Part shown: positions 1-64,000 of the stretch, piece by piece | Layout of the letters: every line of letters starts with the position of its first letter | Position numbering within the stretch: the stretch's first letter is position 1 | Virus record (IMG/VR): IMGVR_UViG_3300029258_002750 | Location: 62,001-126,000 of that record | Strand: one strand, 5' to 3' | Length of the DNA: 64,000 bases | Position numbers and translations under genes: made by a program | Notes under the pieces: model-generated | Database searches by the model: none | Told to the model about the DNA's origin: nothing | The model's input: the letters and a program-made list of their open reading frames with translations, nothing else

Positions 1-785
1 AGCTCTTCATGGGCGAGAGTGCGGACAAGGAACCTTGCCCTGCCTGCTGCCCTGGCGCAGTTCGACACGTTCACATCGACCTGAGCACGAACCAGTGCGC
101 GACTGGCTTCTGTATGGGGCACGTGGCGGGTTCTGTCGAGGTGACCCGGCGCGACCCGGAGACGAACGAGCAGCGGCGGGAGGATGCCGTCGTTATCCAC
201 ATCGACTGCATCCTGCGGATCGTGGCGCCGGACGGCGGCGATGTGGATCACGGCGAGGTTCGCGGCCTGGTCTACAAGCTGATGAAGGGCGGGGTCCCGA
301 TCCGGTCGGTCTCGATGGACCAGTACCTAGCTCCCTCCAACCTCCAGATGTTCAAGCGCAAGGGACTCAGGACTGAGGAGATCGGCGAGCGGCGCTTCAA
401 GCTCAAGCCTTACATCACGACCAGGCAGGCTCTCTACGAGGGGCGCGTGATGTCCCCTGTGTCCGAGAATCTGTCGAACGAGCTGAAGTCGCTCGAGTTG
501 CACCCGTCCGGCAAGAAGGTGATCGTTCCCGCGAAGGGGTCGAAGGATCTGGCGGATGCGCTATGCGGCGTGGTCTACTACATCTCGGAGAACATGCGGG
601 CCGGGGTTGTCCTCGCGCCATCGCTGGGGGTATCCGGGAGCGCGAGACCAAGCGGTCCGCAGTGGAGTTCCGGCGGGAATATCGACTGGGGCGACGACGA
701 TGAGTACGATTATGCGCCTCCGCCTACGTCCGATGGCCCCGGCGGTGATGGTGGAGGGTTCTCGTCGTGGATCATTCTCGGCTGA
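1..785 (+). CDS. terL: Terminase large subunit, C-terminal nuclease domain (5'-truncated by window edge)
   Basis: RNase H-fold nuclease motifs SVSMDQY and KKVIVPAKGSKDLADAL (typical TerL C-terminal K-D-x-A-D-A); frame open from the window start; followed by putative head-protein genes. Confidence 0.75.
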   Translation, partial: LFMGESADKEPCPACCPGAVRHVHIDLSTNQCATGFCMGHVAGSVEVTRRDPETNEQRREDAVVIHIDCILRIVAPDGGDVDHGEVRGLVYKLMKGGVPIRSVSMDQYLAPSNLQMFKRKGLRTEEIGERRFKLKPYITTRQALYEGRVMSPVSENLSNELKSLELHPSGKKVIVPAKGSKDLADALCGVVYYISENMRAGVVLAPSLGVSGSARPSGPQWSSGGNIDWGDDDEYDYAPPPTSDGPGGDGGGFSSWIILG

Positions 786-1057
786 CTCGTAGGCCGCTCA
801 AGACCCTGAGCGAGGTCGCGACGGGCCGCGAGCCCCACAAGGCCGACCGTCTGACCAACCGAGTTCGACGGCTCGTGGACAAGTTTGCCTCCAGGCGGTT
901 CAACCGAGCTGGCTACAACCGCAAGGAGCGGGAGAACTACCACAAGCGGATCCCTCAGTCGCAGGACAAGCGTCGGCTCCACCCAGCTGACACCTCCGGC
1001 AAGAAGCGGGTCGCGCCCGAGAAGCGCGTCGGCGCGGGCAGGCTCCGCCGTCGATGA
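767..1057 (+). CDS. Small very basic protein with RRPLKTLSE motif
   Basis: ORF bridges terL and next gene (ATGA overlap at 1054); R/K-rich; motif shared with ORFs at 10087, 17474 and 42737. Confidence 0.55.
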   Translation: MDHSRLTRRPLKTLSEVATGREPHKADRLTNRVRRLVDKFASRRFNRAGYNRKERENYHKRIPQSQDKRRLHPADTSGKKRVAPEKRVGAGRLRRR

Positions 1058-1305
1058 GATGCCCTCGTTGCAAGCACCACGGCTCGAAGGTGACGAAGAC
1101 GACGCGCCCGATCGATGAGGGCATGTTCGAGTTCGGCACCCTGAAGAAGCGCGAGCGCCGGTGCGACGAGTGCAAGGGCCGGTTCTTTACCTACGAGATC
1201 CATGAGGATGCGTTTCGTAGAATGCTCACCCTTACTGAGGGTAAGCCTGTCCGCCGGTCGCTCCGAACGGGGGGCACGCCGAAGTACCGCAAGTCGCACG
1301 TGTAG
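1054..1305 (+). CDS. NrdR-like N-terminal zinc ribbon protein (no ATP-cone)
   Basis: MRCPRC...SKV...RERRCDECKGRFFTYE matches the NrdR Zn-ribbon pattern; only 83 aa. Confidence 0.65.
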   Translation: MRCPRCKHHGSKVTKTTRPIDEGMFEFGTLKKRERRCDECKGRFFTYEIHEDAFRRMLTLTEGKPVRRSLRTGGTPKYRKSHV

Positions 1306-1312
1306 GGGCAGC

Positions 1313-4300
1313 ATGAACTGGGCAACCCTGATCGAGGTCGAATGCGACAAGGACATCAAGATCAAGGATCCGACGCCCAAGCCCGAGGTGCAGGCGTCGC
1401 CGATCATCCTGGGTCGGGTCACGGCCGCGATCGAGCGCGGTCGTCAGCGGGTCGATGCTCAGGCCGCGAAGCTCGCTAAGGCCAAGGCGAAGGTAGGCAA
1501 AGCGAAGACGGACAAGGCGAAGCACAAGGCCGAGGTCTCGGCGGCCTGCGAAGCGCTCCGCGTGAAGGCGCGAGAGGCCGACCTGGAGTTCTCCCTCAAC
1601 AGGTGGAAGAACCTGGAGGTGATGGCGAAGGAGAACCTGGCGAAGGAGAAGGAGACGCGGGCCAACCTCATCGCCAAGGGCAAGCCCACGGACCACGTGG
1701 ACGAGACCATCGCGAAGATCGAGGCGTGGCTGCATTTCGGCGGTAGTGCGTCGAGCCACGGCCAGGATCACCTGGCCAACCACGGGAACGAGGACTTCAA
1801 GCCTGGGCCGATGCTCGGCATCTCCTACAACTACGGCAAGAGCAAACTGCTCGGGCCGGACGGCAACGAGTTCGACCCTATCTCGTGTTTCGAGACTGAG
1901 AAGGAGAAAGCAAAGACCGATGCGGTGATGACGGCCCTCGCGCCTGAGCCATCGCTCGAGCCCGCGACCGAGCCGGTCGTGGCTGGACCGAAGTCGGTCG
2001 ATGACCTGTCGGCCTCTGAAACAGCCAAGCTCAAGGCCGATCTCAAGACCGCTTTCCTCACCGCCACCAGCAAGGGAAACTTCCAGTGGACGCCTGGGGA
2101 GGTGTTCGAGAAGGCGGGAGTCATCCCGCCCCCGGCCGGAACCCTGAGCGTGTCCGTGGCCGAGCAGCACGCGAGCGCGCTGTACTACGCTGTCAGGGAT
2201 GAGGCCACGGTCAAATCGCTCGATGATCTCGACATCGAGGAGGCGACCAAGCTGGTCTCGGCGGCGTTCAAGGCTGTCTCAGATCAGATGAAGGCGGACG
2301 TTGCTGCGGGCGGGACGTTCAAGAAGATCGCGACCATCAAGGCGCTACGAGCGGCTAGCGTTGCCGCGCTCGGCGACAAGCGGCTCAATCTGAAGGTGGC
2401 GAAGACCTTCGTCGACCAGGCGGTCGAGAAGTGGTACTCGGTTCCGAAGCCCTACAACGCCTATACACCGGAAGACCAGGCCAAGATCAAGGCCAAGGCG
2501 AAGTCACTGGCGATCAAGAAGGCGTTCGTCGTTGCCGGTGTGCCGCAGGTGCCGGATGTCGCTACTCTCATCAAGCAGCAGCTCTCGGCTGACGGCCTGG
2601 GGATCTCCTCTGCGGCTGCGATGACACTGTCGGCTGCCACCATCGACGCGAACACGAACAAGGCGTTTGGCGCGCTTCCGGCAGACAAGCAGCAGGCGAT
2701 CCTGGCCGTGGCGCAGAAGGCGTCCGACAAGGGGCAGAGCGTCGTGGGCGCGCTCCAGCAGGCCGAGATCGCGCACCTCGATTCGGCCAGCATGAAGGAG
2801 GTTGCCGACAAGGTTGCGGCCAAGGCCGACGAGCCGGGCTTCCTGAAGGCGATCGAGAAGCACCTGAAGGACATCCCCGGCCACGACATCGTCCCCTTCC
2901 AGCCCGAGGCCGTCATCTCGCACATTGATCAGTTCGGCGAGAAGCCGTTCATCGCGCTGATGAGCGAGTACCACATTCCGAAGGTCAAAAGCACGCCGCT
3001 CGAAGGTCTCATCAAGACAAAGGCGATCGGTGTCGTCTCGAGCAGGTGGAGCCCCGAGAAGATCGCCAAGATCGTTCAGGACAACTGGGACTGGATGTAC
3101 GGCGAGCATAAGGCGAAGCCGAGCAAGGAGGTTGCGATCTCCTCGATCTCGAGTCTCTTCAGCCCGCTCCCCAGTCCGGGGGTTACCAAGGCGGGGGGCT
3201 GGCCCGAGGCGATCAAGGCGCTCACCGACAAGCACTTCACGGTATGGGTCGGTGATGTTCCCTGGCCCCCTTGGAGCGAGAAGTGGGACCAGGAGCACAA
3301 GAATCTGGCATCGAAGGAGGAGATCGACGCCTTCACTGATGAGGTGATGGCCGACCCGCAGTTCCTGTCGCCGGGCGTCATCCCCAGCGGTACCGCGCTC
3401 CACGCGAAGGTCAAGGCGTGGGCCGCCGATCATCTCGATGGGGACACGAACGCGATCGTCGATGCGCTCCTCGCGAAGAGCGCGAAGGCGACGATCGATA
3501 CCTCCTCGGAGGAGGAGCTTGGCGCAGCCAGCATCTCGATCAACGCGACCGAGACTGGCGATACCGAGCCGAAGCCGCTCCCAACGACACCAGCTCTGCC
3601 GACCGTCTCGGGCAAGACGAAGGTCACGAAGATCTCCAAGGCGCATCACCTGACCGGAGAGCAGAAGAAGCTGCTTGCCACGCTGGTCGCATCGGCTATC
3701 GGGAGCGGCGCGCCGTTCTCGAAAACCGGGAAGCTCAAGAGTCAGCTGGGCGGGGTGGCCGGGACCATCGCCAAGCAGTTCAAGGATGCGCACCTCGCGG
3801 TCGGGACCAAGCTCGCGATCGGCAAGCCGCTCGTGCTGGAGACACTCAAGAAGGGTCTTACCGGGATCAAGCACTCCGACTGGATGTCCTACCAGACCTA
3901 CAAGGCGCTCCCGGATGAAGCTATCGCGCAAGCGCTGACCACGTCCCAGCTCAACGCGCTCCAGTCGATGATCAGCGAGTGCTTCCTTCAGGAGACCCAC
4001 CAGAAGAAGAAGGGCGGCGGCTACTACGGCGGGCCGTTCGAGAACAAGAAGCAGAAGCAGTACTTCAACGAGCTGATCTCCAAATGCGAAGCGGTCGCGT
4101 CGGCTCCGGTCGAACTGGAAGCGGTGGCCGGACCAGGTGGCGAGGTCCACGGAAGCTCGCTGTCCGTGGTCGAGCTGTTCGGCATGAGCAAGCCGGACCT
4201 GGACGAGTACGCCGGTCTTGGTCCCGTGGCCGGTACGACGATGGCGCCTGCCATCGGCAAGGGGTGGACCAGCTCCAGCTCGGATCTTGACGACAGCGGC

Positions 4301-7300
4301 GGTTCCGAGGGGAGCACCAAGAAGTTCTTGTCGGCGACTCTCGACGGCAAGCAGCACACCGGAGCTGGCAAGGCTCCGGCCCAGTTCCTCTTCAAGCACG
4401 ACGGCTACAGGGCGCTCGGCGAGGCGGCAGCCAACCGGACTCAGGCTCTTCTCGGCTTGGGCGGTGTCGGCACGGACGGCTACGTCATGTCGCGCGGCGG
4501 CAAGACCGGCTTCATGCAGTTCTTCCGCGTCACCAAGAACCTCCGCCGCCGGTACGGCCATCACAGCAAGCCCTGGCTGGGTCTTCCGGGATCGGGCATG
4601 GCCGGTTCTCCCGAGGACGAGCGAAAGCGACTGGCGCAAGGTCTCCAGCTCGCGCTCGTGAGCAACTGGCTGGTCGACGATAAGGACGACCACGGTGGCA
4701 ACTACACGTTCGACGAGAACGACCAGGTCACCGGGATCGACCACGGGCAGAGCTGCAAGTTCTTCGACTCTGGCGGGACCCTGCTCTCCCACTGGGACTG
4801 GTCTACCGGCAAGATCGCCAACAAGGACAGCAAGGCTACGCTCGAGTCCAACAAGGGCTGGCCGAAGCGGATGCTGATGGACTGGGCGGCTGGCGCTGAC
4901 CTGGGTCCCGACAAGACCGAGATTCCTCTCCTGGCGCTGACGGATCCGGCGTTCGAGAAGATGATCCAGCGCGCCGAGGGTATCCCGGACGACGTCTACG
5001 ACAAGATGTGGCGGCCGTATGCGGAGGGCGCGGACGCGGCGAAGTCGCGCGACGGCGAGCAGCGGCTCGCGCGATACTCGCACAACCCGAAGGACCGGAC
5101 CGTCGAGGGCTTCATCGATGGGATGCAGCAGCGGCGCAAGACGATCCGCAAGCAGGTCGCCGACCTGTTCTCGATGCTGGCGAAGAAACGTGCTCAGGCG
5201 CTTGCCGCGCACGGGGACACGCGCCCGCTGCCAGAGATCGAGGCGGAGGTCCGCGAGCAGCTCGGTCTGGACAGGTTCGCAGCCGGTGGCGGCGCGATCA
5301 CCGACAAGCAGGCCGACAAGATGTCGCCGTCTGCCGAGGAGATCGCGGCCGGTGCCGAGGCCCCCGGCTGGGACGAGTCGAAGCTGCCCGAGTCGTCGCA
5401 TATGCCGACGTCGGAGACGATCGCCAAGTGGGGCGTCAAGGGCTACGACATGAGCGTCGGCGGCGACGCGATCAAGGGCGGCGCGGTGACATTCCGTCAG
5501 CTGGGGGAGGTACCGATCGCCCAGTTCATGCTGGATGGTCCGGCGCGCGCGACGCTCGAGGCGCGTCTCCCGGGTTTCGGCGGAACCGGCCCTCAGCCCC
5601 CGCCCAAGCCCGCCGACCCCGCGATTCCGACGTTCAAGGAGCCGCCGGTCCCGTCGTTCAGTCAGTCGCCGGAATCCCTGGCGACTACCGCTCTGACCGG
5701 CGACGACCCGCACAATTTCACCGGCATTGCGCTCAAGGGTCTGGCCGGGGATCGCCTGACGAAGATCGAGAAGTACGTCAACAAGTGGCGCGATGGAAAG
5801 CTGTCTCCGCCGAAGGGCTCGAAGTACTGGGTGCGCGGTCTCGAAGCCAGCCGGAAGATGAAGACCGATGCCGATCCGATCGTCGCGGCGGCCGGTGCCC
5901 ACTACGAGAAGGAGCTGCTCAAGTTCGGAGCCGAGGGGGGACCGGACGGGTTCACGTTCGCCGACCCCGCCACTGTTCCTGAGGAGGAGCGGCTCATCAA
6001 GCCGTTCGAGCCGACCGAGGAGCAGAAGGCCGCCCAGGAGGCTGCGAAGGCCAACGTCGAAGCGGCCCACAAGAAGGCCGTCGCGGATGCCAAGGTGGCG
6101 CACGACAAGCAGGTCGAGAAGATCAAGGCGGATCACGAGAAGGCCCTCGCCAACTGGCAGACGGCCATGAAGAAATTCGAGGAGGAGCAGGGTCCGACAT
6201 CAACACTTACTATCGCGAAGAAGATGGCCGGTGTGATGCAACCCGGGAACGCGAAGCACCACGCGGCGGACAACAAGACCGCTTCGATGGGCGCGGACTG
6301 GGATGGATCGTGGACTAAGTGGTACGGCGCGCCCGGCAACCACCAGGCGTCGTGGGAGATCGACCTGACCGACGTCGTGTCTCAGCTGGGTGCCGTGGCC
6401 ACCGGCGAGAAGGACAGCCGGTTCAAGATCGTCTACTCCCCCGGTACCCAGTCTTCTGGGAAGTCGGGCAAGCACACCGGGCTCGACGGCACGACGTTCG
6501 TCCAATTCCCAAAGGGATCAACAACCGAGCAGAACAAGGCGATGCTCAAGAAGGCGTTCGAGGTCTTGGGTATCGACGCGCGACCGGCGTCGGCCGAGGA
6601 CCATGAGCTGAACTACGTGCGCAAGATGGCGTGGCTGCTCGGGGTCGAGGGGGCCTCGGGAACCGCCGCAACCGACGACGCCCGGTGGCACGTGGTCGAA
6701 CCGTCCGGTGGTACCAGGAAGGAGCGGACCGACTTCTGGCTGAAGAAGCTCAAGAGCCACCTCGGTTACGATCCTCGCCATGCCCCGGAGCTGGACGATT
6801 ACGGGCGCCCCAAGACCGTGCCAGGCTCTCACGGTAAGGTCATCATGAAAGAGGGGCCGGACGGTGGTCCGGTGCCGAACCCCTACTACCAGCCGATCGC
6901 GGCCCACTCTGGTGGTCAGGTCTCGCATCGCCGACCGGACTTCACCGACGAAGAGATGGTCCACATGATGAAGGCGGGCCGTCAGGTATTCACTCAGCAC
7001 TCCGGCGCGGCGCGGAAGTCCAAGATCCTTCAGGGCATGTTCCTGTCCACGCGCGACAGGCACCTGAGCGGGATCGAGAAGCAGCTCGGCGCGTCAGAGA
7101 GCGGAGACCTGGCCTCCGGTGGAGGCATGGCCGCCTTCCTCTACAACCGGGAGACGGACCGGCTCCACCAGAAGGGGAACGTCAAGACGCAGCACCCGGT
7201 CCGCATGGTGGTTCACCCGGCCATCCTGCTCCGAACCAACAACTTCTCGGCCGCTGGCGACACGTTCGGCTCGAAGAAGAGTGGCTACCGTCACAAGACG

Positions 7301-7573
7301 CTCGCTGAGGCGACGCTGGTGGAGATCCTCGGTGCGCACAGTTCGACGGCGGAGCTGATGGTCGAGGGTGGACTGGACGTCTTCGAGTACGCGATGTTCT
7401 ACAAGGACGATGAGCCGGGGAAGCTGTGCGCCGCGCTGGCCGAGGCTGGGATCAAGAAGATCGGGATGCCGAAGAGGCCGTGCAAGCAGGTCATCAAGAA
7501 GAGCATCACCAAGAGCATGGTGAACAAGCTTCTCGACAAGAGCGCTGACGCGAAGGACTGGGCGACCGCATGA
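1313..7573 (+). CDS. Giant (~2,090 aa) multidomain protein with atypical PI3/PI4-kinase/HipA-like domain; probable virion-associated polyvalent protein
   Basis: Kinase motifs FLFK, GEAAA, DKDDHGGN and GIDHG at about 4380-4750; start MNWATLIE at 1313 preferred over the track start 1202, which lies inside the upstream gene. Confidence 0.7.
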   Translation: MNWATLIEVECDKDIKIKDPTPKPEVQASPIILGRVTAAIERGRQRVDAQAAKLAKAKAKVGKAKTDKAKHKAEVSAACEALRVKAREADLEFSLNRWKNLEVMAKENLAKEKETRANLIAKGKPTDHVDETIAKIEAWLHFGGSASSHGQDHLANHGNEDFKPGPMLGISYNYGKSKLLGPDGNEFDPISCFETEKEKAKTDAVMTALAPEPSLEPATEPVVAGPKSVDDLSASETAKLKADLKTAFLTATSKGNFQWTPGEVFEKAGVIPPPAGTLSVSVAEQHASALYYAVRDEATVKSLDDLDIEEATKLVSAAFKAVSDQMKADVAAGGTFKKIATIKALRAASVAALGDKRLNLKVAKTFVDQAVEKWYSVPKPYNAYTPEDQAKIKAKAKSLAIKKAFVVAGVPQVPDVATLIKQQLSADGLGISSAAAMTLSAATIDANTNKAFGALPADKQQAILAVAQKASDKGQSVVGALQQAEIAHLDSASMKEVADKVAAKADEPGFLKAIEKHLKDIPGHDIVPFQPEAVISHIDQFGEKPFIALMSEYHIPKVKSTPLEGLIKTKAIGVVSSRWSPEKIAKIVQDNWDWMYGEHKAKPSKEVAISSISSLFSPLPSPGVTKAGGWPEAIKALTDKHFTVWVGDVPWPPWSEKWDQEHKNLASKEEIDAFTDEVMADPQFLSPGVIPSGTALHAKVKAWAADHLDGDTNAIVDALLAKSAKATIDTSSEEELGAASISINATETGDTEPKPLPTTPALPTVSGKTKVTKISKAHHLTGEQKKLLATLVASAIGSGAPFSKTGKLKSQLGGVAGTIAKQFKDAHLAVGTKLAIGKPLVLETLKKGLTGIKHSDWMSYQTYKALPDEAIAQALTTSQLNALQSMISECFLQETHQKKKGGGYYGGPFENKKQKQYFNELISKCEAVASAPVELEAVAGPGGEVHGSSLSVVELFGMSKPDLDEYAGLGPVAGTTMAPAIGKGWTSSSSDLDDSGGSEGSTKKFLSATLDGKQHTGAGKAPAQFLFKHDGYRALGEAAANRTQALLGLGGVGTDGYVMSRGGKTGFMQFFRVTKNLRRRYGHHSKPWLGLPGSGMAGSPEDERKRLAQGLQLALVSNWLVDDKDDHGGNYTFDENDQVTGIDHGQSCKFFDSGGTLLSHWDWSTGKIANKDSKATLESNKGWPKRMLMDWAAGADLGPDKTEIPLLALTDPAFEKMIQRAEGIPDDVYDKMWRPYAEGADAAKSRDGEQRLARYSHNPKDRTVEGFIDGMQQRRKTIRKQVADLFSMLAKKRAQALAAHGDTRPLPEIEAEVREQLGLDRFAAGGGAITDKQADKMSPSAEEIAAGAEAPGWDESKLPESSHMPTSETIAKWGVKGYDMSVGGDAIKGGAVTFRQLGEVPIAQFMLDGPARATLEARLPGFGGTGPQPPPKPADPAIPTFKEPPVPSFSQSPESLATTALTGDDPHNFTGIALKGLAGDRLTKIEKYVNKWRDGKLSPPKGSKYWVRGLEASRKMKTDADPIVAAAGAHYEKELLKFGAEGGPDGFTFADPATVPEEERLIKPFEPTEEQKAAQEAAKANVEAAHKKAVADAKVAHDKQVEKIKADHEKALANWQTAMKKFEEEQGPTSTLTIAKKMAGVMQPGNAKHHAADNKTASMGADWDGSWTKWYGAPGNHQASWEIDLTDVVSQLGAVATGEKDSRFKIVYSPGTQSSGKSGKHTGLDGTTFVQFPKGSTTEQNKAMLKKAFEVLGIDARPASAEDHELNYVRKMAWLLGVEGASGTAATDDARWHVVEPSGGTRKERTDFWLKKLKSHLGYDPRHAPELDDYGRPKTVPGSHGKVIMKEGPDGGPVPNPYYQPIAAHSGGQVSHRRPDFTDEEMVHMMKAGRQVFTQHSGAARKSKILQGMFLSTRDRHLSGIEKQLGASESGDLASGGGMAAFLYNRETDRLHQKGNVKTQHPVRMVVHPAILLRTNNFSAAGDTFGSKKSGYRHKTLAEATLVEILGAHSSTAELMVEGGLDVFEYAMFYKDDEPGKLCAALAEAGIKKIGMPKRPCKQVIKKSITKSMVNKLLDKSADAKDWATA

Positions 7574-8307
7574 AGCTGGCCGATCTTCCCGAGCTGCTGC
7601 ACACGGGCAAGTTCTCCCTGATCCGCGCGTACCCGGAGATCGGGCGGGAGGATGAGTTGCTCGGCAACGTGTTCGATATCCTCGTCAAAAGGCGCGATGT
7701 CGTGGTGCTCGCGAGCCCAACCGCCGGGTCCGGCGAGCCGTGCCGGTCATACGGCTTCAGCGCATTCGAGGTGATGTCGACCAACGGCGGAGCGCTCGTG
7801 ACCGAGGCCATCGACTGGCCTGTGACCACCTGGCGGTTGCGGAAGCTCGAATCGCCCGAGGACATCGAGCTGTGGGACAGGGAGCACGACGTTTACGATG
7901 ATGTCGAGGATGAGGTCTTGGAAGCGGCCAAGGAGGTCTTCGCTGACCTGGCGGCCAGGCCCGCGCCGCCCGAGCCCTCCCAGCTCTCGGCGTTCGACTA
8001 CGTCCGATGGAGCGTGCTGACCGAGGACGGGTGGACGCCCGCCGGTGCTGTGGCCGTCAAGTCCGACCAGAGCGGGCTGGCTGTCGACAGTTTTGGTGGT
8101 TCCGAGGCGGATGCGCACTTCTGGGAGACCCGCTACACGTTCGTTCCCGAGGGTTTCCTGCGAGACATCAACCAGGCATCCGGCCGGGATGAGATGTTCT
8201 CGGAGCCCACATCGATCAAGGCTGCTTCGCTAGAGGAGGCGCTGGAGCGCGCCAAGTACCAGATCGCGAAGGAGCACTACGAGCAGACAGGAAGGAGTCT
8301 CTTCTGA
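7570..8307 (+). CDS. Hypothetical acidic protein
   Basis: ATGA overlap with upstream gene; codon usage like neighbours; no recognised motif. Confidence 0.6.
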   Translation: MKLADLPELLHTGKFSLIRAYPEIGREDELLGNVFDILVKRRDVVVLASPTAGSGEPCRSYGFSAFEVMSTNGGALVTEAIDWPVTTWRLRKLESPEDIELWDREHDVYDDVEDEVLEAAKEVFADLAARPAPPEPSQLSAFDYVRWSVLTEDGWTPAGAVAVKSDQSGLAVDSFGGSEADAHFWETRYTFVPEGFLRDINQASGRDEMFSEPTSIKAASLEEALERAKYQIAKEHYEQTGRSLF

Positions 8308-9254
8308 TGGACGAGAAGCAACTGACCGACGCCGTGGCGACCCTCGCCAGTTCGTCCGCGTTCCGGCACGGGGACGCCAGCACGTTCTCCGTGACGTTCC
8401 TCCGACACGTGGCGGAGCTGCCGGGTCCAGCCGACCCCAAGAAGTACCTCCAGGTCATCAAGAACAAGCTCGGGCTCATCGTGGGCGAGGACGACAGCGT
8501 TGCGGTCGTTTGCCCCGGCAACGGTGGTCTGGTAGCCGAGGTGCTCCTGGCCGGAGCCGAGCAGGCTGTCGCGATCGAGCCGCGTGTCCGCTTCCACCAG
8601 GCGATCGATCGGGTGTGCACCCTTCTGCGGGAGACCCACGACCGGGTCGATGTCAAGACCTACCTCGGCTGGCCGAGCCCGAAGTCCAGCGTCGGCCCGT
8701 TCGATGTGATCCTCTGGCCCGAGGGGCTCGAGGAGTGCCAGGACCCCGCCGGTTCCCTCGAGAAGCTGCTCAAGTGCCTCCGGCCAGACGGGATCCTGTG
8801 TGTCGAGGTCGCCCACGGCGAGCACACCAAGACCGAGCCGCCGCTCAACGCGTTCCGGCCGACCGAGGGCACGTGGGCCGAGCTGCTGGATCAGCTGGGC
8901 ACCGAGTCCGGGATGCAGACGGACGGTCGCGCTCAGGGCCGGGTGCTCTACCGGATCGGCGGGTCGGCGAAGCTGACCGCGAAGAAGCTGACCCCAAAGC
9001 CGAAGCCTGTGCCTCCGCCTGCTCCGGCTCCCAAGGCCGCGCCCAAGCCTCCGCCTCCGCCAGCGAAGCCGCCTGCGCCGAAGCCGACTCCGCCCAGGCC
9101 CGAGCCGAAGCCCGAGCCGAAGCCCGAGCCGAAGGTCGAGCCGAAGGTCGCCAAGAAGAAGGTCACCAAGAAGAAGACGTCGAGCCGGATCAAGAAGGAG
9201 GCCGCGCCGCCGCCTCCGCCGCCCGCCGACAAGCCGAAGGACGAGAACGGGTAG
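8307..9254 (+). CDS. Class I SAM-methyltransferase-like fold protein with Pro/Lys-rich tail
   Basis: DSVAVVCPGNGG...LAGAEQAVAIEP resembles motifs I/II; FDVIL and LRPDGILCVE resemble later strands; C-terminal PKP/EPKP repeats. Confidence 0.5.
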   Translation: MDEKQLTDAVATLASSSAFRHGDASTFSVTFLRHVAELPGPADPKKYLQVIKNKLGLIVGEDDSVAVVCPGNGGLVAEVLLAGAEQAVAIEPRVRFHQAIDRVCTLLRETHDRVDVKTYLGWPSPKSSVGPFDVILWPEGLEECQDPAGSLEKLLKCLRPDGILCVEVAHGEHTKTEPPLNAFRPTEGTWAELLDQLGTESGMQTDGRAQGRVLYRIGGSAKLTAKKLTPKPKPVPPPAPAPKAAPKPPPPPAKPPAPKPTPPRPEPKPEPKPEPKVEPKVAKKKVTKKKTSSRIKKEAAPPPPPPADKPKDENG

Positions 9255-9314
9255 CGCATACCGCGATTAGGCTCAAGTAGTTAGAATCCACGGTCAGTAG
9301 CGGAGGTCGCGCCT

Positions 9315-9674
9315 GTGTCGAAGACCGTCAAGATCCAAGCCCAGTTCCAGGTGATCGACGCTGACGGCACCCAGGCCATCAACCGGGTCACCCGGGACGA
9401 GGTCACCATCGAGGAGGGCACAGGAGTCTTCCCGGAGAAGATCCCGGCCACCACGGTCGATCATCCGGTCCAGTTCTCCGGGGTCACCAACGGCAAGCGC
9501 GTCTTCCTCCGGTCGAACCAGGAGGTCACGCTCAAGATCAACAACCTCGGGGACATCGGCTTCCCGTTCGGTCCTGGCGATGGCTACCTCACCAGCTACA
9601 CCGGGATCACCGCGCTCTACGTCACGACTGGCGGGAGCGAGACCGAGTTCGAGGCCGTGGTCACCGGCGACTGA
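9315..9674 (+). CDS. Small beta-rich putative virion structural protein
   Basis: GGAGG RBS before GTG; alternating hydrophobic pattern; TAGAAT element upstream near 9282. Confidence 0.5.
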   Translation: MSKTVKIQAQFQVIDADGTQAINRVTRDEVTIEEGTGVFPEKIPATTVDHPVQFSGVTNGKRVFLRSNQEVTLKINNLGDIGFPFGPGDGYLTSYTGITALYVTTGGSETEFEAVVTGD

Positions 9675-9689
9675 GCGAGGAGATAGAGC

Positions 9690-10067
9690 ATGGCTCACCA
9701 GCACCACTTCAGCGTCAGGACCAGCGATTGGCCGCTGATCTCGATCAACGACGAGCTGATGATCGTGCACCGCAACCAGATGGCCATCAACGCGGTGCTC
9801 TACATCGGCGCGCACGAGGAATCCACGGTCGAGATCCGGTCGGCGGCCGATCGGGAGGCCGTGGAGACAGCAACCATTCCGGCCGTAGGCGTGTCAGCGC
9901 TGACCCTGCCCGCCGGTGGCCTCACCAAGTTCGACCTTCCCGGCGGTGGCACTACGCCAATCGATCAGGTCACGAAGATCTCCCTCACCCAGGGGAGCGT
10001 CTTCGTGCACATCTCGTCGCCGGGCGAGTTCTCGACGTACCTGAAGCAAGTGGACTCGGGCATCTAG
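9690..10067 (+). CDS. Small beta-rich putative virion structural protein
   Basis: GAGGAG RBS; composition like upstream gene. Confidence 0.5.
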   Translation: MAHQHHFSVRTSDWPLISINDELMIVHRNQMAINAVLYIGAHEESTVEIRSAADREAVETATIPAVGVSALTLPAGGLTKFDLPGGGTTPIDQVTKISLTQGSVFVHISSPGEFSTYLKQVDSGI

Positions 10068-10086
10068 TCACTAGGGCCTCCCATAC

Positions 10087-10389
10087 ATGATGGAGGAAGC
10101 GATGAGCAACTTCGATAAGCTGGCTGGCATCGATGAGGGCGTGACCCTCACGCGTCGCCCGCTCAAGACCCTCGACGAGGCCGGTGGCGGCAAGAAGGTC
10201 ACGACCGCCGCGACGACCGACTACGGTGACAAGGCGCCGCCCACCAAGCTGGGCACTCCCAACAGCGCCTATCGGCCGATGCCGAAGTCGCCGATCGGGA
10301 CTGCGCCCGCGTTCCCCGTCAAGGCGCGCCAGCTCCGCACCGGGAAGACCCCGTCGCCGCGCCAGCCGATCCCCGTGCGGAAGGAGTAG
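10087..10389 (+). CDS. Small basic protein with GIDE and RRPLKTLDE putative cleavage motifs
   Basis: ORF in + strand head cluster; motif shared with other ORFs; true start may be the downstream ATG (MSNF). Confidence 0.55.
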   Translation: MMEEAMSNFDKLAGIDEGVTLTRRPLKTLDEAGGGKKVTTAATTDYGDKAPPTKLGTPNSAYRPMPKSPIGTAPAFPVKARQLRTGKTPSPRQPIPVRKE

Positions 10390-10425
10390 CGCCGCTCCTC
10401 CCAACCGCGTCTGGAGGTCGCGCTA

Positions 10426-10767
10426 GTGGGCTATCTGTCTGACAACCTGGCTCCGGGTCGGTCCGTTGCGGACTGCCCGGAGCTTTACCCGTATGCGATG
10501 GTGGTCGAGTACTCTCGCAACGACCCGTTCTTCGCGCCCGGCCCGGTCGATCAGCTCTCGTTAGCCATCCGCGAGGCTCTCCCCGATGTGGAGGTATGGC
10601 AGCGTTCCATCGTTCGCCCCGACGAGAACCGCGTGAAGTTCCGTTTTCGCTCCGAGGGCGAGCGCACCCAGGGGAGCAACGCCCTCACCTCCGTCGATCC
10701 GTCGATCTCGATCCGCCGGATCGTGTTCCAGAACCCGCCCGATCGAGCGAGACGAGGAATCCCATGA
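10426..10767 (+). CDS. Hypothetical protein
   Basis: GGAGG RBS, GTG start, ATGA overlap with next gene. Confidence 0.55.
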   Translation: MGYLSDNLAPGRSVADCPELYPYAMVVEYSRNDPFFAPGPVDQLSLAIREALPDVEVWQRSIVRPDENRVKFRFRSEGERTQGSNALTSVDPSISIRRIVFQNPPDRARRGIP

Positions 10768-12275
10768 GCGAGCCGTCCATGACCACGCTCCCGCCGCAGA
10801 TGCTCAAGAACGCGAAGAAGTGGGCGAAGATCAGCGGCAAGAAGCTGTACGTCTACTGGAGCCCGGCGATGGGCCGCCCGATGTTCGCCGAGGGGCCGCC
10901 CAGCGATCCCAAGCGGTTCAAGGTGCTGGCGACCGTCTCCCCGGACGGTACCGTCAAGAAGATGCACGGCAAGAAGGCGACGGCCGTGGCCGAGGCCGAC
11001 GACGCGCTCTTCGACAACCTGGTTGACCTGTCGCGCGGCGCGTTCTCCGGCTACCAGGGGTCGTTAGCCGAGGGTTCGACGAAGCACGGCCAGTCGATGT
11101 CGTCTGGCTTCTCTCGCGACGCCAAGCTGATGGCGCCTGGCACCCGCGAGCTGGTGCTCAAGAGCCGCATGACCGAGATCGAGGCGTTTGCCGAGGACCG
11201 GGGCTACGACCCTGCGCTCGTGTTCGCCGTGGCCGAGGTCGCAATGCGGATGGGCCGCGTGCCCGACCTGCGCCAGTACGGCTTCGCGGGCGAGGATGCG
11301 AAGGCCGTCCGCCACTTCGTCGCGGGCGACATCCTCAACATCGCGGTCGAGGACGTCCAGCGGCGACGGGCGCCCGGCTGTGCCTACGGCTCGGCTGGTG
11401 CGATCCCAGCTGACCTGGCCGAGGACCATCTGGAGGAGTCAACCCACGAGCGCCAGCTCGGCCTCCACCCGAACAGCGACGGCTCGGGGTTCACTGCCCT
11501 GACCCACTCGGCCAGCAAGACCTTCAAGAGCCGGGGAGGCGCGATCCGCTGGCTCAAGAGGCGCGGCTACGACGAGAAGGGCGGCCGGATCAAGCAGGAG
11601 GACGAGGACTGGTCCGAGATCGAGGACATCTGCCAGGCAACCGCGCTCCGCGCGCCCAGCGCCGCCCACGCGCTGGCCGACTCGCTCTCCGGCGAGCTGT
11701 CCGAGGACCGGGTGCACCGCAACGCGGCTGGTCCTGCGATGGAGGCTGGCAGTCTGGTCGAGGACGCCCTCTCCGAGAGCCTGCAAGACAAGATCGGCCA
11801 GCACGGCAAGGAGATCAGCAAGGACAAGCTCAACGCGCTCGGGTCGCTGTGGCTCTACGACGGGAAGGTCTGGTACCTGCGCGGGCCAAGCGCCAAGTTC
11901 GTGAACTGGGGGCCGCCCGAGCAGTTCCTCAAGCACCGCTACCGGAAGAGCCAGTTCCCCGGCGTGGATCCCAAGAAGCTCAAGGCGATGGCGGAGAGCG
12001 TCGGGCTGGACGAGGTCTCTCCTCCCGGCTGGTCCGGCACCGTCAAGGCGATGAAGGGCGAGGGCGGCAAGAAGCTCAAGAAGTACGCCGACGAGCCCGA
12101 GAGCGGCGACAAGAAGGACATCGACAACCCGTGGGCGCTCGCCTGGTACATGCACAAGAAGGGCGCGAAGCCGCACTACAAGCCGGAGCCCGGCAAGCCC
12201 AAGTACAAGGCGCCGAAGACCGAGGAGACCGGCATCTCGGCGGCCGTTGCCGAGTTCCGCGCGATGGAGGACTGA
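10764..12275 (+). CDS. Putative internal head protein with multiple L-x-E sites
   Basis: Start MSEPSM at ATGA overlap; LAE, LEE, LSE, LVE and LDE sites separate distinct segments. Confidence 0.6.
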   Translation: MSEPSMTTLPPQMLKNAKKWAKISGKKLYVYWSPAMGRPMFAEGPPSDPKRFKVLATVSPDGTVKKMHGKKATAVAEADDALFDNLVDLSRGAFSGYQGSLAEGSTKHGQSMSSGFSRDAKLMAPGTRELVLKSRMTEIEAFAEDRGYDPALVFAVAEVAMRMGRVPDLRQYGFAGEDAKAVRHFVAGDILNIAVEDVQRRRAPGCAYGSAGAIPADLAEDHLEESTHERQLGLHPNSDGSGFTALTHSASKTFKSRGGAIRWLKRRGYDEKGGRIKQEDEDWSEIEDICQATALRAPSAAHALADSLSGELSEDRVHRNAAGPAMEAGSLVEDALSESLQDKIGQHGKEISKDKLNALGSLWLYDGKVWYLRGPSAKFVNWGPPEQFLKHRYRKSQFPGVDPKKLKAMAESVGLDEVSPPGWSGTVKAMKGEGGKKLKKYADEPESGDKKDIDNPWALAWYMHKKGAKPHYKPEPGKPKYKAPKTEETGISAAVAEFRAMED

Positions 12276-12276
12276 C

Positions 12277-14418
12277 GTGACGATTCGACAGCAGCAGCAG
12301 GAGGACTGGTACAAGGGCTGGCCCAGGAACATCAGCTTGTTGCCCGTCGAGAAGGGCGCGAAGAAGGGCTCGTTCTCCAACATCCGCATCTCGTCCACGA
12401 GCCCATCTGACATCAAGATGATCGTCGGTACCTCCAAGCGGAAGCCGTTCGGTGGGAAGATCAAGATCAAGGACAAGCAGCGATCCTCGGTGATCGTGCA
12501 CAGCTACGACGATGGCATGTTGAAGGCGTTCCTCAACGCCATCATTCGGGCTGACTACGGCCAGAAGATGACGTTCGAGCGGGTAGCCGTCCAAGAGGGA
12601 GAGGAAGACGTGAGCGATCTCGACGAGGCCACGATGGGCGGCGCAGCGATGGGCGCGCACATGCAGCTCGGCTCGGCGTTCATGCAGCGTCCGCGCTCCA
12701 TGATCCCCTACAACCAGTGGGCGGAGACTGACACCGACGATCTCTCATCCGTCACGACCGGACCGCTGGTTTCAGCGTTCGAGCCGTTCAGCGTCCGCGA
12801 CATGATGCGGATCGACGAGTACAACCTCGACGATCTGGAGAAGGCCGAGCGCGGGCAGCTTCCGTTCGGCTTCCACCACGATCCACCGGCGAAGCAGAAG
12901 AGCTTTCTGCGGCACTGGATGAAGCCGTCGAACTTCAAGAAGCTCAACAAGGAGCAGCAGGAGACCTACAAGAAGGAAGCCATCCGCCAAGGCGTGATCA
13001 AGTCGGATGTGCAGCAGGCCGGTGAGCCGATCGACGAGATGGAGTACGCCAAGTTCTACAAGCCGAAGGCGCCGAAGAAGTCGAAGTGGGGTGATCCGGG
13101 CGTGGATTGGGCATGGGGCGGAAAGACCGCATTCCATCCCAAGGACGACCAGTTGGCGGTCAAGAACGCGCCCAAGATGCTGAAGTCACTCAGCGAGAAG
13201 CAGAAGGCAGTCCTCAAGAAGAAGTTCCCAGGGTACTGGAAGGCCATGAACGCCGCCGCGAAGGGGATGAAGGCGTATCGCGACTACATCGCCTCGATCA
13301 GCGATCCCAACACGGGAATGCACGGCAAAGGGGCTGATGCTCGCAAGGAGTTCAACCAGGCTGAGACGTTCTGGGGAAACGCCAGAGTCGGCGAGGTTCG
13401 TTGGGGCGGCCGGATGATGGAGGAGAAGACCCGCAAGCAGCGCTCGATCGAGAACAAGAAGCGCTTCGCCAAGCTCTCCCCGGAGCAGAAGGCCGCGACC
13501 AAGGGCGACAAGCCGTTCCATCCTGACGTGAAGGAGGACGACGATCTCGACGAGTCGCGTGACTCATACGGCCAGGCGCCGTCCCTCGGCGAGATCTTCA
13601 CGCCCGAGCGAGCCGCTCGAGCCGGTGACTTCCTCTCCAAGTGGATGAAGAAGGGCAGGGAGGCCCAAGCCAAGAAGGCCAAGAAGGCCAAGAAGCACGA
13701 GGGGCTGGACGAGGAGAAGACGCGCAAGCAGCGATCGGCCGAGAACAAGGCCAGGTTCGCCAAGATGTCGCCGAAGGAGAAGGCGGCCACGAAGGGTGAC
13801 GCCCCGTTCCACCCGGACGTGAAGGAAGACGAGGAGCTGGTCGAGGGGTTCAATCCGACCAAGTTCGCGAAGGGCCTGGCGATGCACATCATGACCGGCC
13901 CGATGAAGGGGAAGCTCCCCTCGAGCAAGGTCATCTGGCTCAGTTCGGTCGCCGCCGCGTTCGTGAAGAAGAACGAGGCGATGATCCGCAAGCAGCTCGA
14001 GGCCGGAACGCTCGACCCCAAGGCGTTCATGGCGTCGTTCAAGAAGTACGCCGAGAACGCGGCCAAGAAGGCCGAGGAGGCGCCGGTCAGCGCTGCCGTG
14101 CTTCGCGAGGCGCGGCCGAACCCCAAGACGCACCCGAAGATGAAGGGCAACATCAACAGCCCGGCCTTCAAGGCGCACGTCGGCGACTCCGACGACAGCG
14201 AGAAGCCCTACCACAAGGGCAAGGGCATCCAGAAGGAAGGCGAGGAGAAGTGGATCGCGGGCGCGATCAAGCGTCCTGGTGCGCTGAAGAAGAAGATCGA
14301 GAAGCGCACCAAGAAGGGGACGATCCCGGCGGATGAGCTGAAGAAGGCCGCGAAGAAGCCCGGCCGCACTGGTCAGCAGGCACGACTGGCGCAGACGCTC
14401 AGGAAGCTCAACAAGTGA
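12277..14418 (+). CDS. Lys-rich putative internal head polyprotein with internal 45-aa duplication
   Basis: GTG start after GGAGG; repeated LDE/LVE/LRE sites; duplicated EEKTRKQRS...PFHPDVKE unit. Confidence 0.6.
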   Translation: MTIRQQQQEDWYKGWPRNISLLPVEKGAKKGSFSNIRISSTSPSDIKMIVGTSKRKPFGGKIKIKDKQRSSVIVHSYDDGMLKAFLNAIIRADYGQKMTFERVAVQEGEEDVSDLDEATMGGAAMGAHMQLGSAFMQRPRSMIPYNQWAETDTDDLSSVTTGPLVSAFEPFSVRDMMRIDEYNLDDLEKAERGQLPFGFHHDPPAKQKSFLRHWMKPSNFKKLNKEQQETYKKEAIRQGVIKSDVQQAGEPIDEMEYAKFYKPKAPKKSKWGDPGVDWAWGGKTAFHPKDDQLAVKNAPKMLKSLSEKQKAVLKKKFPGYWKAMNAAAKGMKAYRDYIASISDPNTGMHGKGADARKEFNQAETFWGNARVGEVRWGGRMMEEKTRKQRSIENKKRFAKLSPEQKAATKGDKPFHPDVKEDDDLDESRDSYGQAPSLGEIFTPERAARAGDFLSKWMKKGREAQAKKAKKAKKHEGLDEEKTRKQRSAENKARFAKMSPKEKAATKGDAPFHPDVKEDEELVEGFNPTKFAKGLAMHIMTGPMKGKLPSSKVIWLSSVAAAFVKKNEAMIRKQLEAGTLDPKAFMASFKKYAENAAKKAEEAPVSAAVLREARPNPKTHPKMKGNINSPAFKAHVGDSDDSEKPYHKGKGIQKEGEEKWIAGAIKRPGALKKKIEKRTKKGTIPADELKKAAKKPGRTGQQARLAQTLRKLNK

Positions 14419-14693
14419 CGCTGACCGAGGCGGTCCGGCGGTTCCGCGAGATGGATGAGGCCACGACCACGGCCAACATCGGCGCACGTACGACCGGCGG
14501 CCTCCCGTTCTACGGCCGTCGCGGGCTGGCAGTCATCGAGCGCGAGCGCAAGCGGCGCATGAAGCGCCAGCGACGGAGCAAGTGCAAGGGCTACGACCCC
14601 AAGTGCCGTGACAAGGAGTGGGAGGTGCCCGCGCCGGTCGGCGGAGTCGCGATCCTGCGGCGCAGCTCGGTGACGAGTCCATCGCCAAGTTGA
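14415..14693 (+). CDS. Small basic protein (MTLTEAVRRFREMDE)
   Basis: GTGA overlap; N-terminus resembles MNLSDAIRRFRGEDE inside the 14741 ORF. Confidence 0.5.
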   Translation: MTLTEAVRRFREMDEATTTANIGARTTGGLPFYGRRGLAVIERERKRRMKRQRRSKCKGYDPKCRDKEWEVPAPVGGVAILRRSSVTSPSPS

Positions 14694-14740
14694 TCGACCC
14701 GCAGCTGGAGAGCGGGTAAGATGTTGAGCCGAGGCCACCT

Positions 14741-16957
14741 ATGAGCGATTCGATCGACAAGCTGCTCCACATGGCGATGGCGGGTCCGTTCGCCGACTGC
14801 TCGCTGAACGAGCCGCTGACCGAGGACAGCCAGGCGGAGTGGAATCGGATCTTCGCCTCGCTGAAGCCCAAGGAGACGCTCCTCGTTGCCATGACCAGCA
14901 TCATGGGGCGGCACCCCAAGATGGACGGCAAGTTCCATCCGTGGAAGGTCGGTCGCCGGTCGCACAGCAAGCGGTCGGGGATGACGTCCGTGACGCTCCT
15001 ACCGATGGAGGGGAAGCCGAAGAAGGGTGCCCGGCTCCATCGCATCTCCCTCTACACCTTCAAGGACGGGGACGTCAACGCCGGTTGGGGCGACATGGCC
15101 GTGATGCTCAAGGGCCTCAAGCGCGCGCCCAAGACCGAGGGCGTGGACGACCACCTGACTCCCGAGGAGCGGATGCTCCTGGGGCTCGATCGCGGCGCCA
15201 GCTCCGGCCCCTGGTTCGGTGACGACGCCCCGACCGGCCCCCGGCCGCTGATGGAGGGCGAGACCTCCCACTACTTCCCCCAGCCGATGACGTTAGCCGA
15301 GCACCGCTCGGACGATCACCCGATCGTCGAGGAGGCGCTCGACTGCGAGATGATCCAGTCGGTCTCGTTCTCAGCTGGGCCGGGCGACCCCCGCGAGCCG
15401 GAGTACGAGGGCGTCCCGTTCAAGCTCGAGGAGGACGAGGAGCTGGTCGAGGCCGCCGGTCCCAGGAAGGGCGAGCGGTACACTGTCAAGGGCATCGACG
15501 GTGTGATCAGCGGGCCGTGGGAGGTCTGGATGGACAGCTCCTCGCCCAAGCAGAACATCCTGATGACGCGCCTCGGTTCCAAGGGCAAGAAGAAGGGCAA
15601 GGCGCTCTCGATCTACGTGCCGAGCAATCAGTTCGGCATCTCGCTCAAGCAGTGGCAGCAGTTCACCAAGAGCGGGCACATCAAGCCGTTGCGCGAGGAC
15701 GAGCTGGCCGAGCTGGCCGAGGCGGTCACCAAGGTCACCTACCTGGGCAAGAAGGATCAGGTCTCCTACAAGGACGCGCTGGCTGAGATCGACAAGACCT
15801 GGAAGCACCAGGGCAACTGGAACATGCCCGCGATCCAGTTCATTCGGCGGACGGCCAAACAGGAGCATCACGCGGCCATCGCGTTCGAGGCCGGTCAGCT
15901 TCTCCAGGTCATCAAGCACAGCCCGCTTGGCATCCAGAAGCAGAAGGCCATGTACGATCGCCTCCGCAAAGCGGTCTCCAAGCACAAGGAGGAGAGCGCG
16001 GAGGACCGGGCGAACCTGGCCGAGATGGAGGCCGGTGACATCGACGGCGCCATGAAGGAGATCCGAAAGAAGGTCATCAAGGGCGCCAAGCCTACGCGCG
16101 CCCGTCGACTCGCCGGATGTCTACGCGCGCTGCGCACGGGCGGAATCACGGTCTCTGGCCAGTCCCAGACCGACCTGAACCCGGTGCCCAAGGTCGAGCG
16201 CAACAAGGAAGACCAGCCGAAGGACGACACGCCCGGCGAGGTGGACGAGTCGCTTGATGAGACCACCGGGCCGCCGGATGCCGATGACCCGAAGGCCCGT
16301 CAGTTCGGAATGCCGTCCCCGAATTGGCAGACGAAGCGCCCGCCGCGCGCAAAGCGGGGCAGGCGCAAGAAGAAGTACGAAGACACGGAGGATGTCATGA
16401 ACCTGAGTGATGCGATCCGGCGCTTCCGGGGCGAGGACGAGGAGCCCGCGCCGAAGCCCGAGCCGAAGCCCGAGCCGCAGGCGGAATCCCACGCGCGCGG
16501 TGCCACCCCCGAGTACGGCGAGTCGTTCAACGAGCTGCGCGAGAAGGGCATGGCCCTCGACGACTTCGGGTCGTTCGGCGACGCGAGCGACGTGCAGTTC
16601 GCCGAGGCCATGCTGACCGACGATCCGACCTTGACCGGGATGGATCGTCGGCTGGCCCAGCTCGAGGCCAACATCCCCGTGAAGGGCGGGAAGTCCAAGA
16701 GCAGGTTCCGCCAGCCCTACAAGGGGCCGGGCAAGGGCGTGCACGGGCCTGCGTCGACTCCCGCTGATCCCGAGGCGAAGGCGGCGGCCACGCGCAGTAC
16801 CGCTGGCGTGTCGGGTCCGGGCTACACGCCTGATGGCCGCGAGGAGGTGGACGTCCGCACCGAGCGGCGCGAGCCCAAGAGCGCGCGCGACCTCGACCTC
16901 TTCGCCGAGGGCATGGAGTACCCGGACGATCTGATCAAGCGCGACAAGCGGCCGTAG
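14741..16957 (+). CDS. Putative internal head polyprotein with multiple L-x-E sites
   Basis: 738-aa ORF; LTE, LME, LAE, LVE, LRE and LDE sites flank basic segments. Confidence 0.6.
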   Translation: MSDSIDKLLHMAMAGPFADCSLNEPLTEDSQAEWNRIFASLKPKETLLVAMTSIMGRHPKMDGKFHPWKVGRRSHSKRSGMTSVTLLPMEGKPKKGARLHRISLYTFKDGDVNAGWGDMAVMLKGLKRAPKTEGVDDHLTPEERMLLGLDRGASSGPWFGDDAPTGPRPLMEGETSHYFPQPMTLAEHRSDDHPIVEEALDCEMIQSVSFSAGPGDPREPEYEGVPFKLEEDEELVEAAGPRKGERYTVKGIDGVISGPWEVWMDSSSPKQNILMTRLGSKGKKKGKALSIYVPSNQFGISLKQWQQFTKSGHIKPLREDELAELAEAVTKVTYLGKKDQVSYKDALAEIDKTWKHQGNWNMPAIQFIRRTAKQEHHAAIAFEAGQLLQVIKHSPLGIQKQKAMYDRLRKAVSKHKEESAEDRANLAEMEAGDIDGAMKEIRKKVIKGAKPTRARRLAGCLRALRTGGITVSGQSQTDLNPVPKVERNKEDQPKDDTPGEVDESLDETTGPPDADDPKARQFGMPSPNWQTKRPPRAKRGRRKKKYEDTEDVMNLSDAIRRFRGEDEEPAPKPEPKPEPQAESHARGATPEYGESFNELREKGMALDDFGSFGDASDVQFAEAMLTDDPTLTGMDRRLAQLEANIPVKGGKSKSRFRQPYKGPGKGVHGPASTPADPEAKAAATRSTAGVSGPGYTPDGREEVDVRTERREPKSARDLDLFAEGMEYPDDLIKRDKRP

Positions 16958-16973
16958 CTCGCGGGAGGCTACC

Positions 16974-17477
16974 GTGGGCCTGAAGGATGTGGCCGAGGAT
17001 CTCGCTGGCTTCCTCGTGGAGGCCGACCCCGACCCGGGGCCGGGTCCGCCTGTACTCACCGAGGAGCAGGTCGACGAGGCCGCAACGGCCGTACTGGACT
17101 ACGTGCTCAGTCGGATGGAGAGCGACGATACGCCCGCCACGCTGGGCGAGGCGCTCGTCATCGGCGCGCGGGCCGTCAGCGTGGACCTCGATCAGGGTGA
17201 CGACCGGATCGCTCAGGCGGCCGTCTCCCGACTCGAGGACATCGCGCGGGCAGCTCGGGTGTCGATCGAGGAACAGGAAGAGCCGATCGAGGAGGCGACC
17301 GCTCCCGAGACGAGCGCGATCATCGACCTGCTCCGCAAGAAGAAGGGCGCGAAGCTGCGCGAGGTCGCCAAGGCAATCGGCAGCGATGTGAGGGCGGCAG
17401 CCAAGGCGCTCAAGAAGCTCCAGGCGCAGGGTCGGCTCGACTACAACCTCAAGACCGGATACTCGGTGGTGCAGTGA
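16974..17477 (+). CDS. Protein with C-terminal winged helix-turn-helix
   Basis: IIDLLRKKKGAKLREVAKAIGSDVRAAAKALKKLQAQGRLDY is a wHTH pattern. Confidence 0.55.
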   Translation: MGLKDVAEDLAGFLVEADPDPGPGPPVLTEEQVDEAATAVLDYVLSRMESDDTPATLGEALVIGARAVSVDLDQGDDRIAQAAVSRLEDIARAARVSIEEQEEPIEEATAPETSAIIDLLRKKKGAKLREVAKAIGSDVRAAAKALKKLQAQGRLDYNLKTGYSVVQ

Positions 17478-18577
17478 GCCTCTACGAGCGGGTGCTAGGC
17501 GAGGCCGCCGCGACGGCGGCAGCTGGTTTCGCCGCTCTCTCCTCCGATGAGAAGCGGGCGCTCGCTCGTGCGTGGGACGCGTGGCGGAACAAGCCATCCT
17601 GGGAGAAGCGTGGCCAGAACGCCTGGTACGACTGTCCGCGTGTGAAGGCGGTGCTAGGGCTCTCGCCGGGCGACAAGGTCCCACGCTTCATCAAGCGGCT
17701 CAAGCGGAAGGATCTGAGCGAGTCGAAGCAGGGGGGCGCGGCAGCGTCCAAGAAGCTCAGTGGGACGTGGGGGCATCCGCGCCGACACGGCAAGAAGGCG
17801 GCCAGCAAGAAGCGCCGTCAGCAAGGCAAGCGGATCGACGAGGGCAAGGCCGCGTCCAGCTCGCAGATCAGCTACGCCCAGCACCTCGCCAAGCAGCAGA
17901 AGCTCAGAAGCCCGACTGCCGACGAGATCGCGGCGATGGACGACGTGACCATCAGCAAGCTGATCGACGGCCTCAAGAAGAAGCGCGGCGAGCCGGTGTT
18001 CTACGGCAACGGCAAGTTCAAGGGCTGGGTCAAGAAGGGTGAGCTGTGGCCCAAGGGCAAGAAGGAGTCGCTCGGCGAGGCCGCCTGGGGCATGTTCACC
18101 GGCGGGGCGGCGCCGCTGGATGTTCCCTACCACGTGGGCGGAGACTGGAAGGAAGGCGCGGCGCAATTGCTCCGTCGGGAGCTTGCGAAGCTCAAGGGGA
18201 TGGAGCGCGCGCGCCTTGCCCTCCTCGCTGACGCGCTAGAACGCCGGGATCTCAAGGCGGCCAAGAGGTTCTACAAGAAGCTGTCGAAGGCCGCCCGGAA
18301 CCGCTACGTCACGGTGGCGGCCCGCGAGAAGCTCTCAGAGTCGCTCGAGGAGTACGGCGGCATCGGCGGCCGGATCGCCGGTGGTCGTCATCCCTACCGC
18401 GTGCCTCCGTCGAACACGATCCCGCCTGCCAACACGATCGTCACCCGCAAGGACATGACGCCCGAGCTGCTGGCGAAGCGGCAGCGCGAGTTGGAACAGC
18501 GGGCCGAGACGCGAGAGCGGATGCGTCAGCTGGCGATCGAAGGCAAGCGCCGACCACTGAAGACTCTCAGTTCGTAG
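17474..18577 (+). CDS. Basic protein with N-terminal MSLYERVLGE motif (putative capsid-targeted protein)
   Basis: GTGA overlap; LSE, IDE, LGE and LEE sites; ends RRPLKTLSS. Confidence 0.6.
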   Translation: MSLYERVLGEAAATAAAGFAALSSDEKRALARAWDAWRNKPSWEKRGQNAWYDCPRVKAVLGLSPGDKVPRFIKRLKRKDLSESKQGGAAASKKLSGTWGHPRRHGKKAASKKRRQQGKRIDEGKAASSSQISYAQHLAKQQKLRSPTADEIAAMDDVTISKLIDGLKKKRGEPVFYGNGKFKGWVKKGELWPKGKKESLGEAAWGMFTGGAAPLDVPYHVGGDWKEGAAQLLRRELAKLKGMERARLALLADALERRDLKAAKRFYKKLSKAARNRYVTVAAREKLSESLEEYGGIGGRIAGGRHPYRVPPSNTIPPANTIVTRKDMTPELLAKRQRELEQRAETRERMRQLAIEGKRRPLKTLSS

Positions 18578-18597
18578 CTCGATTCGTCGCTCGTCCT

Positions 18598-18606
18598 GGG
18601 TAGAAC
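18598..18606 (+). promoter_or_regulatory. GGGTAGAAC -10-like promoter, leaderless start 7 nt downstream
   Basis: TAGAAC-GTGGGTC-ATG(18614), no SD; motif recurs upstream of many genes. Confidence 0.55.
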
Positions 18607-18613
18607 GTGGGTC

Positions 18614-18829
18614 ATGGTCGAGCCTACGTGGTGCCCGGTCTGTCACGAGATCATGGCTGAGGGCGAAGAGTGCCCGCGCTGCGCCGGGAGGCCAATACCG
18701 AGGGAGACTGTTCCACGGCGCTCTCACCGGCACACCAGCGAGTACGTTGCGGGGTGCGCGCTAACCGCTGGCGCCATCGCGCTGGTCTTGGGGTTCGCGC
18801 TCGGTTTCCTCGTGAGGGGCTGCACGTAG
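18614..18829 (+). CDS. Small Zn-ribbon protein with C-terminal transmembrane helix
   Basis: CPVC...CPRC plus hydrophobic C-terminal segment. Confidence 0.5.
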   Translation: MVEPTWCPVCHEIMAEGEECPRCAGRPIPRETVPRRSHRHTSEYVAGCALTAGAIALVLGFALGFLVRGCT

Positions 18830-19012
18830 TGCCCCCCTGGAAGAGCGGCTGGTCAGCGCTGACCGATGGCAACGGAAACACGATCGCGTGCCTGTGTGGA
18901 TGCGGGCGCGCCTGTAACACGTACGAGTTCGACACAGGTGAGCCCCTCAGCATCGAGTGCTGGCAGGAGGGCTCGGCGAAGCGGTGCCGAGCGCACCGGG
19001 AGAGAGGGCAAC

Positions 19013-19789
19013 GTGGGTCCACGGGTTCTAGTGGTCGTCGCGGGGAACAAAGGACATGGCAAGGACGTGACGGCGGATGCGCTAGCCGAGCTGCTCCCGG
19101 ACGCGCGGCGGGATGCCTACGCAGCTCCGCTGAAGGTGTGCGTCCACCTGAAGACGGGGATCCCGATGGACGTGCTCAATGGGCCGCAGTCGGTGAAGGA
19201 GGACCCCAAGTTCGGACGTTACGGGCAGACCCCGCGTAAACTCATGCAGGACGAGGGTCAGGAGGCCCGGGAGCGGATCGGCCCGACCGTCTGGATGGAT
19301 CGGCTCGTAGAACGCACACGGGCCGCCCAGGAGCGCTGCACGATCGTCAGTGACGGACGACACCCAAACGAGGAGATCGTTGGTGTACGGGCCGCGCTGG
19401 GCTTCCACGGGCTTGTCCTGGCAGTTCGTGTGGTCCGTCAGAGCGTCCCCGTCGTCCGTGGCCACCCCTCCGAGGACAAGATCGCCGACGCCCCGGACTC
19501 CCTGTTCGACGTGATCGTCCGTAACGATGGAACTCTGGAGGACTTACGGGCGATGGTCCAGCAGGTCGCCGACCTGGCCGTGCTCCGCTCCAAGACGGGC
19601 GGCCGGAAGAAGGCCCCGGAGGGCTGGATCATCCGGTGCCCGAGGGGCGGGCGACGGGCCGAGCCGATCGAACTGGAGCAGACGGCGAGGATCACCGCCG
19701 CGCAGCCGATGATGCCGTGCCCGGGGTGCGGCTACCAGGACGAGCATACCGTCGAGCCGGTCAGCTACGACCTGATCGAGATCGTTTGA
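19013..19789 (+). CDS. Deoxynucleoside monophosphate kinase (phage dNMP kinase)
   Basis: P-loop AGNKGHGKD, AYAAPLK, TPRKLMQ..G, VSDGRHPNE; C-terminal Cys-rich extension. Confidence 0.85.
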   Translation: MGPRVLVVVAGNKGHGKDVTADALAELLPDARRDAYAAPLKVCVHLKTGIPMDVLNGPQSVKEDPKFGRYGQTPRKLMQDEGQEARERIGPTVWMDRLVERTRAAQERCTIVSDGRHPNEEIVGVRAALGFHGLVLAVRVVRQSVPVVRGHPSEDKIADAPDSLFDVIVRNDGTLEDLRAMVQQVADLAVLRSKTGGRKKAPEGWIIRCPRGGRRAEPIELEQTARITAAQPMMPCPGCGYQDEHTVEPVSYDLIEIV

Positions 19790-19915
19790 GTTAGCGAATC
19801 AGCGCTGATTTGGACGGCCGGTGCCCCCGTAGAGCGGGCAGCGATGTTCGGAAGACCTCGGTAGAATACGCCCTGCCGGTCATCCGGCGGTCCCTCTACC
19901 AACTATGGAGACCGT

Positions 19916-22669
19916 ATGTCGTCACCCGTAAGTGCTGTTGGTGATAAGACTTCTGCCGTACAGCTCAAGCCCTACTTCACCAAGACCGATGATCCCTTCG
20001 AGGGGATCGAGTGGGATCGTCGCCGAGCTGTGATCCAGAACGCGGACGGGACCGTCGTGTTCGAGATGGAGGACGTGGAGGTTCCCGCGAGCTGGAGCCA
20101 GCGCGCGACCGACATTGTCGTCTCGAAGTACTTCCGCAAGGGAGGCGTGCCCAAGACGAAGACCGAGACATCGGTTCGCCAGGTGGTGCACCGGATCGCC
20201 GATGCACTCTCATCGGCCGGGCAGCACCAGGGCTACTTCACACCGGAGACCGGCCGCATCTTCTACCGCGAGCTGGCGCACCTCCTCGTGAACCAGGTCG
20301 GCTGCTTCAACTCGCCGGTCCTGTTCAACGTCGGACTGGCCGAGAGCTACAACATCACCGGCGAGTCAGCTGGCAACTGGGCCTGGGTCGAATCGCTGGG
20401 CGAGGCGGTCCAGACGACCGACGGTTACTCGCGCGCTCAGGCTTCGGCCTGCTTCATCCGCTCAGTCGAGGACGACCTCATGTCAATCGCCGAGGGCATC
20501 AAGACCGAGATGCGCCTCTTCAAATACGGAAGCGGCACTGGAACCAATTTCTCCCGCCTGCGCGCGATCGGGGAACCGCTCTCCAGCGGCGGATCTTCGT
20601 CGGGCGTGATGAGCTTCTTGCGCGCGTACGATACGGCGGCCGGATCGGTCAAATCGGGCGGCGCAACGCGCCGGGCTGCGAAGATGGTAATCCTCGACGC
20701 CGACCACCCGGACGTCGAGCGGTTCATCGACTGGAAGGTGCAAGAGGAGAGGAAGGCGAAGGCGCTCATTGCTGCCGGGTTCTCCGGCGGCATCGACGGC
20801 GAGGCATACAGGACCGTCTCTGGGCAGAACGCGAACAACACGGTGCGGGTAACCGATGGCTTCATGCGCGCGACCGAGAAGGGCGATGAGTGGTCAACAC
20901 GGTTCCGCACGTCGGGCGAGGTTGCCACGAAGCTCGACGCGAAGAAGCTGCTCCGCAAGATCGCGTCGGCCGTCTGGGAGTGCGGCGACCCTGGCATCCA
21001 GTTCCACGACACGATCAACAAGTGGAATCCGACGCCGAACGCTGGGAAGATCAGGGCCTCGAACCCGTGCGGCGAGTTCATGTTCGTCGATGAGTCGGCC
21101 TGCAATCTGGCCAGCCTGAACCTGGTCAAGTTCCTCCATTCCGACGGCACGTTCGACATCGAGAGCTTCCGCCAGGCGTGCAGGGTTTTCATCCTCGCCC
21201 AGGAGATCATCGTCGACTACGCGAGCTACCCGACGAAGAAGATCGCCGAGAACAGCCACCGGCTCCGGCCCCTCGGCCTGGGCTACGCGAACCTCGGCGG
21301 TCTGCTCATGCGGATGGGGCTCCCTTACGACAGCGACGAGGGCCGTGCCGTCTGCTCGGCCATCACCGCGCTGATGAGCGGAACCGCCTGGGAGATGTCG
21401 GCCGAGATCGCGATGCGCGTCGGGCCGTTCACCGGCTTCGCGTTCAACAGGGACTCCATGCTCCGCGTCGGCCAGATGCACAAGGACGCGCTCGACGGCA
21501 TCCCGCAGAGTCCGATCCGTGACGAAGCGACACTCGCCTGGGAGCGCGCGCTTGACCTCGGTGGGCAGCACGGCTTCCGCAATGCGCAGTTGTCCTTGCT
21601 CGCCCCGACCGGGACCGTCTCGTTCCTGATGGACTGCGACACGACGGGGATCGAGCCGACCTACGCGCTGATCGCGCACAAGAAGCTCGCCGGTGGTGGG
21701 ACGATGAAGATCACCAGTGGCGCTGTGATCGAGGCTCTCCATGCGCTCGGCTACGAGCCGGACGCGCAGCGCGAGGTGGCCGAGTACATCGACGACAACG
21801 GGAAGATCGAGGGCGCGCCGCACGTCCGGCCGGAGCACTACCCGGTCTTCTCGTGTGCGACCGGCGAGGGCGCGATCACCCCGAAGGGCCACCTGGGCAT
21901 GATGGCCGCCGCGCAGCCGTTCCTCTGCGGTGGGATCTCCAAGACGTGCAACCTGCCGAAGAATGCGACCGTCGAGCAGATCGAGCAGCTCTACCGCGAC
22001 GCCTGGGAGATGGGGCTCAAGGCCGTGGCCGTGTTCCGTGCGGGCAGCAAGGGCTGCCAGGTGCTCACGTCGGGCCGGAAGAAGCGCCAGCCGGATGAGC
22101 CTGCGGCCGAGCGCGCTCAGGACGAGCAGGTCCGCGCGCGCCGTCGTCGCCACCGGCTACCGAAGCGCCGGACTGGCTTCACCCAGGAGGCAACGATCGG
22201 CGGGCACAAGGTCTACCTGCGGACCGGCGATTACGAGGACGGTTCCCTGGGCGAGATCTTCATCGACATGCACAAGGAGGGCGCGACGCTCCGCTCGCTC
22301 CTCAACACGGTGGCGATTTCCATCTCGTTGGGACTCCAACACGGCGTGCCGCTCGAGGAGTACGTGGACGCCTTTACGTGGACGCGCTTCCTTCCGGCCG
22401 GGCCGGTTGTCGGCCACGACCACGTCAAGACGGCGACCTCGATCATCGACTACATCTTCAAGGTGCTTGCGGTCGAGTACCTCGGCCGACACGACCTCGC
22501 CCACGTGCACCCGCTCAAGAGCAAAGGTGACGGCAGCGTAGAGCCGGTGCCGCCGACGAACGGTGCCTCCCGTGAGGCCCAGATCTGTCCGCGCTGTGGG
22601 GGCCTTACGCAGACGAGCGGAACGTGCAGCGTTTGCGTCTCGTGCGGAGAGACCACAGGCTGCTCCTAA
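19916..22669 (+). CDS. nrdJ: Class II (adenosylcobalamin-dependent) ribonucleotide reductase with C-terminal TSCPD domain and Zn ribbon
   Basis: FNSPV, SACF, GSGTG, RRAAKM, SNPCGE, APTGTVS..DCDTTGIEP, GGISKTCN; C-terminal CPRC...CSVCVSCGETTGCS. Confidence 0.95.
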   Translation: MSSPVSAVGDKTSAVQLKPYFTKTDDPFEGIEWDRRRAVIQNADGTVVFEMEDVEVPASWSQRATDIVVSKYFRKGGVPKTKTETSVRQVVHRIADALSSAGQHQGYFTPETGRIFYRELAHLLVNQVGCFNSPVLFNVGLAESYNITGESAGNWAWVESLGEAVQTTDGYSRAQASACFIRSVEDDLMSIAEGIKTEMRLFKYGSGTGTNFSRLRAIGEPLSSGGSSSGVMSFLRAYDTAAGSVKSGGATRRAAKMVILDADHPDVERFIDWKVQEERKAKALIAAGFSGGIDGEAYRTVSGQNANNTVRVTDGFMRATEKGDEWSTRFRTSGEVATKLDAKKLLRKIASAVWECGDPGIQFHDTINKWNPTPNAGKIRASNPCGEFMFVDESACNLASLNLVKFLHSDGTFDIESFRQACRVFILAQEIIVDYASYPTKKIAENSHRLRPLGLGYANLGGLLMRMGLPYDSDEGRAVCSAITALMSGTAWEMSAEIAMRVGPFTGFAFNRDSMLRVGQMHKDALDGIPQSPIRDEATLAWERALDLGGQHGFRNAQLSLLAPTGTVSFLMDCDTTGIEPTYALIAHKKLAGGGTMKITSGAVIEALHALGYEPDAQREVAEYIDDNGKIEGAPHVRPEHYPVFSCATGEGAITPKGHLGMMAAAQPFLCGGISKTCNLPKNATVEQIEQLYRDAWEMGLKAVAVFRAGSKGCQVLTSGRKKRQPDEPAAERAQDEQVRARRRRHRLPKRRTGFTQEATIGGHKVYLRTGDYEDGSLGEIFIDMHKEGATLRSLLNTVAISISLGLQHGVPLEEYVDAFTWTRFLPAGPVVGHDHVKTATSIIDYIFKVLAVEYLGRHDLAHVHPLKSKGDGSVEPVPPTNGASREAQICPRCGGLTQTSGTCSVCVSCGETTGCS

Positions 22670-22694
22670 GCCCACTGGCTGTTAGTATCGACGT

Positions 22695-23345
22695 ATGAAC
22701 GAAGCGCTCATGGCCGCCTTTATCGCAATGGCCCTGGCGTTGGTCGAGGGCTTCAAGTACGCCATCGGCCGACTCAAGGAACGCGACGCCGAGAAGAAGG
22801 CACAACAGCAGGCCGACAAGGACAAGAAGGACGGGAAGCCTGTCAGCGCTGACGACAAGCTGAACAACCTCCTCGAGCTGGTCTCAGCGATGCGGACGGA
22901 GAGCGCGGACCTGCACAAGTGGCACGCGGTCGATGACCCGGCGCAACCCGGCGTGAAGGTCTGGTGGAACACCGACAGACAACAGGCGCTCTCGCTGGAG
23001 ATGGACGAGAAGCTGGATGCGCTGACGACGATGCTCGCGAGCATGAGGGACGTTCATCGGACGTGCAACGAGGGTCAGATCGACTTCATTCAGAAGATGC
23101 GAGACGAGAACGAAGCACTTAGGAGGCGTATCGACGAGTTGCACGAGCTTCGAGTGGCCGACCGAGATACTCTGTACGAACGTGTCATCGGCGTCACCGA
23201 GTCATTCTCTCGACGGATCGAGGAGGGAATCTCTGGCACCGGGACTGGGTCGGGAACCGGGCCGGTTGATACCACAGGCAGGTTCCACAAGAAGTCGGAA
23301 CAGCAACCTTCGGGCGAAGACAACGGGGAAGAGGTTCAAGCATGA
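22695..23345 (+). CDS. Membrane-anchored coiled-coil protein
   Basis: N-terminal hydrophobic helix; TAGTAT-N6-ATG leaderless start. Confidence 0.55.
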   Translation: MNEALMAAFIAMALALVEGFKYAIGRLKERDAEKKAQQQADKDKKDGKPVSADDKLNNLLELVSAMRTESADLHKWHAVDDPAQPGVKVWWNTDRQQALSLEMDEKLDALTTMLASMRDVHRTCNEGQIDFIQKMRDENEALRRRIDELHELRVADRDTLYERVIGVTESFSRRIEEGISGTGTGSGTGPVDTTGRFHKKSEQQPSGEDNGEEVQA

Positions 23346-23632
23346 CCGTTCAGCCGCTCAGTCGAGAGCCATCTGCGGAAGAGGCGGGTCGCGAGAGGGA
23401 GCTGCAAGGGCGGCTTCGGGCGGCTGAAGCGCGCCTCATCCAGACAGCGGTCAAGCTACTCAAGAGTGCGAAGCGAGAGGACGTTGTCCGTCAGGTGGTG
23501 CTGGAGGCAGCTGGCGAAGTCTCACCAATGAACGGCAATTCGCCCGTGCACGACATCGTCCCGTTCTGGGACGACCTCACGAAGAGCCAGCAGCACAAGG
23601 TCGGCGGGATGCTGCGCGAGAACGGGGACTAG
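23342..23632 (+). CDS. Hypothetical protein
   Basis: ATGA overlap; ends convergent with 23629 ORF. Confidence 0.45.
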   Translation: MTVQPLSREPSAEEAGRERELQGRLRAAEARLIQTAVKLLKSAKREDVVRQVVLEAAGEVSPMNGNSPVHDIVPFWDDLTKSQQHKVGGMLRENGD

Positions 23633-24246
23633 GCGCGCCGCTTTCTTCGCCGCCTCGCTCCGAGAATCTCGAACGCCTCGTCGCTAACCGCGTCCTCTGT
23701 CTCCGGCGGGAGTCGACGCAGCAGTCCCTTGAACTCCCGCTTGAGCACCAAGTTCTCGTGCTCCAGCTTCTTGATCCGCGCGGCCCATTCGTTTTCGCGC
23801 TGGACGCTGTCCTTGACCTCCAGTGACGGGGCCAGGTCGCGGAGGAGCTGCTTGAAGGTGGCCTTCGACAGTTTGCCGCGCCCGCCCTTCCCGATGCGCT
23901 TCAGCACCTCGTCGTGAACCGCCTTTCGCTCGCGCGCCTTGGGGATGCGCTCGAGCTGAGAGACGCCGCCGCTCCAGCCGAGCCGTTCCCAGATCGCCTT
24001 CTCGGGCGCGCTCTTGAGCGCCGAGATCATGCGGCGGGCCGTCTTGATCTTGTTGCTGTCCAGACCGAGACCATCGGCCGGATCGGCCAGGAACTCCCGG
24101 AACTCGTCCGGCGACGTGCAGTCGCCCCAGAGGCCCTGGTAGCCCTTGGCCAGGTCCCATTCGGCCCCGCCGACCTTCTTGATCGCCTTCGCGATCTTGG
24201 TCTTGTGGGCCTGGAACTTCTTCAGCTTGAATCTCGGAGTAGCCAT
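23629..24246 (-). CDS. Hypothetical basic helical protein
   Basis: GGAG RBS; codon usage like neighbours. Confidence 0.6.
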   Translation of the reverse strand: MATPRFKLKKFQAHKTKIAKAIKKVGGAEWDLAKGYQGLWGDCTSPDEFREFLADPADGLGLDSNKIKTARRMISALKSAPEKAIWERLGWSGGVSQLERIPKARERKAVHDEVLKRIGKGGRGKLSKATFKQLLRDLAPSLEVKDSVQRENEWAARIKKLEHENLVLKREFKGLLRRLPPETEDAVSDEAFEILGARRRRKRRA

Positions 24247-24255
24247 GATGACGTT

Positions 24256-25620
24256 CTACCTCGCTCTCCTGCTTTCGGAGCGCTCGTCCACCGTTTTGGG
24301 GACCAGCTCTGTCCGAAGGTACTTGAGATCCCGGGTAACCTCGTCCACGCGGGCGTCCAGCTCGGAGACCTGCTGGGACCCCTCGTAGCCGAGTGCTTCA
24401 CGCAGCTCACCGCCGGACTCGATCTCCTCGACCAGGGTCTCGGCGATGCCACTGACCACCTTGAGGCTCCCGAGCGCTGCCTTCAGGCGCTCGCGGACGC
24501 GGTGGGGGTAGAACTCCATCCCGTCCACGACCACGCGGCCGTCGCCGCGACGCTTGTCGACTGCCTGGGCCAGCCGAGGCCCCTCACCGCTCTCGTCGTT
24601 GTTGTAGCCGTTCACGAAGAAGCCGAGATCGGCGAGTGACAGCTCATGTTCGGCCAGGAGCCCCTCGACCTCCATGATTGCAGCACCGATTGCGTGATAG
24701 CTGACCGGATCTTCGACGCCCGCGTCGTAAGCGGCCCGCGCCGCGTGCTTCTCGAGCGGCGTCTCCCAGTCGCGATCCTCCTCGAACTCGGGGGTGAGTT
24801 GGACCTCACCTGTGTCGCTGAGGGCCGACGAGATCGCTGCGTCTTCGCAGGTTCGACAGAGCCGCCGACCTTCCATCTTGGACCTGAGGCAGCAGACAGG
24901 GCAGAGCATGTTTTCGAGGCGCAGCCTCTCCAGCTCGGCCTCGCGCTCCTCCTGTTCTCGTTTGATCCGAGCGGCCTCTTCCTCCGCCCGGCGCTGGCGC
25001 TCGTTCTCCTCTTCCTCCTGCACGATGATCTGAAGCGCGTCGAGCTGTGTGATGCGCTCGGCCTTCTTCTGCTCATACTCATCGACGAAGTCCGAGAGCG
25101 ACAGGGGGTCGTCGGTTAGCACCGCGTTGCAGCGCTGGTGGTAGTCGATGATCTCGATCAGCTTCGCGACCGCGTTCGGGATCTTGCATCCGTTGCGCAG
25201 CCACCCGAGCACGTCCTCCGAGTCGAGGCCGCTCGCTCGGGCGACGCCGCGATGCCCCTCTTGGACCATCGCGCAGACGGCCTGCACGTCCGGCGCGTAC
25301 ATGATCCGCATGACGTCTTTGAGTTCGACGTTGCTGTCCACGGCCCGTACGAAGACGCTCTCGATCCGCTCGCCCTTCCAGGTGGCGGACGACTGGAACT
25401 CGTCCATGTCGTTGAGGAGTGAGAGCGCGGCCACGAGACGCGTGGTCGCCTCGCCACGGTCGCCTCCGTTGGTCTGGCCACAGGCGTGGAGGAGCGACTT
25501 GACCTTGACGGTGATGAACCTGTGCGCGACGACGTCCGTGCGCAGGCCGAGGAGGGTCTGACGAACAGCGTCGGCGTCGCGGAAGACCGTCTTGGGGATT
25601 GCTGGTGCCTCGTCGCTCAT
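24256..25620 (-). CDS. Hypothetical coiled-coil protein with CxxC-CxxC module
   Basis: 454-aa ORF; E/R-rich coiled coil; LCPVCC...LCRTC. Confidence 0.6.
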   Translation of the reverse strand: MSDEAPAIPKTVFRDADAVRQTLLGLRTDVVAHRFITVKVKSLLHACGQTNGGDRGEATTRLVAALSLLNDMDEFQSSATWKGERIESVFVRAVDSNVELKDVMRIMYAPDVQAVCAMVQEGHRGVARASGLDSEDVLGWLRNGCKIPNAVAKLIEIIDYHQRCNAVLTDDPLSLSDFVDEYEQKKAERITQLDALQIIVQEEEENERQRRAEEEAARIKREQEEREAELERLRLENMLCPVCCLRSKMEGRRLCRTCEDAAISSALSDTGEVQLTPEFEEDRDWETPLEKHAARAAYDAGVEDPVSYHAIGAAIMEVEGLLAEHELSLADLGFFVNGYNNDESGEGPRLAQAVDKRRGDGRVVVDGMEFYPHRVRERLKAALGSLKVVSGIAETLVEEIESGGELREALGYEGSQQVSELDARVDEVTRDLKYLRTELVPKTVDERSESRRAR

Positions 25621-25661
25621 GTCTGGTCTCTGTCCTTTACGCCCCTGGTTCTACCCAAGGC

Positions 25662-26204
25662 TCACCGGCGCTTTCCTTTCTTCTGGTCTGCGCTGACCTT
25701 CTTCGCGAGTCGGATACCGAGCTTCGCCATGCCGCGCTTCGCCTGCTTGACGACGGCCTCGCCGATACCAGGCATCTCACTGAGTTGCTTCTCGGTCATG
25801 CCAGCGAGCTGACCGATCGTCGTGATCCCGGCCTTCTTCAGCCGCCACGTGTACCTCCTCCTGATAGGGAGAGATTCGATGGGCGCGGTCCCCGGGGGAT
25901 CGATCGTCAGTTTTCCGGTCCCCCCGCTGGCCGTGAACGAGGTGAGCATGGAACTGCCGCCTCCGCTGCCGCTGACGTAACCGGATCCCGCGCCTGGGAT
26001 TGGGATCAAGCCCTGGGCCGCGCGCTTCTCGGCCTCCTCGAGCAGACCCTCCATCTGGCGCACGCGCTCGGCGAGCTGGCTCGGCGCCTCGACGGCCATT
26101 TCCCAGGCGACACCGCCCGGGAGCTGGAAGAGGCGGGCGATCCGCCCGCCGTCTGAGATTACGTGGACGTTGCCCACCAGGGCGATCGTGAGCTTGTGCT
26201 TCAT
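25662..26204 (-). CDS. RNA polymerase alpha-subunit CTD-like (HhH) protein with N-terminal domain and Gly/Ser linker
   Basis: PIESLPI..R....LKKAGITTIGQLAGMTEKQLSEMPGIGEAVV...LAKLG matches alpha-CTD; GGAGG RBS before ATG 26204. Confidence 0.75.
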   Translation of the reverse strand: MKHKLTIALVGNVHVISDGGRIARLFQLPGGVAWEMAVEAPSQLAERVRQMEGLLEEAEKRAAQGLIPIPGAGSGYVSGSGGGSSMLTSFTASGGTGKLTIDPPGTAPIESLPIRRRYTWRLKKAGITTIGQLAGMTEKQLSEMPGIGEAVVKQAKRGMAKLGIRLAKKVSADQKKGKRR

Positions 26205-26225
26205 CGGATTGTGCCTCCACAAGAA

Positions 26226-26262
26226 GTTCTACCCGGGCCTCGTCGGCCGACCCGGGTATAAC
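26226..26262. promoter_or_regulatory. Back-to-back divergent promoters (GGGTAGAAC on -, GGGTATAAC on +)
   Basis: gttctacccggg...cccgggtataac inverted pair between divergent ORFs 26204(-) and 26268(+). Confidence 0.55.
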
Positions 26263-26267
26263 CCCCA

Positions 26268-26693
26268 GTGATGAAAGAGAAACTGACGTGCGACTGCGGC
26301 CGGAGCATTCCGGTGATCTCGCTCTGGACGGCTCTTGCCGAGGAGAAGGCGCTGAGATGCACAGAGTGCCGGGCTAGGATCACCAGGCAGAGCCTAATCG
26401 ATAGAGCTGACATGCTGGTCTACGGCCGCGTTGTGCTTGCGATCTACCGCCAGTTGCTCCGGTTCGGCTGGACCTCGGCCGACGCGATCACCAATGCGGT
26501 ACCCCAGGCCGATGACGGCCAGGCCATCGGCGGTCTACTCGCTGGTCTGGTCCGTGCCGGTCTAATCCGGCGCGGCGATCCGCCAGCGACGGTGTCGTCG
26601 GCGGTCGCCGGGCTCATCTCATCTCCATCGAGTCCGGTGTTCGTGCCGGGACCGACGTTCCCTGTGGAGGACGAGCGTGTCGAGACCAGCTAA
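26268..26693 (+). CDS. Zn-finger plus winged-helix-like protein
   Basis: CDC...CTEC, then helical region ending LAGLVRAGLIRR. Confidence 0.45.
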   Translation: MMKEKLTCDCGRSIPVISLWTALAEEKALRCTECRARITRQSLIDRADMLVYGRVVLAIYRQLLRFGWTSADAITNAVPQADDGQAIGGLLAGLVRAGLIRRGDPPATVSSAVAGLISSPSSPVFVPGPTFPVEDERVETS

Positions 26694-27120
26694 TCAGTCG
26701 ATTCGGGATGCGCTGAGATGTCCGAGGTGCGGCAAGCTAGGAAACATCCGTCCGAACGCGACGGGCACGAACGACCCGAATCTGTCGATTCAGCTGGCTT
26801 GCGTGGATTGCGGGTTCCTCGGCACGTTCTCGCCGCCTGACCCCATCGCCTGGAGCATGATCACGCCGCCGGACGCCGTGGAGCAGCTCCAGGCGTTCCT
26901 CGACAAGAACGCGCTGCCCGAGGACGCGGTGGACCTCCTTGCGACAATGCGCCGGAAGGACGAGCGGATCGAGGAGCTGGAGACGGAGATCAGGAAGATC
27001 GCCCAGATGACACACCAGGCGTACCATGGCGCCCATCCGCCGGACCTCTGCGACTGCACCTGGGACGAGTGTCCGCGCGGGATCTGCCGCCGAGCCCAGG
27101 ACGTGCTCGGGATGCGATGA
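26677..27120 (+). CDS. Zn-ribbon protein with C-terminal His/Cys motif
   Basis: CPRC...CVDC; C-terminal HQAYH...W.EC....C. Confidence 0.55.
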   Translation: MSRPANQSIRDALRCPRCGKLGNIRPNATGTNDPNLSIQLACVDCGFLGTFSPPDPIAWSMITPPDAVEQLQAFLDKNALPEDAVDLLATMRRKDERIEELETEIRKIAQMTHQAYHGAHPPDLCDCTWDECPRGICRRAQDVLGMR

Positions 27121-27663
27121 ATGCTGATCACCGAGCTGGGACCGTGGAACCTCAAGGACCACATGGAGGAGTCCCTCGTCGCCGTCAACGTGCTGGAGCG
27201 TGTCCGGTGCCCAGAGTGCGATCAGCGAGCGCGGGTCGGCTGGAAGCGGACAGGCACGGAGCTGGTCTCGACCGAGTTCTACTGTGTGGACTGCGGCTAC
27301 CTGGCTACCTTCGGGGGCACATTCTCGCTAGATACGCAGTGTCCGTCCGGTGTGCCGTTCTCGGATCACGTTGATGGGATGGCGATGATGGTACAGGCGA
27401 CTCTCTCCGACGCGCGGCAAGGCCAGTCGGCCGTGGACAAGCTCGCGAAGATCGCCTACGACGACATGGTCGCGAAGCTCAAGCCTCTCATCCTGCGCCA
27501 GGACTCGCTCGAGAAGGCGGTCGAGGAGTTGGCGCAGCGCTGCCACGCGGCGCACCACGTACACAGCACGCACATCGACAACTGGCGCGATTGCTGGAAG
27601 CCGGAGTGCGGGCGGATGAGGAGGCTCATGGAAGCCCGGATAGAGGTCGAAGGAGGAGAGTGA
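27121..27663 (+). CDS. Zn-ribbon protein, paralogous to upstream gene
   Basis: CPEC...CVDC; HAAHH...W.DC....C; carries SAVDKLAKIA. Confidence 0.55.
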   Translation: MLITELGPWNLKDHMEESLVAVNVLERVRCPECDQRARVGWKRTGTELVSTEFYCVDCGYLATFGGTFSLDTQCPSGVPFSDHVDGMAMMVQATLSDARQGQSAVDKLAKIAYDDMVAKLKPLILRQDSLEKAVEELAQRCHAAHHVHSTHIDNWRDCWKPECGRMRRLMEARIEVEGGE

Positions 27664-28175
27664 TGCTCATCACGTGTGCCCAGTGCGGTAACGATATCCC
27701 GATGACGAGGGACCTGCTCCAGAAGATGGAGGAGGCGGTGCGGCTCGATCACCCGATCTACTGTCCGGCGAAGGACTGCGACCGCCAGATCGGATCGGCC
27801 ACGCTTCGGTCGATCCTCTCCCGGGTCGCGGCCAAGCGTCGCCAGCCGAAGGTGAATCCCAAGGCGGTGAAGCAGAAGTCGGCCAAGGCGCTCGGCGGGG
27901 CCGGTATTCTCACGCAGCGAGACCTGGTCGAGCTGTCCGCAGGGGCGAAGCGAGTCGCCGACATGATGGGCGACGGGCTCTGGTACGAGGCTGACGAGAT
28001 CCGCACGGCGGCTGGGGAGAACGGGCGCCCGGCGAGCGAGGGGCTCCGGCGGCTCCGAGAGCTGCGCGACCTGCCTGGCATCGTGGTCGACAAGATGAAG
28101 AAGCCGGGCGCGTCGCGGATCTGGCTGTACCGGCTGCGGCGCGTTGCGAAGACGAAGGCGGGCGCCGGTGCCTGA
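27663..28175 (+). CDS. Zn-ribbon plus winged-HTH protein
   Basis: CAQC...CPAKDC; VADMMGDGLWYEADEI...SEGLRRLRELRD. Confidence 0.55.
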   Translation: MLITCAQCGNDIPMTRDLLQKMEEAVRLDHPIYCPAKDCDRQIGSATLRSILSRVAAKRRQPKVNPKAVKQKSAKALGGAGILTQRDLVELSAGAKRVADMMGDGLWYEADEIRTAAGENGRPASEGLRRLRELRDLPGIVVDKMKKPGASRIWLYRLRRVAKTKAGAGA

Positions 28176-28581
28176 CGAGCCTCTCCAGATCAGCGTGAGC
28201 TACCCGATGGACGGTCTGCTGAACGCGAACGGCCGGGTCTACCCGCCCGAGCTGTTCAAGGAGGCGATGGAGAAGGCTGCGCGAGAGGGGAAGCTCAAGG
28301 TCGACATCGGTGGCACCCAGGAGCCCTGGCTGAAGGGCAAGCCGATCACGCTCGGCAACAAGCGGTTCGTCGACCCCAAGATGCAGATCGAGAGCATGGA
28401 CATGGGACCAGACGGCGAGCTACAGGCGACGATCCGTGTCGAGGAGCAGGCCGGGGCGGTGGATCAGCTGGCGGCGGTAGCCCGCGACGATGAAGATGTC
28501 CTCGATCGATGCCGTGACGCCGGTCTGGGCAGCTCGTCGAAGTCCACGAAGGTGTCGGAGGGCGACGGCCAGACGCGCTGA
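28168..28581 (+). CDS. Degenerate T4 gp21-like prohead protease fragment
   Basis: LNANGRVYPPELFKEAM matches the gp21-family N-x-NGRxYP motif; catalytic GELxHP and SSR motifs not seen. Confidence 0.45.
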   Translation: MPDEPLQISVSYPMDGLLNANGRVYPPELFKEAMEKAAREGKLKVDIGGTQEPWLKGKPITLGNKRFVDPKMQIESMDMGPDGELQATIRVEEQAGAVDQLAAVARDDEDVLDRCRDAGLGSSSKSTKVSEGDGQTR

Positions 28582-29321
28582 AGGTTGCCGCCGAGCGAGG
28601 CTGCGAGCAGGAGGTAGGAACGCCCGTTGATCTGGACGTGGTAGACGATCTCCCCCGGGGCGCATCTCCGAGCGTTGCGGTAGCCCAGCGGTGGGCAGCG
28701 GCCGGTGGCGGCTAGCGCCGTGTTGAGTACCTCGTCCACTATCTCGAGGCGCCGTCGTAGGCGATCGACTCGGTCTCGCGCCGCATCGTACTCCACGCCG
28801 AGTTCGATTTCGTCTGGTCGCGGAAGGCACGCGAGACGATCGATCGCGTTCTCCGGGTCTCGTTCCGTGTGCTCGAACCACTCGTCGATGTCGTAGCTCT
28901 CCTGGTTGCCGTGCTCGTCCCACTTCGTGAACTGCTCTTGTCCTGTGCCTGACCACTTACGATGGAAGATGCGGCCGATCTTCTTCGAGCGCTCGCGAAC
29001 CTCTCCGAACGTCGGAATAGCCTTCTCGTGCAGGACGCGCAGGATGCGCCAGCGAAGGGCCTCGATCGCGCGGATGTCGGTGAGCTTGTCGCGACGGACG
29101 ATCCAGGCGGTGTTGTAACCGTGCTTCTCGATGCAGACGTACCAGCGCTCGAGCGGGTGTCTCCAGATTCGCCGGTGCTTGGGTGGGTAGACCCAGCCGT
29201 CCGCGTCCAGCTCGTAGTCGTAGATGCCGCGTGACATCGAGTAGACGGAGCCATCGTCGCGGATGCCGCCAACGAAGGTGTAGAGCGCGATCTTCTTGTC
29301 GCGCTTCTCGTTCAGATTCAT
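28464..29321 (-). CDS. Hypothetical protein
   Basis: 285-aa ORF with GGGTAGAAC-N6-ATG start. Confidence 0.6.
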   Translation of the reverse strand: MNLNEKRDKKIALYTFVGGIRDDGSVYSMSRGIYDYELDADGWVYPPKHRRIWRHPLERWYVCIEKHGYNTAWIVRRDKLTDIRAIEALRWRILRVLHEKAIPTFGEVRERSKKIGRIFHRKWSGTGQEQFTKWDEHGNQESYDIDEWFEHTERDPENAIDRLACLPRPDEIELGVEYDAARDRVDRLRRRLEIVDEVLNTALAATGRCPPLGYRNARRCAPGEIVYHVQINGRSYLLLAASLGGNLQRVWPSPSDTFVDFDELPRPASRHRSRTSSSSRATAAS

Positions 29322-29330
29322 ACCACCGTT

Positions 29331-29663
29331 CTACCCGGCGGTGTCCTCCGTCAGCTCTCCGGCAGGTGGTCCCTCGGTGAGCATCTGGGGACCGGCCTCC
29401 TGCGTGCTCGGGTCGTAGACGCGCAGCGCGCTCATAGCCACGCGCACGCTCCCGAGGCCCCCGCACGCGAAGCAACCGTTGTTCGGCGGCGGCCCGCACC
29501 GTGGACAGGGCAGAACGACCATCGCCTCGGTCGGCTCGCGCGGCGGGTTCCGGTCGCAGCTCGCGCACGTCCACGCGCCCGTCGGGTCCTCCACCACGCT
29601 CAGGACCGCATCCCGATGCAGGCCGCACTTTGGGCAGTGCGTTTGGGTCTGGGTTTCACTCAT
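29331..29663 (-). CDS. Double Zn-ribbon protein
   Basis: CPKC..CASC and CPRC..CFAC. Confidence 0.55.
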   Translation of the reverse strand: MSETQTQTHCPKCGLHRDAVLSVVEDPTGAWTCASCDRNPPREPTEAMVVLPCPRCGPPPNNGCFACGGLGSVRVAMSALRVYDPSTQEAGPQMLTEGPPAGELTEDTAG

Positions 29664-30213
29664 CGTCGTCTTCCTCGCTGTCCGTCGCCGAGCTGTCGGC
29701 GGCGATGATGCTACCTGGTTCCGCCTTCGTCGCCGAGCGTCCGATCTTCTCGAAGCCCGGCGGGGCTAACGGAAAAGCCTCCCTGATCGCGGCGCACAGG
29801 ACGATCGCCTGAAGCTCGTGCATGTCCGGGCTTTCGTCCTCGACGATGATCGTTCGCGAGGCGATGCCGTGAACGCACGCTTCCCAGTCGTCCCTCGACG
29901 CTAACGCGGCCCAGGCTTTCCGTAACCGGCTCAGTGCCCTGGTTCTCACGTTCGGGGTGCACGCGGTCTCGTTGATCGCCTTGCGGGTCTCTTGGAGGAA
30001 GTTGGCTATCGGTACCCGTACGCCCCATCCAGCGTTCTGGCAGGCGACGTACATACGCCTCCAAGCGATGCAGGCGTCCCAATCCCCCTGGTCGTAAGGT
30101 CTTGGCGTACCTTTCCTTCTCGAGCGGCCCATCCCCGGATTCTCAGGGCGGGACGACGAGGAGTCCAGATTAGAAATGGTTGTAGACCCGGACAAAACGA
30201 AACCATTCGGGGT

Positions 30214-30519
30214 CTACGAGGTCTTCGCGGTCTTCGCTGGCTCCTGCTCGAGATCCCTGTTCTGGTCGTTGATCGCTGGCATCGAGAAGACGTTCTCGGC
30301 CCACAGGATTCCCTGGATGACGCCGAGCTGGTGAAGCGCCTTCCGCTCCGACCACTTGTCCTTGGCGGCGTTCTGCTGCATGAAGTCGATCATCCACCGG
30401 GCGTGCGCCAGGCGGAGATCGCTGGTTTGAGCCGAATGTGGCTCCTCTCGCCGGTGGATCCCCTGAACCGACAGGGTGTTCTCGTAGAGCTGTAGCAGTT
30501 CGATGATTCGCTCGTTCAT
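30214..30519 (-). CDS. Hypothetical phage protein
   Basis: GGAGG RBS, upstream GGTAGAAC at 30538-30545; KALHQLGVIQGILW motif. Confidence 0.55.
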   Translation of the reverse strand: MNERIIELLQLYENTLSVQGIHRREEPHSAQTSDLRLAHARWMIDFMQQNAAKDKWSERKALHQLGVIQGILWAENVFSMPAINDQNRDLEQEPAKTAKTS

Positions 30520-30714
30520 AAGCCCTCCCAGGATGGCGTTCTACCGAAACGGTCCGACAGATAGAATGGGATTCCGTATGAGGCTGCCGAGCTGGGTACG
30601 AAAGCTCATCTGCTCGATCCTGGGCCACGTTCCCCTCACGGTGAAGGAAAGCCCGGAGAAGGTGGTGATGTGCAAGCGGTGCTGGACCCGGCTCGACAGG
30701 AAGGGACGCAGGCG

Positions 30715-31665
30715 GTGAGCCTCTTCGATCGCGTGTTGGGCGAGGAAATCGGCGCGGCCGGATCCTGGGATCAGACCAACCCGGTCGGGGTCTCGAAGCA
30801 GTCCCGCAAGGTGATCGGGAACTTCCCGCTTCCGCTCAACAGGAGGCGGAAGAAGGGAGAGCGGCTCGACCCGAACCTGTACACCGAGCAGCAGCCTGCC
30901 CCGATCTCAGGCTGGGTTGTGCTGCGCTACCCAGCTGGCACGAAGCACGCGGGCAAGGCCGATGTCGTAATCGGCAAGGGCGGCGATCGGAAGCGGGCGA
31001 AGAAGATCGCCGACTCACTGCGGTGGATCTACGGCAAGCGGGTGAAGACAGAGGGCAGGTACGATCCCAGTCGGTGCACGAACACGGTCATGCGGGCATT
31101 CGGTGTCTGCGCCAACGACGCCATGAACACCGGGCATATTCTCAGCGGCTTGCGCCAGGCGGGGTGGAAGTATCAGCCGGTTCGACTACCGTGGGACAAG
31201 AAGACAAAACTGCGCGACTTCGTGAATTCGCATCCGAAGGGGCGCTACGTGATCGGTGTTCGTCGACACGCGATGGCCCTTATCGACGGGAAACTGATCG
31301 ACACGACGGAGAAAGGCCCGGACGGTAGGCACGTCAAGGACGTCTACGTCGTATGGCGAGCAGGCGAACCGACGCCCACGTTCGAGGACGAGCAGCCGTC
31401 GTTCAAGGTGCTGAGGAAGGGCCGCAAGCCGCTCGACCCCGAGGAACGGCAGCTCTGCTTCGATCGGAAGGCCGTCTGGCACAACCGGCTCAAGCGGAAC
31501 GAGAAGACTGGCGAGATCGAGCACCTGCCGACGCCAGCCGTCTGGAAGTCCGAAGTGGACGGCAAGACCTGGTACGTGACGAACACGCACCGGGCCTACA
31601 ACGTGACGCCGACGCTGAAGGCTACGATCAAACGGTTTCACGACTTCATCAGGGGCACGGCGTGA
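30715..31665 (+). CDS. MSLFDRVLGE protein with papain-like (C39-like) Cys-His-Asp domain
   Basis: SRCTNTVMRAF...KGRYVIGVRRHAMALIDGKLIDT; GTGA overlap start. Confidence 0.5.
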   Translation: MSLFDRVLGEEIGAAGSWDQTNPVGVSKQSRKVIGNFPLPLNRRRKKGERLDPNLYTEQQPAPISGWVVLRYPAGTKHAGKADVVIGKGGDRKRAKKIADSLRWIYGKRVKTEGRYDPSRCTNTVMRAFGVCANDAMNTGHILSGLRQAGWKYQPVRLPWDKKTKLRDFVNSHPKGRYVIGVRRHAMALIDGKLIDTTEKGPDGRHVKDVYVVWRAGEPTPTFEDEQPSFKVLRKGRKPLDPEERQLCFDRKAVWHNRLKRNEKTGEIEHLPTPAVWKSEVDGKTWYVTNTHRAYNVTPTLKATIKRFHDFIRGTA

Positions 31666-31724
31666 GCCTCTACGATCGGGTGCTCGCGGAGGAGGACCGG
31701 GGGGCTGTTCGCACGCTCTACGCG
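31662..31724 (+). pseudogene. Original 5' end (MSLYDRVLAEEDRGAVRTLY) of the HAD gene, split off by HNH insertion
   Basis: EDRG..VRTLY is duplicated at the start of the 32297 ORF on the other side of the HNH gene. Confidence 0.6.
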
Positions 31725-32216
31725 TCAGGGAACGTGCGTCCAGGTGCGCCCCTGCTTGATGTGGGCGATGGCGCTCTTGCTGACGCCGAGCGATGTGGCG
31801 ATGGCTTGCAGCGATTCTCCGGTCTTGAGGCGTTGTCGGATGCCCGGGATGTCGGCCTCGACGAGTTGCGCCTTCCTGTTCTTCGACCCTCTCCTGTCGT
31901 CAAACCGACCCTTTCGCGAGCAGTCTTCCATGTTCCTCTTCTGGGTGCCGAGGAACAGGTGGTCAGGATTCACGCAGGCCGGTGTGTCGCAGGAGTGGCA
32001 GACATTCATTCCCGGGGGGATGCTCCCTTTTTCCAGCAGGTAGGCTATCCGATGGGCACGTTGTTCTTTTCCCCATCGGATGTGCCCGTACCCGTCGTGG
32101 TTCACCGCCCCTGTCCAGAGCCAGCATCCGCTCTTCGTGCGACGAACTCTGCTCCAGAGTCGTGTCTCGATTGGGGTGTGGTGCGAGAAGCGCGGGGTAT
32201 GATGGTTGGTGGCCAT
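31725..32216 (-). mobile_element. Free-standing HNH homing endonuclease with C-terminal HTH
   Basis: CWLWTG..GYG..AHRIAY..VCHSCDTPACVNPDHL..GTQKRNMED; AAGGAGG RBS; inserted antisense within a + strand operon. Confidence 0.88.
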
Positions 32217-32247
32217 CGTGCCTCCTTCACAGGCTCGGCGGTCTGCG

Positions 32248-32273
32248 CAGCCCGGAGCCCTAACTCCGGGCTG
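32248..32273. promoter_or_regulatory. 10-bp stem hairpin in the HNH 5' leader
   Basis: cagcccggag-ccctaa-ctccgggctg; TACTAT -10-like element on minus strand near 32290-32295. Confidence 0.45.
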
Positions 32274-32296
32274 TCGCCTTCTGCAAGGATAGTAGC

Positions 32297-33037
32297 GTGA
32301 GACGGCGGGGGTTGAAGGTGCTCCTGTCGGAGGACAGGGGGAGTGACCTAAAGGTAAGAACACTATATATTTATGACTTCGACGACACGCTGGTCTACTC
32401 GCCGCCGGTCGAGCACATCCGTGACATCACGAAGGCGAGCAGCATCGTCGGCAAGCCGATCAAGGCCAAGCCTCAGGTGCGCGTGGCCTACCAGCGAGCG
32501 AAGCGGGATCACCTGGGCAAGGTCATCGTGATGACCGGCCGGATCAACACGCCCGAGCTGCGGAAGGCCGTGAAGAACGCGCTCGATCAGGCGGGCTACC
32601 CGGGCCACAAGCACGGCCGCGACCTCTTCCTCAAGGACCCGAAGGTGCGCCGCACGGCCGAGTGGAAGAAGAAGATGCTGCGCGGCCTCATGCGCCGGTT
32701 TCCGAACGTGACCTCGGTGCATATGTGGGACGACCGGGGCGAGCACGTCGAGCAGTTCCGCAAGCAGATCAAGGATCTCGGCCGCCAGGACCACGTCGTG
32801 CACGTCGCCGAGAGCCTCTACGACCGGATCATCGAGAGCTACCCGAACCGGCCTCGCGGACAAGCTCGCGACACGCCGGTACTATCCAAGGGGGAGAAAC
32901 CGCCGCCCGAGGCGCCAGCCGAAGAGCCTGAACAGCCGATGGACAAGCCGTTACCTGGGAACGTGAGTCCGAGAGCGTTCATGAGAGGAGCAGGTACAAG
33001 GGCTCAACGCATGAGAGGACCAAGGCCGCCTCGATGA
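32297..33037 (+). CDS. HAD-superfamily hydrolase (phage HAD, Swiss-Army-Knife-like)
   Basis: YDFDDTL, VMTGR, LFLK and MWDDR motifs; internal SLYDRIIE copy at 32813. Confidence 0.8.
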   Translation: MRRRGLKVLLSEDRGSDLKVRTLYIYDFDDTLVYSPPVEHIRDITKASSIVGKPIKAKPQVRVAYQRAKRDHLGKVIVMTGRINTPELRKAVKNALDQAGYPGHKHGRDLFLKDPKVRRTAEWKKKMLRGLMRRFPNVTSVHMWDDRGEHVEQFRKQIKDLGRQDHVVHVAESLYDRIIESYPNRPRGQARDTPVLSKGEKPPPEAPAEEPEQPMDKPLPGNVSPRAFMRGAGTRAQRMRGPRPPR

Positions 33038-33477
33038 CCGACCTCATGATCCTGCTCGCCGACACGGCGACGAAGACCGCCGCTGACCCCACGATCCCGA
33101 GCTGGGGCAAGTACGTTCTCGGCCCACTTGGCTGCCTGGTGCTGCTCCTGGTCTACGCCATCTACACGGAGAAGTACCGGATCCCCAAGTTCGAGGGGCT
33201 GCTGAAGACGAAGGACGACGCGCTGAAGGAGGCGCGGGACGAGCTGAGTACGCTCCGCGAGCAGAACTCGATCAAGCGGGAGGAGATCCGCGACAAGGCT
33301 GAGTCCAGGGAGGACGATCTGGAAGCGGAGATTCGGAAGCTCCAGGCCAAGATCGCGAAGGAGAAATCAGCCCGCGCGTGGTGGCAGGCGAAGGCGACTG
33401 GCGCCTTCAAGCGGCTCGACGAGGAGTTGAGCATCCCCGAGGACATCGACAAGACGCACTACGGGGGCGATGGCTAG
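33034..33477 (+). CDS. Membrane protein with coiled coil (lysis-type architecture possible)
   Basis: TM helix VLGPLGCLVLLLVYAIY followed by coiled coil. Confidence 0.5.
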   Translation: MTDLMILLADTATKTAADPTIPSWGKYVLGPLGCLVLLLVYAIYTEKYRIPKFEGLLKTKDDALKEARDELSTLREQNSIKREEIRDKAESREDDLEAEIRKLQAKIAKEKSARAWWQAKATGAFKRLDEELSIPEDIDKTHYGGDG

Positions 33478-33932
33478 AGGTTGTTGAGCGCGCACCACAG
33501 CTCGCGCAGGGTCGCCCAGCGCTTCTTGCCGTCCAGCTTGATGCGCACCTTCGCCTCGTGGAGCTTGTGGAGACGGCGCTTGTAGGTGAGCACGATGTCG
33601 GAGTCTTGGGCCGGAGCGTGCTTCCAGGTGATCTGCACACAGCCGGTCACGTAGCTGACCGAGCCGGAGCAGTCGCCGTGCAGAGCACCATCCTCGCTGA
33701 CGTCGCAGCAGGCCATCTCCGGTTTCACGTGCCCGGCCAGCGCGCCCAGCTGGCTCACGGCGTCTGGCGGCATGACGCGGATGAACACGGAGCCCGGGAC
33801 GATCGGGCCGCGTATCGCGATCGAGTAGTTCGTCGTCGCGTGGTCGCCCTTCCCGATCGACATCCGGCGGTCTTCGGTCTTCGGGAACTCGTCCCACCGA
33901 TCGTCGCTCCAGTCGCTAGCGCTCATCGGCAA
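33474..33932 (-). CDS. Protein with a virion-type beta module (PIVPGSV...GSVSYVTG...APA...IVLTY)
   Basis: Motif recalls insertion modules of tail sheath/baseplate proteins. Confidence 0.4.
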   Translation of the reverse strand: MPMSASDWSDDRWDEFPKTEDRRMSIGKGDHATTNYSIAIRGPIVPGSVFIRVMPPDAVSQLGALAGHVKPEMACCDVSEDGALHGDCSGSVSYVTGCVQITWKHAPAQDSDIVLTYKRRLHKLHEAKVRIKLDGKKRWATLRELWCALNNL

Positions 33933-34194
33933 GACTCCCGAGAGCCGTGATTGCGCAGGGTGCGACCGGCTCCCAGTTGCGCGTCATGAACCATTCGAGC
34001 AGATCGGGCTTGTTCGTCTCCAGCCAGATGGTACTGCGGACTGTCTGGGGTGCAGAGCGAGAACCACCTGGAGGCGCCCGCGTGCGTCGGCAGGTGCTCT
34101 TTTGCCTGCGCCTCGTAGTCGAGGGGGTGCCGCTTCTCATCCCTGTAGGACAGCGCAGACCCGACGCGCGAGAGCCGGATGGCCTCGTGCAGCG

Positions 34195-34533
34195 TCACGC
34201 CTTCACCTGGCACTCGCAGCCCTTCGCCACGAGGATGCGACGCTGATCCGCGAGTGTGGTGATGCGCGACGGCGGTGGTACCTGCTCGTCCCAGTACGGC
34301 AAGCACGCGAGCGGTGATTTGTGATTCCACCCGCGCCGGACCATCTCCTCGGCCTGCTGCTGGTGGCGAACCGCCAGGTGTTGGAGACGCCCCTCCCAGC
34401 GCTTGACCTCTGGATGATGGCGGTAGCCTTGCCTGTCCTCGGTCAGGATCGTCCAGATCGCGTGCAGCTCGCGGTGCTCACCGAGCAGGTGCTTGCGGCA
34501 GAGAACGCGAACCGGCAGATCCCAGATCCTCAC
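34195..34533 (-). CDS. Pyrimidine-dimer DNA glycosylase (DenV/Pyr_excise-like family)
   Basis: MRIWD...LCRKHLLGEHRELH...GYRHHPEVKRW..L..RH...EMVRRG.NHKSPL. Confidence 0.8.
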   Translation of the reverse strand: MRIWDLPVRVLCRKHLLGEHRELHAIWTILTEDRQGYRHHPEVKRWEGRLQHLAVRHQQQAEEMVRRGWNHKSPLACLPYWDEQVPPPSRITTLADQRRILVAKGCECQVKA

Positions 34534-35207
34534 TCGAAGCTCTCGTCAGCGATGGCGGCGAGGTGATCGACGGCCGATGGGAACACGTCCGGCTGGATGT
34601 CGGCCAGCACACGGGCGGGCATCCTGCCCTCGGCGGCGGCAATCGTGAGAAGTGCGTCGAGGAGTTTCTCCTGCGACTCCCAGGGGGGTCCGCTGATGTT
34701 CACCTCCATGTTCGTCTTGATGTGCGTGTAGTAGCCGGTGTAGGTACCGCGCTGCCACGTGGCCTCGTCATCCCTGCAACGATCGGCTAGGTACTGCTCG
34801 AACGGTTCCGTCCTGAGGAGCATGAGTTCGTGGGGAAGGATGGGCGCTAGGAAGAGGCGGACGACCTGCTCCAGCCGCTCGATTCGCTCGACGAGCTTCT
34901 CGAACTCCTCGACAAACTCGCGCCCCGGCCCAGAGATCACTGTCGCCGCTTGCCCTTCTTGCCTCGCTTCGCCTGCCGCTCCCGGCGGGCCTCCATCCGC
35001 TCAAGGCGCTGGGCCTCAAGCGTCGTGTTGTGAATGAAGAGATCGACGCCGCCCTCCTCGACTTCGATGCCCTCGAGCGCGCCCAGCATGTTCTGAAGCA
35101 GCGCCCCCGGATCGTCGGGGTCAGCTGGCGCGGACGGCGGCATCGTGCTCGCGACCTCGATCTTCGGGGTCGGTCCCTTCGGCTTCTTCTTGGGCGGCAG
35201 GTTGTCG

Positions 35208-35462
35208 TCAGGCGGTGGCGGTCCGGTGAAGAACTCGGCTTCCTTCATTCGGCTTCCTCTTTCTCTCTAGCCGAGCGAGCTGGTCGATGGCCGAGACCAG
35301 TCGAACCCTGCCAGCCCAGCACTTCATCATCTTGGGCTCGCCAATGGCCGCGTCGTGAAGCCAGAACACGACCTCCTCCGTGAGCGGCCAGTAGCAGTAG
35401 ACCTTGCCGGTGCGGCCAGCGTAGCGGCCCTCGATGATGTGGATCTCGTCGCCCGGTTCCAT
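35208..35462 (-). CDS. KOW/SH3-like protein with C-terminal tag
   Basis: PGDEIHIIEGRYAGRTGKV; SAIDQLARL; leaderless promoter at 35469-35477. Confidence 0.6.
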   Translation of the reverse strand: MEPGDEIHIIEGRYAGRTGKVYCYWPLTEEVVFWLHDAAIGEPKMMKCWAGRVRLVSAIDQLARLERKRKPNEGSRVLHRTATA

Positions 35463-35471
35463 ACCCTAGTT

Positions 35472-36593
35472 CTACCCGTCGTCTTGGTCGTTCATCTCGA
35501 GCATCTTGGTCTCGGCGGGCGGGGCCAGGATCGGCCCGGCCGCCTCCCAGAGCGTCTTCTGGTCGAGGCTCTGCTGGCCGATGAACTGGATCGCGGCCGA
35601 CTCCATGATGCCAGTGATCTCCTCGCGCGCCTGGTCCACGGTGAACGCGGCGTTCGCGGCCGAGTGTTCGACGGCCCGTGCCACGCGCTCGGCGAACTCG
35701 CGGAGCTGGGTCTTGCGCGCGGGCTTGCCGCTCTCGGCCTGCGCCTCCAGCTCCTCGGCGATCTCGCGTAGCGCGTCGGCCTGCTCGCCCAGGCGGTGCT
35801 TGAGGCGCTTCTCCATGCGCGCGCGGATGGGCTCGGGCGGGCGAACGCGCTCGCGCAGGAGGACCGCGTCGTCGGTCACACTCCAGTAGGACGAAAGCGT
35901 GCACGGGGTGTGCGAGTTGCCGACCAGCGCCATTGCGAACTGCTCGGGGCTCATCGTGACCTCGCAGATGCGGCGGCCGTCCGGGTTCGTGATGGTGATG
36001 TGCACCACGGACGAGTGGTAGACCTTCGACCCGTTGAGCGCTTGACCGGGTGGCCCGGCCGACGCGATGCCGATGTAGATCGTGGACCGGCTCTTGTCGA
36101 TGTCGAAGTCGTCCGACTGCTTGTGAAGGCCGTCCTTGGCCGAGTCGATGGCGTCGGTGCCGGGGTGCGTCTTGGCGCGCGCCTCCTCGAAGATGCGCTC
36201 CTTCTCGCCTTTCGCGCCAGTCATCTTTCGGTGCGCGTGGATGGCCGCCGCGTAGTCGAGGATCTCCTCCTCGCTGATGAAGGACCCCTGATCGGCCATC
36301 CGCTTGAGGTGCGGCTTCGGCCGCTTGGAGAGGATCTCCTCCTTCTTGCGATCGTAGACGCGGCCTCTGCTCTCCTTGGAGAAGCCACCGTGCGAGACGA
36401 GGAAGCCGTCGCCGGGGATGTAGTGCGTCTCTCCGTGCGCTGGGCCACGGATGGTGAGCACGACGTCAGCGTGATCGTGCGTGTCGGGAATCTCGTCGGC
36501 GCCGGTGATGCCAGCTGGGTGGCGCTGGTCGTCGTCGAAGGTCTTGGACGGTACGCGCTGGACCTTCTTCTTCTTCCTCTTCTTGCGGCTCAT
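35472..36593 (-). CDS. Hypothetical 373-aa protein
   Basis: GGAGG-like RBS; stop codon is part of the downstream GGGTAGAAC promoter. Confidence 0.6.
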   Translation of the reverse strand: MSRKKRKKKKVQRVPSKTFDDDQRHPAGITGADEIPDTHDHADVVLTIRGPAHGETHYIPGDGFLVSHGGFSKESRGRVYDRKKEEILSKRPKPHLKRMADQGSFISEEEILDYAAAIHAHRKMTGAKGEKERIFEEARAKTHPGTDAIDSAKDGLHKQSDDFDIDKSRSTIYIGIASAGPPGQALNGSKVYHSSVVHITITNPDGRRICEVTMSPEQFAMALVGNSHTPCTLSSYWSVTDDAVLLRERVRPPEPIRARMEKRLKHRLGEQADALREIAEELEAQAESGKPARKTQLREFAERVARAVEHSAANAAFTVDQAREEITGIMESAAIQFIGQQSLDQKTLWEAAGPILAPPAETKMLEMNDQDDG

Positions 36594-36773
36594 GTTGCCC
36601 TCCCTAGCACGTGTAGAGGACGAACGACGGCTCGGTGTAGACGCGTTCGACCGGGTCGTTCGAGGGGTCGTAGCCCTCGATGAAGGTGCCCGCCTTGACC
36701 TGTTCTCGGAGCAGCTCGCGCGCCTGATCTTCGTTCTCGGCCAGGCAGGCGAATCCGTCCCATTCGTAGAGGT

Positions 36774-37175
36774 TCATCCGTCCCACTCCTCGTCGTCCTT
36801 GTCGGTGACGCCGCAGATCGGAAGCAGGTCGAGCTTGCGGGCCAGCTTGACGGCGAGCGCCAGCTCCTCGTCGACCGGCTGGACCCGGCCGTCGCCGAAG
36901 CGCAGGCCGCTCTTGTAGTCCTCGGGCTTGTCGCCGTAGCGCGCGATGACGGTCGGTAGCCGGTTGTCCTGCTTGTTGCAGAAGTACAGGTCGAAGAACT
37001 CGGACGGCTTGACGCCCATCTCGCGGTGCAGGTCGGCGATCGAGGGGCTCTCGATGTGGCGGGTCAGCGCTGACACGACCTTGTCGGTGACGAGGATCAT
37101 CTCGGAGCGCGTGATCTTCCCCAGGAAGACGCACTCGTCGCAGTCGTGGGTGAAGTGGGGATCGGGGTCGCTCAC
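36774..37175 (-). CDS. Phage protein with FTHDCDEC motif
   Basis: PHFTHDCDECVFLG...DLYFC...TVIARYGD pattern. Confidence 0.5.
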   Translation of the reverse strand: MSDPDPHFTHDCDECVFLGKITRSEMILVTDKVVSALTRHIESPSIADLHREMGVKPSEFFDLYFCNKQDNRLPTVIARYGDKPEDYKSGLRFGDGRVQPVDEELALAVKLARKLDLLPICGVTDKDDEEWDG

Positions 37176-37938
37176 TCGGTCTCCTCCTCGTGTCTGATCA
37201 CGTTGCCGAGTCTCGTGATCGCATCCGAGCACAGATCGTGGATGATCCTGAGCCGTCCACGCTCGAGGCTCGCTTCCTTGAGCGCCTTCGAGGCGGCCCG
37301 CTTTGAGCGAAAACTCTCGGGCAGTGCCTCGCCCTCGTAGCCGTCTTCGCCGTAGAGCCTGGCGATCCACCGGCCCTGGACCCTGGTGATTCGGCCGAGC
37401 CGCACGTTGATGCCGCTGTGTTTTCTGCCGAGCCACACCTGGCGGCCCCGGTTCCTGTAGGAGAACGGCAACTCGATCAGCTTGGCCCAGCCCTCGCTGT
37501 CCAATTCGATCGTGAGAGCTGAGATCCAGTAGGGAACACCGCGCAGCCAACGCCAGTCTGCGGCCGATTCCGGCCGCGTCAGCCAGAACTCGATGTCACC
37601 GAGCCTGCGCCAGAACCGCCAGCTCGTACCGGACACGGTCTCGGAGCCGTCTTCCCCGGTCACTGTGCGGCGGCCGTGCATCTCCGGGTAGCGGGACGAC
37701 CACCGGCCCCACCGATCGCTCTCGTCAGTCGCGCTGCGCTCGCGCTTGAACGAGATCTTGCACTCGACCTCCCACTCCGGGTCGGCCTTGATTGGGTAGC
37801 GAAGGAACGCCTCGAACCATTGCGTGTGCCAGCGAGAGTTGCTGCGCTCCTCGACGCCCTTCGTGTGGACGGTCCACCCGTGGCTGGCGGCGAGCTTGAT
37901 CATGCGCTCGGCACGGGTCGGCAGGCTAACGGTCGTCG

Positions 37939-38277
37939 TCACGCCGCCTCCTCTTCGTCGAGCAGCGAGCCCATCCGGGTGATGACGTCGATCTCCTTCG
38001 TGTATCCCTTGTCGCGCTTCTTGCCCTTCAGCTCCCGCGCGTGCTTCTTCGCCGAGAACCTGCTGTGGCGGATCTCGACCTTGATCTGGCCCCTCGTGCC
38101 GTACTTGCCCCAGCGCCGGACGACCTTCCACTGGCCGTCGTGCCTGAAGATCGCGACCTCCCAGTACTTGTCGCTTTTCCCGCTCTTGTTCGAGGCATTG
38201 GGTCCGAGGTACTCGAGGTAGCGGTGGTAGACCGGCTCGGGCCAGGTGTCGTAGGGACTGATGTCGGTGATCTTCAC
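37939..38277 (-). CDS. WGR domain protein with C-terminal tag
   Basis: SDKYWEV...VVRRWGKYGTRGQ...KKRDKGY; DVITRMGSLL. Confidence 0.8.
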   Translation of the reverse strand: MKITDISPYDTWPEPVYHRYLEYLGPNASNKSGKSDKYWEVAIFRHDGQWKVVRRWGKYGTRGQIKVEIRHSRFSAKKHARELKGKKRDKGYTKEIDVITRMGSLLDEEEAA

Positions 38278-38870
38278 TTGTCGTCCTCCCCGGTCCACAG
38301 CGGCCGACCGTCGCGGTCCACCTGGTTGTGCGGGCGGCGGCAGCGCGCCTCGCCCTGCCAGACGTTGTTGGCCGACTGCTTACGGACACCGGCCCAGACC
38401 CGGCCCGAGTAGCGCCGGATCCGTCGGCGGGTGTGTCCGTGTTGCGGCTTGCCCTTGATGCTCACGGTCCCCTCCTCTCCTAGTCCAGCAGGTCCACGTT
38501 GAAGCAGAGCTTGTCGATGTCGATCCAGTAGCCCGACCCGTCCACCTTGCAGCGCGTGCCATCGCGGGTGACGGCCACGACGTACTCCCAGCCGGTGAAC
38601 CGGGCGCGGCCCCGCCCCGGCATCTCGTTCTCGCAGCCCTTGCGCGGGAAGGCCGAGACCAGGAACGTGGCGCGGCGATCGGCCTGCCGGTGCAGGACCA
38701 TCGCGCGCAGACGCGGCCCGGACACGTAGTAGTTGCTGGACCGCTTGTAGTGCTGGACCTTGCCGTCGAACACGACGCGCACGCCGCCCTCGGCGGTAGC
38801 GCGGGAATAGCCTGCCTCGGTGATCGTCGGGAGTTGAATCGCTTGGGTCTGAGCCACGGTTGTCTTGCCT

Positions 38871-38905
38871 CCACCTCTCTCAACAACCATGCTCTCCGTT
38901 CTCAC
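38871..38905 (-). promoter_or_regulatory. Conserved leader GTGAGAAC-N8/9-GTTGT(T/G)G(A/G)GAGAG, copy 1 of 3
   Basis: Same element at 45531-45568 and 57911-57947, each directly upstream of an RBS and minus-strand gene. Confidence 0.55.
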
Positions 38906-38978
38906 ACGATTTCGTAGACGGGTGTCGCTAAAGGACTTCCGGCGCCGGTCTCTGGTGGGCGGTCTCACACCCAAGGTT

Positions 38979-39530
38979 CTACCCGGGGTCGGCCAGTTCT
39001 CCGAGATGCTCGATGGCGCTCAGGAGATCGATCTCCCCCGGCTCCTCGCGACCGTCGCACAGGCGATCTGCGCAGTTGTTCCAGCGCGTGAAATCCGAGT
39101 TGTCGCGCTGATGTCCCGCGTGGTGGATGAATGACAGGAAGAGCCCGCGATCCTCGGCGATGGCCATCGCGTGTTCTATCTTGCCGCGCACCAGCTGATC
39201 TTTGATCTTCCAGTTGCCTGTCATCCAGGCCGCGATCCCGAGGTAGTCGGAGACGATGGTGACCTCGGTGTTCTCCGGTGCGCGAGCGAGTCCGAGGCAC
39301 AAGGCATCCAGCTCTGCACCAACGTTCCTCGTGCTCGTAGGCTTGTTGAAGCCCGCGTACTTCCTCGCGTAGGCGCGGGTGACAACCACGGCCCCGAAGC
39401 CGCCCTTCGAGCTGCCATCGGTGAAGACGTACGTCTTGTCGGCCATGCAGCGTCGGTCCTCTAGGAGAGAGACCCACTTGGCCTGGTGCGGAACGCGGGT
39501 GGTCTTGAGATTCGTGGAGTAGACGGTCAT
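38979..39530 (-). CDS. rnhA: Ribonuclease HI with C-terminal tag
   Basis: FTDGS, AEL.A, VSDY, HHAGH...WNNCAD; ends SAIEHLGELADPG. Confidence 0.85.
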   Translation of the reverse strand: MTVYSTNLKTTRVPHQAKWVSLLEDRRCMADKTYVFTDGSSKGGFGAVVVTRAYARKYAGFNKPTSTRNVGAELDALCLGLARAPENTEVTIVSDYLGIAAWMTGNWKIKDQLVRGKIEHAMAIAEDRGLFLSFIHHAGHQRDNSDFTRWNNCADRLCDGREEPGEIDLLSAIEHLGELADPG

Positions 39531-39559
39531 GTGGCCGTTCTACCCCAAGGTGGCGACGG

Positions 39560-39973
39560 CTAGGGTTGTCGGGGCTGCTCGGGGTCGCCTATTTCAGCGA
39601 GCAGCCCCGCCAGAGCCGCTTCGGAATCGGCCTCCTCGGCGGCGCCGGTATCTCCCCGAGATGCAAGCAAGCCCGACCAGTTTCCCGATCGGGCTGCTTC
39701 TAGGATCCGAACGGCCCTCGGATCGGGGCTCGGACCTCGCGTCGCCTTCACGAGCGCGACGACCCTGTCCATCGCCCAGGGATGCCGGGCCAGCTGGCCC
39801 TCGATCACGCGCCGTTCGTGGCTTGATACGGCACCGGCGGCATAGCGACAGAGTCCGTACACATCGACGCCCGACTCCAGGGCGAAGTCGGGCGCGGTTC
39901 GGGCCGCCGTGGCCTCGGTCAGCAGATCAGCAAACAACGTCTGGCCGGGGCGCTTGGAATTGACGGGGGGCAT
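39560..39973 (-). CDS. Possible anti-sigma-factor N-terminal-like protein
   Basis: LCRYAAGAVSSHERRVIEGQLARHPWAMDRV resembles degenerate zf-HC2 helices. Confidence 0.3.
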   Translation of the reverse strand: MPPVNSKRPGQTLFADLLTEATAARTAPDFALESGVDVYGLCRYAAGAVSSHERRVIEGQLARHPWAMDRVVALVKATRGPSPDPRAVRILEAARSGNWSGLLASRGDTGAAEEADSEAALAGLLAEIGDPEQPRQP

Positions 39974-41167
39974 GGGGTCCTCTTTGGTGGGGGTGGTACT
40001 CCTTAGACCTTCGAGGGTGTCTCCCCTGTCAGTTCGACTGCACGTAGAGCAGCCACAACTCGTTTGTCCAGCGGCGCATCTTGAGCACGGCCGGGTGTTG
40101 CGTCGCCGGGCACGCCCGGTACATGGCCCAGGTCTCGGCCGCGATCTCGGGCGTCACCGGCTCGTGCGTCGCCGGGACCAGCTCGTGCCAGATCCAGGCG
40201 AGGAGCATCACGTGCTCCTCCTTGACGCTCGGCAGATCCCAGACCACGACGCTCACCTCACCTCCTAGCACTCTTCTCGGTACCTCGGTGCTCCCCAGCC
40301 CGGCCCGCGTCTGATCGCGGTGAAGTACGGCCAGTCGGGCGCGAGTTCGGCGAGGATCTGCTTGTCGATCTCGCGTCGCAGGTCAGTGCTGGCGGCCTCG
40401 ATCAGATCGCACTCGACCGACATCTACTGCCTCGTGTAGTCGTCGTGGTGCCCGTACGGCGATCCGTCTTCGCCAGCGAACACCCTCTCTCCGGTTTCCC
40501 GATTGACCAGGTAGCGTGTGCCAGGGCCGCCCTGGACACCAGGCACGCCGGTGCCTGGAACACTGGCCTCGCTCCCCCTCGGCTTGGCTGTGGCGATCGG
40601 CAGCTCGCCTTTGAGGTGCCGCACTCGGCCGCAGCCCTCCTCGTCCTCGCAGTCCGGTGTCGGGCCGTGCAGGTCGGGCACGCTGCCGCAGGTTCCGCAC
40701 GGCGCGCCGCTCGCGACCATCTCACTGTCAGCTGGGAGGGGCGCGGCCGGTGCGGCCGGAGGGGGTACCATGCCCGCCTGCTGCGCCTGGTACATGGCCG
40801 GAGAGACCATTGGAGCTGCGGGCGGTCCCTCGACCTCCTTACGCCAGCGAACCGAGAACACGATCTCCGCGTCGTCGGGGATGTCCTCGACCTTCTCTCG
40901 AGCGATCTTCTTCAGGTCGGTCGGCCCGATGACGCTCTCTGCGTTGCCTACGACGGCGCAGAGCTTGATGTCGCGCGGGTCGATCTCGGTCTCCTCGGGC
41001 AGCACGTCCTTGAGAAGATCGGCCAGCTCATCGCGGTTGAAGGTGATCAAGTGCTCCTCGACCGTCACCACCTTGCGCTTGCTCTCGTGCTTCATGTTGG
41101 GCATGGCTCCTACTTCCTTCTTCTCCTTCTACCTCAGATGGCCGACACAAGAGGTAGAACATCTTTC

Positions 41168-41443
41168 GTGAGAGATCCCGAGCGGATTCCGAGGATGCTG
41201 CGGAAAGTGTATCTCATCTGGAAGCGGTCCCCAGACTTACGACTGCTCCAGATGCTCTCGTGGATCGCCGAGAAGCCGCTGCCAGAGCAGGGCAGTTTGC
41301 CCAGGCGGTCGATCGCCGCGCGGTTCGTGGATGATGACCGACTGGAGCAGCAGCTCGATCGCGCTCTCCAAGATCGCTGTGTGATCGATGCGCTCGGTGA
41401 CTCGCTGGGGTTCGAGGATGCGGTGCTCCGAGATGACGGCTAG
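41168..41443 (+). CDS. DUF1040/YihD-like phage protein with tag
   Basis: MRDPERIPRML...WKRSPDLRLLQ; VIDALGDSL; GGTAGAAC-N7-GTG start. Confidence 0.6.
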   Translation: MRDPERIPRMLRKVYLIWKRSPDLRLLQMLSWIAEKPLPEQGSLPRRSIAARFVDDDRLEQQLDRALQDRCVIDALGDSLGFEDAVLRDDG

Positions 41444-42428
41444 CGTGGTCTGAGCGTCAGTGCGACGTTGGGGATCTCTCGCGAGAACGTGTCCACCTTC
41501 GGCGCTCCGACATCCAGCTGGCCTGTCGATGGCGGCGGCGGGCTGCTCTCCGGCTTCTTCTTGAGCGTCTTCAGCGCACGTCGCTTCAGCTTCACGCCAC
41601 ACCTCGCGCCGGGATGAAGAAGTCCTCGTCGCAGGCGAGCGGGTTGAACCGCAGATCGAGTTTGCCTCCGCCCCGCCTCTGCTCCTGCTCCTTCTTCCAC
41701 TTCGCCCATTCCGGGTTCTCGGCGACCGGCATGTCGCAGAGTTTCTTCATGGCCGCGCCCGCGACCTCGCCCTGGCGCCGCGCCTCTTTGGTTGCTGCCT
41801 CCATCTCGTCCCACGCATCGACCCACGCCTTCAGCTCCGGGTCGGCCAGTGCGCCGAGCCGATCGTGGACGGTCGGTTCGCGGAGCGGGCTTGGCGTCCG
41901 TCGCGGCGGCGGTGCGCAGACCTGCTTCTTCTTGAGGTCGCGCTTCACGCGACGAAGGAAATCATCGACCTCGGACATCTTGTCGTAGCCGAGACCGCGC
42001 AGCCGCTTGATGATCCGCTCTCGAATGCTGCTCATAGGTACTTCCTCTTGATCTTCTCTGCCGCCCGGTCGCGCGCCGTCTTGCCTGTGATCTTTACCTC
42101 CTTGGGCTTGGGCGGGTCTACGACGGCCGCGAGTCGGTCGACGGCGTGTGCGTTGAGGAATTCGAGGATCTCGGTCGCGAGCTTCCTAAACGCTCTGCCG
42201 TAGGTCTTTCCGTAACCACGGATGCGGAGTACGTGAGCGAGCCACTCAAGGCAGTCCTTGTCGGCCGAGTGAAGGTTCAAGAAAGCGCCCTCGTCGTCGC
42301 CCTCGAAGCTCTCGGCGATGCGATGCCAGATCTGCTGCTCGGGTTCGGTGCGACGCGAATGCGGCTTGCCGATGGTGCGGCGGATCCACATCATCACCTT
42401 CGACTCGATGTAGATCTTCGAGCTGACT

Positions 42429-42737
42429 CTACGTCTTCGGCCAGGCTGGGCTGATTTCATCCGCCATATCGTCGCGCGGGTCGTTGTGCTTGTAGGTAAC
42501 ACCGCCGACTGGCGCCGGGAACGAATCGCAGCGCGGGCAGTACGCGGCGTGCCAGGGCTCGTGGTAGTTCGGGCACCGGCGGCGGAACCGCTCGTAGTCT
42601 CGAACCGGATCGACCACTTGGGGCGAGACATTTGACGAGTCGCCGATCACGTCATAGACGCCCATGCCCAGGGTATGGAGCCCACCGGCCATCGTGGCCT
42701 CGGCGAGTGTCTTGAGCGGCCTGCGTCGGAGGTTCAT
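42429..42737 (-). CDS. Small protein with N-terminal MNLRRRPLKTLAE motif
   Basis: GGGTAGAAT-N6-ATG start; C-x-x-C motif. Confidence 0.55.
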   Translation of the reverse strand: MNLRRRPLKTLAEATMAGGLHTLGMGVYDVIGDSSNVSPQVVDPVRDYERFRRRCPNYHEPWHAAYCPRCDSFPAPVGGVTYKHNDPRDDMADEISPAWPKT

Positions 42738-43451
42738 GTCGAGATTCTACCCAAGCGGTTCGTGAGATCATCGCCGGTTCCGGCGTCGGGAGAGTTTCGC
42801 TAGCCAGTTGCGTCGTCGGCGTCGATGCTTCTCGCGTGGCGAGAGCGGCTGACGCTGCGGCATGTTCCTGAAGATGTCACCGAGCCTTGTGACCGCGTCG
42901 TCCGGCTCGGGATCGACGGGCTCGATGCACGTGCTTGCGCTGCTTGTGCTGCTTGTGAGGATCGTACCGCTGGCGGCGGTCCACTCGAGATCCTCTGCCT
43001 CGTGGTAGGTAATCACGCCACTCGGCATCGCCTCTGGGTTTTCGATGTAGAGCATCGCCTCCGCTGCCTTCTACCTCCAGGTCTAGCACTACCGTGCTGG
43101 CAGTGCTCGCGCTCTCCACCATCGTCCACGTGATCAGGCCGTTCGGGCAGTTCGTGTGGTGCCGCTGGCAGCGATCGGGGCCGTGGTCCATGCAGCCTTC
43201 GCAGCGGTGCAGGTCGGCGAGCGCATCGACGGCCGAGTAGGGCTTCACCGCGCGGGGAGTGCGGTAGACGAGGCGGCCCGTGGCCAGCTTGACGCCGTAT
43301 CCCCATTCGTCGTCTTTATCGGTGACGACTTCGCCTCGGATCCACACGACGCGCTCTAGGGCTTCTGTCTCGGAGATGCCGAGCGCCCAGGCGGTGTGCA
43401 TGACCGCTTCTAGGGACTCGCGGGTGACGAGGACGCGGTCGCCGCGCTTGA

Positions 43452-43742
43452 TCACGGAGAGCCGATGACCTCGATCTCGTCCGGCGGGATCACGAGGTTG
43501 AGCGCGCGCGGCCCATCCCAGCTGACGGTGACGTGGTGCGTGTCGTCGTGCGGCCACTTGATGCACTGGAGTACGGTGCCCTCGGCGCCGGGCTCCATCG
43601 GGCACGGGTCCTCGCCCATCTTGACCAGGCGGATGCGGGTTCCGACGGGCAGGTTCACGCGGCCTCCTCGTGCTTCATTTACCTTGTAGACCGCCTGCCG
43701 GATCACGGGAGTCCCAGCTTCTTGTTCCGGCAGCTGTCGCAC
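43452..43742 (-). CDS. DUF4314 family protein
   Basis: GTRIRLVKMGEDPCP..PGAEGTV....HVTVSWDG..ALNLVIPPDEIEV. Confidence 0.7.
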   Translation of the reverse strand: MRQLPEQEAGTPVIRQAVYKVNEARGGRVNLPVGTRIRLVKMGEDPCPMEPGAEGTVLQCIKWPHDDTHHVTVSWDGPRALNLVIPPDEIEVIGSP

Positions 43743-45530
43743 CGGGCCTCGTTACCACACCAGTGCACCAGCCCCTCGATCGGTTGCTCGCAGTCGGCGC
43801 AGACCGGCCTCTCGTCTTCCATCTCGTTCAGCACGTCCTTCAGGTCGCGGCGGCCGAGCACGTCGCCCAGCCGGGAGACCGAGTCGAGCGGCTCGACGGC
43901 TTGCGGCGGCGCCCATGCGAACTCCAACCCGTCATCGAGGATAAGCCGGAGCGTCGTGGTCCCGTCGGGGTTCGTGATGACTCGATCGACCGTCGCCTTC
44001 TTGCGAACGCCCTGGCCCTCTTGGATCGCCTTGTCGAACGACGAGAGCAGGTGGTCCTTCGGCAGGTCGTGCGAGCCGTGTGTGCCGCCGGGTCCGTAGG
44101 AGCAACCGGGCTGGGGGACGAAGTCGACTCGATCGCCGGGTTGCCAAGATGGTCCGATGATGGGGATGTCCATGACGTCTCCTAGTCCTGTTCTACCTCG
44201 ACGACCGGACACAGGGCGCCGAGAGCATCGACGGGGTTCGGGTTCGGCCAGATCTCGATCCACCGGGTCCTGGCGACCGGCTTCCCCGGGATGACCTGCT
44301 GTACCAGGATCGACGCGCGCCAGCCTCGCCGGATGAACTCAGCTGGCACCTTGGCTTTGAGCGCGGCCCGCGCCTTCTTCTCCGACCGGAAGGTGTGCTT
44401 GAACATGGGCCTGGTGGCGACCGTCCACATGCCCTTGCGCAGATGGAAGCCGAACTGGCGCCTGTGCATTCCGTAGCGGAACTGGACGACGTCGAGCACC
44501 TCGTGACGCTTCTTCCCGCGCCGATCGATCTCGGTCTTGTCCAGGCGCACGATGTAGGAGCGGCCGTCGTCCATCAGGGCAGCTTCGCCTTCCTTGCCAG
44601 GGCGATGATCGAGGAGAGGTTGAACCACTCCTCCTCGCCGGTGTTGTCGTTGCGGAGCAGGAAGCACCTCTCCCCGGAGTCGGGACCCTCGCCGTGGGCG
44701 TTGTCGAGCTTGGTGCCGCGCACCTTGACCACGCGCACGCCCTGGCAGTCGGGCTCGTGCATCTCGTCGTTGCACTCACTGGTTAGGGCGCACAGCCGGG
44801 CGTGCATGTCGCTCCAGCGCTGGCGCCGGTCCTCCTCGCGCCTCTGCATCTCGGCCGCGAACTCGGCGTTCGCGCGGACCCGCTCGTCGATCAGGGCGTT
44901 GATGGCCTTTCCCCGGCTGGGGAACACGCCCAGCTCGGTCTTCCGCTCGCAGTCCCAGGCGGTCGCCTCGTAGGCGCGGCTGGAGACGTCGCGGCGCTTG
45001 CTCACGCCGCCCAGGTAGTTCTGACCGTCGGGCCGGGTGACCCCCTGGTCGCGGGCCGTCTTGGTGTTGGCCGCCCAGACGCGCAGGCCCCACCACTTGC
45101 GCTCGGTCTCGGTCAGTGCTCGGATCTCGTCGGCCGTTCGACTCTGGGTCACTGTGCTCACTCTGCGCTCGCTTTCTAGCTTCCGACGAACACCGCGCCC
45201 TCGCGCGGCTTGAAGTAGACGATGTTGGTCCGGTTGTTCCGCTCGACGAACACGTGGTCGCCGGGGCTGACGCCCACGCTCCAGTCGCTCCACTCTCCCT
45301 CGGGATCCTGCGCGATCAGCGACAGCAGCTTGAGCATGTGCTTGACCTTGCGGCGGGCCTTGCTCAGGCCGGACTCGGTGGACGTGTCGAGCTTGGTGTG
45401 CGTTCCGAGGCACCCGCAGCAGCACCCGACCCGGCCGTTGTAGACCTGGGTCACGGTCCGCAGGTCCAGGGTCTTCAGGAAAGCCTCGACTCCCTTGGTG
45501 CTTTCGATCGCGTAGCTCATTGCGTTCTCC

Positions 45531-45568
45531 TTTCCGTCTCTCCCCACAACCACGGTTCGCGTTCTCAC
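45531..45568 (-). promoter_or_regulatory. Conserved leader element, copy 2 of 3
   Basis: gtgagaac-gcgaaccgt-ggttgtggggagagacggaaagga upstream of ATG 45520. Confidence 0.55.
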
Positions 45569-45836
45569 AGGGGTTCTTGATGGAATCGTGCAACCCACTC
45601 GGTCGGCTGTCGTTATGACGGCCTTTTCCCTCGTGGATGCGCATCTCCGGCGGCGGCACGCCCAGGCGCACACACGGCCGCGCTACGGGCCTCGGCCGCT
45701 CGGACGGCTCAGAGGTCGAGGAGAGGGGCGATCGTCGCGTCACAGGCCGCCCCGACGCTCTGGGGCGCCAAGGACGGTGCTGCCTGGCTAGGCTCTACTT
45801 GGTAGACTCGTCTGAGGTTACGCCAGGAGGCGTCGC

Positions 45837-46631
45837 GTGAGTCTGTACGACCGGCTGATGGAACAGCCCGAGCACGGCGGGGGAGGCGGCGGTGCTCAGG
45901 GTCGGTTCCGGCCAGCGCCGGGCGGCGCGCTCCAGATCACCGACCGCTCCCGGCAGGGTGTGCGGAACAAGATGAAGGGCGGCAAGTTCGTCGGCCGCAA
46001 CAAGCGCTACCCGGTCTCCAAGAAGCGCGGCAAGGCGGCGGCCCTCGGCTCGCTCTCCCAGGCGATGCAGCGTGGGGCCGGGGTCAAGAAGGTCGCGAGC
46101 GCGGTCCGCAAGGCGTTCCCGGAGGTGTGCCCGACTGTCCTGTCCGGTTGTCCGGGGAGACGGAACCACGGAGCTGGCGGTGCGCCCGTGTCCGGCCGCG
46201 AGGGGCCGAGTGAGCACGGCGCGAAGTCGAACTGGCCCTTCTACCACTCGCGGAAGAAGCCGAAGTGGGACGTGGACTGGACAGCCCTCGGCCACGAGAA
46301 GAAGTCGTCCGGGCTGAAGCGTCAGCGCAGTCACCCGAAGCGGATGGCGTTCAAGAAGACGAAGGGCTACTCGAAGGCGCAGCACCACGACCTCAAGAAG
46401 CAGGCGAAGGCGGCGGCAGAGAAGGAAGCCCAGCTGAAGAAGGCCGCGAAGGCGGCGAAGAAGGGCAAGGCCGGGAAGGCCGCGAAAGCTGCCGCAAAGG
46501 CCGAGAAGGCGCACAAGAAGCTCCGGCGCGCGCTCAAGCGCTACGAGCGACGGAAGAAGGGCGCCGAGCGTCCTTACCGTACCAAGGCGCAGGCCGCGCA
46601 CGGCAAGGGCACGAGCCACCAGACGATCTAG
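45837..46631 (+). CDS. Very basic Lys/Ala-rich (histone H1-like) protein with MSLYDRLME N-terminus
   Basis: AGGAGG RBS; KKAAKAAKK repeats; GGTAGACT upstream. Confidence 0.65.
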   Translation: MSLYDRLMEQPEHGGGGGGAQGRFRPAPGGALQITDRSRQGVRNKMKGGKFVGRNKRYPVSKKRGKAAALGSLSQAMQRGAGVKKVASAVRKAFPEVCPTVLSGCPGRRNHGAGGAPVSGREGPSEHGAKSNWPFYHSRKKPKWDVDWTALGHEKKSSGLKRQRSHPKRMAFKKTKGYSKAQHHDLKKQAKAAAEKEAQLKKAAKAAKKGKAGKAAKAAAKAEKAHKKLRRALKRYERRKKGAERPYRTKAQAAHGKGTSHQTI

Positions 46632-46640
46632 GAGCGTCGC

Positions 46641-47564
46641 GTGAGCCTCTACGAGCGGGTGGTCCTGCTGACCGAAGATGCGATGCCGGAGAATGCGGTC
46701 GACATCTTCCGCTCGCGCGTCCCGGGTTCGCTGAAGAAGCACTACGGCATTGAGATCCGGCCGATCGACCCGAACAAGGTTGCGCTGTCGAAGGACCGTA
46801 CGCTGGCGACGCTCTTCCTGAAGGGGAAGGACGGCCGCCCGTACTCGCTGTCGGTTCGCAGCAAGGGCTCCCACTGGACGGTCACGCTCAAGAGCAAGGG
46901 CCAGACGCTTCTCCAGGGCGATGGACCGAAGGCATTCACCGCGCTCTGGTCGATGAAGGAACCGAAGAAGGCGCACGCGCTCAAGCAGCTCACCGCGCCG
47001 CAGCCCAAGCTCAAGCAGGATGACGATGAGCCGGTCGTCGGGATCTACAAGGGCAAGAAGTACCGGGTGACCGGCTTCAAGCACGGCGGCAATGTCGTCG
47101 AGTTGGCGTGGTTCAGCGACCCGACCAAGAGCTTCAAGGTGGCCACGAAGAAGGTCAAGATCGCCGACCTCCACGGTCCGGCCGTACAGAAGCTCATGCC
47201 CAAGCCGCCGCCCGGTCAGGTCGGTTACTACCGCTTCTCCACGACGCTCGTGAAGGGCTCACCGCTCAAGGACCGGGCCGTGGACGTCGTCAAGGCCGAA
47301 GGTCCCGAGGGCAAGAACATCGGTGGTGCGAAGCGGACGCAGCGTACCGGCGGCTGGCGCGACCGGATCCTCCAGAAGTTCACCCAGCTCTCTGGGGTCA
47401 AGACCCAGCTGTTCGGCGACAAAAAGGACAAGCTCCAGCGATGGCCGACGATGGCCGACTGGGAAGCGATCAAGCAGAAGATCGAGGCCGCGACGGGCGT
47501 GAAGAAGGCGTACTTCATGGTCCCGAAGAAGTGGCACCAGACGGCGCTGATCGTCGAGGTCTAG
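46641..47564 (+). CDS. Basic protein with MSLYERVVLLTE N-terminus
   Basis: First 21 nt identical to the 17474 ORF start; GGAG RBS. Confidence 0.65.
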   Translation: MSLYERVVLLTEDAMPENAVDIFRSRVPGSLKKHYGIEIRPIDPNKVALSKDRTLATLFLKGKDGRPYSLSVRSKGSHWTVTLKSKGQTLLQGDGPKAFTALWSMKEPKKAHALKQLTAPQPKLKQDDDEPVVGIYKGKKYRVTGFKHGGNVVELAWFSDPTKSFKVATKKVKIADLHGPAVQKLMPKPPPGQVGYYRFSTTLVKGSPLKDRAVDVVKAEGPEGKNIGGAKRTQRTGGWRDRILQKFTQLSGVKTQLFGDKKDKLQRWPTMADWEAIKQKIEAATGVKKAYFMVPKKWHQTALIVEV

Positions 47565-48788
47565 TCGTCCTTCTTCTCGATCACCTCGGCCAGCTGGTCG
47601 ACCGCTGGCATCGGCTCGATCGCGTCGAGCGGGACCCAGGCTGTTTTGTTCGTGCCGATCGCGATCGACGCGTCGCTCTGCCGCTCGTCGAAATCGACCT
47701 TCACCGGCTGCTTCGACGTCAGGTCGAGGCCGACTACCGTGCCGGTCGCGGTGATTCCGGGGCCGGGCGGGAGACTGTCTCCGTACACTGCGCGCATCAG
47801 CTGGGAAGCGGACGGGTTCCACCTGCGCCTTCGCTTGTAAAGGACCCGGTCGCCGATCTCGAACGGCAGCGACTCGTGCTCGAGCCTCACGGGTCGAGCA
47901 GCCTTCGGAACGGGTCTTCCGGTGGGGTCGGCTCATCCGTGTTGGCGATGTTGCCCAGGGCGTCGATCGCGGACGGCTCGATCTCGTCGGCCTCGACGAT
48001 CCACGTGTCCTCACTGCCAGGGAACTGGATGGCGAATCCGACGATGACGCCCAGACGATCGCGCGGCGGCGGCGAGTCCTCCTCGTGCTTGTCGCGGACG
48101 ATCACTACCCGGTCGCCGACGCGGTACCTCATCGCGGGTCCTTCTCCTTCCGCGTGTCGATGATCGTGAGCGACTCCAGCCGGTCCACGCGGCGGATGAG
48201 CCGGTAGATCAGCCAGCCCTGGAGGATGACGGCGAGCGTGAGTGCGGCGGTTGAGGCGGTCACGGGTACTCCACATAGACCGTGCTGGTGCCGTGGGGGT
48301 CTTGGCCGTGGCTGCACTCCTTCACGTCTGGCGCGACGCCTCGGCCACAGACCGGGCACTCCCACCCACGCTTTGGCGGCGGTGGGCAGTTGCATGGATG
48401 ACAGACCGAGTGGTCGGAGCAGAATCCCAGGTGTCCGCTGCACCGTGGGCAGTGTCCCGCAGAGCCCATGCCTACTCTCCCTCGTCAGCGCTGACCCCCG
48501 ACGAGAGCGCGCCGAGCAGCTCGACGCCGGAGATCACGGAGATGTCCACGTCATCGGTGTGGACGATCACTTGCACTTCTTCGAGTCCCATCCGATCGAG
48601 CGCTTCTCGAAAGGTTCGCTTCACTATTTCGAGGTACTTGTTCACGGCGATGCGGTCGAGCGACTCCGGCACCCGGTAACGGATGAGCACTAGGTCCCCC
48701 GGCCGCAGGACCATTCGCCGGATGTCGCTGATCTCGAGCGGCGGCGGCTCGCGCGGCGGCAGATGCGGTATGGGATCTCCCAGGCCCA

Positions 48789-49139
48789 TCACTCCTCCAG
48801 CCCAGCTGCCTCGCGCGCTTCGCGGCAGCTCATGCCTCCGGCCTTGAACTGTCGACACGCTCGCGGCCGGTCTTCGTATATCGAGCACGAGCACTGTTTG
48901 CCGACGGAGCCGCGAAACGCGATGCACACGATGTGGCCCTGCTTGTTCTCCTTCGTGCGTAGCGCGGGGAACGACATCCCGTAGTCGCCGCGCTCGTAGT
49001 GGACCCAGTGTGCCTGCTTCCACTCGGAGAGCCGATCGACCTCGTTCGGGTGCATGGCGACGTAGCTCGGCTCGTCCCAGTTCGAGATGCAGCAGGCCCC
49101 ACATCGACGGCAGTCAAGGTCAGCGCGCGCCACTGGCAC
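48789..49139 (-). CDS. YkgJ-family Cys-cluster (CxxCxxCC) protein
   Basis: DCRRCGACC...CIAF...CSIYEDRPRACRQF. Confidence 0.85.
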   Translation of the reverse strand: MPVARADLDCRRCGACCISNWDEPSYVAMHPNEVDRLSEWKQAHWVHYERGDYGMSFPALRTKENKQGHIVCIAFRGSVGKQCSCSIYEDRPRACRQFKAGGMSCREAREAAGLEE

Positions 49140-49448
49140 TGGTCCCCCCGTACCGCCGACCGGGCGGCGGCCTCACGATGGCAGCCAGCTGATCGATCAC
49201 CCCCGGCTTCCGAATCAGGTGAGGCTTCTTCGAGATCAGCTCCAGGTCGCCATCGTACTGGACGATCACGGCAAGGACGTCGCCTTTCTTGCCTGTGTCG
49301 TCTCGGATCCGACCGCCGCGCGAGCACGGACTCTCGACGTCTCTGGTCCGCCGGATCACGTGTGTGATCGTGGCAACTCTCCAAGGGGCGCCACGCTTGT
49401 CCTCGGTCTTCGCCTCGCACCGCGCGTGAGGTTTCATCCACTTGAGCT

Positions 49449-49829
49449 TCATCGAGCCAGCTTGCTGGTGGCCGGTTGGACTACGATCGAGCCACGCTTG
49501 GTTTTACCCAGCTTCACCAGCCCGGCCTCTGCCATGACCTCGACGTACACCGTGGTGACGGCGATGGTGGTGTTGAACATCCGCTCCCGGTTGATCCGCT
49601 GGACGGTGCGCGGGCCGACCTCGTCCAGGTAGCTCAACAGATCATCGACGACAGTCCCATCCAGGCGCACGCCCTTTGCGCCGACCTTCTTGACCCGCTT
49701 GATCTCGTTCTCGCGGGCGGCCAGCTCGGCAACGATTCCCGCGACGTAGGAGTGATGCTCCACGTGCTCCGGGCAGTACGGCTTGTTCTCCCGGGTCGTC
49801 TCCTCGCAGCCCGGAAACTCGCAGATCAT
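49449..49829 (-). CDS. Zn-finger plus winged-helix protein
   Basis: CEFPGC...YCPEH; wHTH-like C-terminus ending EAGLVKL; GGGTAAAAC-N6-ATG start. Confidence 0.5.
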   Translation of the reverse strand: MICEFPGCEETTRENKPYCPEHVEHHSYVAGIVAELAARENEIKRVKKVGAKGVRLDGTVVDDLLSYLDEVGPRTVQRINRERMFNTTIAVTTVYVEVMAEAGLVKLGKTKRGSIVVQPATSKLAR

Positions 49830-52800
49830 GTTTCCGTTTTACCCGGTTGAACCGACTCGCGTCCCGGTGCTTCTGGCGATGTCGGCGAGCCGATCGACGG
49901 CCGATCTTTCCCGAACGGTCACATCGTAGGCGGGCAAGGTGCGATTGTCCCAGTCGACCGTCCACTTGTAGGCCGCTGGGTCCAGTTGCGCGTGGTCGCG
50001 GCAGTAGCGATCGACGGCCGCCTCGATCTGCTCACGCTCCTCGCGGCTGCCGTGTCTGGCGATGTAGTTATCGACCGCGATGCCCCGCGCGATCTGCAAG
50101 CAGTTCTGGCGGATCTCTTCGAGCGTCCAGGGGCTACTCACGTGGTGCTCCGCACGGCGGGTGGCAGAGCGGGAAGCACTGGCAGCGGCGGCGGAATCTC
50201 TTGCGGCCGACCTCGGCGAGCCGGTCGACGACCGATAGCTCGGAGAACTCGGTCACGACCTTGAGCTTCCTTCGCAGTGAACGCTTGGTGATGTCTCGCC
50301 GCTTGCGGCCAAACACCCCCGGCTTCCCGACCGCCTCGAGCACCTCTTTCAGGTCTTCTACCTGTTCGGCCGAGAGTTTCCGCAGGTTGATGGTCATGGG
50401 GATGTAGAGGCTGGCGTACACGAGAGCGGCCAGCTCTGTCTTCCCCAGCTCCTTCGCACGGTGCCAGACGACCCACGTCTGCCGCTCGGTCAGTCGGATC
50501 GACCACTTAGCCATCGGCCAGGTCCGCCAGCTGATCCACAGCCGACCGTTCCGCGAAGCTGAGGCTGATCCTGTTCCGGTCCGGTAGGACCGTGCAGTGG
50601 ACCTCGTAGCGCCTGCGGATTTTCGGCAGCATCATCTCGATCGCCTGCTCGACCGCCTCGTGCACCTTGTCGATCAACTCGTGGCTGATGTTCTCGAACA
50701 TGAACGCGCGGAGGGTCGTCTCGACGGCCGAGAAGATCTCCTCGGGAGGGTAGGGCATCTCGGGACCGGCGTTCGTCAGATGGATGTTGATCCAGTCACT
50801 CACTGGCCGTCTTCCCCACCAGTGCGAGCAGGTCCACGATGTTGATCGCCTGCACATCCACATCGCTGGCTGTCGTGAGGATCGGCGGATTCTTGACGCC
50901 CATCGCCATGAAGAACTGCATCAGCTCCTCGCCGATCGCGTTGACAGTGTCCGGCTCGTAGCGGTCCGGGTCGAACTGGACCCACAGGACCATGCCCGGC
51001 TTCCACTCGATCGTGGTGAGTTGCCGCACCGGCTCCCGGAGCATCGCATTCCGCTCGGCCTGCTCCAGGTGCCGCATCCAACGGCGGTTCCACAGGAAGA
51101 CGATGAGCATCATCACGCCCGTGCAGCCGATCACCACATACGTACAGATGGTCATCGGGCTACGACCAGGTACCTTACCAGGTCGCCCAGCCTGTCGATC
51201 GCTGACAGCTTCTTCAGCCGGTCGATGTGCACATCTTCGAGCTGTCGGCCGTCGTCCATCTCGACCAGCCATTTCTCGAGGTTGGGCTCGTCCGAACCGC
51301 GCCTGAGCAGCGGGTGTGAGACGAGCGTTCCCCGCTCGCAGTCGAGGAGCACCCGGTCTCCGGCCGACCAGCCGTGGGCCGACTCGCGGCGGCGGCGCAC
51401 GTAGCGGAGCCACTTCCACGTCGGCCAGACGCCGAACACGGCCGCAGCAAAGCCCATCGCCCAGAACTCCCAGTTGCTCCACCAGTGGCCGAGTAGCCAC
51501 TTCTCGAGGGTCGATAGGGCGAAGATGATCAACATGCTCAGGTCGATGATGAGCGCGATTCGGGTCCAGAATCCCATGCTTACGTTCTACCCGGCCAGCT
51601 CGCCCAGTCGCTCGACCGCGCTCGTGTTGTTGTAGTCGTGGACCGCCTCTGCGAGCAGGTTGAAGTCCCAGCCCGGCGACCAGCGGTGCAACCACCGGAA
51701 GAACGCGGCGATCTCGATCAGCTCTTTGGGCGAGAAGACCCAGACCCGGCTCATGTTGATCGCGTGACCGCCGCGCAGGTCTTCGAGTAGCCTCTCGACA
51801 CCGGGCACGACGACCTCGGGTGGCGTGTAGTAGTGCTCCTCCCGGAGGATCACACTCCGCTGGGCATCGGTAAGCGCCAGCATGTGCGGCGCCAGCAGCT
51901 CGCGCGCCTGCTCTTCGGTCATGTCAGCTGGGTCGAGCGGCATCGTATAGCTCCCCCAGCCGAACCACGGCCGACCTCGGTCGGATCCAGTGGGCCGAGA
52001 GCATCTGCGGATCGTGCGGCGGCCGGTCCTCGCCCTCCTCCAGCACGTAATCCAGGTAGTAGAAGATGGTCTGGCCGTAGGCCCCATAGCGCGCGACGTG
52101 TGTGACCCGGCAGAGGTAGCGCAGGGACGGATCGTCCTTGCGCGGGTGCAGCCAGACTGGATCGCCCTCCGCGAACTCTGGCTCGGGGACCTCGAACGTG
52201 GGCGGGCTGAACGTCATCCCGGCGTGCTTCTCGGGATTGCAGCGGTTGCAGTTACAGATCACGCTCGGCTATCTCCCCCAGACGTTCTACCGCGCTCCTC
52301 TCCTCGTAGAGCTTCCATCTCGCCTTGTGCAGTCCGCCGATGTGGTCGTGGCCTGGTCCGTGTTCCGTGGCCTTGACCCGTCCGGTACGCGAGTCCCACA
52401 CCTGGTTCCACGGGATGATCTTCTGGCAGGGTTGACCGGGCTCGGCCATGCAGCGCGGGCAGCGGTGCTGCTTCGCGCGCTCGTGCCTGAGCCTGCGCAG
52501 CTCATTCGCGTCCGGCACGCTCGGACAATCTTCCCAGGGTGCTGATGATCTCGACCTCACGCAGATCGCACTCGGCTACCTGGATTCGCACGCCGTTGAT
52601 CTCAGTTCCGTACCAGAACCGGAACCGATCGGTGAAGGCAAACCAGACGTCGTCGATCTTGGTGACGAGCACCTTGTTCGCTCCCTTGTGCTCCGCGTAG
52701 TCGCCGATCTTGAAGCGGCTCTTCGGCGCCTCGTGGCCAGGCAGGCACGTGCACGTGTCGCGACCGTTGTGGATGAGCCGTTGTCGGCCCAGGTAGCAGA

Positions 52801-52841
52801 TCTCTCCCGGACAGTCTTCGCAGAGGAACAGGACGAACTCG

Positions 52842-53093
52842 TCAGCCATCGAGCCGCTCCCGGCCGCGCTTCTTCTTGAGCTTCGCCTCCACTCGCTGCG
52901 CCTCGCTGCGCGAGCCCAGGGGTCCGTGCACGCGCGCGAGCTTCCAGGGCCGACCTACTCGTGTCGCCTTCGCGCCCCCCGGCCGGGAACCATTGTGCTC
53001 TTCCAGTCTCCGGTCGACGTTCACGCACGAGCCGACGTACGTCCGCGATGAGTCGGCGCTGACCAAGACATAGACGAACCAGGCTTCACTCAT
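52842..53093 (-). CDS. GIY-YIG nuclease (SLX1/UPF0213-like)
   Basis: FVYVL...TYVG..VDRRLEEHNG..GGAKATR.GRPW...SEAQRVE. Confidence 0.88.
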   Translation of the reverse strand: MSEAWFVYVLVSADSSRTYVGSCVNVDRRLEEHNGSRPGGAKATRVGRPWKLARVHGPLGSRSEAQRVEAKLKKKRGRERLDG

Positions 53094-56000
53094 CGGCCAG
53101 TTCCGCGAGCATGTCCACGGCGCTTGGCGCGCAACGGTCGCAGCACCAAGAATTGCGCAGGATCCATCCTCGCCGCCGCGCGGCGTCGAGCAGTCGGGCT
53201 ACCGCATCATGGAACGCGCCTTCTTCCTCCGGGTAGTCGTAGAACTCCGATAGGCCGAGCCGCGCCAAGCACTTACGGCACTCGATCATTGGCTGGACCT
53301 GGTGACTGCTACTCACGAACCAGATCCCCCAGTTGATCGACAGCGGGCGCGGGCCGGATGTAGTTGAAGTTGCCTGGTGCGTAGCCGACCTTGTGGTGCT
53401 TCTCTCCCGTCTCGACGATGCGGAAGTCGAACTTGCTGCCGTTGATTCGGAGGATGATGGCCTTGTGCCACGTGTCGCTGAAGTCTCGCTTCGCTCGGTC
53501 CCACAACCGGACCTCGATGCTGTCGCCCGGCCGGTAGAAGACGCCCTTGTTCTTCTTCCGCGCTTGCGCGTGCCGCCACTTCTTCCGCTTACCCATACGT
53601 CAGCTCCCCGAGCCGCGTGATCGCGTCGTCGCAGGGACGAAGGGACGTCACGTGGTAGGAGCGCGATCGACCGTGGCGGCGCGGCTGGTTCGGGTAGATC
53701 CACCGGACGAAGACGCGTTGAGGGTCCTTGCGCTCGTAGCGTTGGACGACCCCGTGTTGGTGACGGTGCCGCATCGCGACCGTGTTGATGATCACGCGCT
53801 CGCCGACCTCCGGCCTCCACCTATCCACTGAGGAACTCCATCAGGATTGCGGCCAGCACGACGCCTGCCACGACGCCCCACAGGAACGCTTTCGTTCGCC
53901 CGCGCGCGTACCCCGCGTTGTAGGCGGCCGGGTGCTTCGCCTGAAGGTGCCAGTGCACCTGGTCGATAGCCTGGGTCGGCCAGAACAGGAAGCAGCCGCG
54001 CGGCTTGAACTCGGGCAGGTCTTCGATCTCCTTCTTGTAGTCTTCCTGTGGATCGTTCACAGGAGATCCTCTGCGAGCGAGCCGAGCGCGTCGATGGCTT
54101 TGCCGTCTTCGATGAGTTTGTCGCGATAGCGCAGCTTCGCCTGTATCTCGCTGATCATCCGCGTGAAGCGCGCCGCCGAGGCCGCCGAGAGCCCACACAG
54201 ATTGAGACAGATGTGCGTGTCGCTGTCCTCCGGCAGCGAGAGTTGGGCGTTGCACTCGGGGCAGCGCCACCGGGAGAGCGCGCCGTCGAGAAGCAGCACG
54301 TCGCTCATCTCGTCGTCCCAGCGCGCGGGCTTCATGTTGACGTGGGGGACGCCTCCGATCGTGCAGTAGCCGATGATCATCGGTCGGTCTCCCATCCCAT
54401 CAGCGGCTCCCACTCTTGGGTCCGGTAGTCCACGAGCCATTTGCAGCCGTAGCAGATGATGAAGAAGCTGCCGACGCGATCCGTTTCGCCCTCGTGCTTG
54501 CACTCCCGGAAGCGCGCGAGACTCTCCTCGAACTTCCCGAGGTTCGCCAGCGTGTCGATCGCGCTGCTCTTCGTGTTCTTCGCCCTGGCGCGCCAGTAGT
54601 CCTCGCCGCTCTTGATCGTGTCGTGTTCAGCCATCGCTCTCGTCCTCTTCCGCGTCCTCGAGCACGCGCGCGATGTCGCCCAGGAGCGTGATCGTGTCCA
54701 TCTTCATGAGGAACTGCGGGCCGAGCATCGTGGTCTTCCCGCGCTGTGGGCCGGTCGTCCAGCGAACGTGGACCGACCAGCAGCCGCCGTACTTGGAGCA
54801 CGACTCGACGCGGGCCGTGAACCGGCCCGCCTCACCGCCGTCGCCGTCGCCCATCGCGACGCGGAAGGTCTGGCCCTTCTTGAACGGTGGATTGTCGCCG
54901 TAGATGAGCGCGCGCCGAGCTGCCTCGTCGTCGCGAGCTTTCTCAACCTCGCGCTTCATCCGCTTCAGCACGGCGTCCGGGTCGTCGCTGGAGCTGTGCC
55001 TATACACAGATCCCCTCCGCATCGAAGAACTCGTTGTGCGCGCCCAGCCAGCTGAGGTGGTTGGTCGTGGTCGCGAAGCCCATGCACCAGCCGTTCGGCG
55101 GAACGGACGGGTGCCTGGCATCGCCTGTGTGCTTGCCGTGCTCGTAGGTCAGGCGGCGGCACTTCCCCCAGTTGGAGCACGAGCCGGGGATGAAGCTGAT
55201 GCAGGTCCGACAGGTCGGCAGCACGCGGAACTTGGCGTCTCGCAGAGCTTGGAGCTTGTTCGGATCAGGCATCGTCGTCTTCCAGCAGCGTCACGTCGTC
55301 AGCCCAGAACCAGCCGATGTCGCCCTCGTCCTCGGAGAACCTGACGAGGTACATCTTGTCGGTCGAGTTGTAGTCAACGACGTCGCCGACGACGGCAACG
55401 CCGTCCATCTCGACGCGCACTCGCCCTCTCATGGGTCACCAGTCCTGCTAGCTGCTCGATCGCACCGGCCAGCTCGACGTTGCAGATGCCCTTGTCGATC
55501 TTCTGCCTGCCGACGCGCACGCGGCAGAAGTACCATGGCTCCTCCCCTACCAGGAAGAACTCGAAGATCCGACCGCGCAGTCGGCTTCCGCCCAGCGTCT
55601 CGAACTCGACCAGGGACCCGATGCTGAGGCCCCGGCTCTCCTTGATCAGCGCGACCTCGGAAGAGTCGGCGGAGAGCTTGATGCGGCGGGGTTGCTTCAT
55701 GCTCCCGTTCTTCATGCTCCCGTTCTACCCGGGATCGGCGACGATCTCTCCGAGCAGTTCCACGGCCGAGAGCGGCTCGATCTCGAACTGCGTGACCCAG
55801 AACCGGACCGCCTCGCCGTCGAGAACGACGTCGGAACGGATGTAGTAGGCCGGGCTGCTCCCGTCGCTCCATCGGTGAGGGTCGATGGCCTCGATGGTCC
55901 CTCGCCTCGGCCCGTCCTCAATGTGGTAGATCACCCGGTCGCCGATCCTCACAGCAGTGCCCCGAGCCGCGTGACCGCGTCGGCCTCGACCCAGTAGTCG

Positions 56001-57910
56001 TCCAAACTGACGAACGTCTGGATCTTCAGCCGCAAGTCCCGCGCGATCCACCACAAGGTCTCGTCGCATATCGCGTCTGGATCTCTCCCGCCGTGGTACT
56101 GGCCGAAGCACTCCTCGACCGTAGCCGGGCGCGTCAGTTGGACGAGTCTGCGGCCGGTTCCCACGAGCAGCAGTCCTGGTTCCGGCTCGATCACGCGGCC
56201 ACCAGACTACCCAGCTGATCGACCGCGTCGAGCGCCTCGACCGCGCGCACGTCCACGAACGTGCAGACCTCCATCAGGTCGTCGTCCCAGGCAATGTCGA
56301 GGGAGCGGGGCCGCTTGTCCTTGTCCCACGAGCGGATGCACTTGATCGTTCCTGCGCGCGCGAGACCCCGGGTCGTGCGAACACGGACGCCTGTCGCGAG
56401 CGCGAGCTTCATCGCTGGCTCGCGATCAGCCGGATCAAACTGTTGGTCAGCCACTCGAATTCGGTCTGGCCGCTCTCCATCCACTGCTTGGCCACGCGGC
56501 GTATCTCGTTGCAGCGCGCCTGGGCCTGCGAGAACTCGCCGGGGTCGGACGCGCGGCCGACGATGTTCGCGGCCTGCTGCTTGTGCGCGGCCACGTGGTG
56601 GCCGATGCACGCGGGAGTGATTTGGACCGAGTCCCAGAAGAGCCCCCACGTGAGCTGATCGACTCCCGGCTCGGTCGGCATGGCCCAGACCTCGGGCGCG
56701 ACCAGGAGCATGGTGAGTCGAATGTCCAGCTCGCGGTTCTTCATCACTATCGTTCTACCCCGCCTGGCTATCTGTCCATCTCGTAGAGAGAAAGGGTGAG
56801 CAGCTCGAAGCCCTCCTCGAGCCGGTCGTACTCGGTGCGCCGATCCTCGCGGAACTCCTCCTCGACCTCCCTCCAGGCTGCCAGGAGGCCCGGGTCGACC
56901 ACGGGAAGGGCCGTCAGGCCGCCGGAGAGCGTCTCAGGCGAACGATCGTCGGCCGGATGGGTAACGAGACCTCGCTCGATCAAACCGGCCGTCTCCGGGG
57001 CCGAGAGGAGCTTGTCGAACCTCCGGGGGTCCGGGGGCGGGCTCCTATCGAGCCGGAAGGGCCGACCGATCAGGGCCAGGTCGTTGCGGGACAAGGCGTC
57101 TCGCAGGTCCAGCTCGCGCAAGTCGTTGATTCCCAGGATGTTCACTTCTGCCTCCTCGCCAGGTCTGCCATCAGGTCGATGGCGGTGTTCTCTCTCAGAA
57201 TGAGGCCCGGGAGCCACCCGGTCGCGCTCGGGCAGTCGGGGTCTCGGACCTCGATAAGACCGTCGCCCACTTCGCCCGTGCCGCGCAGCACCAGGCCCGC
57301 AGACCAATAGGGCGGGTCGAGGGCCGGGTCTCCATCTTCGGCCCACCAGTCGGCGGTCAGGGTGTAGTCGGTCACGCTACTCCGCCGTCGAGACGTAGTG
57401 GGGAGCGAGCAGGTCGCGCGCGGCGTCGAAGAGAAACCGGGTCGCGGCGAGCCGCGTCTCCGGCGTGGCCGACTCCTTGGAGCCGGACGGGTACTTGACC
57501 GAGCGGTACTCCTCGTATCGCTCGGGCGCGGCGGCCCTCAGCAGCGAGCGGAACTGCTCGCGGGCCTGGGCGCAGATCACCGCGCCGACCGTGATCGGCT
57601 GGATTCCGTCATCGGTGATCTTGTCGTTGACGATTTGGTTCAGATCGAACTGGCTCATGGGTTCCCTTCCTAGCGCAGCACCACAACGCTGCGCGTGCTC
57701 TCGAAGTCGTCCTCCCTGACCTCTTCCTCGACCACGACATCGCAGCCGAAGTAGTCGGACCGGCCGACCTGCTCCACCGACACGCTGCGCACCTCGGGCG
57801 CGATCGTGGTGTGGCAGTAGTCCCGCGCGTCGTGTCCGAAGTGGATCGTGGCGTCGGCGGGCATTGTCTTGAGCAGGTTGATCAGTTCGTTGCGGGTCAT
57901 GGTTGTCTCC

Positions 57911-57947
57911 TTCCGTCTCTCTCAACAACACCGACTCCTGTTCTCAC
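57911..57947 (-). promoter_or_regulatory. Conserved leader element, copy 3 of 3
   Basis: gtgagaac-aggagtcg-gtgttgttgagagagacggaagga upstream of ATG 57900. Confidence 0.55.
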
Positions 57948-57980
57948 GACCTTTTCCTAAGTGGCCGTGAGGCCAGGGGT

Positions 57981-58078
57981 TGGTGGGTCTCGATTCCGGT
58001 AGGGTCCGGCCCTCATCGGGGCTGGTTGGGGGGAAGCCGAGCGTGGTGGGTCTCGGTTCCTGTAGGGACCCCGCCTCA
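57981..58078. repeat. 35-bp imperfect direct repeat, two copies 63 bp apart
   Basis: tggtgggtctcgattccggtagggtccggccctca versus tggtgggtctcggttcctgtagggaccccgcctca. Confidence 0.7.
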
Positions 58079-58492
58079 CGCGTGACCTCGCTCTCGTACG
58101 AGCTTGCCGACCAGCTCGCGGTCGGGGTTTTCGCCGAGCTGGCGCATGACTGCTCGCCACGTCGGCCCGTGTTGGACCGGCCCACGACCGTTCATCTTCG
58201 CGTGAGCGTCGGCGATCAGGTGCGCGACCTCGTGAACGACCAGGTGGTAGCGCTCGTCGAGACTCAGCTGGTTCCACCAGTAGCGGTAGAGCTTGATCCG
58301 GCCGATCCAGTGGACGCACGGGATCACGCGCACGTCCAGCTGTGCGCTTCCCATCACATCCCACGCGTCCGGGTCAGGGTCGAAGAACTGGATGTCGAGC
58401 CCGATGTGGCCGAGCTTGTAGAGACCGAGCGCGGCGCGCGCGATCTCGGCGGCCCACCGGACCTGCTCGGTCCAGTGCTCGTGGTTTCTCAT
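58076..58492 (-). CDS. SprT-like zinc metalloprotease
   Basis: VVHEVAH...HGPTWRAVMRQLG. Confidence 0.8.
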   Translation of the reverse strand: MRNHEHWTEQVRWAAEIARAALGLYKLGHIGLDIQFFDPDPDAWDVMGSAQLDVRVIPCVHWIGRIKLYRYWWNQLSLDERYHLVVHEVAHLIADAHAKMNGRGPVQHGPTWRAVMRQLGENPDRELVGKLVRERGHA

Positions 58493-58516
58493 GTTGGGTT
58501 ACGGAAGAAGTCGGCC

Positions 58517-58640
58517 GGATCTTTCGGCTCTATCCAGTAACGAAGCGGGGCGAGAAAGCCTTAGAGGCTCCCTCGCCCTGTCTGCCTCGTCCGCCCGGAT
58601 CTCTTGCCTCATACCCAGTAACGAATCGGCGTGAGGAAGT
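58517..58640. repeat. About 42-bp imperfect direct repeat, period about 80 bp, intergenic
   Basis: ggatct...ccagtaacgaa...gagaaag / ggatct...ccagtaacgaa...gaggaag. Confidence 0.6.
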
Positions 58641-58666
58641 CTTACGGCTCGGCCGGAATTTTCTTC

Positions 58667-59314
58667 TTAGCGCCTACCGCAGCAGCGCTTGTGCTTCTTG
58701 CCGCTGCCGCACCAGCAGGGGTCGTTGCGGCCGATCTTGTTGAAGCCGCGCCGGAAGGTGCGAACCGTGCGGAAGAACCTCTCGGCGTGCCCCTCCGATG
58801 CCATCGCCTGCTGCCAGCCGAGCGAGGTGAGCGAGAGCCGAGCGTGGAACGACCGGAACGACTCGGAGTGGCCCTCGGTCGGTGACAGCTCGTTGATGGT
58901 CTCGACGACGTTCTTGTCCTCGTGAGCGTGAAGCGCGCGCGCGAGGGCCAGGTCGAGCGCGATCATCGCCGGTGCGTCGGTCTCCACCATCGTGTTCGGC
59001 TGCTCGCCATCCTTGACCACCACGAGCGCGGCGGCGAGCGCGCGCGTGCTGTCGAGCGATGGCGGAGTCCGCTTGACGGGCTGCGTGAAGTGACCCTCTA
59101 TGCGGCGGTGCCGGTCCGGGTCACCGCAGACGTCGTCGATCTCACGCACGGCCGACTCGATCGCGGTCGGGTGCAGCTCTAGTATGGTCTCCAGAACCTC
59201 GGCCGCGAGCCGGTCGATCTCGACATAGAAGCTCTTCGTGTCGCAGTGGAAGCCGTGGCGAGCCGCGTTACGGATCAGCGCTTTGACATCGTCGCTTGGC
59301 TCTTCGTAGGCCAT
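58667..59314 (-). CDS. SEC-C motif protein
   Basis: KIGRNDPCWCGSGKKHKRCCG. Confidence 0.85.
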   Translation of the reverse strand: MAYEEPSDDVKALIRNAARHGFHCDTKSFYVEIDRLAAEVLETILELHPTAIESAVREIDDVCGDPDRHRRIEGHFTQPVKRTPPSLDSTRALAAALVVVKDGEQPNTMVETDAPAMIALDLALARALHAHEDKNVVETINELSPTEGHSESFRSFHARLSLTSLGWQQAMASEGHAERFFRTVRTFRRGFNKIGRNDPCWCGSGKKHKRCCGRR

Positions 59315-61020
59315 GCCCTTGTTCTACCTGTCCTTCACCTCCATCCTCCTGGCTACGTTGGCGAGTCGGTCGATCGCGGTCACGCCAGCTGACTCGGACA
59401 GGGCATCGACGCGGTGACGAAACTGATTCGCCAGCCGCTTGTCTCCTCGGCGTCGCGCCCAGCTCTCCGCTCGCTTGCACAGCTCGCGCAGCCGCTTGAA
59501 GCGCGGCAGGTCGAAGCTGACCATGTTCACGTGGTCGGGCGAGAGCTTCACTGCCCACCCGTTCATGTTCTTGGCGCCGAACGCGAGCGCGCGGTGCACG
59601 GCCCATACGGGGTTCACGACATTCAGCTCGTGGTTCTTGCCAACGATCTTCGGGTTCCAGTCCTTAGCGATCTGGTACGTCTCGCGGTCGAGGTGGAGCA
59701 GGATCACACAGTGGCGCTGAGTGAGGGTTGTAGTACGCGGTGGTGTGGGGGTGCCCATCGCTCACTTCCGGTTAGTGGCGATGGTCTCTCTCAGCTCTGG
59801 TAGCCCGATCTTTGGCGGGTCGACGGTCGCGTGATACTCAAGAAGCGCCAGGCACAAGGATACGAGGCCGGTGGCGATCTCGTCCTCGTCGGCCATTCGT
59901 CCGCCGATAGTGCCCAGTTGGTTGCGGAGCGCGTTGATCTCGCGGCGATTCCCTTCGTCGAGTTTCACGAGGCACTTTGTCGAGTGATCGAGCGGCTTGC
60001 CGACGCGCTCGACCTTGCCGCCCTTGGCCCATCGTCGCCACGTTGCCAGGGAGCACTTGCGCTCGTGCCGACCGTTTTGAACCGAGTAGACGACCGTTCC
60101 CAGGGCCGTCACGTACTCGACGCAGCGCTCGTTCTTGCCCACCCGCACGACATCGAGGAGCTGCGGGGTCACACGAGGGTCGCGGTCGGGCATGGTTACC
60201 TCCGACCGCGTTTCTACCTCAATCTACCGACACATCCCCCACTTCTTCCCAGACGAGCGCGCCGAGCCGATCGACGGCGCTAAGTGACGCCGCGAAGGCG
60301 GCTCGGAGCGCTTCCCAGGCGGCCTCCCGTCGCTTGGGTCGCCTGATCCTGCCATCCCACAGGTCGGCGCCGACATCGAATCTCGGCTCCTCGGACCGGC
60401 GCTTCACGTTGATCGCGACGTGGGGGAGTACGATCCGGGCGATACCCGCGCTGGTGGGCTTGTTGTTCAAGTAGGTCCAGCTGTGCCAGACGACCGTGGT
60501 TCCGTGTGGGTCGGCGACCGCGACTGCGAGCTGCGTCCAGTAGGCGGTGGCCTCGTAACGCTGCCTGCTGGATGTTCGCGAACAGGCGGCCAGCGCCGAC
60601 CACTTCCGGTTGCGCTTGATCTTCTTCCCTCGCTTCTTCTGTGCCCGCTGGCCGAGCTTCATCGGGTCGAACCGATCGCACTCGGCGATCCTGTGTGCCG
60701 ACCGGGAGCCCGGCCCGCTCGTGCGTTGGTCCGGCGGCGTGTCGAGGTAGATGACCTTGATCATGCCAGCTCCCCCAGCTTGTCGATCACGTTCTTCGGC
60801 TCGACCGGCTCCCAGTTCTTCCAGTTGCCGAACTCGGCCTCCTCGCGAGTCGTGGAGAACAGCGCGTCATGCCCGACCGCCGAACGAGTCCGGCACCAGC
60901 GCACGGCATGGCGCGCGGTCTCCCACGAGCCGCGAACGAAGTAGTAGTTCCACGTCCCGTAAGCCTTGGTGCGTCGGATGACCAGGCCGATCCTGCTCTC
61001 GGCTAGCGCCTCGTCCAGCG

Positions 61021-61614
61021 TCACTTCGGCCTTCCGCAGCATCGTTTGTGCTTCTTCCCAGAACCACAGGCGCAGCGCTCGTTGCGGCCCTGCTTGGAGT
61101 AGAAGTTCCGGTAGGTTCCAGCTGACTTCCTGACTATGTCGAAGTGCCCATCGGTCACGTCGCCCTGATTCAGGGCGGCGGCCGTCGCGCATACCCTAGT
61201 CCACCACTCAGTGAAGGACCACTTGTGGTCCTCGTTGGGTGCGATAGCGTTCACACGCCGTTCGCATTCGGCTCCCGTACCGAACGCCGCCTGAACAGCG
61301 TGGGCCACTACGGCGAAGTGGGTAGTGCTCATTGGTCTGCTGGCTACCGTGTCGTGCACGTTGCAGAGCGCGTCCAGATGCTCCCACACGTCAGACTCGT
61401 CGATGTCGAATTCGGTGAACTGGTGGAGCTTCTCTCGTACAGCCTGTCTTGTCTCGTCCTCGGCGTTGCGCAGGAGCGCCTGGAGCATCGCCGACGCTGA
61501 CGGGTCGATCTCGACATCCCACACGTTCTCGGATCGATCGAGATGGAAGCACAGTCGTGCGGCGGCCCGTCGTACCTGTCGGTCGATGTCCCTCATGCCG
61601 AACTCTCTCGACAA
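61021..61614 (-). CDS. SEC-C motif protein
   Basis: QGRNERCACGSGKKHKRCCG. Confidence 0.8.
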   Translation of the reverse strand: MSREFGMRDIDRQVRRAAARLCFHLDRSENVWDVEIDPSASAMLQALLRNAEDETRQAVREKLHQFTEFDIDESDVWEHLDALCNVHDTVASRPMSTTHFAVVAHAVQAAFGTGAECERRVNAIAPNEDHKWSFTEWWTRVCATAAALNQGDVTDGHFDIVRKSAGTYRNFYSKQGRNERCACGSGKKHKRCCGRPK

Positions 61615-61963
61615 ACGCAGACGAGCACGACGCCGACCATTGCGGTGATTCCCCAGAAGATGATTGGGATGTCCGGTGCGGCTTTCATGCAGAGTCCGAG
61701 GACGATGGAGAGTAGGAGCAGCTCGCTCCAGAATCGAATCTCGAGCCTAATGTGTGTCAGCACGAGATGTCTCCCAGTCGATCGACGGCCGGGATCAGGT
61801 TCTCTAGCGCGCGGATGGCCCGCTTGATCTCGTCCACGTTGCGGAAGTGGATGCAGCCGCGCGACGCTGTACCCGCCGGTCTGCCCCTGAAGTCGTAGAT
61901 CGAGTCCTTGATGTGGAGCCAGCCGATGACGTCCGGCTCGTTCGGCGCGGGCCGTGTGTAGAT

Positions 61964-62024
61964 CTCGGCCTCAGAAGGGGAACTCACTTGGAAGGGGAAC
62001 TCGGCCTCAGAAGGGGAACTCACT
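61964..62024. repeat. 25-bp direct repeat with 36-bp period (in-frame duplication)
   Basis: ctcggcctcagaaggggaactcact at 61964 and 62000, giving VSSPSEAE twice in ORF 61757-62044. Confidence 0.8.
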
Positions 62025-63551
62025 CGGATCGATCCCTGGTTCAATGTCGTTCGCGACCTCGGCCAGTCCGACGACGGCGCCCTTGTGGTCGAGGATCTGC
62101 TCCCGCATCTTGTCTCGGTAGACCTCTCCCGCGTACGCGCGAGCAGTGTTGTCGAGGCTCTCCCACGTGCTCCTGTGCTGGATCGAGCAGAAGATGAGCA
62201 CGCGCTTCTTCGGTCCCTTTCGGAACATGCCGCCCATCTCCAGCACCGTCGAGACGTGGGAGGCGTTGTGTGCTACCCAGCCGGGCGGCAGGTCGCCCCG
62301 GAAGTAGTCCTTGGCGTCCCGCGCCTGCTTGTGGATCGCAGCCTCGGCCTTCATCTTCGTTCCGCACAGTTCGCACGTGAAGGTGACATCGATGCCGCTC
62401 ACGTGCTCTCTCCGACACTCGCCAGCCGATCGATCGCCGAGCACGAGTCGAGCGGGGCCTCGGCCCACTCGTACTGGCAGGTCCGACAGGAGCGGTGCAT
62501 GTGCTCCTCGGCGGAGAGCCTGCCTTCCATCAGGCGATTGCCGATCGTCGCCGGTACTGACAGCCCGCTCTTCAGCCTCTTCTTCAAGAACGGCTGTGCC
62601 TTGACCCACACCACGTGGATGTCGCGCTGGCCGCACTTGGGGCAGGAGCGATCGTGTCGGTAAGGCTTCAGCTCGCTCACGCGTTCGCCTTGTAGTGCAG
62701 GTCGCCGATCCACATCCCGCAGACACAGCAGCAGCCGACGTCACCGGCCCAGTGATCGGTGCGTAGGACGGTGGTGAGTTCCCCCTCCACCTCAGCCTGC
62801 TTCGGCTCGTGGTCCTTGCACCAGACCGTGCTCTTCTCATCGAACCAGGCGATAACCTCGTCCATCAGTCCATCCCACTTGGAGCGGTCGATCTCTTCGC
62901 CTGCTCCTCGGCGTAGATCCGATTCGCGTAGTCCGCGTAGGCGGAGAAGATCTCCCTGTCATCTCCCCAACTGGCGATCTCCTTTCGGCCCCTCTCGGTG
63001 CAGTGACCGGCCGAGATGAGACCGAGACGCGACAGGGAGATGACCAGCTCGCGGCCCTCTTGGGTATCGGTCACGCCGACGCTGAACCAGTGGTAGTAGT
63101 AGCGCAGGAGCATCAGCTTTTGCTCTTGCGTCAGGTCCGAACCGGCCACTTCTTACTCCTCTGGGATCGGTCCCAGTCGCAGCTTCTTGGAAACGGATAC
63201 CATTCGCTCGTGGGTGACCGATCCCGCGCACGTCTTGCAGAGAGGGCTACAGCTGTTACCCCACCAGTAGCAGGTGTGCTTGCCGCAGATCACGCAGACC
63301 TCGACGACTTCGTCGCACGGCTGTTCTCTGGTCACTGGTACGGGCATCAGTCCAGCCACTTCTCGCACCCGCGTTTCATGTTCTCCAGCGCCTCGTACTG
63401 GGCTTCGGTCACGTGCCGCCGGTCCTCGATCCAGGCGCGGATGTCCCGCACTTTCTCCTCGACCGACCCGGCGAACTCCTCGGCCTTCTCGGGCAGCTCG
63501 TTGTCGATCATGTCGAGGATCTCATCGGCGATCTCGAGCGCGCTCTCCCAG

Positions 63552-64000
63552 TCAGCCATCTCGTCTCCCGCAGCAGCGCTTCCACTTCTTCCCGGAGCCA
63601 CAACCGCACGGTGCGTTGCGGCCTGTCTTCTTCCTCGGTCGGCGGTAGGTTCCGGCGTGCTTGAAGTAGCGGTGCAGGTGGCCATCGGACGTCATGGCCT
63701 CCTTGATGCCCAAGCCGGTGGTGAGCAGCCGCTCCAGCCAGTTGTCCGCGAACCACGACCACACGCCCCCGGGCAGCGGCGAGAACCGATCGTTGAGCAG
63801 CTCGGTCAGGTCGGTCAGGCCCTCGGGGGTCTCCTCCGACTCTTCGTTCACGTCCATCTGGTAGACCGCCCAGACGGCGATCTCGATGAGCGTGAGCACC
63901 TCGGTGACGCTGGCGTTGATGACCGATCCCTCGATGTGATCGGCCGCGCCGAACACGCGCAGGAGCAGCTTGGCGATGTCCTCGTCGTCCGGGTGGACGC
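63552..64000 (-). CDS. SEC-C motif protein (5' end beyond window)
   Basis: TGRNAPCGCGSGKKWKRCCG; frame open to window edge. Confidence 0.8.
   Translation of the reverse strand, partial: VHPDDEDIAKLLLRVFGAADHIEGSVINASVTEVLTLIEIAVWAVYQMDVNEESEETPEGLTDLTELLNDRFSPLPGGVWSWFADNWLERLLTTGLGIKEAMTSDGHLHRYFKHAGTYRRPRKKTGRNAPCGCGSGKKWKRCCGRRDG

Follow-up and report, generated by a model that had tools for sequence, protein, structure and literature searches.

What an exceptionally large protein encoded beside a terminase gene does for its phage, and whether it travels in the head to the next host, are the questions raised by this locus of an uncultivated T4-like jumbo phage (a complete 275-kb virus record, IMGVR_UViG_3300029258_002750). 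The window, i.e., the whole stretch analysed, comprises 64,000 nucleotides (positions 62,001 to 126,000 of the record). The features considered are presented in Table 1.

Table 1. Features of the giant gene and its neighbours, in window coordinates.
Feature	Coordinates	Strand	Basis
Large terminase gene (terL), 3' end (677 aa; genome 60752-62785)	1..785	+	tblastn; same place in homologous loci
96-aa ORF between terL and giant gene	767..1057	+	GC3 0.80; small gene likewise placed in L002, L004, L011
83-aa NrdR-type zinc ribbon only	1054..1305	+	Pfam Zn_ribbon_NrdR E 6.9e-7; TIGR00244 N-terminal part E 1.7e-8; synteny
Giant gene, 2,086 aa plus stop	1313..7573	+	full-length homologues P0002-P0015
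N-terminal tag MNWATLIE-VEC, candidate capsid-targeting propeptide and prohead-protease site	1313..1345	+	homologue conservation; T4 precedent
N-terminal region aa 12-750, Lys/Ala-rich, Arg-poor, weakly conserved	1346..3562	+	composition
Conserved pre-kinase region aa 753-960	3569..4192	+	top conservation within N-terminal half
HipA/PI3-4K-like atypical kinase domain aa 1000-1334	4310..5314	+	profile search, PDB profiles, hhalign, Atlas
K1028 (in FLFK), candidate ATP-binding lysine	4394..4396	+	invariance; putative role
Catalytic loop D1125-D-H1127-G-G-N1130	4685..4702	+	aligned to HipA D309/H311/N314
D1143 of IDHGQ, candidate metal-binding Asp (DFG equivalent)	4739..4741	+	invariant; aligned with IDFG of PI3K
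Small alpha/beta domain aa 1353-1420	5369..5572	+	pLDDT 86-95 over most, model m85d0d795a450
Pro-rich linker aa 1421-1452	5573..5668	+	sequence; model without secondary structure, lower confidence
Helical region; its last part is one long helix of roughly 57 residues (aa 1569-1625)	5669..6187	+	model helix 230-286
Alpha/beta domain aa 1635-1838	6215..6826	+	co-occurs with ART-fold domain in other proteins
ADP-ribosyltransferase-fold domain, DarT-like, aa 1839-2086	6827..7570	+	AlphaFold model ma84706a54d3f, pTM 0.74
E2014, candidate catalytic glutamate of ART fold	7352..7354	+	invariant in 15 sequences; assigned by position only
245-aa gene, ATGA overlap with giant gene	7570..8307	+	downstream neighbour of 239-246 aa in L002, L004, L011
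315-aa SAM-methyltransferase-like gene	8307..9254	+	weak Methyltransf_23/Methyltransf_12; PADLOC mad2 E 4.8e-6; synteny as downstream neighbour

The giant gene lies in an ORF spanning 1202..7573 (+), whose GC3 of 0.85 is in the range of real genes of the same genome. Given an AGGGG Shine-Dalgarno motif 5-9 nt 5' of ATG 1313, a preceding Zn-ribbon gene that stops at 1305, and homologues in which the equivalent Met is the start, the sequence places the translation start at ATG 1313, not at the 5' end of the ORF. An earlier sequence-only reading had described a 2,090-aa protein at 1313-7573 on this strand; the gene is real, and its product has 2,086 aa and a mass of 224 kDa. The kinase motifs quoted there lie at the positions it gave (FLFK 4385-4396, GEAAA 4418-4432, DKDDHGGN 4679-4702, IDHG 4736-4747), as do the C-terminal ones (QHSG 6995-7006, FLSTRDR 7040-7060, SESGDLASGGG 7094-7126, FLY 7136-7144). 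The motifs exceed chance, since those of the kinase are invariant among 117 domain sequences and the N-terminal L-x-E is kept in 11/14 homologues. Searching the whole protein against Pfam, PHROGs, NCBIfam and PADLOC yielded zero model matches.

The gene is next to terL, as had been stated, with two small genes in between; the 677-aa terL aligns with annotated Vibrio-phage large terminases at 31% identity over 81% of its length (tblastn, E 3e-60). Starts and stops overlap across the block from terL to the downstream genes, no promoter- or terminator-like site was found on its coding strand, and the giant gene is tightly packed in one operon with terL. No family match was found for the 96-aa ORF, nor a family or recognisable fold for the 245-aa product. 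The surrounding genes encode ParB, a UvsX-like recombinase, an exonuclease, a sigma-like factor, a dNMP kinase and ribonucleotide reductase, and this replication-type neighbourhood counts against a packaged effector.

A HipA/PI3-4-kinase-like domain at aa 1000-1334 is supported by sequence comparisons. An exhaustive profile search gave a kinase-domain family of 406 protein clusters, and among 117 diverse sequences of the domain K1028, D1125 and D1143 are invariant and H1127 is near-invariant. Pfam matches among 48 relatives were to HipA_C (15/48) and PI3_PI4_kinase (2/48), while PDB profile matches were to atypical kinases only, with DxHxxN and IDxG aligned. Alignment against E. coli HipA with hhalign presented a probability of 80% and an E-value of 1.4e-5 on the catalytic loop. 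The catalytic residues, whose misalignment the sequence-only reading had named as a possible refutation, align: D1125, H1127 and N1130 correspond to HipA D309, H311 and N314, and the loop also aligns with DRHxxN of Vps34 and of xylosylkinase. The protein-language-model neighbours in the Atlas (0.90-0.96) are LepB_N, PI3_PI4, Fam20C and HipA_2 clusters, with actin-fragmin kinases also among such neighbours. These values agree with the atypical kinase that had been read from the motifs; kinase activity and a target of it are presumed for the giant protein.

Domain context was counted in the best 150 proteins with the kinase domain. Of these, 54 have an SPP1-gp7/MuF head domain at the N-terminus, and about 60 a C-terminal ADPrib_exo_Tox ADP-ribosyltransferase (ART) domain; one relative, from a mycobacteriophage, is named 'minor capsid and ADP-ribosyltransferase fusion protein', and its gene comes after terL and portal. 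The label 'polyvalent protein' given earlier fits, as MuF-kinase-ART proteins of phages also contain this kinase domain.

For the C-terminal domain, the VIA structure search with the model returned 32 chains with Z>=2 among 48,161, nearly all of them ART folds, including DarT1 (Z 9.2) and other DarT structures (Z 8.1, 7.7 and 7.3), with 143-160 residues aligned. Foldseek, a check the sequence-only reading had proposed, placed DarT, CopC or OspC3, all ARTs, in its top 8 PDB matches, with weak E-values (0.15-1). The AFDB search yielded E-values of 1e-7 to 3e-6 and TM of 0.55-0.60, with an SPP1 gp7-family protein and DarT clusters among the matches, and the Atlas shape search agrees with the ART fold. 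Hence the ADP-ribosyltransferase-like C-terminus that had been suggested stands at the level of the modelled fold but not at that of sequence, where no link of aa 1839-2086 to ART families, PF14487 included, was found. QHSG, which had been quoted for this domain, is not conserved among homologues, and the likely catalytic E2014 falls outside the stretch quoted with it. In the model, a loop of roughly 30 residues leads to this residue, with which strand 176-180 begins. The modelling supports an ADP-ribosyltransferase fold, DarT-like, in which the class triad is not clear; the corresponding activity, and its target, are putative.

The same domain is similar to those at the C-termini of eCIS, RHS and MuF proteins (AFDB and Atlas), a likeness in favour of a polymorphic-type toxin for superinfection exclusion or competition, with the coupled 245-aa product as its immunity or chaperone protein. 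The ATGA-coupled downstream gene is conserved in 4/4 loci examined, and MuF toxins usually precede small candidate immunity genes, typically ORFs under 150 aa (PMC5576092). However, the 245-aa product exceeds that size and matches no recognisable family or fold, the 15 homologues have conserved, not swapped, C-terminal domains, and the 275-kb record is complete, with no integrase seen in the genome parts examined. We regard the toxin role as very improbable.

Between the kinase and ART domains, the small alpha/beta domain is conserved (15 sequences) and yielded no fold match. It is followed by a Pro-rich linker, already recognised from the letters, and by the helical region, whose fold matches are coiled-coil only. 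The alpha/beta domain before the ART has invariant D1684, E1765, Y1768, R1770 and E1796; AFDB clusters align over model positions 291-722 and 363-725, and their members are uncharacterised proteins of 349-594 aa. The N-terminal part is K/A-rich, as had been described (14.0% Ala and 10.9% Lys over aa 1-1000). In aa 12-750 no domain was recognised with Pfam, PHROG, NCBIfam or PADLOC, and no MuF or VG15 similarity was found; the pre-kinase region presented no family match.

With its long, weakly conserved first 1,000 aa, rich in Lys and poor in Arg, and with a long single helix, the protein might be mainly a structural or assembly component of a large head (core, scaffold or DNA-organising), with the kinase and ART modules as inactive relics or binding modules. 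The unclear class triad is in line with this, as is the genome, in which no ADP-ribose-reversing partner (Macro, NADAR) was found. We nevertheless hold the structural role to be improbable, since the kinase K, D and D do not vary in the 117 sequences, and E2014 and several ART-domain loop residues stay the same even in homologues with as little as about 23% identity over the C-terminal 747 aa. Conservation of this kind is typical of active sites.

Regarding packaging, the N-terminus MNWATLIE ending in L-x-E, as first pointed out from the sequence, is present, with the motif at aa 6-8, and is conserved in homologues, whose N-termini share ..L[LI]xE.[ED]C, with Cys11 also conserved. It is the only conserved [LI]-x-E site in the giant protein, and the tag motif is unique within the phage genome. 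By chance, L-x-E would occur within the first ten residues of roughly 5% of proteins, as estimated from residue frequencies, which weakens the case for a packaged effector. In T4, cleavage by the gp21 protease follows L/I-x-E, and Alt is both trimmed by a propeptide of 7 residues and ejected (PMC9026906). The present genome encodes Portal_T4 (E 1e-52), Peptidase_S77 (E 1.6e-8) and Gp23 (E 1e-55), i.e., a T4-type portal, a gp21-like protease and a gp23-like capsid protein, the latter with the N-terminus MFTARGMLAE; Gp23 and S77 are also found on the contig of a distant homologue. Circumstantial support for an injected factor comes from the T4-like tag, from the protease of gp21 type and from the shared operon with terL. 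This reading is weakened by the head genes lying ~125 kb from the locus and by the absence of a head-anchoring MuF or VG15 domain, of which none was detected in the giant protein or anywhere in the genome.

These last two observations, together with the surrounding replication and nucleotide-metabolism genes, favour an unpackaged protein with the same domains, made in the infected cell as a cytoplasmic takeover or counter-defence enzyme like T7 gp0.7 or T4 ModA/ModB. The N-terminal motif would then have another purpose, e.g., folding, interaction or use of the conserved Cys11. Size points the same way: at 224 kDa the protein far exceeds the T4 internal proteins and Alt, which are much smaller. 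Yet its gene is co-oriented and tightly packed with a packaging gene, its kinase domain is found elsewhere mainly in MuF head proteins, and its tag fits the specificity of a T4-type protease at a single conserved site. An unpackaged enzyme is possible, with a likelihood we put well short of even.

Instead, we lean slightly towards an Alt-like, head-packaged and ejected two-enzyme effector of the polyvalent kind. The giant gene would be transcribed in a single tight block with terL, and the MNWATLIE tag would target its product to the prohead core, where the gp21-family (S77) protease would remove the tag after L-I-E8. The mature protein, of roughly 223 kDa, would be retained in the head and exit with the DNA on infection. 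In the new host, the kinase domain (K1028, D1125/H1127/N1130, D1143) would transfer phosphate from ATP to a host target, and the DarT-like ART domain (candidate E2014) would, using NAD+, ADP-ribosylate a protein or nucleic acid of the host. Both activities may shut down or redirect host functions ahead of phage gene expression. As in the sequence-only reading, we infer an injected host-takeover factor.

In comparison with known systems, the kinase domain shares the D-x-H-x-x-N loop and the downstream I-D-x-G Asp with HipA/HipT, PI3/PI4 and Legionella LepB-type kinases; unlike these, it is embedded in a giant phage protein, which itself has no significant Pfam match, and there is no HipB, HipS or other antitoxin context. 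HipA targets glutamyl-tRNA synthetase (PMC8262856). T7 gp0.7, compared through the literature, is likewise a kinase of a phage, modifying host proteins in the early phase of infection (PMC5512222). It is of another family, not virion-associated and without an ART domain.

DarT is the best structural match of the C-terminal domain (Z 7.3-9.2) and shares a conserved Glu at a strand start after a long loop, although neither similarity to PF14487 nor, in the genome, a DarG macrodomain/NADAR partner was found. The position of E2014 is presumably the expected place of the transferase-characteristic Glu of ARTs. That residue is named E152 in PMC11543638.

Mycobacterium phage prophiFSIL01-1 gp53 has a homologous kinase-like domain, with gp53 443-744 aligned to aa 961-1307 of the giant protein (BLASTP E 3e-12). 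MuF-kinase-ART proteins share the kinase upstream of a C-terminal ART and the gene near terL; whereas MuF or VG15 forms their N-terminus and ADPrib_exo_Tox their C-terminus, the giant protein has neither by sequence. In their place are an N-terminal part of 1,000 aa that is unique to it and an ART fold like that of DarT.

T4 Alt, of the R-S-E clade (PMC5512222), belongs to a phage with the same kind of T4-type head system and gp21-family protease. Packaging, proven for Alt, is what we infer for the giant protein, and sequence similarity of the ART domain to Alt/VIP2-type ARTs was not found. At 682 aa Alt is three times smaller and lacks the extra kinase. Both nevertheless have a very short propeptide at the N-terminus whose last residues are L/I-x-E (7 residues long in Alt, a candidate 8 in the giant protein), an ART-fold enzyme domain, as modelled here, and a presumed early role in host takeover.

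The giant gene and the rest of the window (positions 62,001-126,000) lie on one contig of 275,101 bp, the IMG/VR record of an uncultivated virus, which has direct terminal repeats, a completeness rated at 100% and a G+C content of about 65%. The region's longest open reading frame (ORF; 1202..7573 of the window, forward strand) has a GC3 of 0.85, as in other real genes there. Its start is taken as the ATG at position 1313, given AGGGG just upstream, a preceding gene that ends at 1305, and homologues that begin at the equivalent residue. The product has 2,086 amino acids and a mass of 224 kDa, and the giant gene is well supported as a real gene. All motifs quoted by the sequence-only reading were found where it had placed them, and the K/A-rich N-terminus it described agrees with the composition, the first 1,000 residues being rich in alanine and lysine.

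The same reading had put the gene next to terL. This is correct, with two small genes intervening, because the 677-aa ORF whose 3' end occupies positions 1-785 of the window matches annotated large terminases (31% identity over 81% of its length to those of Vibrio phages, E 3e-60). The best terminase matches are the terL products of Vibrio, Streptomyces and Gordonia siphophages. A T4 gp17-type identity was ruled out, since Terminase_6N was looked for in the genome and is absent. A phiCbK-like phage was considered given the GC content and a terL located far from the portal (PMC3556154), and was rejected: tblastn gave no match to any of the listed phages, the DUF4055 portal is absent, and the head is T4-type.

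The giant gene is tightly packed with terL and its neighbours, with overlapping starts and stops, and the coding strand of this block contains no promoter- or terminator-like site. Directly upstream, an 83-aa protein kept in related phages (window 1054-1305) consists of an NrdR-type zinc ribbon alone, without the ATP-cone. Downstream comes a 245-aa gene whose translation is coupled to that of the giant gene via an ATGA overlap; a 315-aa SAM-methyltransferase-like gene with a weak PADLOC match to mad2 (E 4.8e-6) follows, the two spanning 7570-9254. These two genes are conserved at their downstream position and may be functional partners. An ESM Atlas search with the 245-aa product returned nothing informative, and tblastn of the 723-aa and 738-aa downstream ORFs gave no match. 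A 559-aa ORF (10596-12275) matches DUF1391 and phrog_751 at residues 288-324, above the curated cut-off (E 1.4e-12). After a block of unknown genes, a dNMP kinase and a ribonucleotide reductase large subunit (18866-22669) mark their region as partly nucleotide-metabolic.

The whole giant protein had no match in Pfam (none at E<=1), PHROGs, NCBIfam or PADLOC, and phmmer against PDB sequences gave nothing useful. With blastn and tblastn against the phage collection, the sole match was a mycobacteriophage kinase domain. Four full-length homologues (29-61% identity) were obtained by word-indexed search. When the kinase-like region was used in an exhaustive profile search, the number rose to 14 clusters that share the architecture (1,861-2,229 aa), plus one that is a C-terminal half (1,147 aa). 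The three homologous loci examined keep the gene order ParB, two genes, terL, small gene, small Zn-ribbon-type gene, giant gene, ~240-aa gene and ~340-aa gene. Related contigs in IMG/VR are fragmentary, with lengths of 23.7-121.8 kb and a CheckV completeness of 9-42%; length divided by completeness would put the relatives' genomes at about 260-290 kb.

The pattern of atypical kinases (K / D-x-H-x-x-N / I-D-x-G) is present in residues 1000-1334. Among 117 aligned domain sequences, only K1028, D1125 and D1143 are invariant columns, while W1119, H1127, Q1146, Y1236 and R1274 are near-invariant. K1028, after which comes a conserved acidic residue (E1037), is the candidate ATP-phosphate-binding lysine. 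The catalytic loop D1125-D-H1127-G-G-N1130 has the D-x-H-x-x-N form of HipA and PI3-PI4 kinase-like kinases: hhalign placed D1125, H1127 and N1130 on E. coli HipA D309, H311 and N314 (probability 80%), and a profile search of PDB sequences also aligned the loop to the DRHxxN of PI3K and xylosylkinase. At the distance expected for the I-D-x-G (DFG-like) metal-binding Asp, some 15-20 residues downstream, I-D1143-H-G-Q aligns with the IDFG of Vps34.

A Pfam scan of 48 homologous domains detected HipA_C in 15 (best E 5.4e-8) and PI3_PI4_kinase in two. The matches of the PDB-sequence profile search are weak (E 0.009-0.05) and aligned on the catalytic loop and IDxG; the leading ones are atypical kinases, namely Fam20 xylosylkinase, Vps34, PI4K2, HipA, LepB and PI4KA. 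The protein-language-model neighbours (score 0.90-0.96) are LepB_N, PI3_PI4_kinase, Fam20C, HipA_2 and actin-fragmin kinase clusters, and the Atlas models of the nearest cluster resemble HipA and PI3K/PI4K clusters (TM 0.55-0.73). Judged from the sequence comparisons, the homology to kinases, with intact catalytic residues, is well supported.

The profile search with the kinase domain gave 406 clusters at E<=1e-3, nearly all of them large multidomain proteins. In local jackhmmer searches of the 150 best relatives, 54 carry an N-terminal MuF domain (seed SPP1 gp7) and about 60 at least one C-terminal ADPrib_exo_Tox domain (seed, the ART of gp53 of Mycobacterium phage prophiFSIL01-1). Annotated as a fusion of minor capsid protein and ADP-ribosyltransferase, this gp53 is placed after terL and portal and aligns with residues 961-1307 of the giant protein (E 3e-12). 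Two copies of the kinase domain occur in some of the relatives (P0019, P0022, P0029, P0068 and others), and one relative of 6,354 aa has three ADPrib_exo_Tox copies in addition to kinase domains.

Several unrelated enzymatic domains in one polypeptide are common to MuF-type polyvalent proteins, and the giant protein likewise combines a kinase with an ART fold; its link to phage polyvalent head proteins is well supported. Polyvalent proteins are a theme of phage heads (PMC5512222; PMC9503650), and MuF toxins are treated in PMC5576092. The kinase of PMC5512222 differs, being of Ser/Thr/Tyr type, without the C-lobe, and found in Verrucomicrobia and Bacteroidetes elements; PMC5576092 mentions no kinase. 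A literature search found no description of the HipA-like kinase module.

The C-terminal 747 residues were modelled with AlphaFold from a 15-sequence alignment (A4), which yielded a pLDDT of 77 and a pTM of 0.67. The parts of the model are presented in the table below.

Features of the AlphaFold model of the C-terminal 747 residues of the giant protein
Feature	Position (aa)	Basis
Small alpha/beta domain	1353-1420	AlphaFold model
Pro-rich linker	after the 1353-1420 domain	AlphaFold model
Helices, the last a single helix of 57 residues	1569-1625 (the 57-residue helix)	AlphaFold model
Alpha/beta domain	1635-1838	AlphaFold model
Last domain	1839-2086	AlphaFold model

With the whole 747-aa model, Foldseek against the PDB gave nothing significant, and VIA-align matched model residues 542-730 to DarT, a Salmonella NAD-binding effector and Tpt1, amid coiled-coil noise. 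A clear ART signal needed VIA and the last domain folded alone, which gave a pTM of 0.74. Only 32 of 48,161 representative chains then reached Z>=2 in VIA, nearly all of them ART folds. The top ranks are E. coli DarT1 (Z 9.2, 160 residues) and the DarT proteins of Thermosipho (8.1), Thermus (7.7) and M. tuberculosis (7.3), followed by a Salmonella effector with NAD (6.3) and Tpt1 (5.4); lower ranks include mosquitocidal toxin, Scabin, OspC3, CopC, pierisin, heat-labile enterotoxin, pertussis toxin and PARPs. The top eight Foldseek matches of this domain in the PDB are weak (E 0.15-1), and all are DarT, CopC or OspC3. Among AFDB clusters, it matches C-terminal domains of uncharacterised proteins (E 1e-7 to 3e-6, TM 0.55-0.60) and, lower, an 'SPP1 gp7 family head morphogenesis protein' (E 3e-3), DarT/DUF4433 clusters (E 8.5e-3 to 7.2e-2) and an eCIS protein (E 2.1e-2). 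The Atlas shape search is concordant with an ART fold. With the larger model, AFDB shows the last two domains co-occurring in proteins of 349-594 aa, and the whole 750-aa module in one protein of 717 aa.

The assignment of the last domain to the ART fold is thus well supported by the predicted structures. The ADP-ribosyltransferase-like C-terminus proposed by the sequence-only reading holds at the level of fold, by VIA, Foldseek, AFDB and Atlas, but sequence gives no link to any ART family. Pfam found no ADPrib_exo_Tox, ART or DarT match in the giant protein, and when three C-terminal segments were compared by hhalign with an ADPrib_exo_Tox alignment of 72 sequences, the result was not significant (probability 0.1%); a weak hhalign match of the middle domain to ADPrib_exo_Tox (E 0.036) was dismissed. 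The last-domain profile, searched against PDB sequences and 5.8 billion proteins, retrieved chance matches and one fragment only.

Residues conserved in the last domain are R1874, D1876, [SA]-[TS]-E-x-R1916, G1920, S1928, D1932 and G1936-G1937, then T1975, D1983, G1986, R1993, E1999 and E2004, and E2014 is invariant. Of the C-terminal motifs picked out earlier, FLSTRDR and the SESGDLASGGG loop are conserved, but QHSG is not, including its His on the first core strand. When an R-S-E or H-Y-E triad was looked for, the order R1874, [SA]-[TS] at 1912-1913 with R1916, and E2014 was seen to be conserved. E2014 opens strand 176-180 of the model; the loop before it, of about 30 residues, is conserved and holds D1983, G1986, R1993, E1999 and E2004. 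ARTs have their catalytic Glu at that strand position, as with E152 of DarT1 (PMC11543638), and the order of secondary-structure elements, rather than a superposition, makes E2014 the candidate catalytic Glu.

In this family the N-terminal pattern is ..L-[LI]-x-E-x-[ED]-C; residues 6-8 are the only [LI]-x-E kept in at least nine of the 14 full-length homologues, being kept in 11, and the N-terminal motif is unique within the genome. T4 gp21 cleaves after L/I-x-E, the internal proteins of T4 are loaded into the prohead by ten-residue capsid-targeting sequences, and the ADP-ribosyltransferase Alt of T4 is trimmed of a 7-residue propeptide and ejected together with the DNA (PMC9026906). MNWATLIE has the form of a short N-terminal L/I-x-E propeptide in a phage with a gp21-family protease: positions 188-196 kb of the genome encode Portal_T4 (E 1e-52), Peptidase_S77, the gp21-family prohead protease (E 1.6e-8), and Gp23 (E 1e-55). 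Gp23 and S77 are also found on a contig with a 31%-identical homologue of the giant protein.

The S77 domain lies inside a 943-aa ORF (genome 191916-194747, on the head-gene stretches L007/L008) with a long, Glu/Ala/Lys-rich, scaffold-like C-terminal part, a hint that protease and scaffold are fused. The gp23-type major capsid protein (genome 194762-196195; L008:1252-2685) begins MFTARGMLAE, with L-x-E at residues 8-10, a start that resembles a T4 capsid-targeting or cleavage motif.

We lean towards a reading in which the giant protein would be packaged in the head and ejected as a two-enzyme effector; its packaging by way of an Alt-like tag, its ejection and the two enzymatic activities are each plausible. 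Three observations count against packaging. A distance of about 125 kb separates terL and the giant gene from the genes for the T4-type portal, protease and capsid. The surroundings of the latter are replication-like, with ParB, a UvsX-like recombinase, an exonuclease, a sigma-like factor, dNMP kinase and ribonucleotide reductase. Moreover, the protein has no MuF or VG15 match in Pfam, a head domain of either type in its N-terminus was rejected by hhalign against the MuF and VG15 alignments (probability <1%), and PF04233 (MuF) is absent from the whole genome. The same enzymes may act without packaging, a reading we hold to be the less probable one.

The remaining probability falls to a mainly structural role, or to a toxin/immunity role. 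DarT/DarG systems include a macrodomain or NADAR partner, whereas an ADP-ribose-removing partner (Macro/DarG, NADAR; PF01661, PF08719) is absent from the complete 275-kb genome.

Arg normally exceeds Lys in this genome of 65% GC, yet the giant protein has the highest Lys/(Lys+Arg) of the 297 ORFs, 0.74 against a median of 0.33. Residues 1-1000 (window 1313-4312) contain 10.9% Lys and 1.2% Arg, and this depletion is kept in all 14 homologues. It is possible that it avoids self-ADP-ribosylation on Arg, or that it reflects a constraint on an ejected protein. An ESM Atlas search with the N-terminal 960 residues found no meaningful neighbour.

Taken jointly, these results allow a broader reading, which we offer as speculative and, as a whole, rather doubtful. 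In a lineage of T4-headed jumbo phages (~270-290 kb), a single 224-kDa protein would be delivered from the capsid, bearing a HipA-like kinase together with a DarT-like ART that possibly acts on nucleic acid, and targeted by an Alt-like 8-residue tag instead of MuF. The kinase domain, with 406 clusters and without its own model in the four libraries searched, would be a widespread 'injected kinase' module that had gone unrecognised in MuF-ART minor capsid proteins, and the conserved scarcity of Arg in the carrier region would come from avoiding self-modification or from what passage through the tail requires.

The concept of polyvalent, Alt-like effectors is already known. As far as we could find, the giant-protein family, the DarT-like ART fold missed by sequence models, the MuF-less T4-type tag and the HipA-like kinase module pervading MuF-ART proteins are undescribed. 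Hundreds of phage 'minor capsid/ADP-ribosyltransferase' proteins contain the kinase domain unnoticed, so the characterisation of one member would serve to annotate many others. Should the ART domain act on DNA or RNA like DarT, this would point to a new phage route of host arrest at injection.

To our knowledge, virion delivery has so far been demonstrated for no HipA-type kinase. In comparison with MuF-type polyvalent and polymorphic head proteins, which carry an N-terminal MuF or VG15 domain for incorporation into the head, the giant protein has neither. The ideas of a head-packaged ADP-ribosyltransferase and of a polyvalent effector are familiar from T4 Alt and MuF fusions, with few experimental examples, and to these the giant protein adds a case that can be tested in three separate parts: a candidate targeting tag of 8 residues, a putative kinase with clear catalytic residues, and a predicted ART fold that sequence methods miss.

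What the first reader, a model, noticed from the sequence alone, without database searches (positions are those of the whole stretch)
10764..18577. Head-cluster ORFs look like polyproteins of basic peptides separated by L-x-E sites
Seen: four large ORFs are built from K/R-rich segments joined by short acidic linkers ending in L/I/M-x-E followed by a small or acidic residue, e.g. SLAE-GS, HLEE-ST, LSE-DR, LVE-DALSE-SL, GLDE-VS, DLDE-AT, DLDE-SR, ELVE-GF, VLRE-AR, PLTE-DS, ELVE-AA, SLDE-TT, DLSE-SK, RIDE-GK, SLGE-AA. Established: T4 gp21 cuts at (I/L)-x-E. Inference: maturation releases many separate DNA-binding or effector peptides inside the head, so gene count underestimates the injected cargo.
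Basis: partly seen in the sequence, partly recalled or inferred. Interest (0 to 1): 0.6.

Follow-up and report, generated by a model that had tools for sequence, protein, structure and literature searches.

The report
Cassette polyproteins joined by L-x-E sites
Four neighbouring genes of an uncultivated 275-kb T4-like jumbo phage encode strings of small, mostly basic protein modules joined by Leu-x-Glu linkers, the motif cut by T4-type head proteases, so each gene probably yields several separate internal head proteins.

Summary
The four ORFs (window 10764-18577) carry 33 L-x-E against 11.8 expected from composition (z 6.7). Only Leu at P3 with Glu at P1 is enriched; L-x-D is not. They are Lys-rich (11.2% vs 5.0%).

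The block is not in the head cluster. It lies about 107 kb from the head genes, next to dNMP kinase and ribonucleotide reductase. The phage does encode a T4 gp20 portal, a gp21-type (Peptidase_S77) prohead protease and a gp23 capsid protein.

Comparison with relatives shows real cassette proteins:
- Orthologs differ by whole modules whose edges sit at L-x-E (22 of 34 edges within 5 residues, 6 expected).
- P3 and P1 are conserved while P2 drifts.
- AlphaFold places the L-x-E sites in low-confidence linkers between confident mini-domains.
- One module occurs in a relative as a stand-alone gene with a cleavable leader, and elsewhere as an internal bead.
- ORF D and two other very basic genes start with a 10-residue leader built like the T4 capsid-targeting sequence.

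Best reading (confidence about 0.5): polyproteins processed by the prohead protease into internal head proteins. Cleavage, packaging and injection are all inferred. This is a new variant of a known kind.

The parts
10764..12275 (+). ORF A, 503 aa, a polyprotein of at least 5 modules
   Evidence: GC3 0.89. The AF2 model has confident domains at aa 11-68, 121-198, 229-278, 357-412 and 417-500, separated by linkers with pLDDT below 50. The ortholog in L015 is 732 aa because of module insertions.
11064..11072 (+). L-A-E junction (aa 101-103 of ORF A)
   Evidence: The ortholog A' carries a 78-aa module inserted exactly here, bounded by LAE and LVE. The site lies in a low-pLDDT linker.
11124..11357 (+). 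Highly conserved helical module of ORF A (aa 121-198)
   Evidence: 69% mean identity across 17 proteins of different architecture. pLDDT 95-98. The best fold matches are T3SS gatekeeper proteins at Z 7.6, which is not significant for a helical bundle.
11448..11597 (+). DUF1391 (PF07151) module of ORF A
   Evidence: Pfam 47.7 bits against a cut-off of 27.3; phrog_751. Elsewhere it is a stand-alone small prophage protein.
12006..12014 (+). L-D-E junction before the last module of ORF A
   Evidence: A Glu, almost always with a hydrophobic P3, directly precedes this module in the instances read across more than 25 homologs.
12015..12272 (+). C-terminal 'VSPPGW...NPWALAW' module of ORF A, ending in the A-V-x-x-F-R motif
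   Evidence: The module is found at the N-terminus, internally or at the C-terminus of many metagenomic proteins. It has no Pfam or PHROG family.
12277..14418 (+). ORF B, 713 aa, net charge about +48, a polyprotein of about 9 modules
   Evidence: HMMER against 1.84 billion representative proteins gives 354 hits in which individual modules match proteins of very different length and at different positions. The AF2 model shows beads on a string.
13426..13554 (+). First copy of the repeated K-T-R-K-Q-R-S module of ORF B, ending in L-D-E
   Evidence: Internal duplication. The same module occurs alone or in tandem in P0006, P0016, P0027 and P0031.
13714..13845 (+). Second copy of the same module, ending in L-V-E
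   Evidence: This copy is absent from the L015 ortholog.
14239..14415 (+). C-terminal basic module of ORF B (W-I-A-G-A-I-K...A-R-L-A-Q-T-L-R-K)
   Evidence: Over 100 homologs are mostly stand-alone proteins of 58-160 aa. phrog_20603 and phrog_15706 hit weakly.
14415..14693 (+). 92-aa basic ORF starting M-T-L-T-E-A-V-R-R-F-R-E-M-D-E
   Evidence: GC3 0.86. The leader-like motif A[IV]xxFRxx[ED] is found only in this cluster. A syntenic 90-aa gene is present in L015.
14741..16957 (+). ORF C, 738 aa, a polyprotein
   Evidence: Homologs P0002-P0004 share an invariant 19-aa N-terminus followed within 10 aa by a hydrophobic-x-E. Conserved blocks alternate with unrelated inserts.
14741..14812 (+). ORF C leader (aa 1-24, ending S-L-N-E)
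   Evidence: Invariant in 4 homologs while the downstream sequence is replaced.
16974..17477 (+). 167-aa acidic ORF with a C-terminal winged-helix-like region; its N-terminus ends F-L-V-E at aa 16
   Evidence: Weak HTH hits. Syntenic in L015.
17474..18577 (+). ORF D, 367 aa, net +41, a polyprotein of about 5 modules
   Evidence: Orthologs D', P0184 and P0185 shuffle, insert or delete modules exactly at L-x-E.
17474..17503 (+). 10-residue CTS-like leader M-S-L-Y-E-R-V-L-G-E of ORF D
   Evidence: Same length and key positions (Tyr4, hydrophobic 7, L/I 8, Glu10, Ala at P1') as T4 IPII and IPIII (PMC9026906). The leader DNA cassette is conserved at six gene starts.
45837..46631 (+). 264-aa very basic gene (K+R 68, D+E 16) with the same leader
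46641..47564 (+). 307-aa basic gene with the same leader (12-residue version ending L-T-E)
31662..31700 (+). Leader cassette copy; the downstream frame does not look coding
   Evidence: GC3 is only 0.60 downstream. It may be a remnant or a frameshifted gene.
10087..10389 (+). 100-aa ORF with leader-like ...F-D-K-L-A-G-I-D-E followed by R-R-P-L-K-T-L-D-E
   Evidence: Syntenic in L015.

Best explanation
ORFs A-D are cassette polyproteins of an uncultivated T4-like jumbo phage. Each is a string of small (about 40-140 aa), independently folding, mostly Lys/Arg-rich modules.

The proposed mechanism, with each step marked:
1. The modules are joined by short, disordered, acidic linkers that end in Leu-x-Glu (shown).
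2. The linkers are cleavage sites (inferred).
3. The phage's own gp21-family (Peptidase_S77) prohead protease does the cutting (inferred).
4. The proteins enter the prohead core. For ORF D and two single-module paralogs this would be by a 10-residue N-terminal leader built like the T4 capsid-targeting sequence. For ORF C it would be by a conserved 24-residue leader. For A and B the route is unknown (inferred).
5. The proteins are cut after each junction Glu during head maturation. The basic fragments stay with the packaged DNA as internal proteins and are probably ejected into the host (inferred).

The linkers also act as evolutionary joints at which whole modules are inserted, duplicated, swapped, or exchanged with stand-alone genes (shown).
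For: Motif is real and specific:
- L-x-E occurs 33 times against 11.8 expected (z 6.7).
- Only Leu at P3 with Glu at P1 is enriched; Asp at P1 is not. This is replicated in 38 homologs.
- It matches T4, where Asp in place of Glu blocks processing (PMC9026906).

Protease is present:
- Peptidase_S77 hit at E 2.9e-9, above the cut-off.
- Match to the T4 gp21 structure 5jbl at E 1.3e-5.
- T4-type portal and gp23 capsid protein are also present.
- The capsid propeptide has [LI]xE sites at the position of the T4 gp23 cut.
- The acidic scaffold-like protein has 15 [LIM]xE sites, including D-L-D-E as in the ORFs.

Junction behaviour:
- 22 of 34 module edges between orthologs lie within 5 aa of [LIM]xE, against 6.0 expected (p < 2e-4).
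- Insertions are bounded by L-x-E on both sides.
- At 25 aligned sites P2 differs in 12, while P3 and P1 differ in 5 of 50 (p 7e-4).

Accessibility: 9 of 14 L-x-E sites (11 of 14 counting edges) fall in linkers with pLDDT below 50, between confident domains.

Repeated linkers: each lineage has its own repeated linker, and all end in hydrophobic-x-E.

Leaders:
- M-S-L-Y-[DE]-R-V..L-x-E begins ORF D, two very basic genes in the window, and genes in relatives. Its DNA cassette is conserved while the flanks are not.
- It has the same architecture as the T4 IPII/IPIII capsid-targeting sequence.

Interchangeability: a 131-aa leader-plus-module gene in L015 is 49% identical, from residue 14 on, to an internal module of a polyprotein in L031 (E 5e-39), and also matches one in P0158.

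Co-occurrence: relative L031's contig also carries Peptidase_S77.
Against: - There is no direct evidence of cleavage, of presence in virions, or of late expression. No RNA runs hold the sequence.
- No cultured relative exists.
- The genes lie about 107 kb from the head module, among nucleotide-metabolism genes.
- ORFs A and B have no recognisable N-terminal leader.
- ORFs A and C are not net basic.
- Promoter evidence is ambiguous. The block lacks the abundant early-type motif internally, but one copy sits at the start of the 30-kb co-oriented block.
- Ile at P3, which T4 gp21 accepts and this phage's scaffold uses, is not enriched in the ORFs.
- There is no sequence homology to T4 internal proteins.
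- A different protease cannot be excluded.
Confidence: 0.5

Rival explanations
1. These are uncleaved multidomain proteins. The acidic L-x-E stretches are only flexible linkers and recombination joints, with microhomology for cassette shuffling. The proteins act full length, for example as multivalent DNA or protein binders.
For: - Module shuffling at the linkers is shown directly.
- Some linker DNA and the leader DNA are conserved as cassettes, as recombination joints would be.
- No cleavage data exist.
Against: - A recombination joint needs DNA identity, not conservation of P3 Leu and P1 Glu with a free P2.
- It does not explain the Glu-not-Asp specificity.
- Unrelated lineages have converged on different linkers that all end in hydrophobic-x-E.
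- It does not explain the short N-terminal leaders ending in the same motif.
Confidence: 0.2
2. The polyproteins are cut at L-x-E by another Glu-specific protease, either from the host or encoded in the conserved upstream cluster. The products act in the infected cell, for example in coating or organising DNA, and are not packaged.
For: - The genes sit among replication and nucleotide-metabolism genes, far from the head genes.
- A conserved cluster of unknown genes, including a giant protein of 1,870-2,120 aa, always precedes them.
- ORFs A and B lack leaders.
Against: - No peptidase domain was found in the neighbours tested.
- The only Glu-specific L/I-x-E protease identifiable in the genome is the prohead protease.
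- The CTS-like leader on ORF D and its paralogs points to prohead targeting.
- T4 internal-protein genes are likewise far from the head genes.
Confidence: 0.15
3. These are accessory scaffold or core proteins of the large capsid. They are packaged and shredded at L-x-E like T4 gp22, gp67 and gp68, and the peptides leave the head before DNA enters, so nothing is injected.
For: - T4 core proteins are cut into many fragments that mostly exit the head (PMC9026906).
- A 275-kb genome needs a large core.
- The many sites per protein resemble the scaffold's pattern.
Against: - The fragments are folded, conserved mini-domains and are strongly basic in B and D. That resembles DNA-associated T4 internal proteins, not acidic coiled-coil scaffolds.
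- A separate acidic scaffold-like gene already sits in the head module.
- Rapid cassette turnover fits host-interaction cargo better than a structural core.
Confidence: 0.12

Closest known systems
T4 internal proteins IPI, IPII, IPIII (and Alt) with the capsid-targeting sequence, processed by gp21
   Same: - The phage is T4-type, with gp20, gp21 and gp23 homologs.
- The cargo is basic.
- ORF D has a 10-residue N-terminal leader with aromatic residue 4, hydrophobic residues 7 and 8 and Glu 10.
- The leader is the only part shared by otherwise unrelated genes, and its DNA is a conserved cassette.
- The genes lie away from the head cluster.
- The cargo is diverse and fast-changing (PMC3012670, PMC12373910).
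   Different: - In T4 there is one protein per gene with a single cut. Here up to about 9 modules are concatenated with internal L-x-E junctions.
- There is no sequence homology to T4 internal proteins.
- A and B lack a leader.
- Some modules are strongly conserved (69% identity across lineages), unlike the hypervariable T4 internal proteins.
T4 prohead core proteins gp22, gp67 and gp68, cut at many L/I-x-E sites
   Same: Multiple L/I-x-E cuts per polypeptide by a gp21-type protease. This phage's own scaffold-like protein shows 15 such sites.
   Different: Core proteins are acidic scaffolds whose fragments are mostly expelled. The ORFs here are built of folded, basic, individually conserved modules.
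Inner-body and ejection proteins of phiKZ, 201phi2-1 and SPN3US, processed by gp175/gp245
   Same: These are jumbo phages in which many head proteins are cut after Glu by a diverged gp21 homolog. Some are cut at several sites, and a large protein mass is ejected (PMC9026906, PMC10052503).
   Different: - The motif there is S/A/G-x-E or A-x-E. Here Ala, Ser and Gly at P3 are depleted (0.75, 0.69, 0.46) and Leu is enriched.
- The multiple cuts there mainly destroy long propeptides rather than releasing a series of modules.
- There is no homology.
Polyvalent proteins of phages and conjugative elements (Iyer et al. 2017, PMC5512222)
   Same: Many domains in one polypeptide that is thought to be delivered with the DNA and then split into functional units. 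The analogy with viral polyproteins is drawn there.
   Different: - Those proteins carry enzymatic domains and an embedded zincin-like peptidase for self-processing, and usually sit next to virion genes.
- Here no hallmark domain and no embedded peptidase were found.
- Here the cut would be made in trans by the prohead protease at a repeated linker.

Membership tests
T4-type gp21 substrates / internal proteins | The genome encodes a gp21-family (Peptidase_S77) prohead protease | tested here: met
   PF03420 at 37.1 bits against a cut-off of 27. T4 gp21 structure 5jbl at E 1.3e-5. The gene is interrupted by an intein.
T4-type gp21 substrates / internal proteins | N-terminal capsid-targeting sequence of about 10 aa ending in L/I-x-E | tested here: inconclusive
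   - Met in form for ORF D (M-S-L-Y-E-R-V-L-G-E against T4 M-K-T-Y-Q-E-F-I-A-E).
- A longer conserved leader is present in ORF C.
- Absent in ORFs A and B.
- The targeting function is not testable here.
T4-type gp21 substrates / internal proteins | Sequence homology to T4 IPI, IPII, IPIII or Alt | tested here: not met
   No PHROG or Pfam family of internal proteins was hit. There was no tblastn match in 50,697 phage records apart from the DUF1391 module.
T4-type gp21 substrates / internal proteins | Cleavage after Glu of L/I-x-E, and presence of the mature form in virions | not testable with these tools
   Only indirect evidence: motif enrichment, P3/P1 conservation and location in linkers.
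Polyvalent proteins (Iyer 2017) | Embedded peptidase (MPTase) and hallmark conflict domains (MuF, ART, ParB, ArdC and others) | tested here: not met
   A Pfam scan of all four ORFs found only DUF1391.
Polyvalent proteins (Iyer 2017) | Encoded beside portal or virion genes | tested here: not met
   The head module is about 107 kb away. The neighbours are dNMP kinase and RNR.
phiKZ/SPN3US inner-body or ejection proteins | S/A/G-x-E cleavage motif and homology to the inner-body paralog families | tested here: not met
   Observed/expected for A-x-E is 0.75, for S-x-E 0.69 and for G-x-E 0.46. No phage-database match.
DUF1391 (PF07151) | Match above the gathering threshold | tested here: met
   ORF A aa 232-268 scores 47.7 bits against a cut-off of 27.3. 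This applies to one module only.

The most novel reading that the evidence does not exclude
A widespread, so far uncultivated clade of T4-related jumbo phages from sediment and seawater packages its injected cargo as combinatorial polyproteins. A shared pool of small modules is strung together through lineage-specific linkers that are at once the prohead-protease recognition site and the joint for cassette exchange. A phage can therefore add, duplicate or swap an injected factor by moving one bead, without needing a new promoter or a new targeting signal. Linkers and protease specificity would co-evolve.
Probability: 0.35. Interest if true: 0.8.

Novelty: new variant of a known kind. Interest (0 to 1): 0.66.

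Why it matters
If the linkers are cut as proposed:
- The number of mature virion or injected proteins in these jumbo phages is several-fold larger than the gene count (about 25-30 products from four genes).
- Annotation by whole-ORF homology will keep failing, because the evolving unit is the module.
- It would extend the T4 capsid-targeting and gp21 paradigm from one leader per protein to a polyprotein logic otherwise known from eukaryotic RNA viruses.
- It would give a simple sequence rule (leader, then hydrophobic-x-Glu junctions) for finding packaged cargo in metagenomic phages.
- It would define a set of small conserved domains, such as the 78-aa helical module, the 'VSPPGW' module, DUF1391 and the stand-alone basic C-terminal module, as candidates for DNA-associated or anti-defence factors.
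- It would suggest a natural design for loading several payloads into T4-type capsids.

Tried and rejected
- Nucleotide and protein searches of 50,697 cultured phage records found nothing except the DUF1391 module.
- The close-relative scan of IMG/VR with ORF C returned only an identical copy.
- The ESM Atlas feature search of the ORF A module gave no usable hit.
- Foldseek of the ORF A model against the PDB gave nothing at E <= 0.001. Rows at E of about 2 to lytic transglycosylases were not pursued.
- VIA-align's best rows were T3SS gatekeepers (CopN, InvE, MxiC) at Z 5.6-7.6 over aa 124-201. This is below what is meaningful for helical bundles, so it is a lead only.
- My recollection that the ORF B C-terminal module is 'DUF3008' was not confirmed by Pfam on ORF B or on stand-alone homologs. 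I dropped it.
- The T4 late promoter T-A-T-A-A-A-T-A is absent, with 2 one-mismatch hits, neither relevant.
- A rare A-G-T-T-A-G-R-A motif lies 22-37 nt upstream of two structural operons and of the 119-aa gene at window 9315. With only 3-4 instances, chosen after the fact and overlapping ribosome-binding sites, it is not used as evidence.
- The early-type promoter distribution is ambiguous about timing.
- No RNA sequencing run holds the region.
- The genome search could not reach the contigs fetched by the look-up of encoding contigs. The first profile for the search for related loci was too gappy.
- Complex prediction (protease plus linker) was not run.
- The 'head cluster' label is rejected on gene positions.


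Full report
**Setting**

The window is bases 62001-126000 of a 275,101-bp virus record with direct terminal repeats, rated 100% complete. GC content is about 65%. No cultured phage is close: the capsid protein is at most about 30% identical to any in 50,697 phage records.

Gene calling by third-position GC gave 333 genes. The four ORFs of the finding are real genes (GC3 0.86-0.91) and lie in a tight co-oriented row:

| ORF | Window coordinates | Note |
|---|---|---|
| A | 10764-12275 | |
| B | 12277-14418 | GTG start supported by homolog P0005, |
| 92-aa ORF | 14415-14693 | |
| C | 14741-16957 | |
| 167-aa ORF | 16974-17477 | |
| D | 17474-18577 | |

**The observation**

L-x-E occurs 33 times in 2,331 residues against 11.8 in within-protein shuffles (z 6.7). 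[LIM]xE followed by a small or acidic residue occurs at 1.12 per 100 aa, against 0.49 in the other genes.

I scanned all twenty residues at P3, with Glu or Asp at P1:
- In the four ORFs only Leu-x-Glu stands out (2.8-fold). Leu-x-Asp does not (1.13).
- In the rest of the genome both are 1.22, so helix propensity or composition does not explain the excess.
- The same pattern holds in 38 homologs from other phages (19,635 aa): L-x-E 2.05-fold, L-x-D 0.81.

Lys is 11.2% against 5.0%. B and D are strongly basic (net +48 and +41). A and C are near neutral.
- Leu, not Ile or Met, is the enriched P3 residue.
- Only part of the block is basic.
- A few of the sites lie inside folded modules.

**Where the genes are**

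They are not in the head cluster. Downstream lie a dNMP kinase and the large subunit of ribonucleotide reductase. Upstream lie a methyltransferase-like gene, several small ORFs and a 2,123-aa ORF without any family match.

The head module is at genome 187.8-196.2 kb, about 107 kb away. It holds a T4-type portal (PF07230), a Peptidase_S77 prohead protease and a gp23 capsid protein (PF07068), followed by sheath and tape-measure genes.

That protease also matches the T4 gp21 crystal structure (5jbl, E 1.3e-5). The established gp21 motif is L/I-x-E, and Asp at P1 blocks processing (PMC9026906).

Two internal controls fit:
- The capsid protein aligns with T4 gp23, and [LI]xE sites (after aa 63 and 74) sit where T4 cuts after Glu65.
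- The acidic scaffold-like protein between the portal and the protease has 15 [LIM]xE sites, several of the D-L-D-E type seen in the ORFs.

**The proteins are cassette strings**

A syntenic cluster exists in relatives L015, L019, L021 and L024 and in the IMG/VR record behind L031. The ortholog lengths differ greatly:

| ORF | This phage (aa) | L015 ortholog (aa) |
|---|---|---|
| A | 503 | 732 |
| B | 713 | 481 |
| C | 738 | 640 |
| D | 367 | 495 |

Pairwise alignments show blocks of about 90% identity interrupted by whole inserted or replaced segments. The edges sit at L-x-E:
- A' has a 78-aa insert between L-A-E and L-V-E, where A has one L-A-E.
- D' has a 130-aa insert between L-A-E and L-T-E.
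- B' begins where B's extra 127-aa N-terminal module ends in D-L-D-E.
- B has a second copy of a 44-aa module, again bounded by L-x-E.

Of the 34 major module edges, 22 lie within 5 residues of an [LIM]xE site, against 6.0 expected (none of 5,000 randomisations reaches this).

An exhaustive HMMER search with ORF B found 354 proteins. In these, individual modules of B occur at different positions in proteins of 58 to 1,017 aa. The C-terminal module occurs mostly as a stand-alone small protein. Reading these sequences shows one shared pool of modules with ORFs A, B and C in many orders.

**The junctions behave like a recognition motif**

- At 25 sites alignable between this phage and L015, P2 differs in 12, while P3 and P1 together differ in 5 of 50 (Fisher p 7e-4). 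The three sites that lose the Glu are inside folded modules or the leader.
- Different lineages use different repeated linkers: P-V-x-A-x-x-L-R-E, F-D-K-x-R-G-F-F-V-x-E, P-W-R-E-G-F-x-x-E, E-S-V-E-L-D-E, E-G-W-E-x-L-D-E. All end in hydrophobic-x-Glu.
- The widespread 'VSPPGW' module is directly preceded by Glu, almost always with a hydrophobic P3, in every instance read.
- AlphaFold models built with module-fragment alignments show confident mini-domains separated by linkers with pLDDT below 50. In ORF A all seven L-x-E sites fall in or at the edge of such linkers, while the two M-x-E sites lie in helices. Over A and B, 9 of 14 L-x-E sites are strictly inside such segments (p 0.04) and 11 of 14 counting edges (p 0.002).

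**Leaders**

ORF D starts M-S-L-Y-E-R-V-L-G-E followed by Ala. T4 IPII and IPIII start M-K-T-Y-Q-E-F-I-A-E followed by Ala. The two share the same length, Tyr at position 4, hydrophobic residues at 7 and 8, and Glu at 10. These are the positions shown in T4 to matter for targeting (4 and 7) and for processing (8 and 10).

The same leader begins two other real and very basic genes in the window (45837-46631 and 46641-47564). It also begins a possible remnant at 31662, two genes in L015, and homologs P0184 and P0185. A 22-nt DNA cassette is conserved at the six gene starts aligned from this phage and L015, while the flanks are unrelated.

ORF C and its homologs share an invariant 19-residue N-terminus followed within ten residues by a hydrophobic-x-Glu. 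Another lineage starts its polyproteins with M-K/T-N-P-L-G-x-R-L..x-E. ORFs A and B have no such leader, which is a gap in the model.

**Interchangeability**

The 131-aa gene of L015 consists of a leader ending L-A-E at residue 11, followed by one module. From residue 14 on it is 49% identical (E 5e-39) to an internal module of a 421-aa polyprotein in L031. It also matches an internal module of P0158. The same module is thus deployed either behind a cleavable leader or between two junctions, as expected if both routes yield the same mature product. The L031 contig also carries a Peptidase_S77 gene.

**Interpretation**

The best explanation is that these are polyproteins processed at L-x-E by the prohead protease into internal, DNA-associated proteins. 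This would be a concatenated version of the T4 internal-protein system.

Shown:
- the motif and its specificity;
- the modular architecture;
- module turnover at the motif;
- disordered linkers (by prediction);
- CTS-like leaders;
- the presence of the protease.

Inferred:
- that the linkers are cut;
- that the prohead protease is what cuts them;
- that the proteins are in the prohead;
- that the fragments remain in the head and are ejected.

I put the whole chain at about 0.5. Rivals, in order of weight:
- uncleaved multidomain proteins whose linkers are only recombination joints (0.2);
- cleavage by another protease with an intracellular role (0.15);
- expendable core proteins whose fragments leave the head (0.12).

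**What is unknown**

Module functions remain unknown. Only DUF1391 has a family name. The very conserved 78-aa helical module (69% identity across lineages) gave only non-significant fold matches. Expression timing could not be settled.

**Comparison and novelty**

The closest system is T4 IPI-III and Alt with the capsid-targeting sequence and gp21. The form of the leader, the cut motif and the protease family all match. Homology to T4 internal proteins was tested and not found, and the one-gene-many-products layout differs.

phiKZ and SPN3US ejection proteins are cut after Glu too, but at A/S/G-x-E. Those P3 residues are depleted here. Polyvalent proteins share the idea of delivering many domains in one chain, but they rely on embedded peptidases and hallmark domains that are absent here.

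I rate this a new variant of a known kind. It is seen only in uncultivated phages from sediment and seawater metagenomes.

Noticed in passing
L007:11916-14747 (genome 191916-194747, outside the window): The prohead protease gene is interrupted by an intein (Hint plus LAGLIDADG homing endonuclease, aa 81-427) inserted right after a D-H-P-G-D-G-K stretch. The protein also carries a C-terminal extension of about 400 aa that is rich in [LI]xE.
   Followed up: partly
window 18600, 24259, 26232, 29334, 35475, 39543 and about 50 more across genome 1.9-200 kb: The promoter-like motif G-G-G-T-A-G-A-A-C-G precedes many small genes. The G-T-A-G-A-A-C core typically lies exactly 13 nt before the ATG, which suggests leaderless transcripts. 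It occurs upstream of 32 of 181 genes in the 80.6-200.9 kb region and 0 of 60 in the tail/structural block.
   Followed up: partly
window 791, 10156, 18551, 42722 (minus strand), and genome 22504, 179842, 185197: The peptide motif R-R-P-L-K-T-[LAV] recurs 7 times in the genome. It lies near N-termini or at the C-terminus of ORF D and is often followed by x-E. In homolog P0184 another module follows it. Its role is unknown.
   Followed up: partly
window 12243 (ORF A C-terminus), 14430 (92-aa ORF N-terminus), 16412 (ORF C internal): The motif A-[IV]-x-x-F-R-x-x-[ED] occurs in real genes only in this cluster. It recurs at termini or junctions of homologs P0006, P0024 and P0157. It may be a second kind of targeting or recognition helix.
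   Followed up: partly
window 31662-32300: A copy of the M-S-L-Y-D-R-V-L-A-E leader cassette is followed by a frame with GC3 of only 0.60. It is probably a remnant or a frameshifted gene.
   Followed up: partly
window 3-10767; L015, L019, L021, L024: A conserved gene order precedes the polyproteins in all relatives: a protein of about 675 aa (PF27249 MJ0330_N in relatives), a giant protein of 1,870-2,120 aa, then proteins of about 240, 345 (methyltransferase-like), 120, 125, 95 and 115 aa. None has an assignable function.
   Followed up: partly
L015:15420-20351, L024:16262-20305 compared with window 19916-22669: The ribonucleotide reductase of the relatives carries one or two inteins. The window's copy (917 aa) has none.
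   Followed up: no
window 9279; genome 189752 and 201206: The rare motif A-G-T-T-A-G-R-A (5 copies on both strands) lies 22-37 nt upstream of the first gene after the portal, of a tail-region operon, and of the 119-aa gene that heads the small-ORF and polyprotein row. It could be a late promoter element, but there are too few instances to say.
   Followed up: partly
genome 196278-197429 (outside the window): An HNH homing-endonuclease gene lies directly after the major capsid gene.
   Followed up: no
window 11124-11357: The most conserved module of ORF A superposes best on the helical domains of type III secretion gatekeeper proteins (CopN, InvE, MxiC, BopN) at Z 5.6-7.6. The four top rows come from one family, but the score is below significance for helical bundles.
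   Followed up: no

Follow-up and report, generated by a model that had tools for sequence, protein, structure and literature searches.

What does a short N-terminal peptide do when it recurs at the start of genes that otherwise have nothing in common? The question is raised by a 64,000-nucleotide stretch of viral DNA (the window; positions 62,001 to 126,000 of IMG/VR record IMGVR_UViG_3300029258_002750), which is part of a complete 275-kb phage genome with 65% GC. The repeated leader follows the N-terminal consensus M-S-L-[Y/F]-[D/E]-R-[V/I/L]-hydrophobic-x-E and has about 9-12 residues. Judging from the comparisons described below, it probably (about 70%) serves as capsid targeting sequence (CTS) in an uncultivated jumbo phage that branches deep within the T4 superfamily. 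A T4-type CTS had been suggested by an earlier sequence-only reading of the window, and it agrees with the protease, capsid and portal genes of this genome, the conserved positions of the leader, the unrelated and basic nature of the tagged proteins, and conservation at the amino-acid level.

Copies of the leader

The six copies listed by the sequence-only reading are all present in the translated window (Table 1). The core of the motif, back-translated as AGYCTNTWYGANMG, occurs there six times, always on the plus strand, against 0.05 occurrences expected from 100 shuffles. Scanned in six frames for x-SL[YFW][DE][RK], the complete genome of 275,101 bp gives 10 matches, eight of which sit precisely at the start codon of a plus-strand ORF, while a looser scan adds VSFYDRIVE at genome position 186053. 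Extending the search to the rest of the genome, as had been proposed, thus adds four tagged genes and brings the tally to eight that are intact, besides a stub and an internal copy; every one of these lies on the plus strand. The tagged genes spread across about 130 kb, and the set is genome-wide rather than limited to the 30 kb originally described. Four of the five plus-strand window genes thought to carry the leader are borne out, while the fifth, an ORF at 31662, is not a gene.

The starts noted in the window are indeed all GTG, but this codon is not a signal in itself, given that copies elsewhere begin with ATG. At four of the five starts, GTG overlaps the upstream stop codon as GTGA (at 17474, for example, the stop of ORF 16974-17477), and 45% of the genes of this genome start with GTG. 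The shared start codon is therefore largely a by-product of these overlaps and of general usage.

Table 1. Coordinates of the leader copies, the tagged genes and the interrupted HAD locus (window positions unless stated otherwise).
Feature	Position	Strand	Remarks
Leader MSLYERVLGE (read VSLYERVLGE)	17474..17503	+	opens gene 17474-18577; hydrophobic-x-Glu ends at residue 10
Cargo gene 1, 367 aa, pI 10.4, basic, Lys-rich	17474..18577	+	coding score +123
Leader MSLFDRVLGE (read VSLFDRVLGE)	30715..30744	+	opens gene 30715-31665
Cargo gene 2, 316 aa, pI 10.1	30715..31665	+	tagged
Stub MSLYDRVLAEEDRGAVRTLYA, severed 5' end of HAD gene (leader + 12 codons)	31662..31727	+	comparison with L161
Predicted HNH_3 homing endonuclease gene, 163 aa + stop	31725..32216	-	splits stub from HAD gene
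Inserted cassette with predicted homing endonuclease	31726-32374		missing from L161
HAD_SAK_1 phosphatase gene, 246 aa, pI 10.4	32297..33037	+	family match; tag-less N-terminus
Internal leader SLYDRIIE, after V-A-E	32813..32836 (Ser codon 32813)	+	in frame within HAD gene
Leader MSLYDRLME (read VSLYDRLME)	45837..45863	+	opens gene 45837-46631
Cargo gene 3, 264 aa, pI 11.2, Lys/Ala-rich histone H1-like tail	45837..46631	+	tagged
Leader MSLYERVVLLTE	46641..46676	+	opens gene 46641-47564
Cargo gene 4, 307 aa, pI 10.1	46641..47564	+	family conserved in relatives
Tagged genes beyond the window	genome 148804, 150585, 186053, 208921	+	motif scans

The tagged proteins

The tagged proteins have nothing in common past residue 14 or so, and an all-versus-all blastp of these proteins minus their first 14 residues gives no match at E<0.1. 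The pI is 9.7 or higher in seven of the eight, against a genome median of 5.9, and values above 9.5 are found in 18% of the genome's proteins; the eighth, at pI 6.0, is acidic. The product of cargo gene 1 has no family match, and its orthologue in the relative G001 retains the leader. In the second protein, the middle domain is possibly C39/papain-like, and the papain-like enzyme of the sequence-only reading finds weak leads and nothing firmer, while the C-terminal domain, some 90 aa long, occurs widely among phages. Orthologues of this protein open with MSLLDRVVGE, MSLYDRVVGE or MSLYDRVTE and begin at the motif, although a database gene call (P0013) puts the start here 15 codons further upstream. 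The third product has the H1-like tail that had been recognized in the tagged set, and the leader of its orthologue reads VSLYDRVVMME. The leader of the fourth is translated as VSLYERVVLLTE; in the AlphaFold2 model of this protein the pLDDT stays below 50 over residues 1-9, the fold has its first helix from residue 19 on, and the leader lies outside the predicted fold.

The interrupted HAD locus

The ORF spanning 31662-32300 was rejected as a gene: it has the GC-by-codon-position profile of a shadow frame and a negative coding score, and its body runs antisense to the gene at 31725-32216. Its genuine part is about 22 codons, beginning VSLYDRVLAE. The antisense gene is predicted to encode a homing endonuclease of the HNH_3 / His-Me finger type, with matches to PF13392 (8e-11) and PF05551 (1e-5) and a C-terminal helix-turn-helix. 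The relative L161 lacks the cassette, and its HAD gene is unbroken, tagged and opens with VSLYDRVLVEEDRSAVRTLYVFDFDD, so that relatives differ by presence or absence of an insert at a single site; the target sequence is altered in the occupied allele, where VRTLY is recoded at each codon (GTT CGC ACG CTC TAC vs GTA AGA ACA CTA TAT). In this genome the HAD enzyme has had its own N-terminal leader severed by the predicted homing endonuclease gene, and it begins instead with a substitute, MRRRGLKVLLSE, contributed by the cassette.

The copy within the HAD gene is located where it had been reported, but the word internal describes its present state only, since comparison with L161 indicates that it once opened a tagged gene of its own, 139 aa long, a remnant of which is now fused in frame to HAD. 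In L161 this gene is free-standing and opens MSLYDRIVE. The tagged HAD phosphatase proposed earlier thus stands as a HAD gene with a fused internal copy, its N-terminal tag having been lost.

Head machinery and likeness to known systems

The genome encodes a prohead protease of the gp21 type (Peptidase_S77/gp21, PF03420; phrog_207, head maturation protease), a gp23-type major capsid protein (Gp23, PF07068, E 1e-55), a gp20-type portal (Portal_T4, PF07230, E 1e-52) and, between the portal and protease genes, a very acidic scaffold-like protein of 416 aa. With its counterparts in cultured T4-like phages, the capsid protein shares only 25-31% identity; its N-terminus, MFTAR[G/R]ML[A/G]E, has L-x-E at residue 10, conserved in a relative. 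A point against the CTS reading is that the T4 late promoter TATAAATA does not occur in the genome.

In T4, a CTS has been described for IPI, IPII, IPIII and Alt (Mullaney & Black 1996, as cited in PMC9026906 and PMC5694885), and the internal proteins are "highly basic" (PMC8442874). In the T4 genome, IPII and IPIII begin with MKTYQEFIAE/A and IPI with MKTFKEF...ITE/A. Genetic analysis of IPIII assigned residues 4 and 7 to targeting, and residues 8 and 10 of the T4 leader serve in processing (PMC9026906); the conserved positions of the present leader, aromatic at 4, hydrophobic at 7-8 and Glu at about 10, coincide with these determinants. All 18 compiled copies have Y or F at position 4 (two sequences outside that compilation differ, an orthologue with L and a gene of a relative with R), position 7 is V, I or L in 17 of the 18, and position 8 is hydrophobic. 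A hydrophobic-x-Glu ends at residues 9-12 in five of the eight tagged proteins (background 8.8%) and has been reached by residue 32 in all eight (background 39%); the three copies with no Glu at residues 9-12 have the first such site at residues 32 (genome 148804), 16 (150585) and 17 (208921). Every tagged gene looked at in relatives has it at 8-12.

Both systems therefore show an N-terminal leader (10-19 residues in T4) on otherwise unrelated basic proteins, with the same aromatic, hydrophobic and terminal hydrophobic-x-Glu pattern, in genomes with gp21-type protease, gp23 capsid and gp20 portal genes, and in both the distance to the cut site varies (19 in IPI and 10 in IPII/III of T4; 9-12, 16, 17 and 32 predicted here). 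On the other hand, the leader has no homology to the T4 consensus MKT[Y/F][Q/K]EF, only Met1, the aromatic residue at 4 and the hydrophobic/Glu pattern being common to it and MSL[Y/F][D/E]R[V/I/L]. The tagged genes are more numerous than in T4 (at least eight) and scattered, enzymes included (kinase and phosphatase; NUDIX in relatives), and in-frame internal copies occur.

Other phages load proteins by comparable means. Giant phages related to phiKZ, such as SPN3US and 201phi2-1, have long N-terminal propeptides on ejection and inner-body proteins, which a gp21-related protease cuts after Glu and which are thought to target them into the prohead; unlike the short, T4-like tag described here, most exceed 100 residues and they lack a common short consensus (PMC5694885). 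In P1, the N-terminal 30 or fewer residues of DarB are enough for a foreign protein to be packaged in the capsid, but the Dar proteins have neither a common consensus nor gp21-type processing (PMC9024508).

By this likeness, the leader would bind the scaffolding core of the prohead at assembly, and tagged proteins would be built into the head. The gp21-type protease would then cut after hydrophobic-x-Glu and release mature, mostly very basic proteins, which would remain with the DNA and enter the host along with it.

Other roles for the peptide

The same peptide might instead dock its proteins to another partner or destination, such as a different virion compartment, a phage chaperone or a replication compartment. 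The N-terminus of the portal, MALRDRAVKAL, resembles the leader, and the partner of the leader might therefore also bind the portal; furthermore, two cargo enzymes, a zeta/AAA_33 kinase and the HAD phosphatase, could equally work in the cytoplasm. We consider such a role unlikely, since the leader matches the T4 determinants and is trailed by hydrophobic-x-Glu, the genome has a gp21-type protease, the cargo is basic, and tagged genes are placed within head and tail modules or next to them: the gene at genome 186053 lies in the head module, directly upstream of the portal gene, and in the distant relative L157 the family of cargo gene 4 adjoins the genes for gp13 (neck), sheath and gp19 (tube).

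It is less credible still that the leader is a mere propeptide, removed by the protease and holding proteins inactive or unstable until cut, with no part in targeting. The hydrophobic-x-Glu past the motif would suit a gp21-type site and several cargo enzymes might need restraint, but a cleavage site alone takes about three residues, whereas a strongly conserved S-L-Y/F-D/E-R precedes it and matches T4 positions 4 and 7, those of targeting and not of processing. Moreover, the prohead protease works inside proheads, and its substrates must therefore arrive there regardless.

Selection on the peptide

The leader is found in relatives on orthologues and on extra families (NUDIX, HAD, and proteins of 111, 131, 139 and 372 aa), L161 having four tagged genes in succession, and it is kept among lineages whose orthologues are just 34-55% identical. 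Across the 18 copies, Ser is encoded by AGC, AGT, TCC or TCG, Leu by CTC, CTG, CTA or TTG, and Arg by CGG, CGC or CGA; since codons differ while residues stay, it is the peptide and not the RNA that is conserved, and on this codon evidence selection on the leader acts at the amino-acid level.

Some features would fit conservation of the nucleic acid, either as a translational operator or coupling signal at the start codon or as a recombination or homing site: the GTGA overlap at four starts, about 12 upstream bases common to the copies at 45837 and 46641, insertions and deletions that stop precisely at the motif in relatives, and a homing endonuclease gene about 50 bp downstream of one copy. 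Nevertheless, wobble positions are free, codons change from one set to another (AGY or TCN for Ser, CTN or TTG for Leu) with residues unchanged, ATG copies lack the stop/start overlap, conservation extends to the hydrophobic residues and Glu with differing codons, and in-frame internal copies are kept too, making this explanation highly improbable. Just as improbable is a functionless 5' cassette (ribosome-binding site, start and few codons) spread by duplication or recombination, for which cassette-like gain and loss at the motif and the tandem duplicated leaders of two orthologues would speak, because a neutral leader would have decayed, while the peptide is kept despite divergence of the orthologues and synonymous turnover.

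Gene gain, loss and fusion at the leader

Relatives differ by whole tagged genes gained or lost, with indels that end precisely at tag boundaries, and in-frame internal copies are found in four lineages, this genome included. The fusions are HAD with the 139-aa protein (this genome and G001), a 297-aa domain with NUDIX (L161), two joined tagged units (L163) and a protein like the product of cargo gene 1 with HAD (L164). The tag-coding DNA thus also acts as a joint at which genes are gained, lost and fused, which recalls T-even phages and their variable loci for internal proteins (Repoila et al. 1994, as cited in PMC2839356 and PMC12373910). As those citing papers present them, the T-even loci likewise hold many unrelated ip genes known solely by their common leader and exchanged as cassettes, but their shuffling elements include upstream promoter-like sequences, while the repeat here is mainly tag-coding DNA plus the stop/start overlap.

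A more extended reading, which we regard as doubtful, takes the tag beyond an N-terminal address label to a module boundary, with polyprotein cutting, packaging rescue of HAD and a repair-kit cargo. The tag may let cargo genes fuse and split freely, and the internal copy of the window lies between Glu sites (V-A-E / SLYDRIIE / S), so that the prohead protease could split polyprotein cargo inside the head; in this genome, the fused copy might in addition restore packaging to the HAD enzyme with its severed tag. If so, the head would carry an RNA/nucleotide-repair kit, injected to blunt host defences, whose proposed members are a Pnk-like kinase, a Pnk-like HAD phosphatase and NUDIX.

Implications

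If the leader is a capsid targeting sequence, a short peptide pattern would list the head-carried and probably injected proteins of this 275-kb phage and its relatives, giving a candidate set for anti-defence or host takeover that includes predicted H1-like DNA binders, a kinase, a phosphatase, NUDIX and a possible cysteine peptidase. It would also provide a second, independent tag for putting foreign proteins into phage heads. Moreover, the logic of the T4 CTS, namely an aromatic residue at 4, a hydrophobic one at 7 and a presumed cut after hydrophobic-x-Glu, would have persisted across a very deep divergence within the T4 superfamily despite a wholly changed sequence, and this common logic would narrow the recognition requirements of the scaffolding-core receptor.

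A T4-like leader on unrelated proteins

The N-terminal tag MSL(Y/F)(D/E)RV...LxE, which the sequence-only reading took for a capsid targeting sequence (CTS) of the T4 kind, occurs in six copies in the window, and translation places each of them where that reading had put it. The back-translated core, with 0.05 copies expected by shuffling, is found there six times, always on the + strand. A scan of the rest of the genome for more copies had been proposed, and a scan of the whole genome extends the observation: the pattern x-SL[YFW][DE][RK] has 10 matches in six frames, 8/10 of which coincide exactly with a start codon, and a looser scan of start codons adds VSFYDRIVE at genome 186053. The intact tagged genes (see table) all share the strand that carries 64% of genes genome-wide, and each is preceded by a plausible ribosome-binding site. 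Four tagged starts in the window have the form GTGA, in which the GTG start overlaps the preceding stop, and this overlap partly accounts for the GTG start and the AGY serine codon of the tags. The 45837 and 46641 genes (window 45837-47564) lie as a + strand island among extended blocks of small genes on the - strand (33474-45547 and 47561-64208), have an upstream region of their own (45548-45836) and share about 12 bases 5' of the start codon.

Positions of the intact tagged genes, of a repeated motif and of the endonuclease cassette
Feature	Location	Strand	Description
Intact tagged gene	window 17474	+	367 aa
Intact tagged gene	window 30715	+	316 aa
Intact tagged gene	window 45837	+	264 aa
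Intact tagged gene	window 46641	+	307 aa
Intact tagged gene	genome 148804	+	138 aa
Intact tagged gene	genome 150585	+	204 aa
Intact tagged gene	genome 186053	+	184 aa
Intact tagged gene	genome 208921	+	276 aa, AAA_33/zeta-toxin-type kinase
GGTAGAA copies	window 18599, 19860, 24507, 41153, 53533	+	see GGGTAGAAC under Promoters and cargo
Endonuclease cassette	window 31725-32374	HNH_3 gene on -	649 bp; also gives the HAD gene its substitute start

In T4, the first 10 leader residues are enough for packaging, residues 4 and 7 acting in targeting and residues 8 and 10 in processing, and the leader is the only part common to the internal proteins, which are highly basic (PMC9026906, PMC8442874, PMC12373910). 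The T4 leaders, translated from the T4 genome, are MKTYQEFIAE/A (IPII, IPIII) and MKTFKEFTSTTTPVSTITE/A (IPI). The tag has Y/F at position 4, V/I/L at 7 and a hydrophobic residue at 8, matching the T4 targeting and processing positions. Hydrophobic-x-Glu ends at residues 9-12 in 5/8 tagged proteins (background 8.8%) and is present by residue 32 in all eight (background 39%); the distance from start to cut site varies among the T4 leaders, and that of the predicted site varies likewise in the tag. Past residue 14 the tagged proteins are unrelated, and 7/8 have a pI of at least 9.7 (genome median 5.9). Across 18 tag copies from this genome and its relatives, the Ser, Leu, Asp/Glu and Arg codons vary, codon-family switches included, while the residues stay constant, which argues for selection at the amino-acid level. 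For the 46641 protein, AlphaFold2 models the tag as part of an extension of low confidence that precedes the first helix; a predicted complex of residues 1-40 of this protein with two scaffold-like proteins scored 0.00, a value weighed neither for nor against the reading.

Independent lines of sequence evidence thus support a CTS as the best reading of the tag, with two corrections to the earlier account, a stub and a fusion. The tag would then embody the principle of the T4 CTS in a lineage that has diverged far, and the tagged proteins would presumably be packaged, cleaved and injected.

The phage and its head module

The record is complete (275,101 bp, about 65% GC), with direct terminal repeats; the window spans its bases 62001-126000. 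Its major capsid protein is of Gp23 type (E 1e-55), its portal is Portal_T4 (E 1e-52) and its prohead protease is a Peptidase_S77 (gp21-type); since the capsid protein shares only 25-31% identity with its counterpart in any cultured T4-like phage, the phage is placed by sequence as deeply branching within the T4 superfamily. In the head module (genome 186-197 kb) a tagged 184-aa gene comes first, followed in turn by genes for the portal, a 277-aa protein, a scaffold-like protein of 416 aa that is very acidic, the protease and the capsid protein. The capsid protein (genome 194762; 18872 in the related locus L164) has a conserved start, MFTAR[G/R]ML[A/G]E, in which the L-x-E ends at residue 10.

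The portal N-terminus (genome 187810), MALRDRAVKAL, and its L164 counterpart (13066), MPLRDRALKAL, resemble the tag in L3, D5, R6 and a hydrophobic residue 8. Directly 5' of the portal gene, at genome 186607-187826, ORFs look intein-like (VSIAGDTVIHT...). The 943-aa protease ORF lies beyond the window (locus L001, genome 191916-194747) and is interrupted by an intein that contains a LAGLIDADG homing endonuclease (residues 81-365: Hom_end_hint, Hom_end and LAGLIDADG_3). Its L164 orthologue, with 575 aa and Peptidase_S77 as the only precomputed Pfam match, is probably intein-free.

Relatives and the spread of the tag

Orthologues of the 46641 protein keep the tag down to 43% identity; two carry it twice, in an N-terminal tandem (P0003, P0004; L003 10001), and in a pair more distant still another leader is found, likewise ending in L-x-E. 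The tag also heads further families in related loci, namely 111- and 131-aa proteins in G001, a contig syntenic with the window at 72-92% nucleotide identity, a NUDIX and a 139-aa protein in L161, a 372-aa protein in L003 and others in L163, L164 and L165. The 46641 family adjoins gp13, sheath and gp19 genes in L157, in whose lineage the orthologue begins MNLTEAIA.FR[L/F]L[A/D]E. In L164, the neighbours directly 5' of the portal gene are a VSLRDRIVE gene and the gene of a tagged fusion protein. Two tags in one ORF, with an in-frame internal copy before a second domain (NUDIX, HAD), are seen at L161 3221, L163 875/1298 and L164 10805.

Other searches yielded less. A related-locus search with one protein found none, tblastn of the 46641 protein against GenBank phages found no relative, and megablast with 6 kb of the window matched only a ribonucleotide reductase fragment. 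About 80 loci came from a DNA-pattern scan of metagenomes, of which 1 is related (same contig as G001); the others were rejected as chance matches in high-GC genomes.

In G001 an additional tagged gene of 131 aa stands between the 17474 orthologue and the gene upstream of it, an insertion at which the 20 tag-coding nt are covered twice by the alignment, and another, of 111 aa, precedes the 30715 orthologue; in L161, four tagged genes run together with overlapping stops and starts. The tag may act as a recombination joint. T-even ip loci vary in cassette-like fashion (PMC2839356), a variability that the gain and fusion of tagged genes mirror.

A homing-endonuclease cassette and a gene fusion

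The ORF at 31662-32300, previously listed among the tagged genes, does not hold up as a gene, given its negative coding score and a shadow-frame GC-by-codon-position signature. An HNH_3 homing endonuclease gene (31728-32216, - strand) runs antisense to its body, and just the first 22 codons of the ORF (MSLYDRVLAEEDRGAVRTLYA), similar to the beginning of the downstream HAD gene (MRRRGLKVLLSEDRGSDLKVRTLYIYDFDD), are genuine. L161, found by database search, has no endonuclease and an unbroken HAD gene that starts VSLYDRVLVEEDRSAVRTLYVFDFDD. From the alignment of L161 to the window on either side of 31726-32374, the cassette brought the endonuclease together with a substitute 26-codon 5' end of the HAD gene, which has a ribosome-binding site and a GTG of its own. 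In this 5' end VRTLY differs from the severed original at every codon by synonymous changes to A/T-ending codons, uncommon in the genome, as would be expected if an occupied allele has to avoid being cut again. The cassette region is 92% identical to G001 and its flanks 72-80%. The ORF is better explained as the product of a homing-endonuclease cassette with its own substitute 5' end than as part of an intron-split gene or as a decayed pseudogene, both of which were rejected because L161 has an endonuclease-free allele.

The copy at 32813, described as internal, does carry the tag but is internal only by fusion, being the start of a formerly separate gene, which stands free in L161 (MSLYDRIVE..., 139 aa, P0012). 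In the window and in G001 the stretch between the HAD domain and this start is deleted; its L161 counterpart encodes a ParB-like C-terminal part and the tagged NUDIX gene. The deletion joins HAD in frame to the tag, the old start codon now being GAG, and at the fusion point a degenerate tag-like stretch (E-GLHSRVV in L161) meets the true tag. A further in-frame loss of 192 nt relative to G001, between GATCGTCGAG and GCTCGTCGAG (deletion point 32836/32837), removed a CxxR...CPRC zinc-ribbon-like segment from the window sequence. Despite its low GC3, the Pro-rich tail left behind (32880-33037) hardly differs from that of G001. This near-identity suggests that something else constrains it as well, for example signals belonging to the following gene (33034).

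Promoters and cargo

A whole-genome search found no T4 late promoter TATAAATA. The motif GGGTAGAAC has 51 genome copies (24 +, 27 -) against about 2 expected, and its usual place, 20-60 nt 5' of the starts of many genes, including the operon with genome 150585, indicates that it is probably a phage promoter element. Upstream of 45837 stands a similar sequence, GGTAGAC, and head and tail genes seem to be without the motif. No tRNA or Rfam family was found in the window.

As for the proposed cargo, the HAD_SAK_1 identification of the phosphatase is firm, as is that of the kinase, and the H1-like protein stands, its tail being read straight from the sequence. The papain-like assignment of the 30715 protein is a lead rather than a finding: Pfam and PDB sequences gave no match even at E <= 10, whereas a single-sequence model (low confidence, pLDDT 56) gave weak, consistent C39/Josephin-type matches and the atlas gave C39/IpaJ leads at 0.62. 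Fold searches with the 46641 model against PDB and BFVD returned only weak SH3/Tudor-like and clamp-like matches, none giving function. Elsewhere in the window, a 2086-aa ORF (1313-7573) is without a PHROG match, and a dNMP kinase (phrog_139; 19031-19789) and a class II ribonucleotide reductase-like gene (19916-22669) lie directly 3' of the first tagged gene.

The finding is of moderate interest, in that the packaged proteome of such a phage would be readable from sequence alone and the tag would constrain what the CTS receptor recognises.

Follow-up and report, generated by a model that had tools for sequence, protein, structure and literature searches.

Why would about half of the small accessory proteins of an uncultivated 275-kb phage and of its relatives, otherwise unrelated to one another, carry the same roughly 16-residue peptide near their C-terminus? 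The question was raised by a first-pass annotation of a 64,000-nt window (positions 62,001 to 126,000 of IMG/VR record IMGVR_UViG_3300029258_002750), which counted about 40 ORFs carrying a common motif of about 10 residues, nearly always within the last 25 or so residues, and inferred a phage-wide address tag that docks on one hub, or alternatively a shared degron. The observation itself holds: all 22 peptides that it listed are present at the stop codons given, and the motif [S/D]-A-[V/I]-[D/E/T]-x-L-[G/A]-x-[L/I/V]-[A/V] occurs about 39 times in the window, 36 copies being terminal and 3 internal or N-terminal. A strict regular expression, x[AV][IV][DET]xL[AG]x[ILV]x, gives 37 hits in six frames, of which 32 are in minus-strand ORFs between 33.9 and 62.4 kb, and 29 of those lie within 33 residues of the stop; nearly all copies lie within 35 residues of a stop codon. 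A PSSM built from the copies scores at least 12 in the three minus frames 8, 10 and 14 times, against 1, 1 and 0 times in the plus frames.

To determine whether such a motif could arise by composition alone, we examined the last 40 residues of the 72 called minus-block genes, where the simple regular expression hits 24 times, compared with twice in the bodies of the same genes (5,737 aa) and twice in all other genes (10,870 aa). Two thousand residue shuffles of the tails give a mean of 0.03 hits and a maximum of 2, and in 405 kb of bacterial control DNA (80 nrdJ loci, mean GC 58%) there is 1 hit anywhere and 0 near a stop. The tag is absent from the plus-strand block that encodes NrdJ, a 2,086-aa protein and other large proteins. 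With our gene calls, 0 of 39 genes outside the minus block carry a terminal tag, against 28-31 of 75 inside it, although two plus-strand copies are found in other ORFs. The copies are listed below with their PSSM scores; L005, L006, L012 and L013 denote related metagenomic phages.

33916..62713, minus strand: array of about 78 small genes, of which about 34-36 end in the tag; the array continues past the window end to contig position ~134.3 kb
27427..27456, plus strand: internal copy SAVDKLAKIA, 68 aa before the stop of ORF 27121-27663; 16.1
28453..28482, plus strand: copy GAVDQLAAVA, 32 aa before the stop of ORF 28144-28581; 24.7
33928..33957, minus strand: tag CAITALGSLA, 3 aa from stop 33916; 23.8; kept in the L006 orthologue
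34548..34577, minus strand: tag SAVDHLAAIA, 5 aa from stop 34530; 26.8; kept in 3 orthologues
35265..35294, minus strand: tag SAIDQLARLE, 18 aa from stop 35208; 24.6; orthologue in L013
37196..37225, minus strand: tag DAITRLGNVI on a 256-aa protein, 7 aa from stop 37172; 24.8; kept in L006 and L013
37960..37989, minus strand: tag DVITRMGSLL on the WGR-domain protein 37939-38277 (Pfam WGR, 9.9e-13)
38991..39020, minus strand: tag SAIEHLGELA on RNase HI 38979-39530 (Pfam RNase_H)
42119..42148, minus strand: tag HAVDRLAAVV followed by a conserved 28-aa basic tail, stop 42032; 24.5; tag and tail conserved in L006 and L013
42870..42899, minus strand: tag DAVTRLGDIF, 33 aa from stop 42768; 24.1; identical in L006
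43207..43236, minus strand: internal copy SAVDALADLH, 109 aa before stop 42877, followed by a Cys/His-rich region; 20.9; internal position conserved in L005 and L006
47579..47608, minus strand: tag PAVDQLAEVI, stop 47561; 24.1
47944..47973, minus strand: tag SAIDALGNIA, 18 aa from stop 47887; 27.0
49174..49203, minus strand: tag GVIDQLAAIV, 17 aa from stop 49120; 23.3
49875..49904, minus strand: tag SAVDRLADIA, 11 aa from stop 49839; 28.7
50206..50235, minus strand: tag SVVDRLAEVG, 23 aa from stop 50134; 23.3
50516..50545, minus strand: tag SAVDQLADLA, 2 aa from stop 50507; 29.2
51176..51205, minus strand: tag SAIDRLGDLV on a protein with two N-terminal TM helices (51152-51577; hydropathy 2.13 at residue 6, then an RRRR cluster); 29.8
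51593..51622, minus strand: tag SAVERLGELA, 1 aa from stop 51587; 21.3
51945..51974, minus strand: tag SAVVRLGELY, 6 aa from stop 51924; 16.3
52267..52296, minus strand: tag SAVERLGEIA, 4 aa from stop 52252; 26.1
53095..53124, minus strand: tag SAVDMLAELA on a CxxC-rich 67-aa protein, stop 53086; 27.2
53318..53347, minus strand: tag PAVDQLGDLV, stop 53309; 27.4
53598..53627, minus strand: tag DAITRLGELT, stop 53589; 22.8
54072..54101, minus strand: tag KAIDALGSLA, stop 54057; 22.6
54536..54565, minus strand: N-terminal copy SAIDTLANLG, about residue 17 of the 85-aa protein 54377-54634, 52 aa before the stop; 16.1
54669..54698, minus strand: tag DTITLLGDIA, 13 aa from stop 54627; 15.9
55437..55466, minus strand: tag GAIEQLAGLV, followed by a 20-aa Arg-rich tail that overlaps the next gene; 20.0
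55740..55769, minus strand: tag SAVELLGEIV, stop 55725; 21.8
55952..55981, minus strand: tag DAVTRLGALL, directly at stop 55949; 16.9
56200..56229, minus strand: tag DAVDQLGSLV, stop 56191; 25.8
57157..57186, minus strand: tag TAIDLMADLA, stop 57142; 15.2
59351..59380, minus strand: tag TAIDRLANVA, stop 59324; 25.7
60252..60281, minus strand: tag SAVDRLGALV, stop 60219; 27.3
60764..60793, minus strand: tag NVIDKLGELA, directly at stop 60761; 11.9
61763..61792, minus strand: tag PAVDRLGDIS, stop 61757; 15.0; the L012 orthologue has 9 of 10 residues identical
62052..62081, minus strand: weak and uncertain copy GAVVGLAEVA, 14 aa from stop 62007; 10.6
62411..62440, minus strand: tag SAIDRLASVG, stop 62399; 25.3

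Is it the peptide or the DNA that is conserved? In 31 aligned copies, codon positions 1 and 2 carry 1-2 bits and position 3 carries 0.02-0.5 bits, and synonymous codon choice in the core columns fits genome usage in 14 of 16 tests. Against the closest relative, the tag codons show 30 synonymous and 14 non-synonymous differences, whereas the 8 codons upstream show 19 and 21, and RNAalifold predicts 0 pairs. Selection therefore acts on the peptide, as the first-pass annotation had proposed. Its fold labels are only partly verified: the RNase H and WGR assignments are confirmed and one carrier has two N-terminal TM helices, but the SH3-like label rests on one sub-threshold Pfam hit and the DUF1040-like label was not reproduced. 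The carriers are nevertheless unrelated, because no BLASTP pair was found among 34 trimmed proteins and only 4 phmmer pairs among 58.

The tag is also portable. In the RNase H family it is C-terminal in 6 members, sits in an N-proximal loop before strand 1 in 5 others that lack the C-terminal copy, and is absent in about 20, and N-terminal, internal and tandem copies occur. Tag identity among orthologues is 0.57-0.90 against 0.25-0.46 for the protein bodies in 6 of 7 families, and all 20 WGR homologues keep the tag. The first-pass annotation underestimated its scope. Walking along the 275,101-bp source contig raised the count to 64 copies in the ~103 kb that was read, and the tag is shared by a clade of uncultivated large phages: the related L005, L006/L016, L009, L012 and L013 use it, and more distant contigs use a variant.

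The predicted amphipathic helix is supported by three observations. The hydrophobic moment is 0.53 at 100 degrees, against 0.29 after order-shuffling and 0.19 at 160 degrees. Positions 1 and 4 covary as a capping box (S/T with D/E 60 times, D with T/S 22 times, mixed 4 times; Fisher p = 3e-16), although this statistic, like that of the orthologues, uses related sequences, and the copies are not independent. AlphaFold2 predicts a strand at 165-168 and a helix at 172-180 in the RNase HI carrier, and a helix at 98-111 in the WGR carrier, the helices having a pLDDT of 56-78 against 94-98 for the domains. The module of about 16 residues would then consist of a weak lead-in (E, hydrophobic, x, P/E, hydrophobic), which AlphaFold2 draws as a short strand or bridge, followed by an N-capped three-turn helix, [S/D]-A-[V/I]-[D/E/T]-x-L-[G/A]-x-[L/I/V]-[A/V]-[R/D/E]. 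The apolar face (A2, V/I3, L6, G/A7, L/I/V9, A/V10) is the conserved part, and the polar face is free to vary.

What might such a helix do? Our preferred reading, held with no more than moderate confidence, is that it plugs into a groove on one conserved receptor, and in this way about half of the phage's small accessory proteins would be brought to the same machine or place in the cytoplasm of the infected cell. The carriers are probably early or host-takeover proteins and DNA-metabolism proteins, including RNase HI, a WGR nick-sensor-like protein and, in a relative, a pyrimidine-dimer glycosylase, although their expression time is inferred only from gene size and layout. The analysis establishes that the motif exists, is selected as a peptide, sits on unrelated proteins, is gained, lost and relocated, is conserved across a phage clade and is predicted to be helical; that it binds in trans, that there is a single receptor and where that receptor is are inferred, and the identifiable carriers hint at the DNA replication, repair or transcription factory. 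The first-pass interpretation is thus supported in part, since docking on a hub is not shown. About 90 proteins of this phage scanned with Pfam, PHROGs or NCBIfam, in the roughly 37% of the genome that was read, include no obvious peptide-binding hub, and no receptor was identified. More than 60 clients for one groove is also unusually many.

Among the alternatives, a turnover tag, in which the helix is a degron read by a host or phage protease or adaptor (Lon, FtsH, or ClpXP with an adaptor), so that a whole class of accessory proteins is short-lived or cleared at one stage of infection, is unlikely but remains open. The tag is predominantly C-terminal (the median is 4.5 residues from the end, and 37 of 50 copies are within 8 residues), has a non-polar face, and is carried by small accessory proteins in two divergent arrays; the FtsH degron of E. 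coli LpxC is a non-polar C-terminal tail, and several lambda regulators are protease substrates. However, the last residues are not conserved, between 0 and 33 residues can follow, and internal, N-terminal and loop-inserted copies exist, which does not fit degrons that need a free C-terminal carboxylate and weakens the alternative of a classical C-terminal degron. Housekeeping-type enzymes such as RNase H carry the tag, and no protease was found next to the arrays in this phage, a papain-like peptidase occurring only in relative L012. Somewhat less likely, though also open, is a helix that caps or stabilises small domains in cis, or drives homo- or hetero-oligomerisation among the tagged proteins, without a dedicated receptor. 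AlphaFold2 draws the lead-in of the RNase H copy as a strand pairing with the RNase H domain with fair confidence (pLDDT about 78), and the module could therefore pack on its own domain; the helix has intermediate confidence, many carriers end in a hydrophobic-x-E-P strand-like lead-in, and tandem tags in one protein would suit multivalent self-association. Against this, the same 10 residues with a conserved apolar face are unlikely to fit many different folds in cis, tagless RNase H and cellular WGR homologues fold without the tag, it can move to another segment of the RNase H chain, and its pLDDT is well below that of the domains.

A virion-loading signal that binds the capsid interior, scaffold or portal, so that the proteins are packaged and injected with the DNA, is doubtful but not excluded. 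Such a signal would resemble encapsulin cargo peptides or the T4 capsid targeting sequence: many unrelated proteins share a terminal peptide, as in encapsulin and T4 head-internal proteins, large phages package many proteins, and injected accessory proteins would act before transcription starts. Yet the tagged genes form separate divergent arrays of small genes away from the large plus-strand block, which carries no tags, one carrier is a membrane protein, the sequence is unlike the encapsulin consensus or the T4 signal, and no processing site is conserved between domain and tag. Equally doubtful is descent from a single small gene by duplication, with the tag as the only segment still recognisable. 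The tandem arrays of 70-120-aa genes, one 3-member paralogue group and one further pair, and two tag subclasses (S..D and D..T) that could mark two lineages are compatible with this view, but the tag is attached to RNase HI, WGR and a pyrimidine-dimer glycosylase, which have tagless relatives, it is relocated within RNase H, and of 58 carriers at least 54 groups have no detectable similarity; even if true, common descent would not explain why only these residues are kept. A nucleic-acid element read through by the upstream gene (a promoter, a start-associated sequence, a ribosome standby or re-initiation site, an RNA structure or a recombination linker at gene boundaries) is refuted for the core motif. 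In most cases the tag does lie just upstream of the next gene's start, the residue after the core, when Arg, uses the rare AGG/AGA codons in 8 of 11 cases, probably because of the next gene's ribosome-binding site, and a genuine DNA motif, CCGGGTAGAAC, sits at some of these boundaries. However, in addition to the three-base periodicity, the codon usage, the synonymous excess and the absence of consensus RNA structure, hits occur only in the coding frame, the distance to the stop and to the next start varies from 0 to about 130 nt, and the tag also occurs inside proteins.

No described system matches the tag in Pfam, NCBIfam, PHROGs, PDB sequences or the literature searched, but several are reminiscent of it. 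C-terminal degrons, such as the ssrA tag for ClpXP and the non-polar tail of LpxC for FtsH, are likewise short, largely non-polar and portable between proteins, but must be at the very end of the chain. The T4 capsid targeting sequence is a phage-encoded short terminal peptide that directs several unrelated head-internal proteins to one destination; it is N-terminal, is removed by the prohead protease and serves a handful of late proteins, unlike this C-terminal or internal tag on non-structural gene arrays, which has no conserved cleavage site. In the PRANC/F-box-like C-terminal motif of poxvirus ankyrin proteins, many paralogous or diverse viral proteins share a helical motif that docks on one host machine while their variable part selects targets, but that motif is longer and belongs to a eukaryotic ubiquitin-ligase context, and there is no evidence for a degradation machine here. 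Encapsulation peptides of bacterial microcompartments and cargo-loading peptides of encapsulins address unrelated cargo to one protein shell through a terminal peptide on a short linker, the microcompartment version also being a short amphipathic helix with paired hydrophobic positions. However, no shell gene (BMC, EutN or encapsulin families) was found in the part of the genome scanned, the sequence is unlike the encapsulin consensus, and here the carriers are phage accessory proteins and are several-fold more numerous. In the dockerin-cohesin system of cellulosomes, dozens of unrelated proteins in one genome carry the same C-terminal docking module for one scaffold, but dockerin is a folded calcium-binding domain of about 70 residues that acts outside the cell, whereas this tag is about 16 residues and cytoplasmic, and no scaffold with repeated receptor domains was seen. 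Sliding-clamp binding motifs (bacterial QL[SD]LF / QLxLxL, the PIP box, and C-terminal clamp-binding peptides of T4 proteins) are short, usually terminal, and shared by unrelated proteins that all dock in one hydrophobic pocket of a hub, and the recognisable carriers here are nucleic-acid enzymes. The consensus differs, with no invariant Q and no aromatic pair, the tag is predicted to be helical rather than extended, and its more than 60 carriers, mostly ORFans, are far more than any known clamp clientele.

All 22 peptides listed in the first-pass annotation are present in the window, which is 65% G+C, is identical to positions 62,001-126,000 of a 275,101-bp IMG/VR contig (UViG_3300029258_002750) and so comes from an uncultivated large ("jumbo") phage. 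The regular expression x[AV][IV][DET]xL[AG]x[ILV]x gives 37 six-frame hits, of which 32 are in minus-strand ORFs between 33.9 and 62.4 kb, and 29 of those lie within 33 residues of the stop. A position matrix built from the copies scores ≥12 in the three minus-strand frames 8, 10 and 14 times, compared with 1, 1 and 0 times in the plus-strand frames, and we count 39 copies in the window. In the last 40 residues of the 72 called genes of the minus block, the bare regular expression hits 24 times, whereas it hits twice in the bodies of the same proteins and twice in all other genes; two thousand shuffles of the tails give a mean of 0.03 hits and at most 2. In 405 kb of bacterial DNA (mean GC 58%) that had been collected for another purpose, no hit lies near a stop. 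The observation of a shared peptide near the C-terminus of many small phage proteins is therefore confirmed.

Is it the peptide or the nucleic acid that is conserved? When the DNA of 31 copies was aligned in register, information content was 1-2 bits at first and second codon positions of the conserved columns and 0.02-0.5 bits at third positions, measured against the codon-position background. The synonymous codons used for each conserved residue match genome-wide usage: Ala, Leu at position 6, Gly, Val and Ile all give p > 0.2, and the mild exceptions are Arg at position 5 and Leu at position 9. The residue after the core is different, because when it is Arg it is encoded by the rare AGG/AGA codons in 8 of 11 cases, which we attribute to the purine-rich ribosome-binding site of the next gene. 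RNAalifold finds no pair at all in the 31 copies with flanks. Between orthologous tags of this phage and its closest relative, 46 core codons are identical, 30 differ synonymously and 14 non-synonymously (mostly V/I or A/T), whereas the eight codons upstream show 32, 19 and 21, respectively. The distance from the core to the stop ranges from 0 to 33 residues, so there is no fixed spacing to the next start. Neither of two outcomes set in advance as grounds for rejecting the motif, a score no better than that of shuffled C-termini and conservation at the DNA level irrespective of frame, was observed.

A DNA element with the opposite behavior does occur in the same window. The motif CCGGGTAGAAC is found 12 times (at most 1 mismatch) against 0.87 expected and is co-oriented with the genes. 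In 5 cases it lies exactly 6 nt before an ATG that opens a gene, and CCGGGTAGAAC-N6-ATG fits the definition of a start-associated sequence, being conserved as nucleotides at fixed spacing to the start codon. It looks like such a sequence, or like a -10-like TAGAAC promoter for leaderless mRNAs that is perhaps read by the phage sigma factor. It overlaps upstream stop codons and explains the "...DPG*" endings after some tags. Its sites, together with other sequence features that accompany the tagged genes, are:

18596-18606 (+), 26226-26236 (-), 29328-29338 (-), 35469-35479 (-), 38976-38986 (-), 49836-49846 (-), 51584-51594 (-), 55722-55732 (-) and 56752-56762 (-): occurrences of CCGGGTAGAAC in the window
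9240-9290 of L015 (a further stretch of the same contig): the divergent region, where CCGGGTAGAAC forms a perfect inverted repeat
42032-42148, 55374-55466, 42768-42899 and 50134-50235: tags followed by 20-33-residue Arg/Lys-rich tails; the tail after 42119-42148 is conserved in two relatives, and the tail after 55437-55466 overlaps the start of the next gene
61964-62028: a tandem repeat of a 17-19-nt unit, about 3.3 copies, inside the coding region between two tagged genes

A sigma-70 promoter scan of the divergent region found nothing, and the window contains no tRNA genes.

The carriers are unrelated to each other. With the tag trimmed off, 34 window proteins give no BLASTP pair at E < 0.01, and among 58 tagged proteins of this phage phmmer finds only one three-member family and one further pair. 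Pfam recognizes only WGR (37939-38277) and RNase H (38979-39530) among 20 carriers, while PHROGs and NCBIfam recognize nothing. AlphaFold2 models built with family alignments, followed by Foldseek, confirm the RNase HI and WGR folds. The RNase H family is the clearest test of portability. Six members carry the tag after the last helix of the domain; five others (family members P0004, P0006, P0015, P0016 and P0028) lack it there but carry the same motif, for example DAVTALGEVV or TAIDQLGELA, as an insertion in the loop before the first strand; and about twenty end right after the domain with no tag. In the close relative L006, and likewise in L007 and L008, the RNase H gene is complete but untagged, and it is followed by an overlapping ORF (P0041) whose last 43 residues repeat the RNase H C-terminus with the tag (L006 4529-5083 and 5043-5564), which looks like an insertion with a duplicated 3' end of the gene. 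The window also holds an N-terminal copy (54536-54565) and an internal copy (43207-43236) whose internal position is conserved in two relatives, and outside the window one protein carries two tags. The pyrimidine-dimer glycosylase homolog carries the tag in L006 but only a decayed remnant in the window (34195-34533).

Reading further along the contig at four additional loci gave 35 + 7 + 15 + 7 = 64 terminal copies in the ~103 kb examined (contig 52-155 kb), only one of which lies in the 52-62 kb block of larger genes. The tagged genes form two divergently transcribed arrays of 70-120-aa genes around contig position 134.4 kb, plus further clusters near 151-154 kb. In the window, 28-31 of 75 called genes of the minus block carry a terminal tag, plus five tagged ORFs missed by our greedy gene caller, whereas none of 39 genes elsewhere in the window does. 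Five related metagenomic phages, found through RNase H homologs, use the same tag on many small genes, for example 15-18 of 52 genes in L012, a phage whose own RNase H is untagged. In the most distant of the five (L009, a 287.5-kb contig) the consensus has drifted to x-[V/I]-[V/I]-D-R-[I/L]-[A/S]-x-L. Relatives of the phage include ENA ERZ841185 NODE_1 (287,531 bp) and IMGVR_UViG_3300017971_000201. In seven ortholog families tag identity is 0.57-0.90 against 0.25-0.46 for the protein bodies, the exception being RNase H, where the tag comes and goes.

All 20 WGR homologs found in a set of 5.8 billion proteins keep E-I-D-V-I-T-R-L-G. A profile of WGR plus tag, searched against 1.84 billion representatives, finds 1,560 WGR proteins; among the best 150, only about 19 align through the tag, and all of these are small (92-133 aa), whereas cellular multidomain WGR proteins stop at the end of the domain. 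Contigs around three of those distant small WGR proteins (L102, L103 and L104; JGI 3300041081-83) show that they and their neighbors end in a related motif, [S/T]-[A/P]-L-[E/Q]-x-L-A, as in S-A-L-E-L-L-A-S, S-P-L-E-L-L-A-S and P-A-L-Q-Q-L-A-E, often followed by an acidic end. On the evidence of three short contigs only, and without statistical support, this suggests that the tagging principle may reach well beyond this clade. Other searches gave little. Megablast and tblastn against 50,697 phage records found no relative of the window or of the 713-aa protein, and the RNase H hits only distant Staphylococcus phages at 28% identity. A profile of eight more tightly aligned copies matched 89 stretches in IMG/VR, but only the query itself passed confirmation. 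A tag profile searched against PDB sequences gave only chance-level hits (E 0.5-1.3), NCBIfam, Pfam and PHROGs have nothing for the tag or for most carriers, and literature searches, including literal motif strings, found no match.

Fifty copies from this phage give an extended profile of E(-5), L/I/V(-4), R/E(-3), P/E(-2) and L/P/A(-1), each carrying at most 1 bit, followed by S/D(1), A(2), V/I(3), D/E/T(4), R/Q(5), L(6), A/G(7), E/A/D(8), L/I/V(9), A/V(10) and R/D/E(11). The hydrophobic moment of the core is 0.53 at 100 degrees, compared with 0.29 after shuffling residue order and 0.19 at 160 degrees, and net charge is 0 to -2. Positions 1 and 4 covary as a helix capping box: among 110 distinct copies, S or T at position 1 goes with D or E at position 4 in 60 copies, D at position 1 goes with T or S at position 4 in 22 copies, and only 4 copies are mixed (Fisher p = 3e-16). 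The D..T class also prefers Gly at position 7. These copies include orthologs, so the p-values overstate independence. AlphaFold2 predicts a short strand (165-168) and a helix (172-180) for the RNase H tag and a helix at 98-111 for the WGR tag, with pLDDT of 56-78 for these segments against 94-98 for the domains; the models were read at the level of secondary structure and pLDDT only, not of contacts between the tag and its own domain.

The genes identified in the window are a class II ribonucleotide reductase, a weak match to dNMP kinase, an RNA-polymerase alpha-CTD-like protein, an HAD "Swiss army knife" domain and a SprT-like protease. Details of some of these, and of other genes in and around the window, are:

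19916-22669 (+): class II ribonucleotide reductase (NrdJ); in the relative L013 the same gene carries an intein with a LAGLIDADG domain
25662-26204 (-): a 180-aa protein with a C-terminal domain like the RNA polymerase alpha-subunit CTD (PF03118, E 1.5e-5), conserved in a relative (L013 2351-2854, -)
7168-8055 (contig 59.2-60.1 kb), 6248-7171 and 3008-3739 of L098 (a stretch of the same contig upstream of the window): a sigma-70 region 2 protein, a ParB-N-like protein and a UDG-family glycosylase
51152-51577: a carrier with two N-terminal transmembrane helices followed by an Arg cluster, so that its tag should face the cytoplasm
58667-59314 (-), 61021-61596 (-) and 63552-63998 (-), with L015 334-990 (the same gene as 63552-63998, seen complete) and 6140-6748, and L005 (a related phage) 6641-7285: a second portable C-terminal module, in which four proteins of this phage and one of a relative end in a SEC-C zinc motif (Pfam PF02810, E 3.7e-9 and 1.2e-5), the motif by which SecA binds SecB and the ribosome

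The phage therefore probably redirects the host RNA polymerase. The nearest cellular NrdJ sequences (55-57% identity) are from Myxococcota/Polyangiales MAGs, although this is only a hint to the host phylum.

What might explain a conserved apolar helical face with a free polar face, under purifying selection stronger than that on the proteins carrying it, present on unrelated folds, as a rule once per protein but relocated within RNase H, tolerant of trailing residues and internal positions, and drifting in consensus from lineage to lineage? The simplest account, which we hold with moderate confidence, is a helix-in-groove docking motif that binds in trans to one conserved partner. The identifiable carriers are nucleic-acid enzymes, which points weakly to the replication, repair or transcription machinery as the destination. 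What the sequences themselves establish is a strongly non-random, portable and clade-wide tag, selected as a peptide, on more than 60 unrelated proteins of one phage, and predicted to be helical; binding in trans, a single receptor and its place in the cell are inferred from sequence alone, and any function is unproven. The proposal of the first-pass annotation, that the motif is an address tag through which many proteins dock on one hub, is thus only partly supported. No receptor was found among about 90 proteins scanned, with about 63% of the genome lying outside the sequence examined, and the 2,086-aa protein, considered as a possible repeat scaffold, has no Pfam hit and no tandem repeats.

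A degron is an unlikely alternative, weakened by the tolerance of position, and a helix that stabilizes its own protein or self-associates is somewhat less likely still, although it is kept alive by the strand that AlphaFold2 draws before the helix. A virion-loading signal and common descent of the carriers both seem improbable, the latter being contradicted by the RNase H, WGR and glycosylase cases, and a nucleic-acid element is very improbable, being contradicted by the free third codon positions, the ordinary codon usage, the lack of RNA structure and the excess of synonymous change. A membrane-targeting helix was dropped because the tag has a net charge of 0 to -2 and no basic face, and a ribosome-arrest peptide because nothing supports it and the tag is also found at internal positions.

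A more far-reaching possibility, less likely than not but with a substantial chance, is that the tag is a true linear zip code of a large clade of uncultivated phages and a new sorting or coupling system. It could be a sorting signal that concentrates about half of the accessory proteome in a phage-built compartment or replication factory, a bacterial-virus counterpart of a nuclear localization signal, or it could be an F-box-like handle that couples a library of variable target-binding domains to one host or phage machine. In either case receptor and tag would co-evolve across lineages, with SA[V/I]DxL[A/G] here, [V/I][V/I]DR[I/L]A in L009, and S[A/P]LExLA plus an acidic tail in more distant contigs. 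If the tag is a docking or sorting signal, it gives a single handle on dozens of phage proteins of unknown function, since one receptor would define where or with what they act, and the peptide could be used to send reporters or enzymes to the same destination or to pull the whole assembly down. It would show that large phages organize their accessory proteome with a linear address code. In nucleus-forming phages, by comparison, the import work that we could find reports dedicated import factors rather than a linear signal (PMC11087766; bioRxiv 10.64898/2026.09.21.753271), and searches so far have found surface-based licensing (PMC11087766). The tag also gives a sequence signature for recognizing this clade, and its accessory genes, in metagenomes.

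Shared terminal docking or targeting peptides are already known, and the tag departs from all of those examined except perhaps microcompartment encapsulation peptides. Sliding-clamp binding motifs (CBM / PIP box) have a conserved Gln followed by Leu and aromatic positions (QL[SD]LF, QLxLxL, Qxx[LIM]xx[FY][FY]), whereas the column before the invariant Leu of the tag is R 25, Q 12 and A 6 of 50 copies, and there is no aromatic column. Clamp clients are replication and repair proteins; RNase HI, WGR and, in L006, Pyr_excise carry the tag, while more than 50 carriers have no recognizable function. Like encapsulin cargo-loading peptides, the tag lies at the C-terminus of its carriers, with a median distance of 4.5 residues from the end, but its consensus is not the Gly/Ser/Leu-rich one of encapsulin cargo, and no encapsulin-family Pfam hit was found among the proteins scanned in the roughly 37% of the genome seen. 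The ssrA-like and non-polar C-terminal degrons need the very C-terminus, whereas 0-33 residues follow the tag core and internal and N-proximal copies exist. The T4-type capsid targeting sequence is N-terminal and is removed at an L/I-x-E site by the prohead protease, whereas the tag is C-terminal or internal and has no conserved L-x-E between domain and tag, the positions before the core being L/I 21 of 50, R/E, and P 12 / E 9. The C-terminal sorting signals LPXTG, PEP-CTERM, GlyGly-CTERM and MYXO-CTERM are followed by a transmembrane helix and a basic cluster and have curated NCBIfam models, but no carrier has a C-terminal hydrophobic segment and none gives an NCBIfam hit at E ≤ 1. Dockerin is a calcium-binding, duplicated-loop domain of about 70 residues (Pfam Dockerin_1), whereas the module here is about 16 residues and 20 carriers gave no Pfam hit to that domain. 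Microcompartment encapsulation peptides share with the tag an amphipathic helix at a terminus, joined by a linker; no BMC shell protein was found among the proteins scanned, but a shell is not excluded while most of the 275-kb genome lies outside that scan. In principle the tag would work like clamp-binding motifs, microcompartment encapsulation peptides, encapsulin cargo peptides, dockerins or the T4 capsid targeting sequence, in each of which many clients share one terminal plug for one socket.
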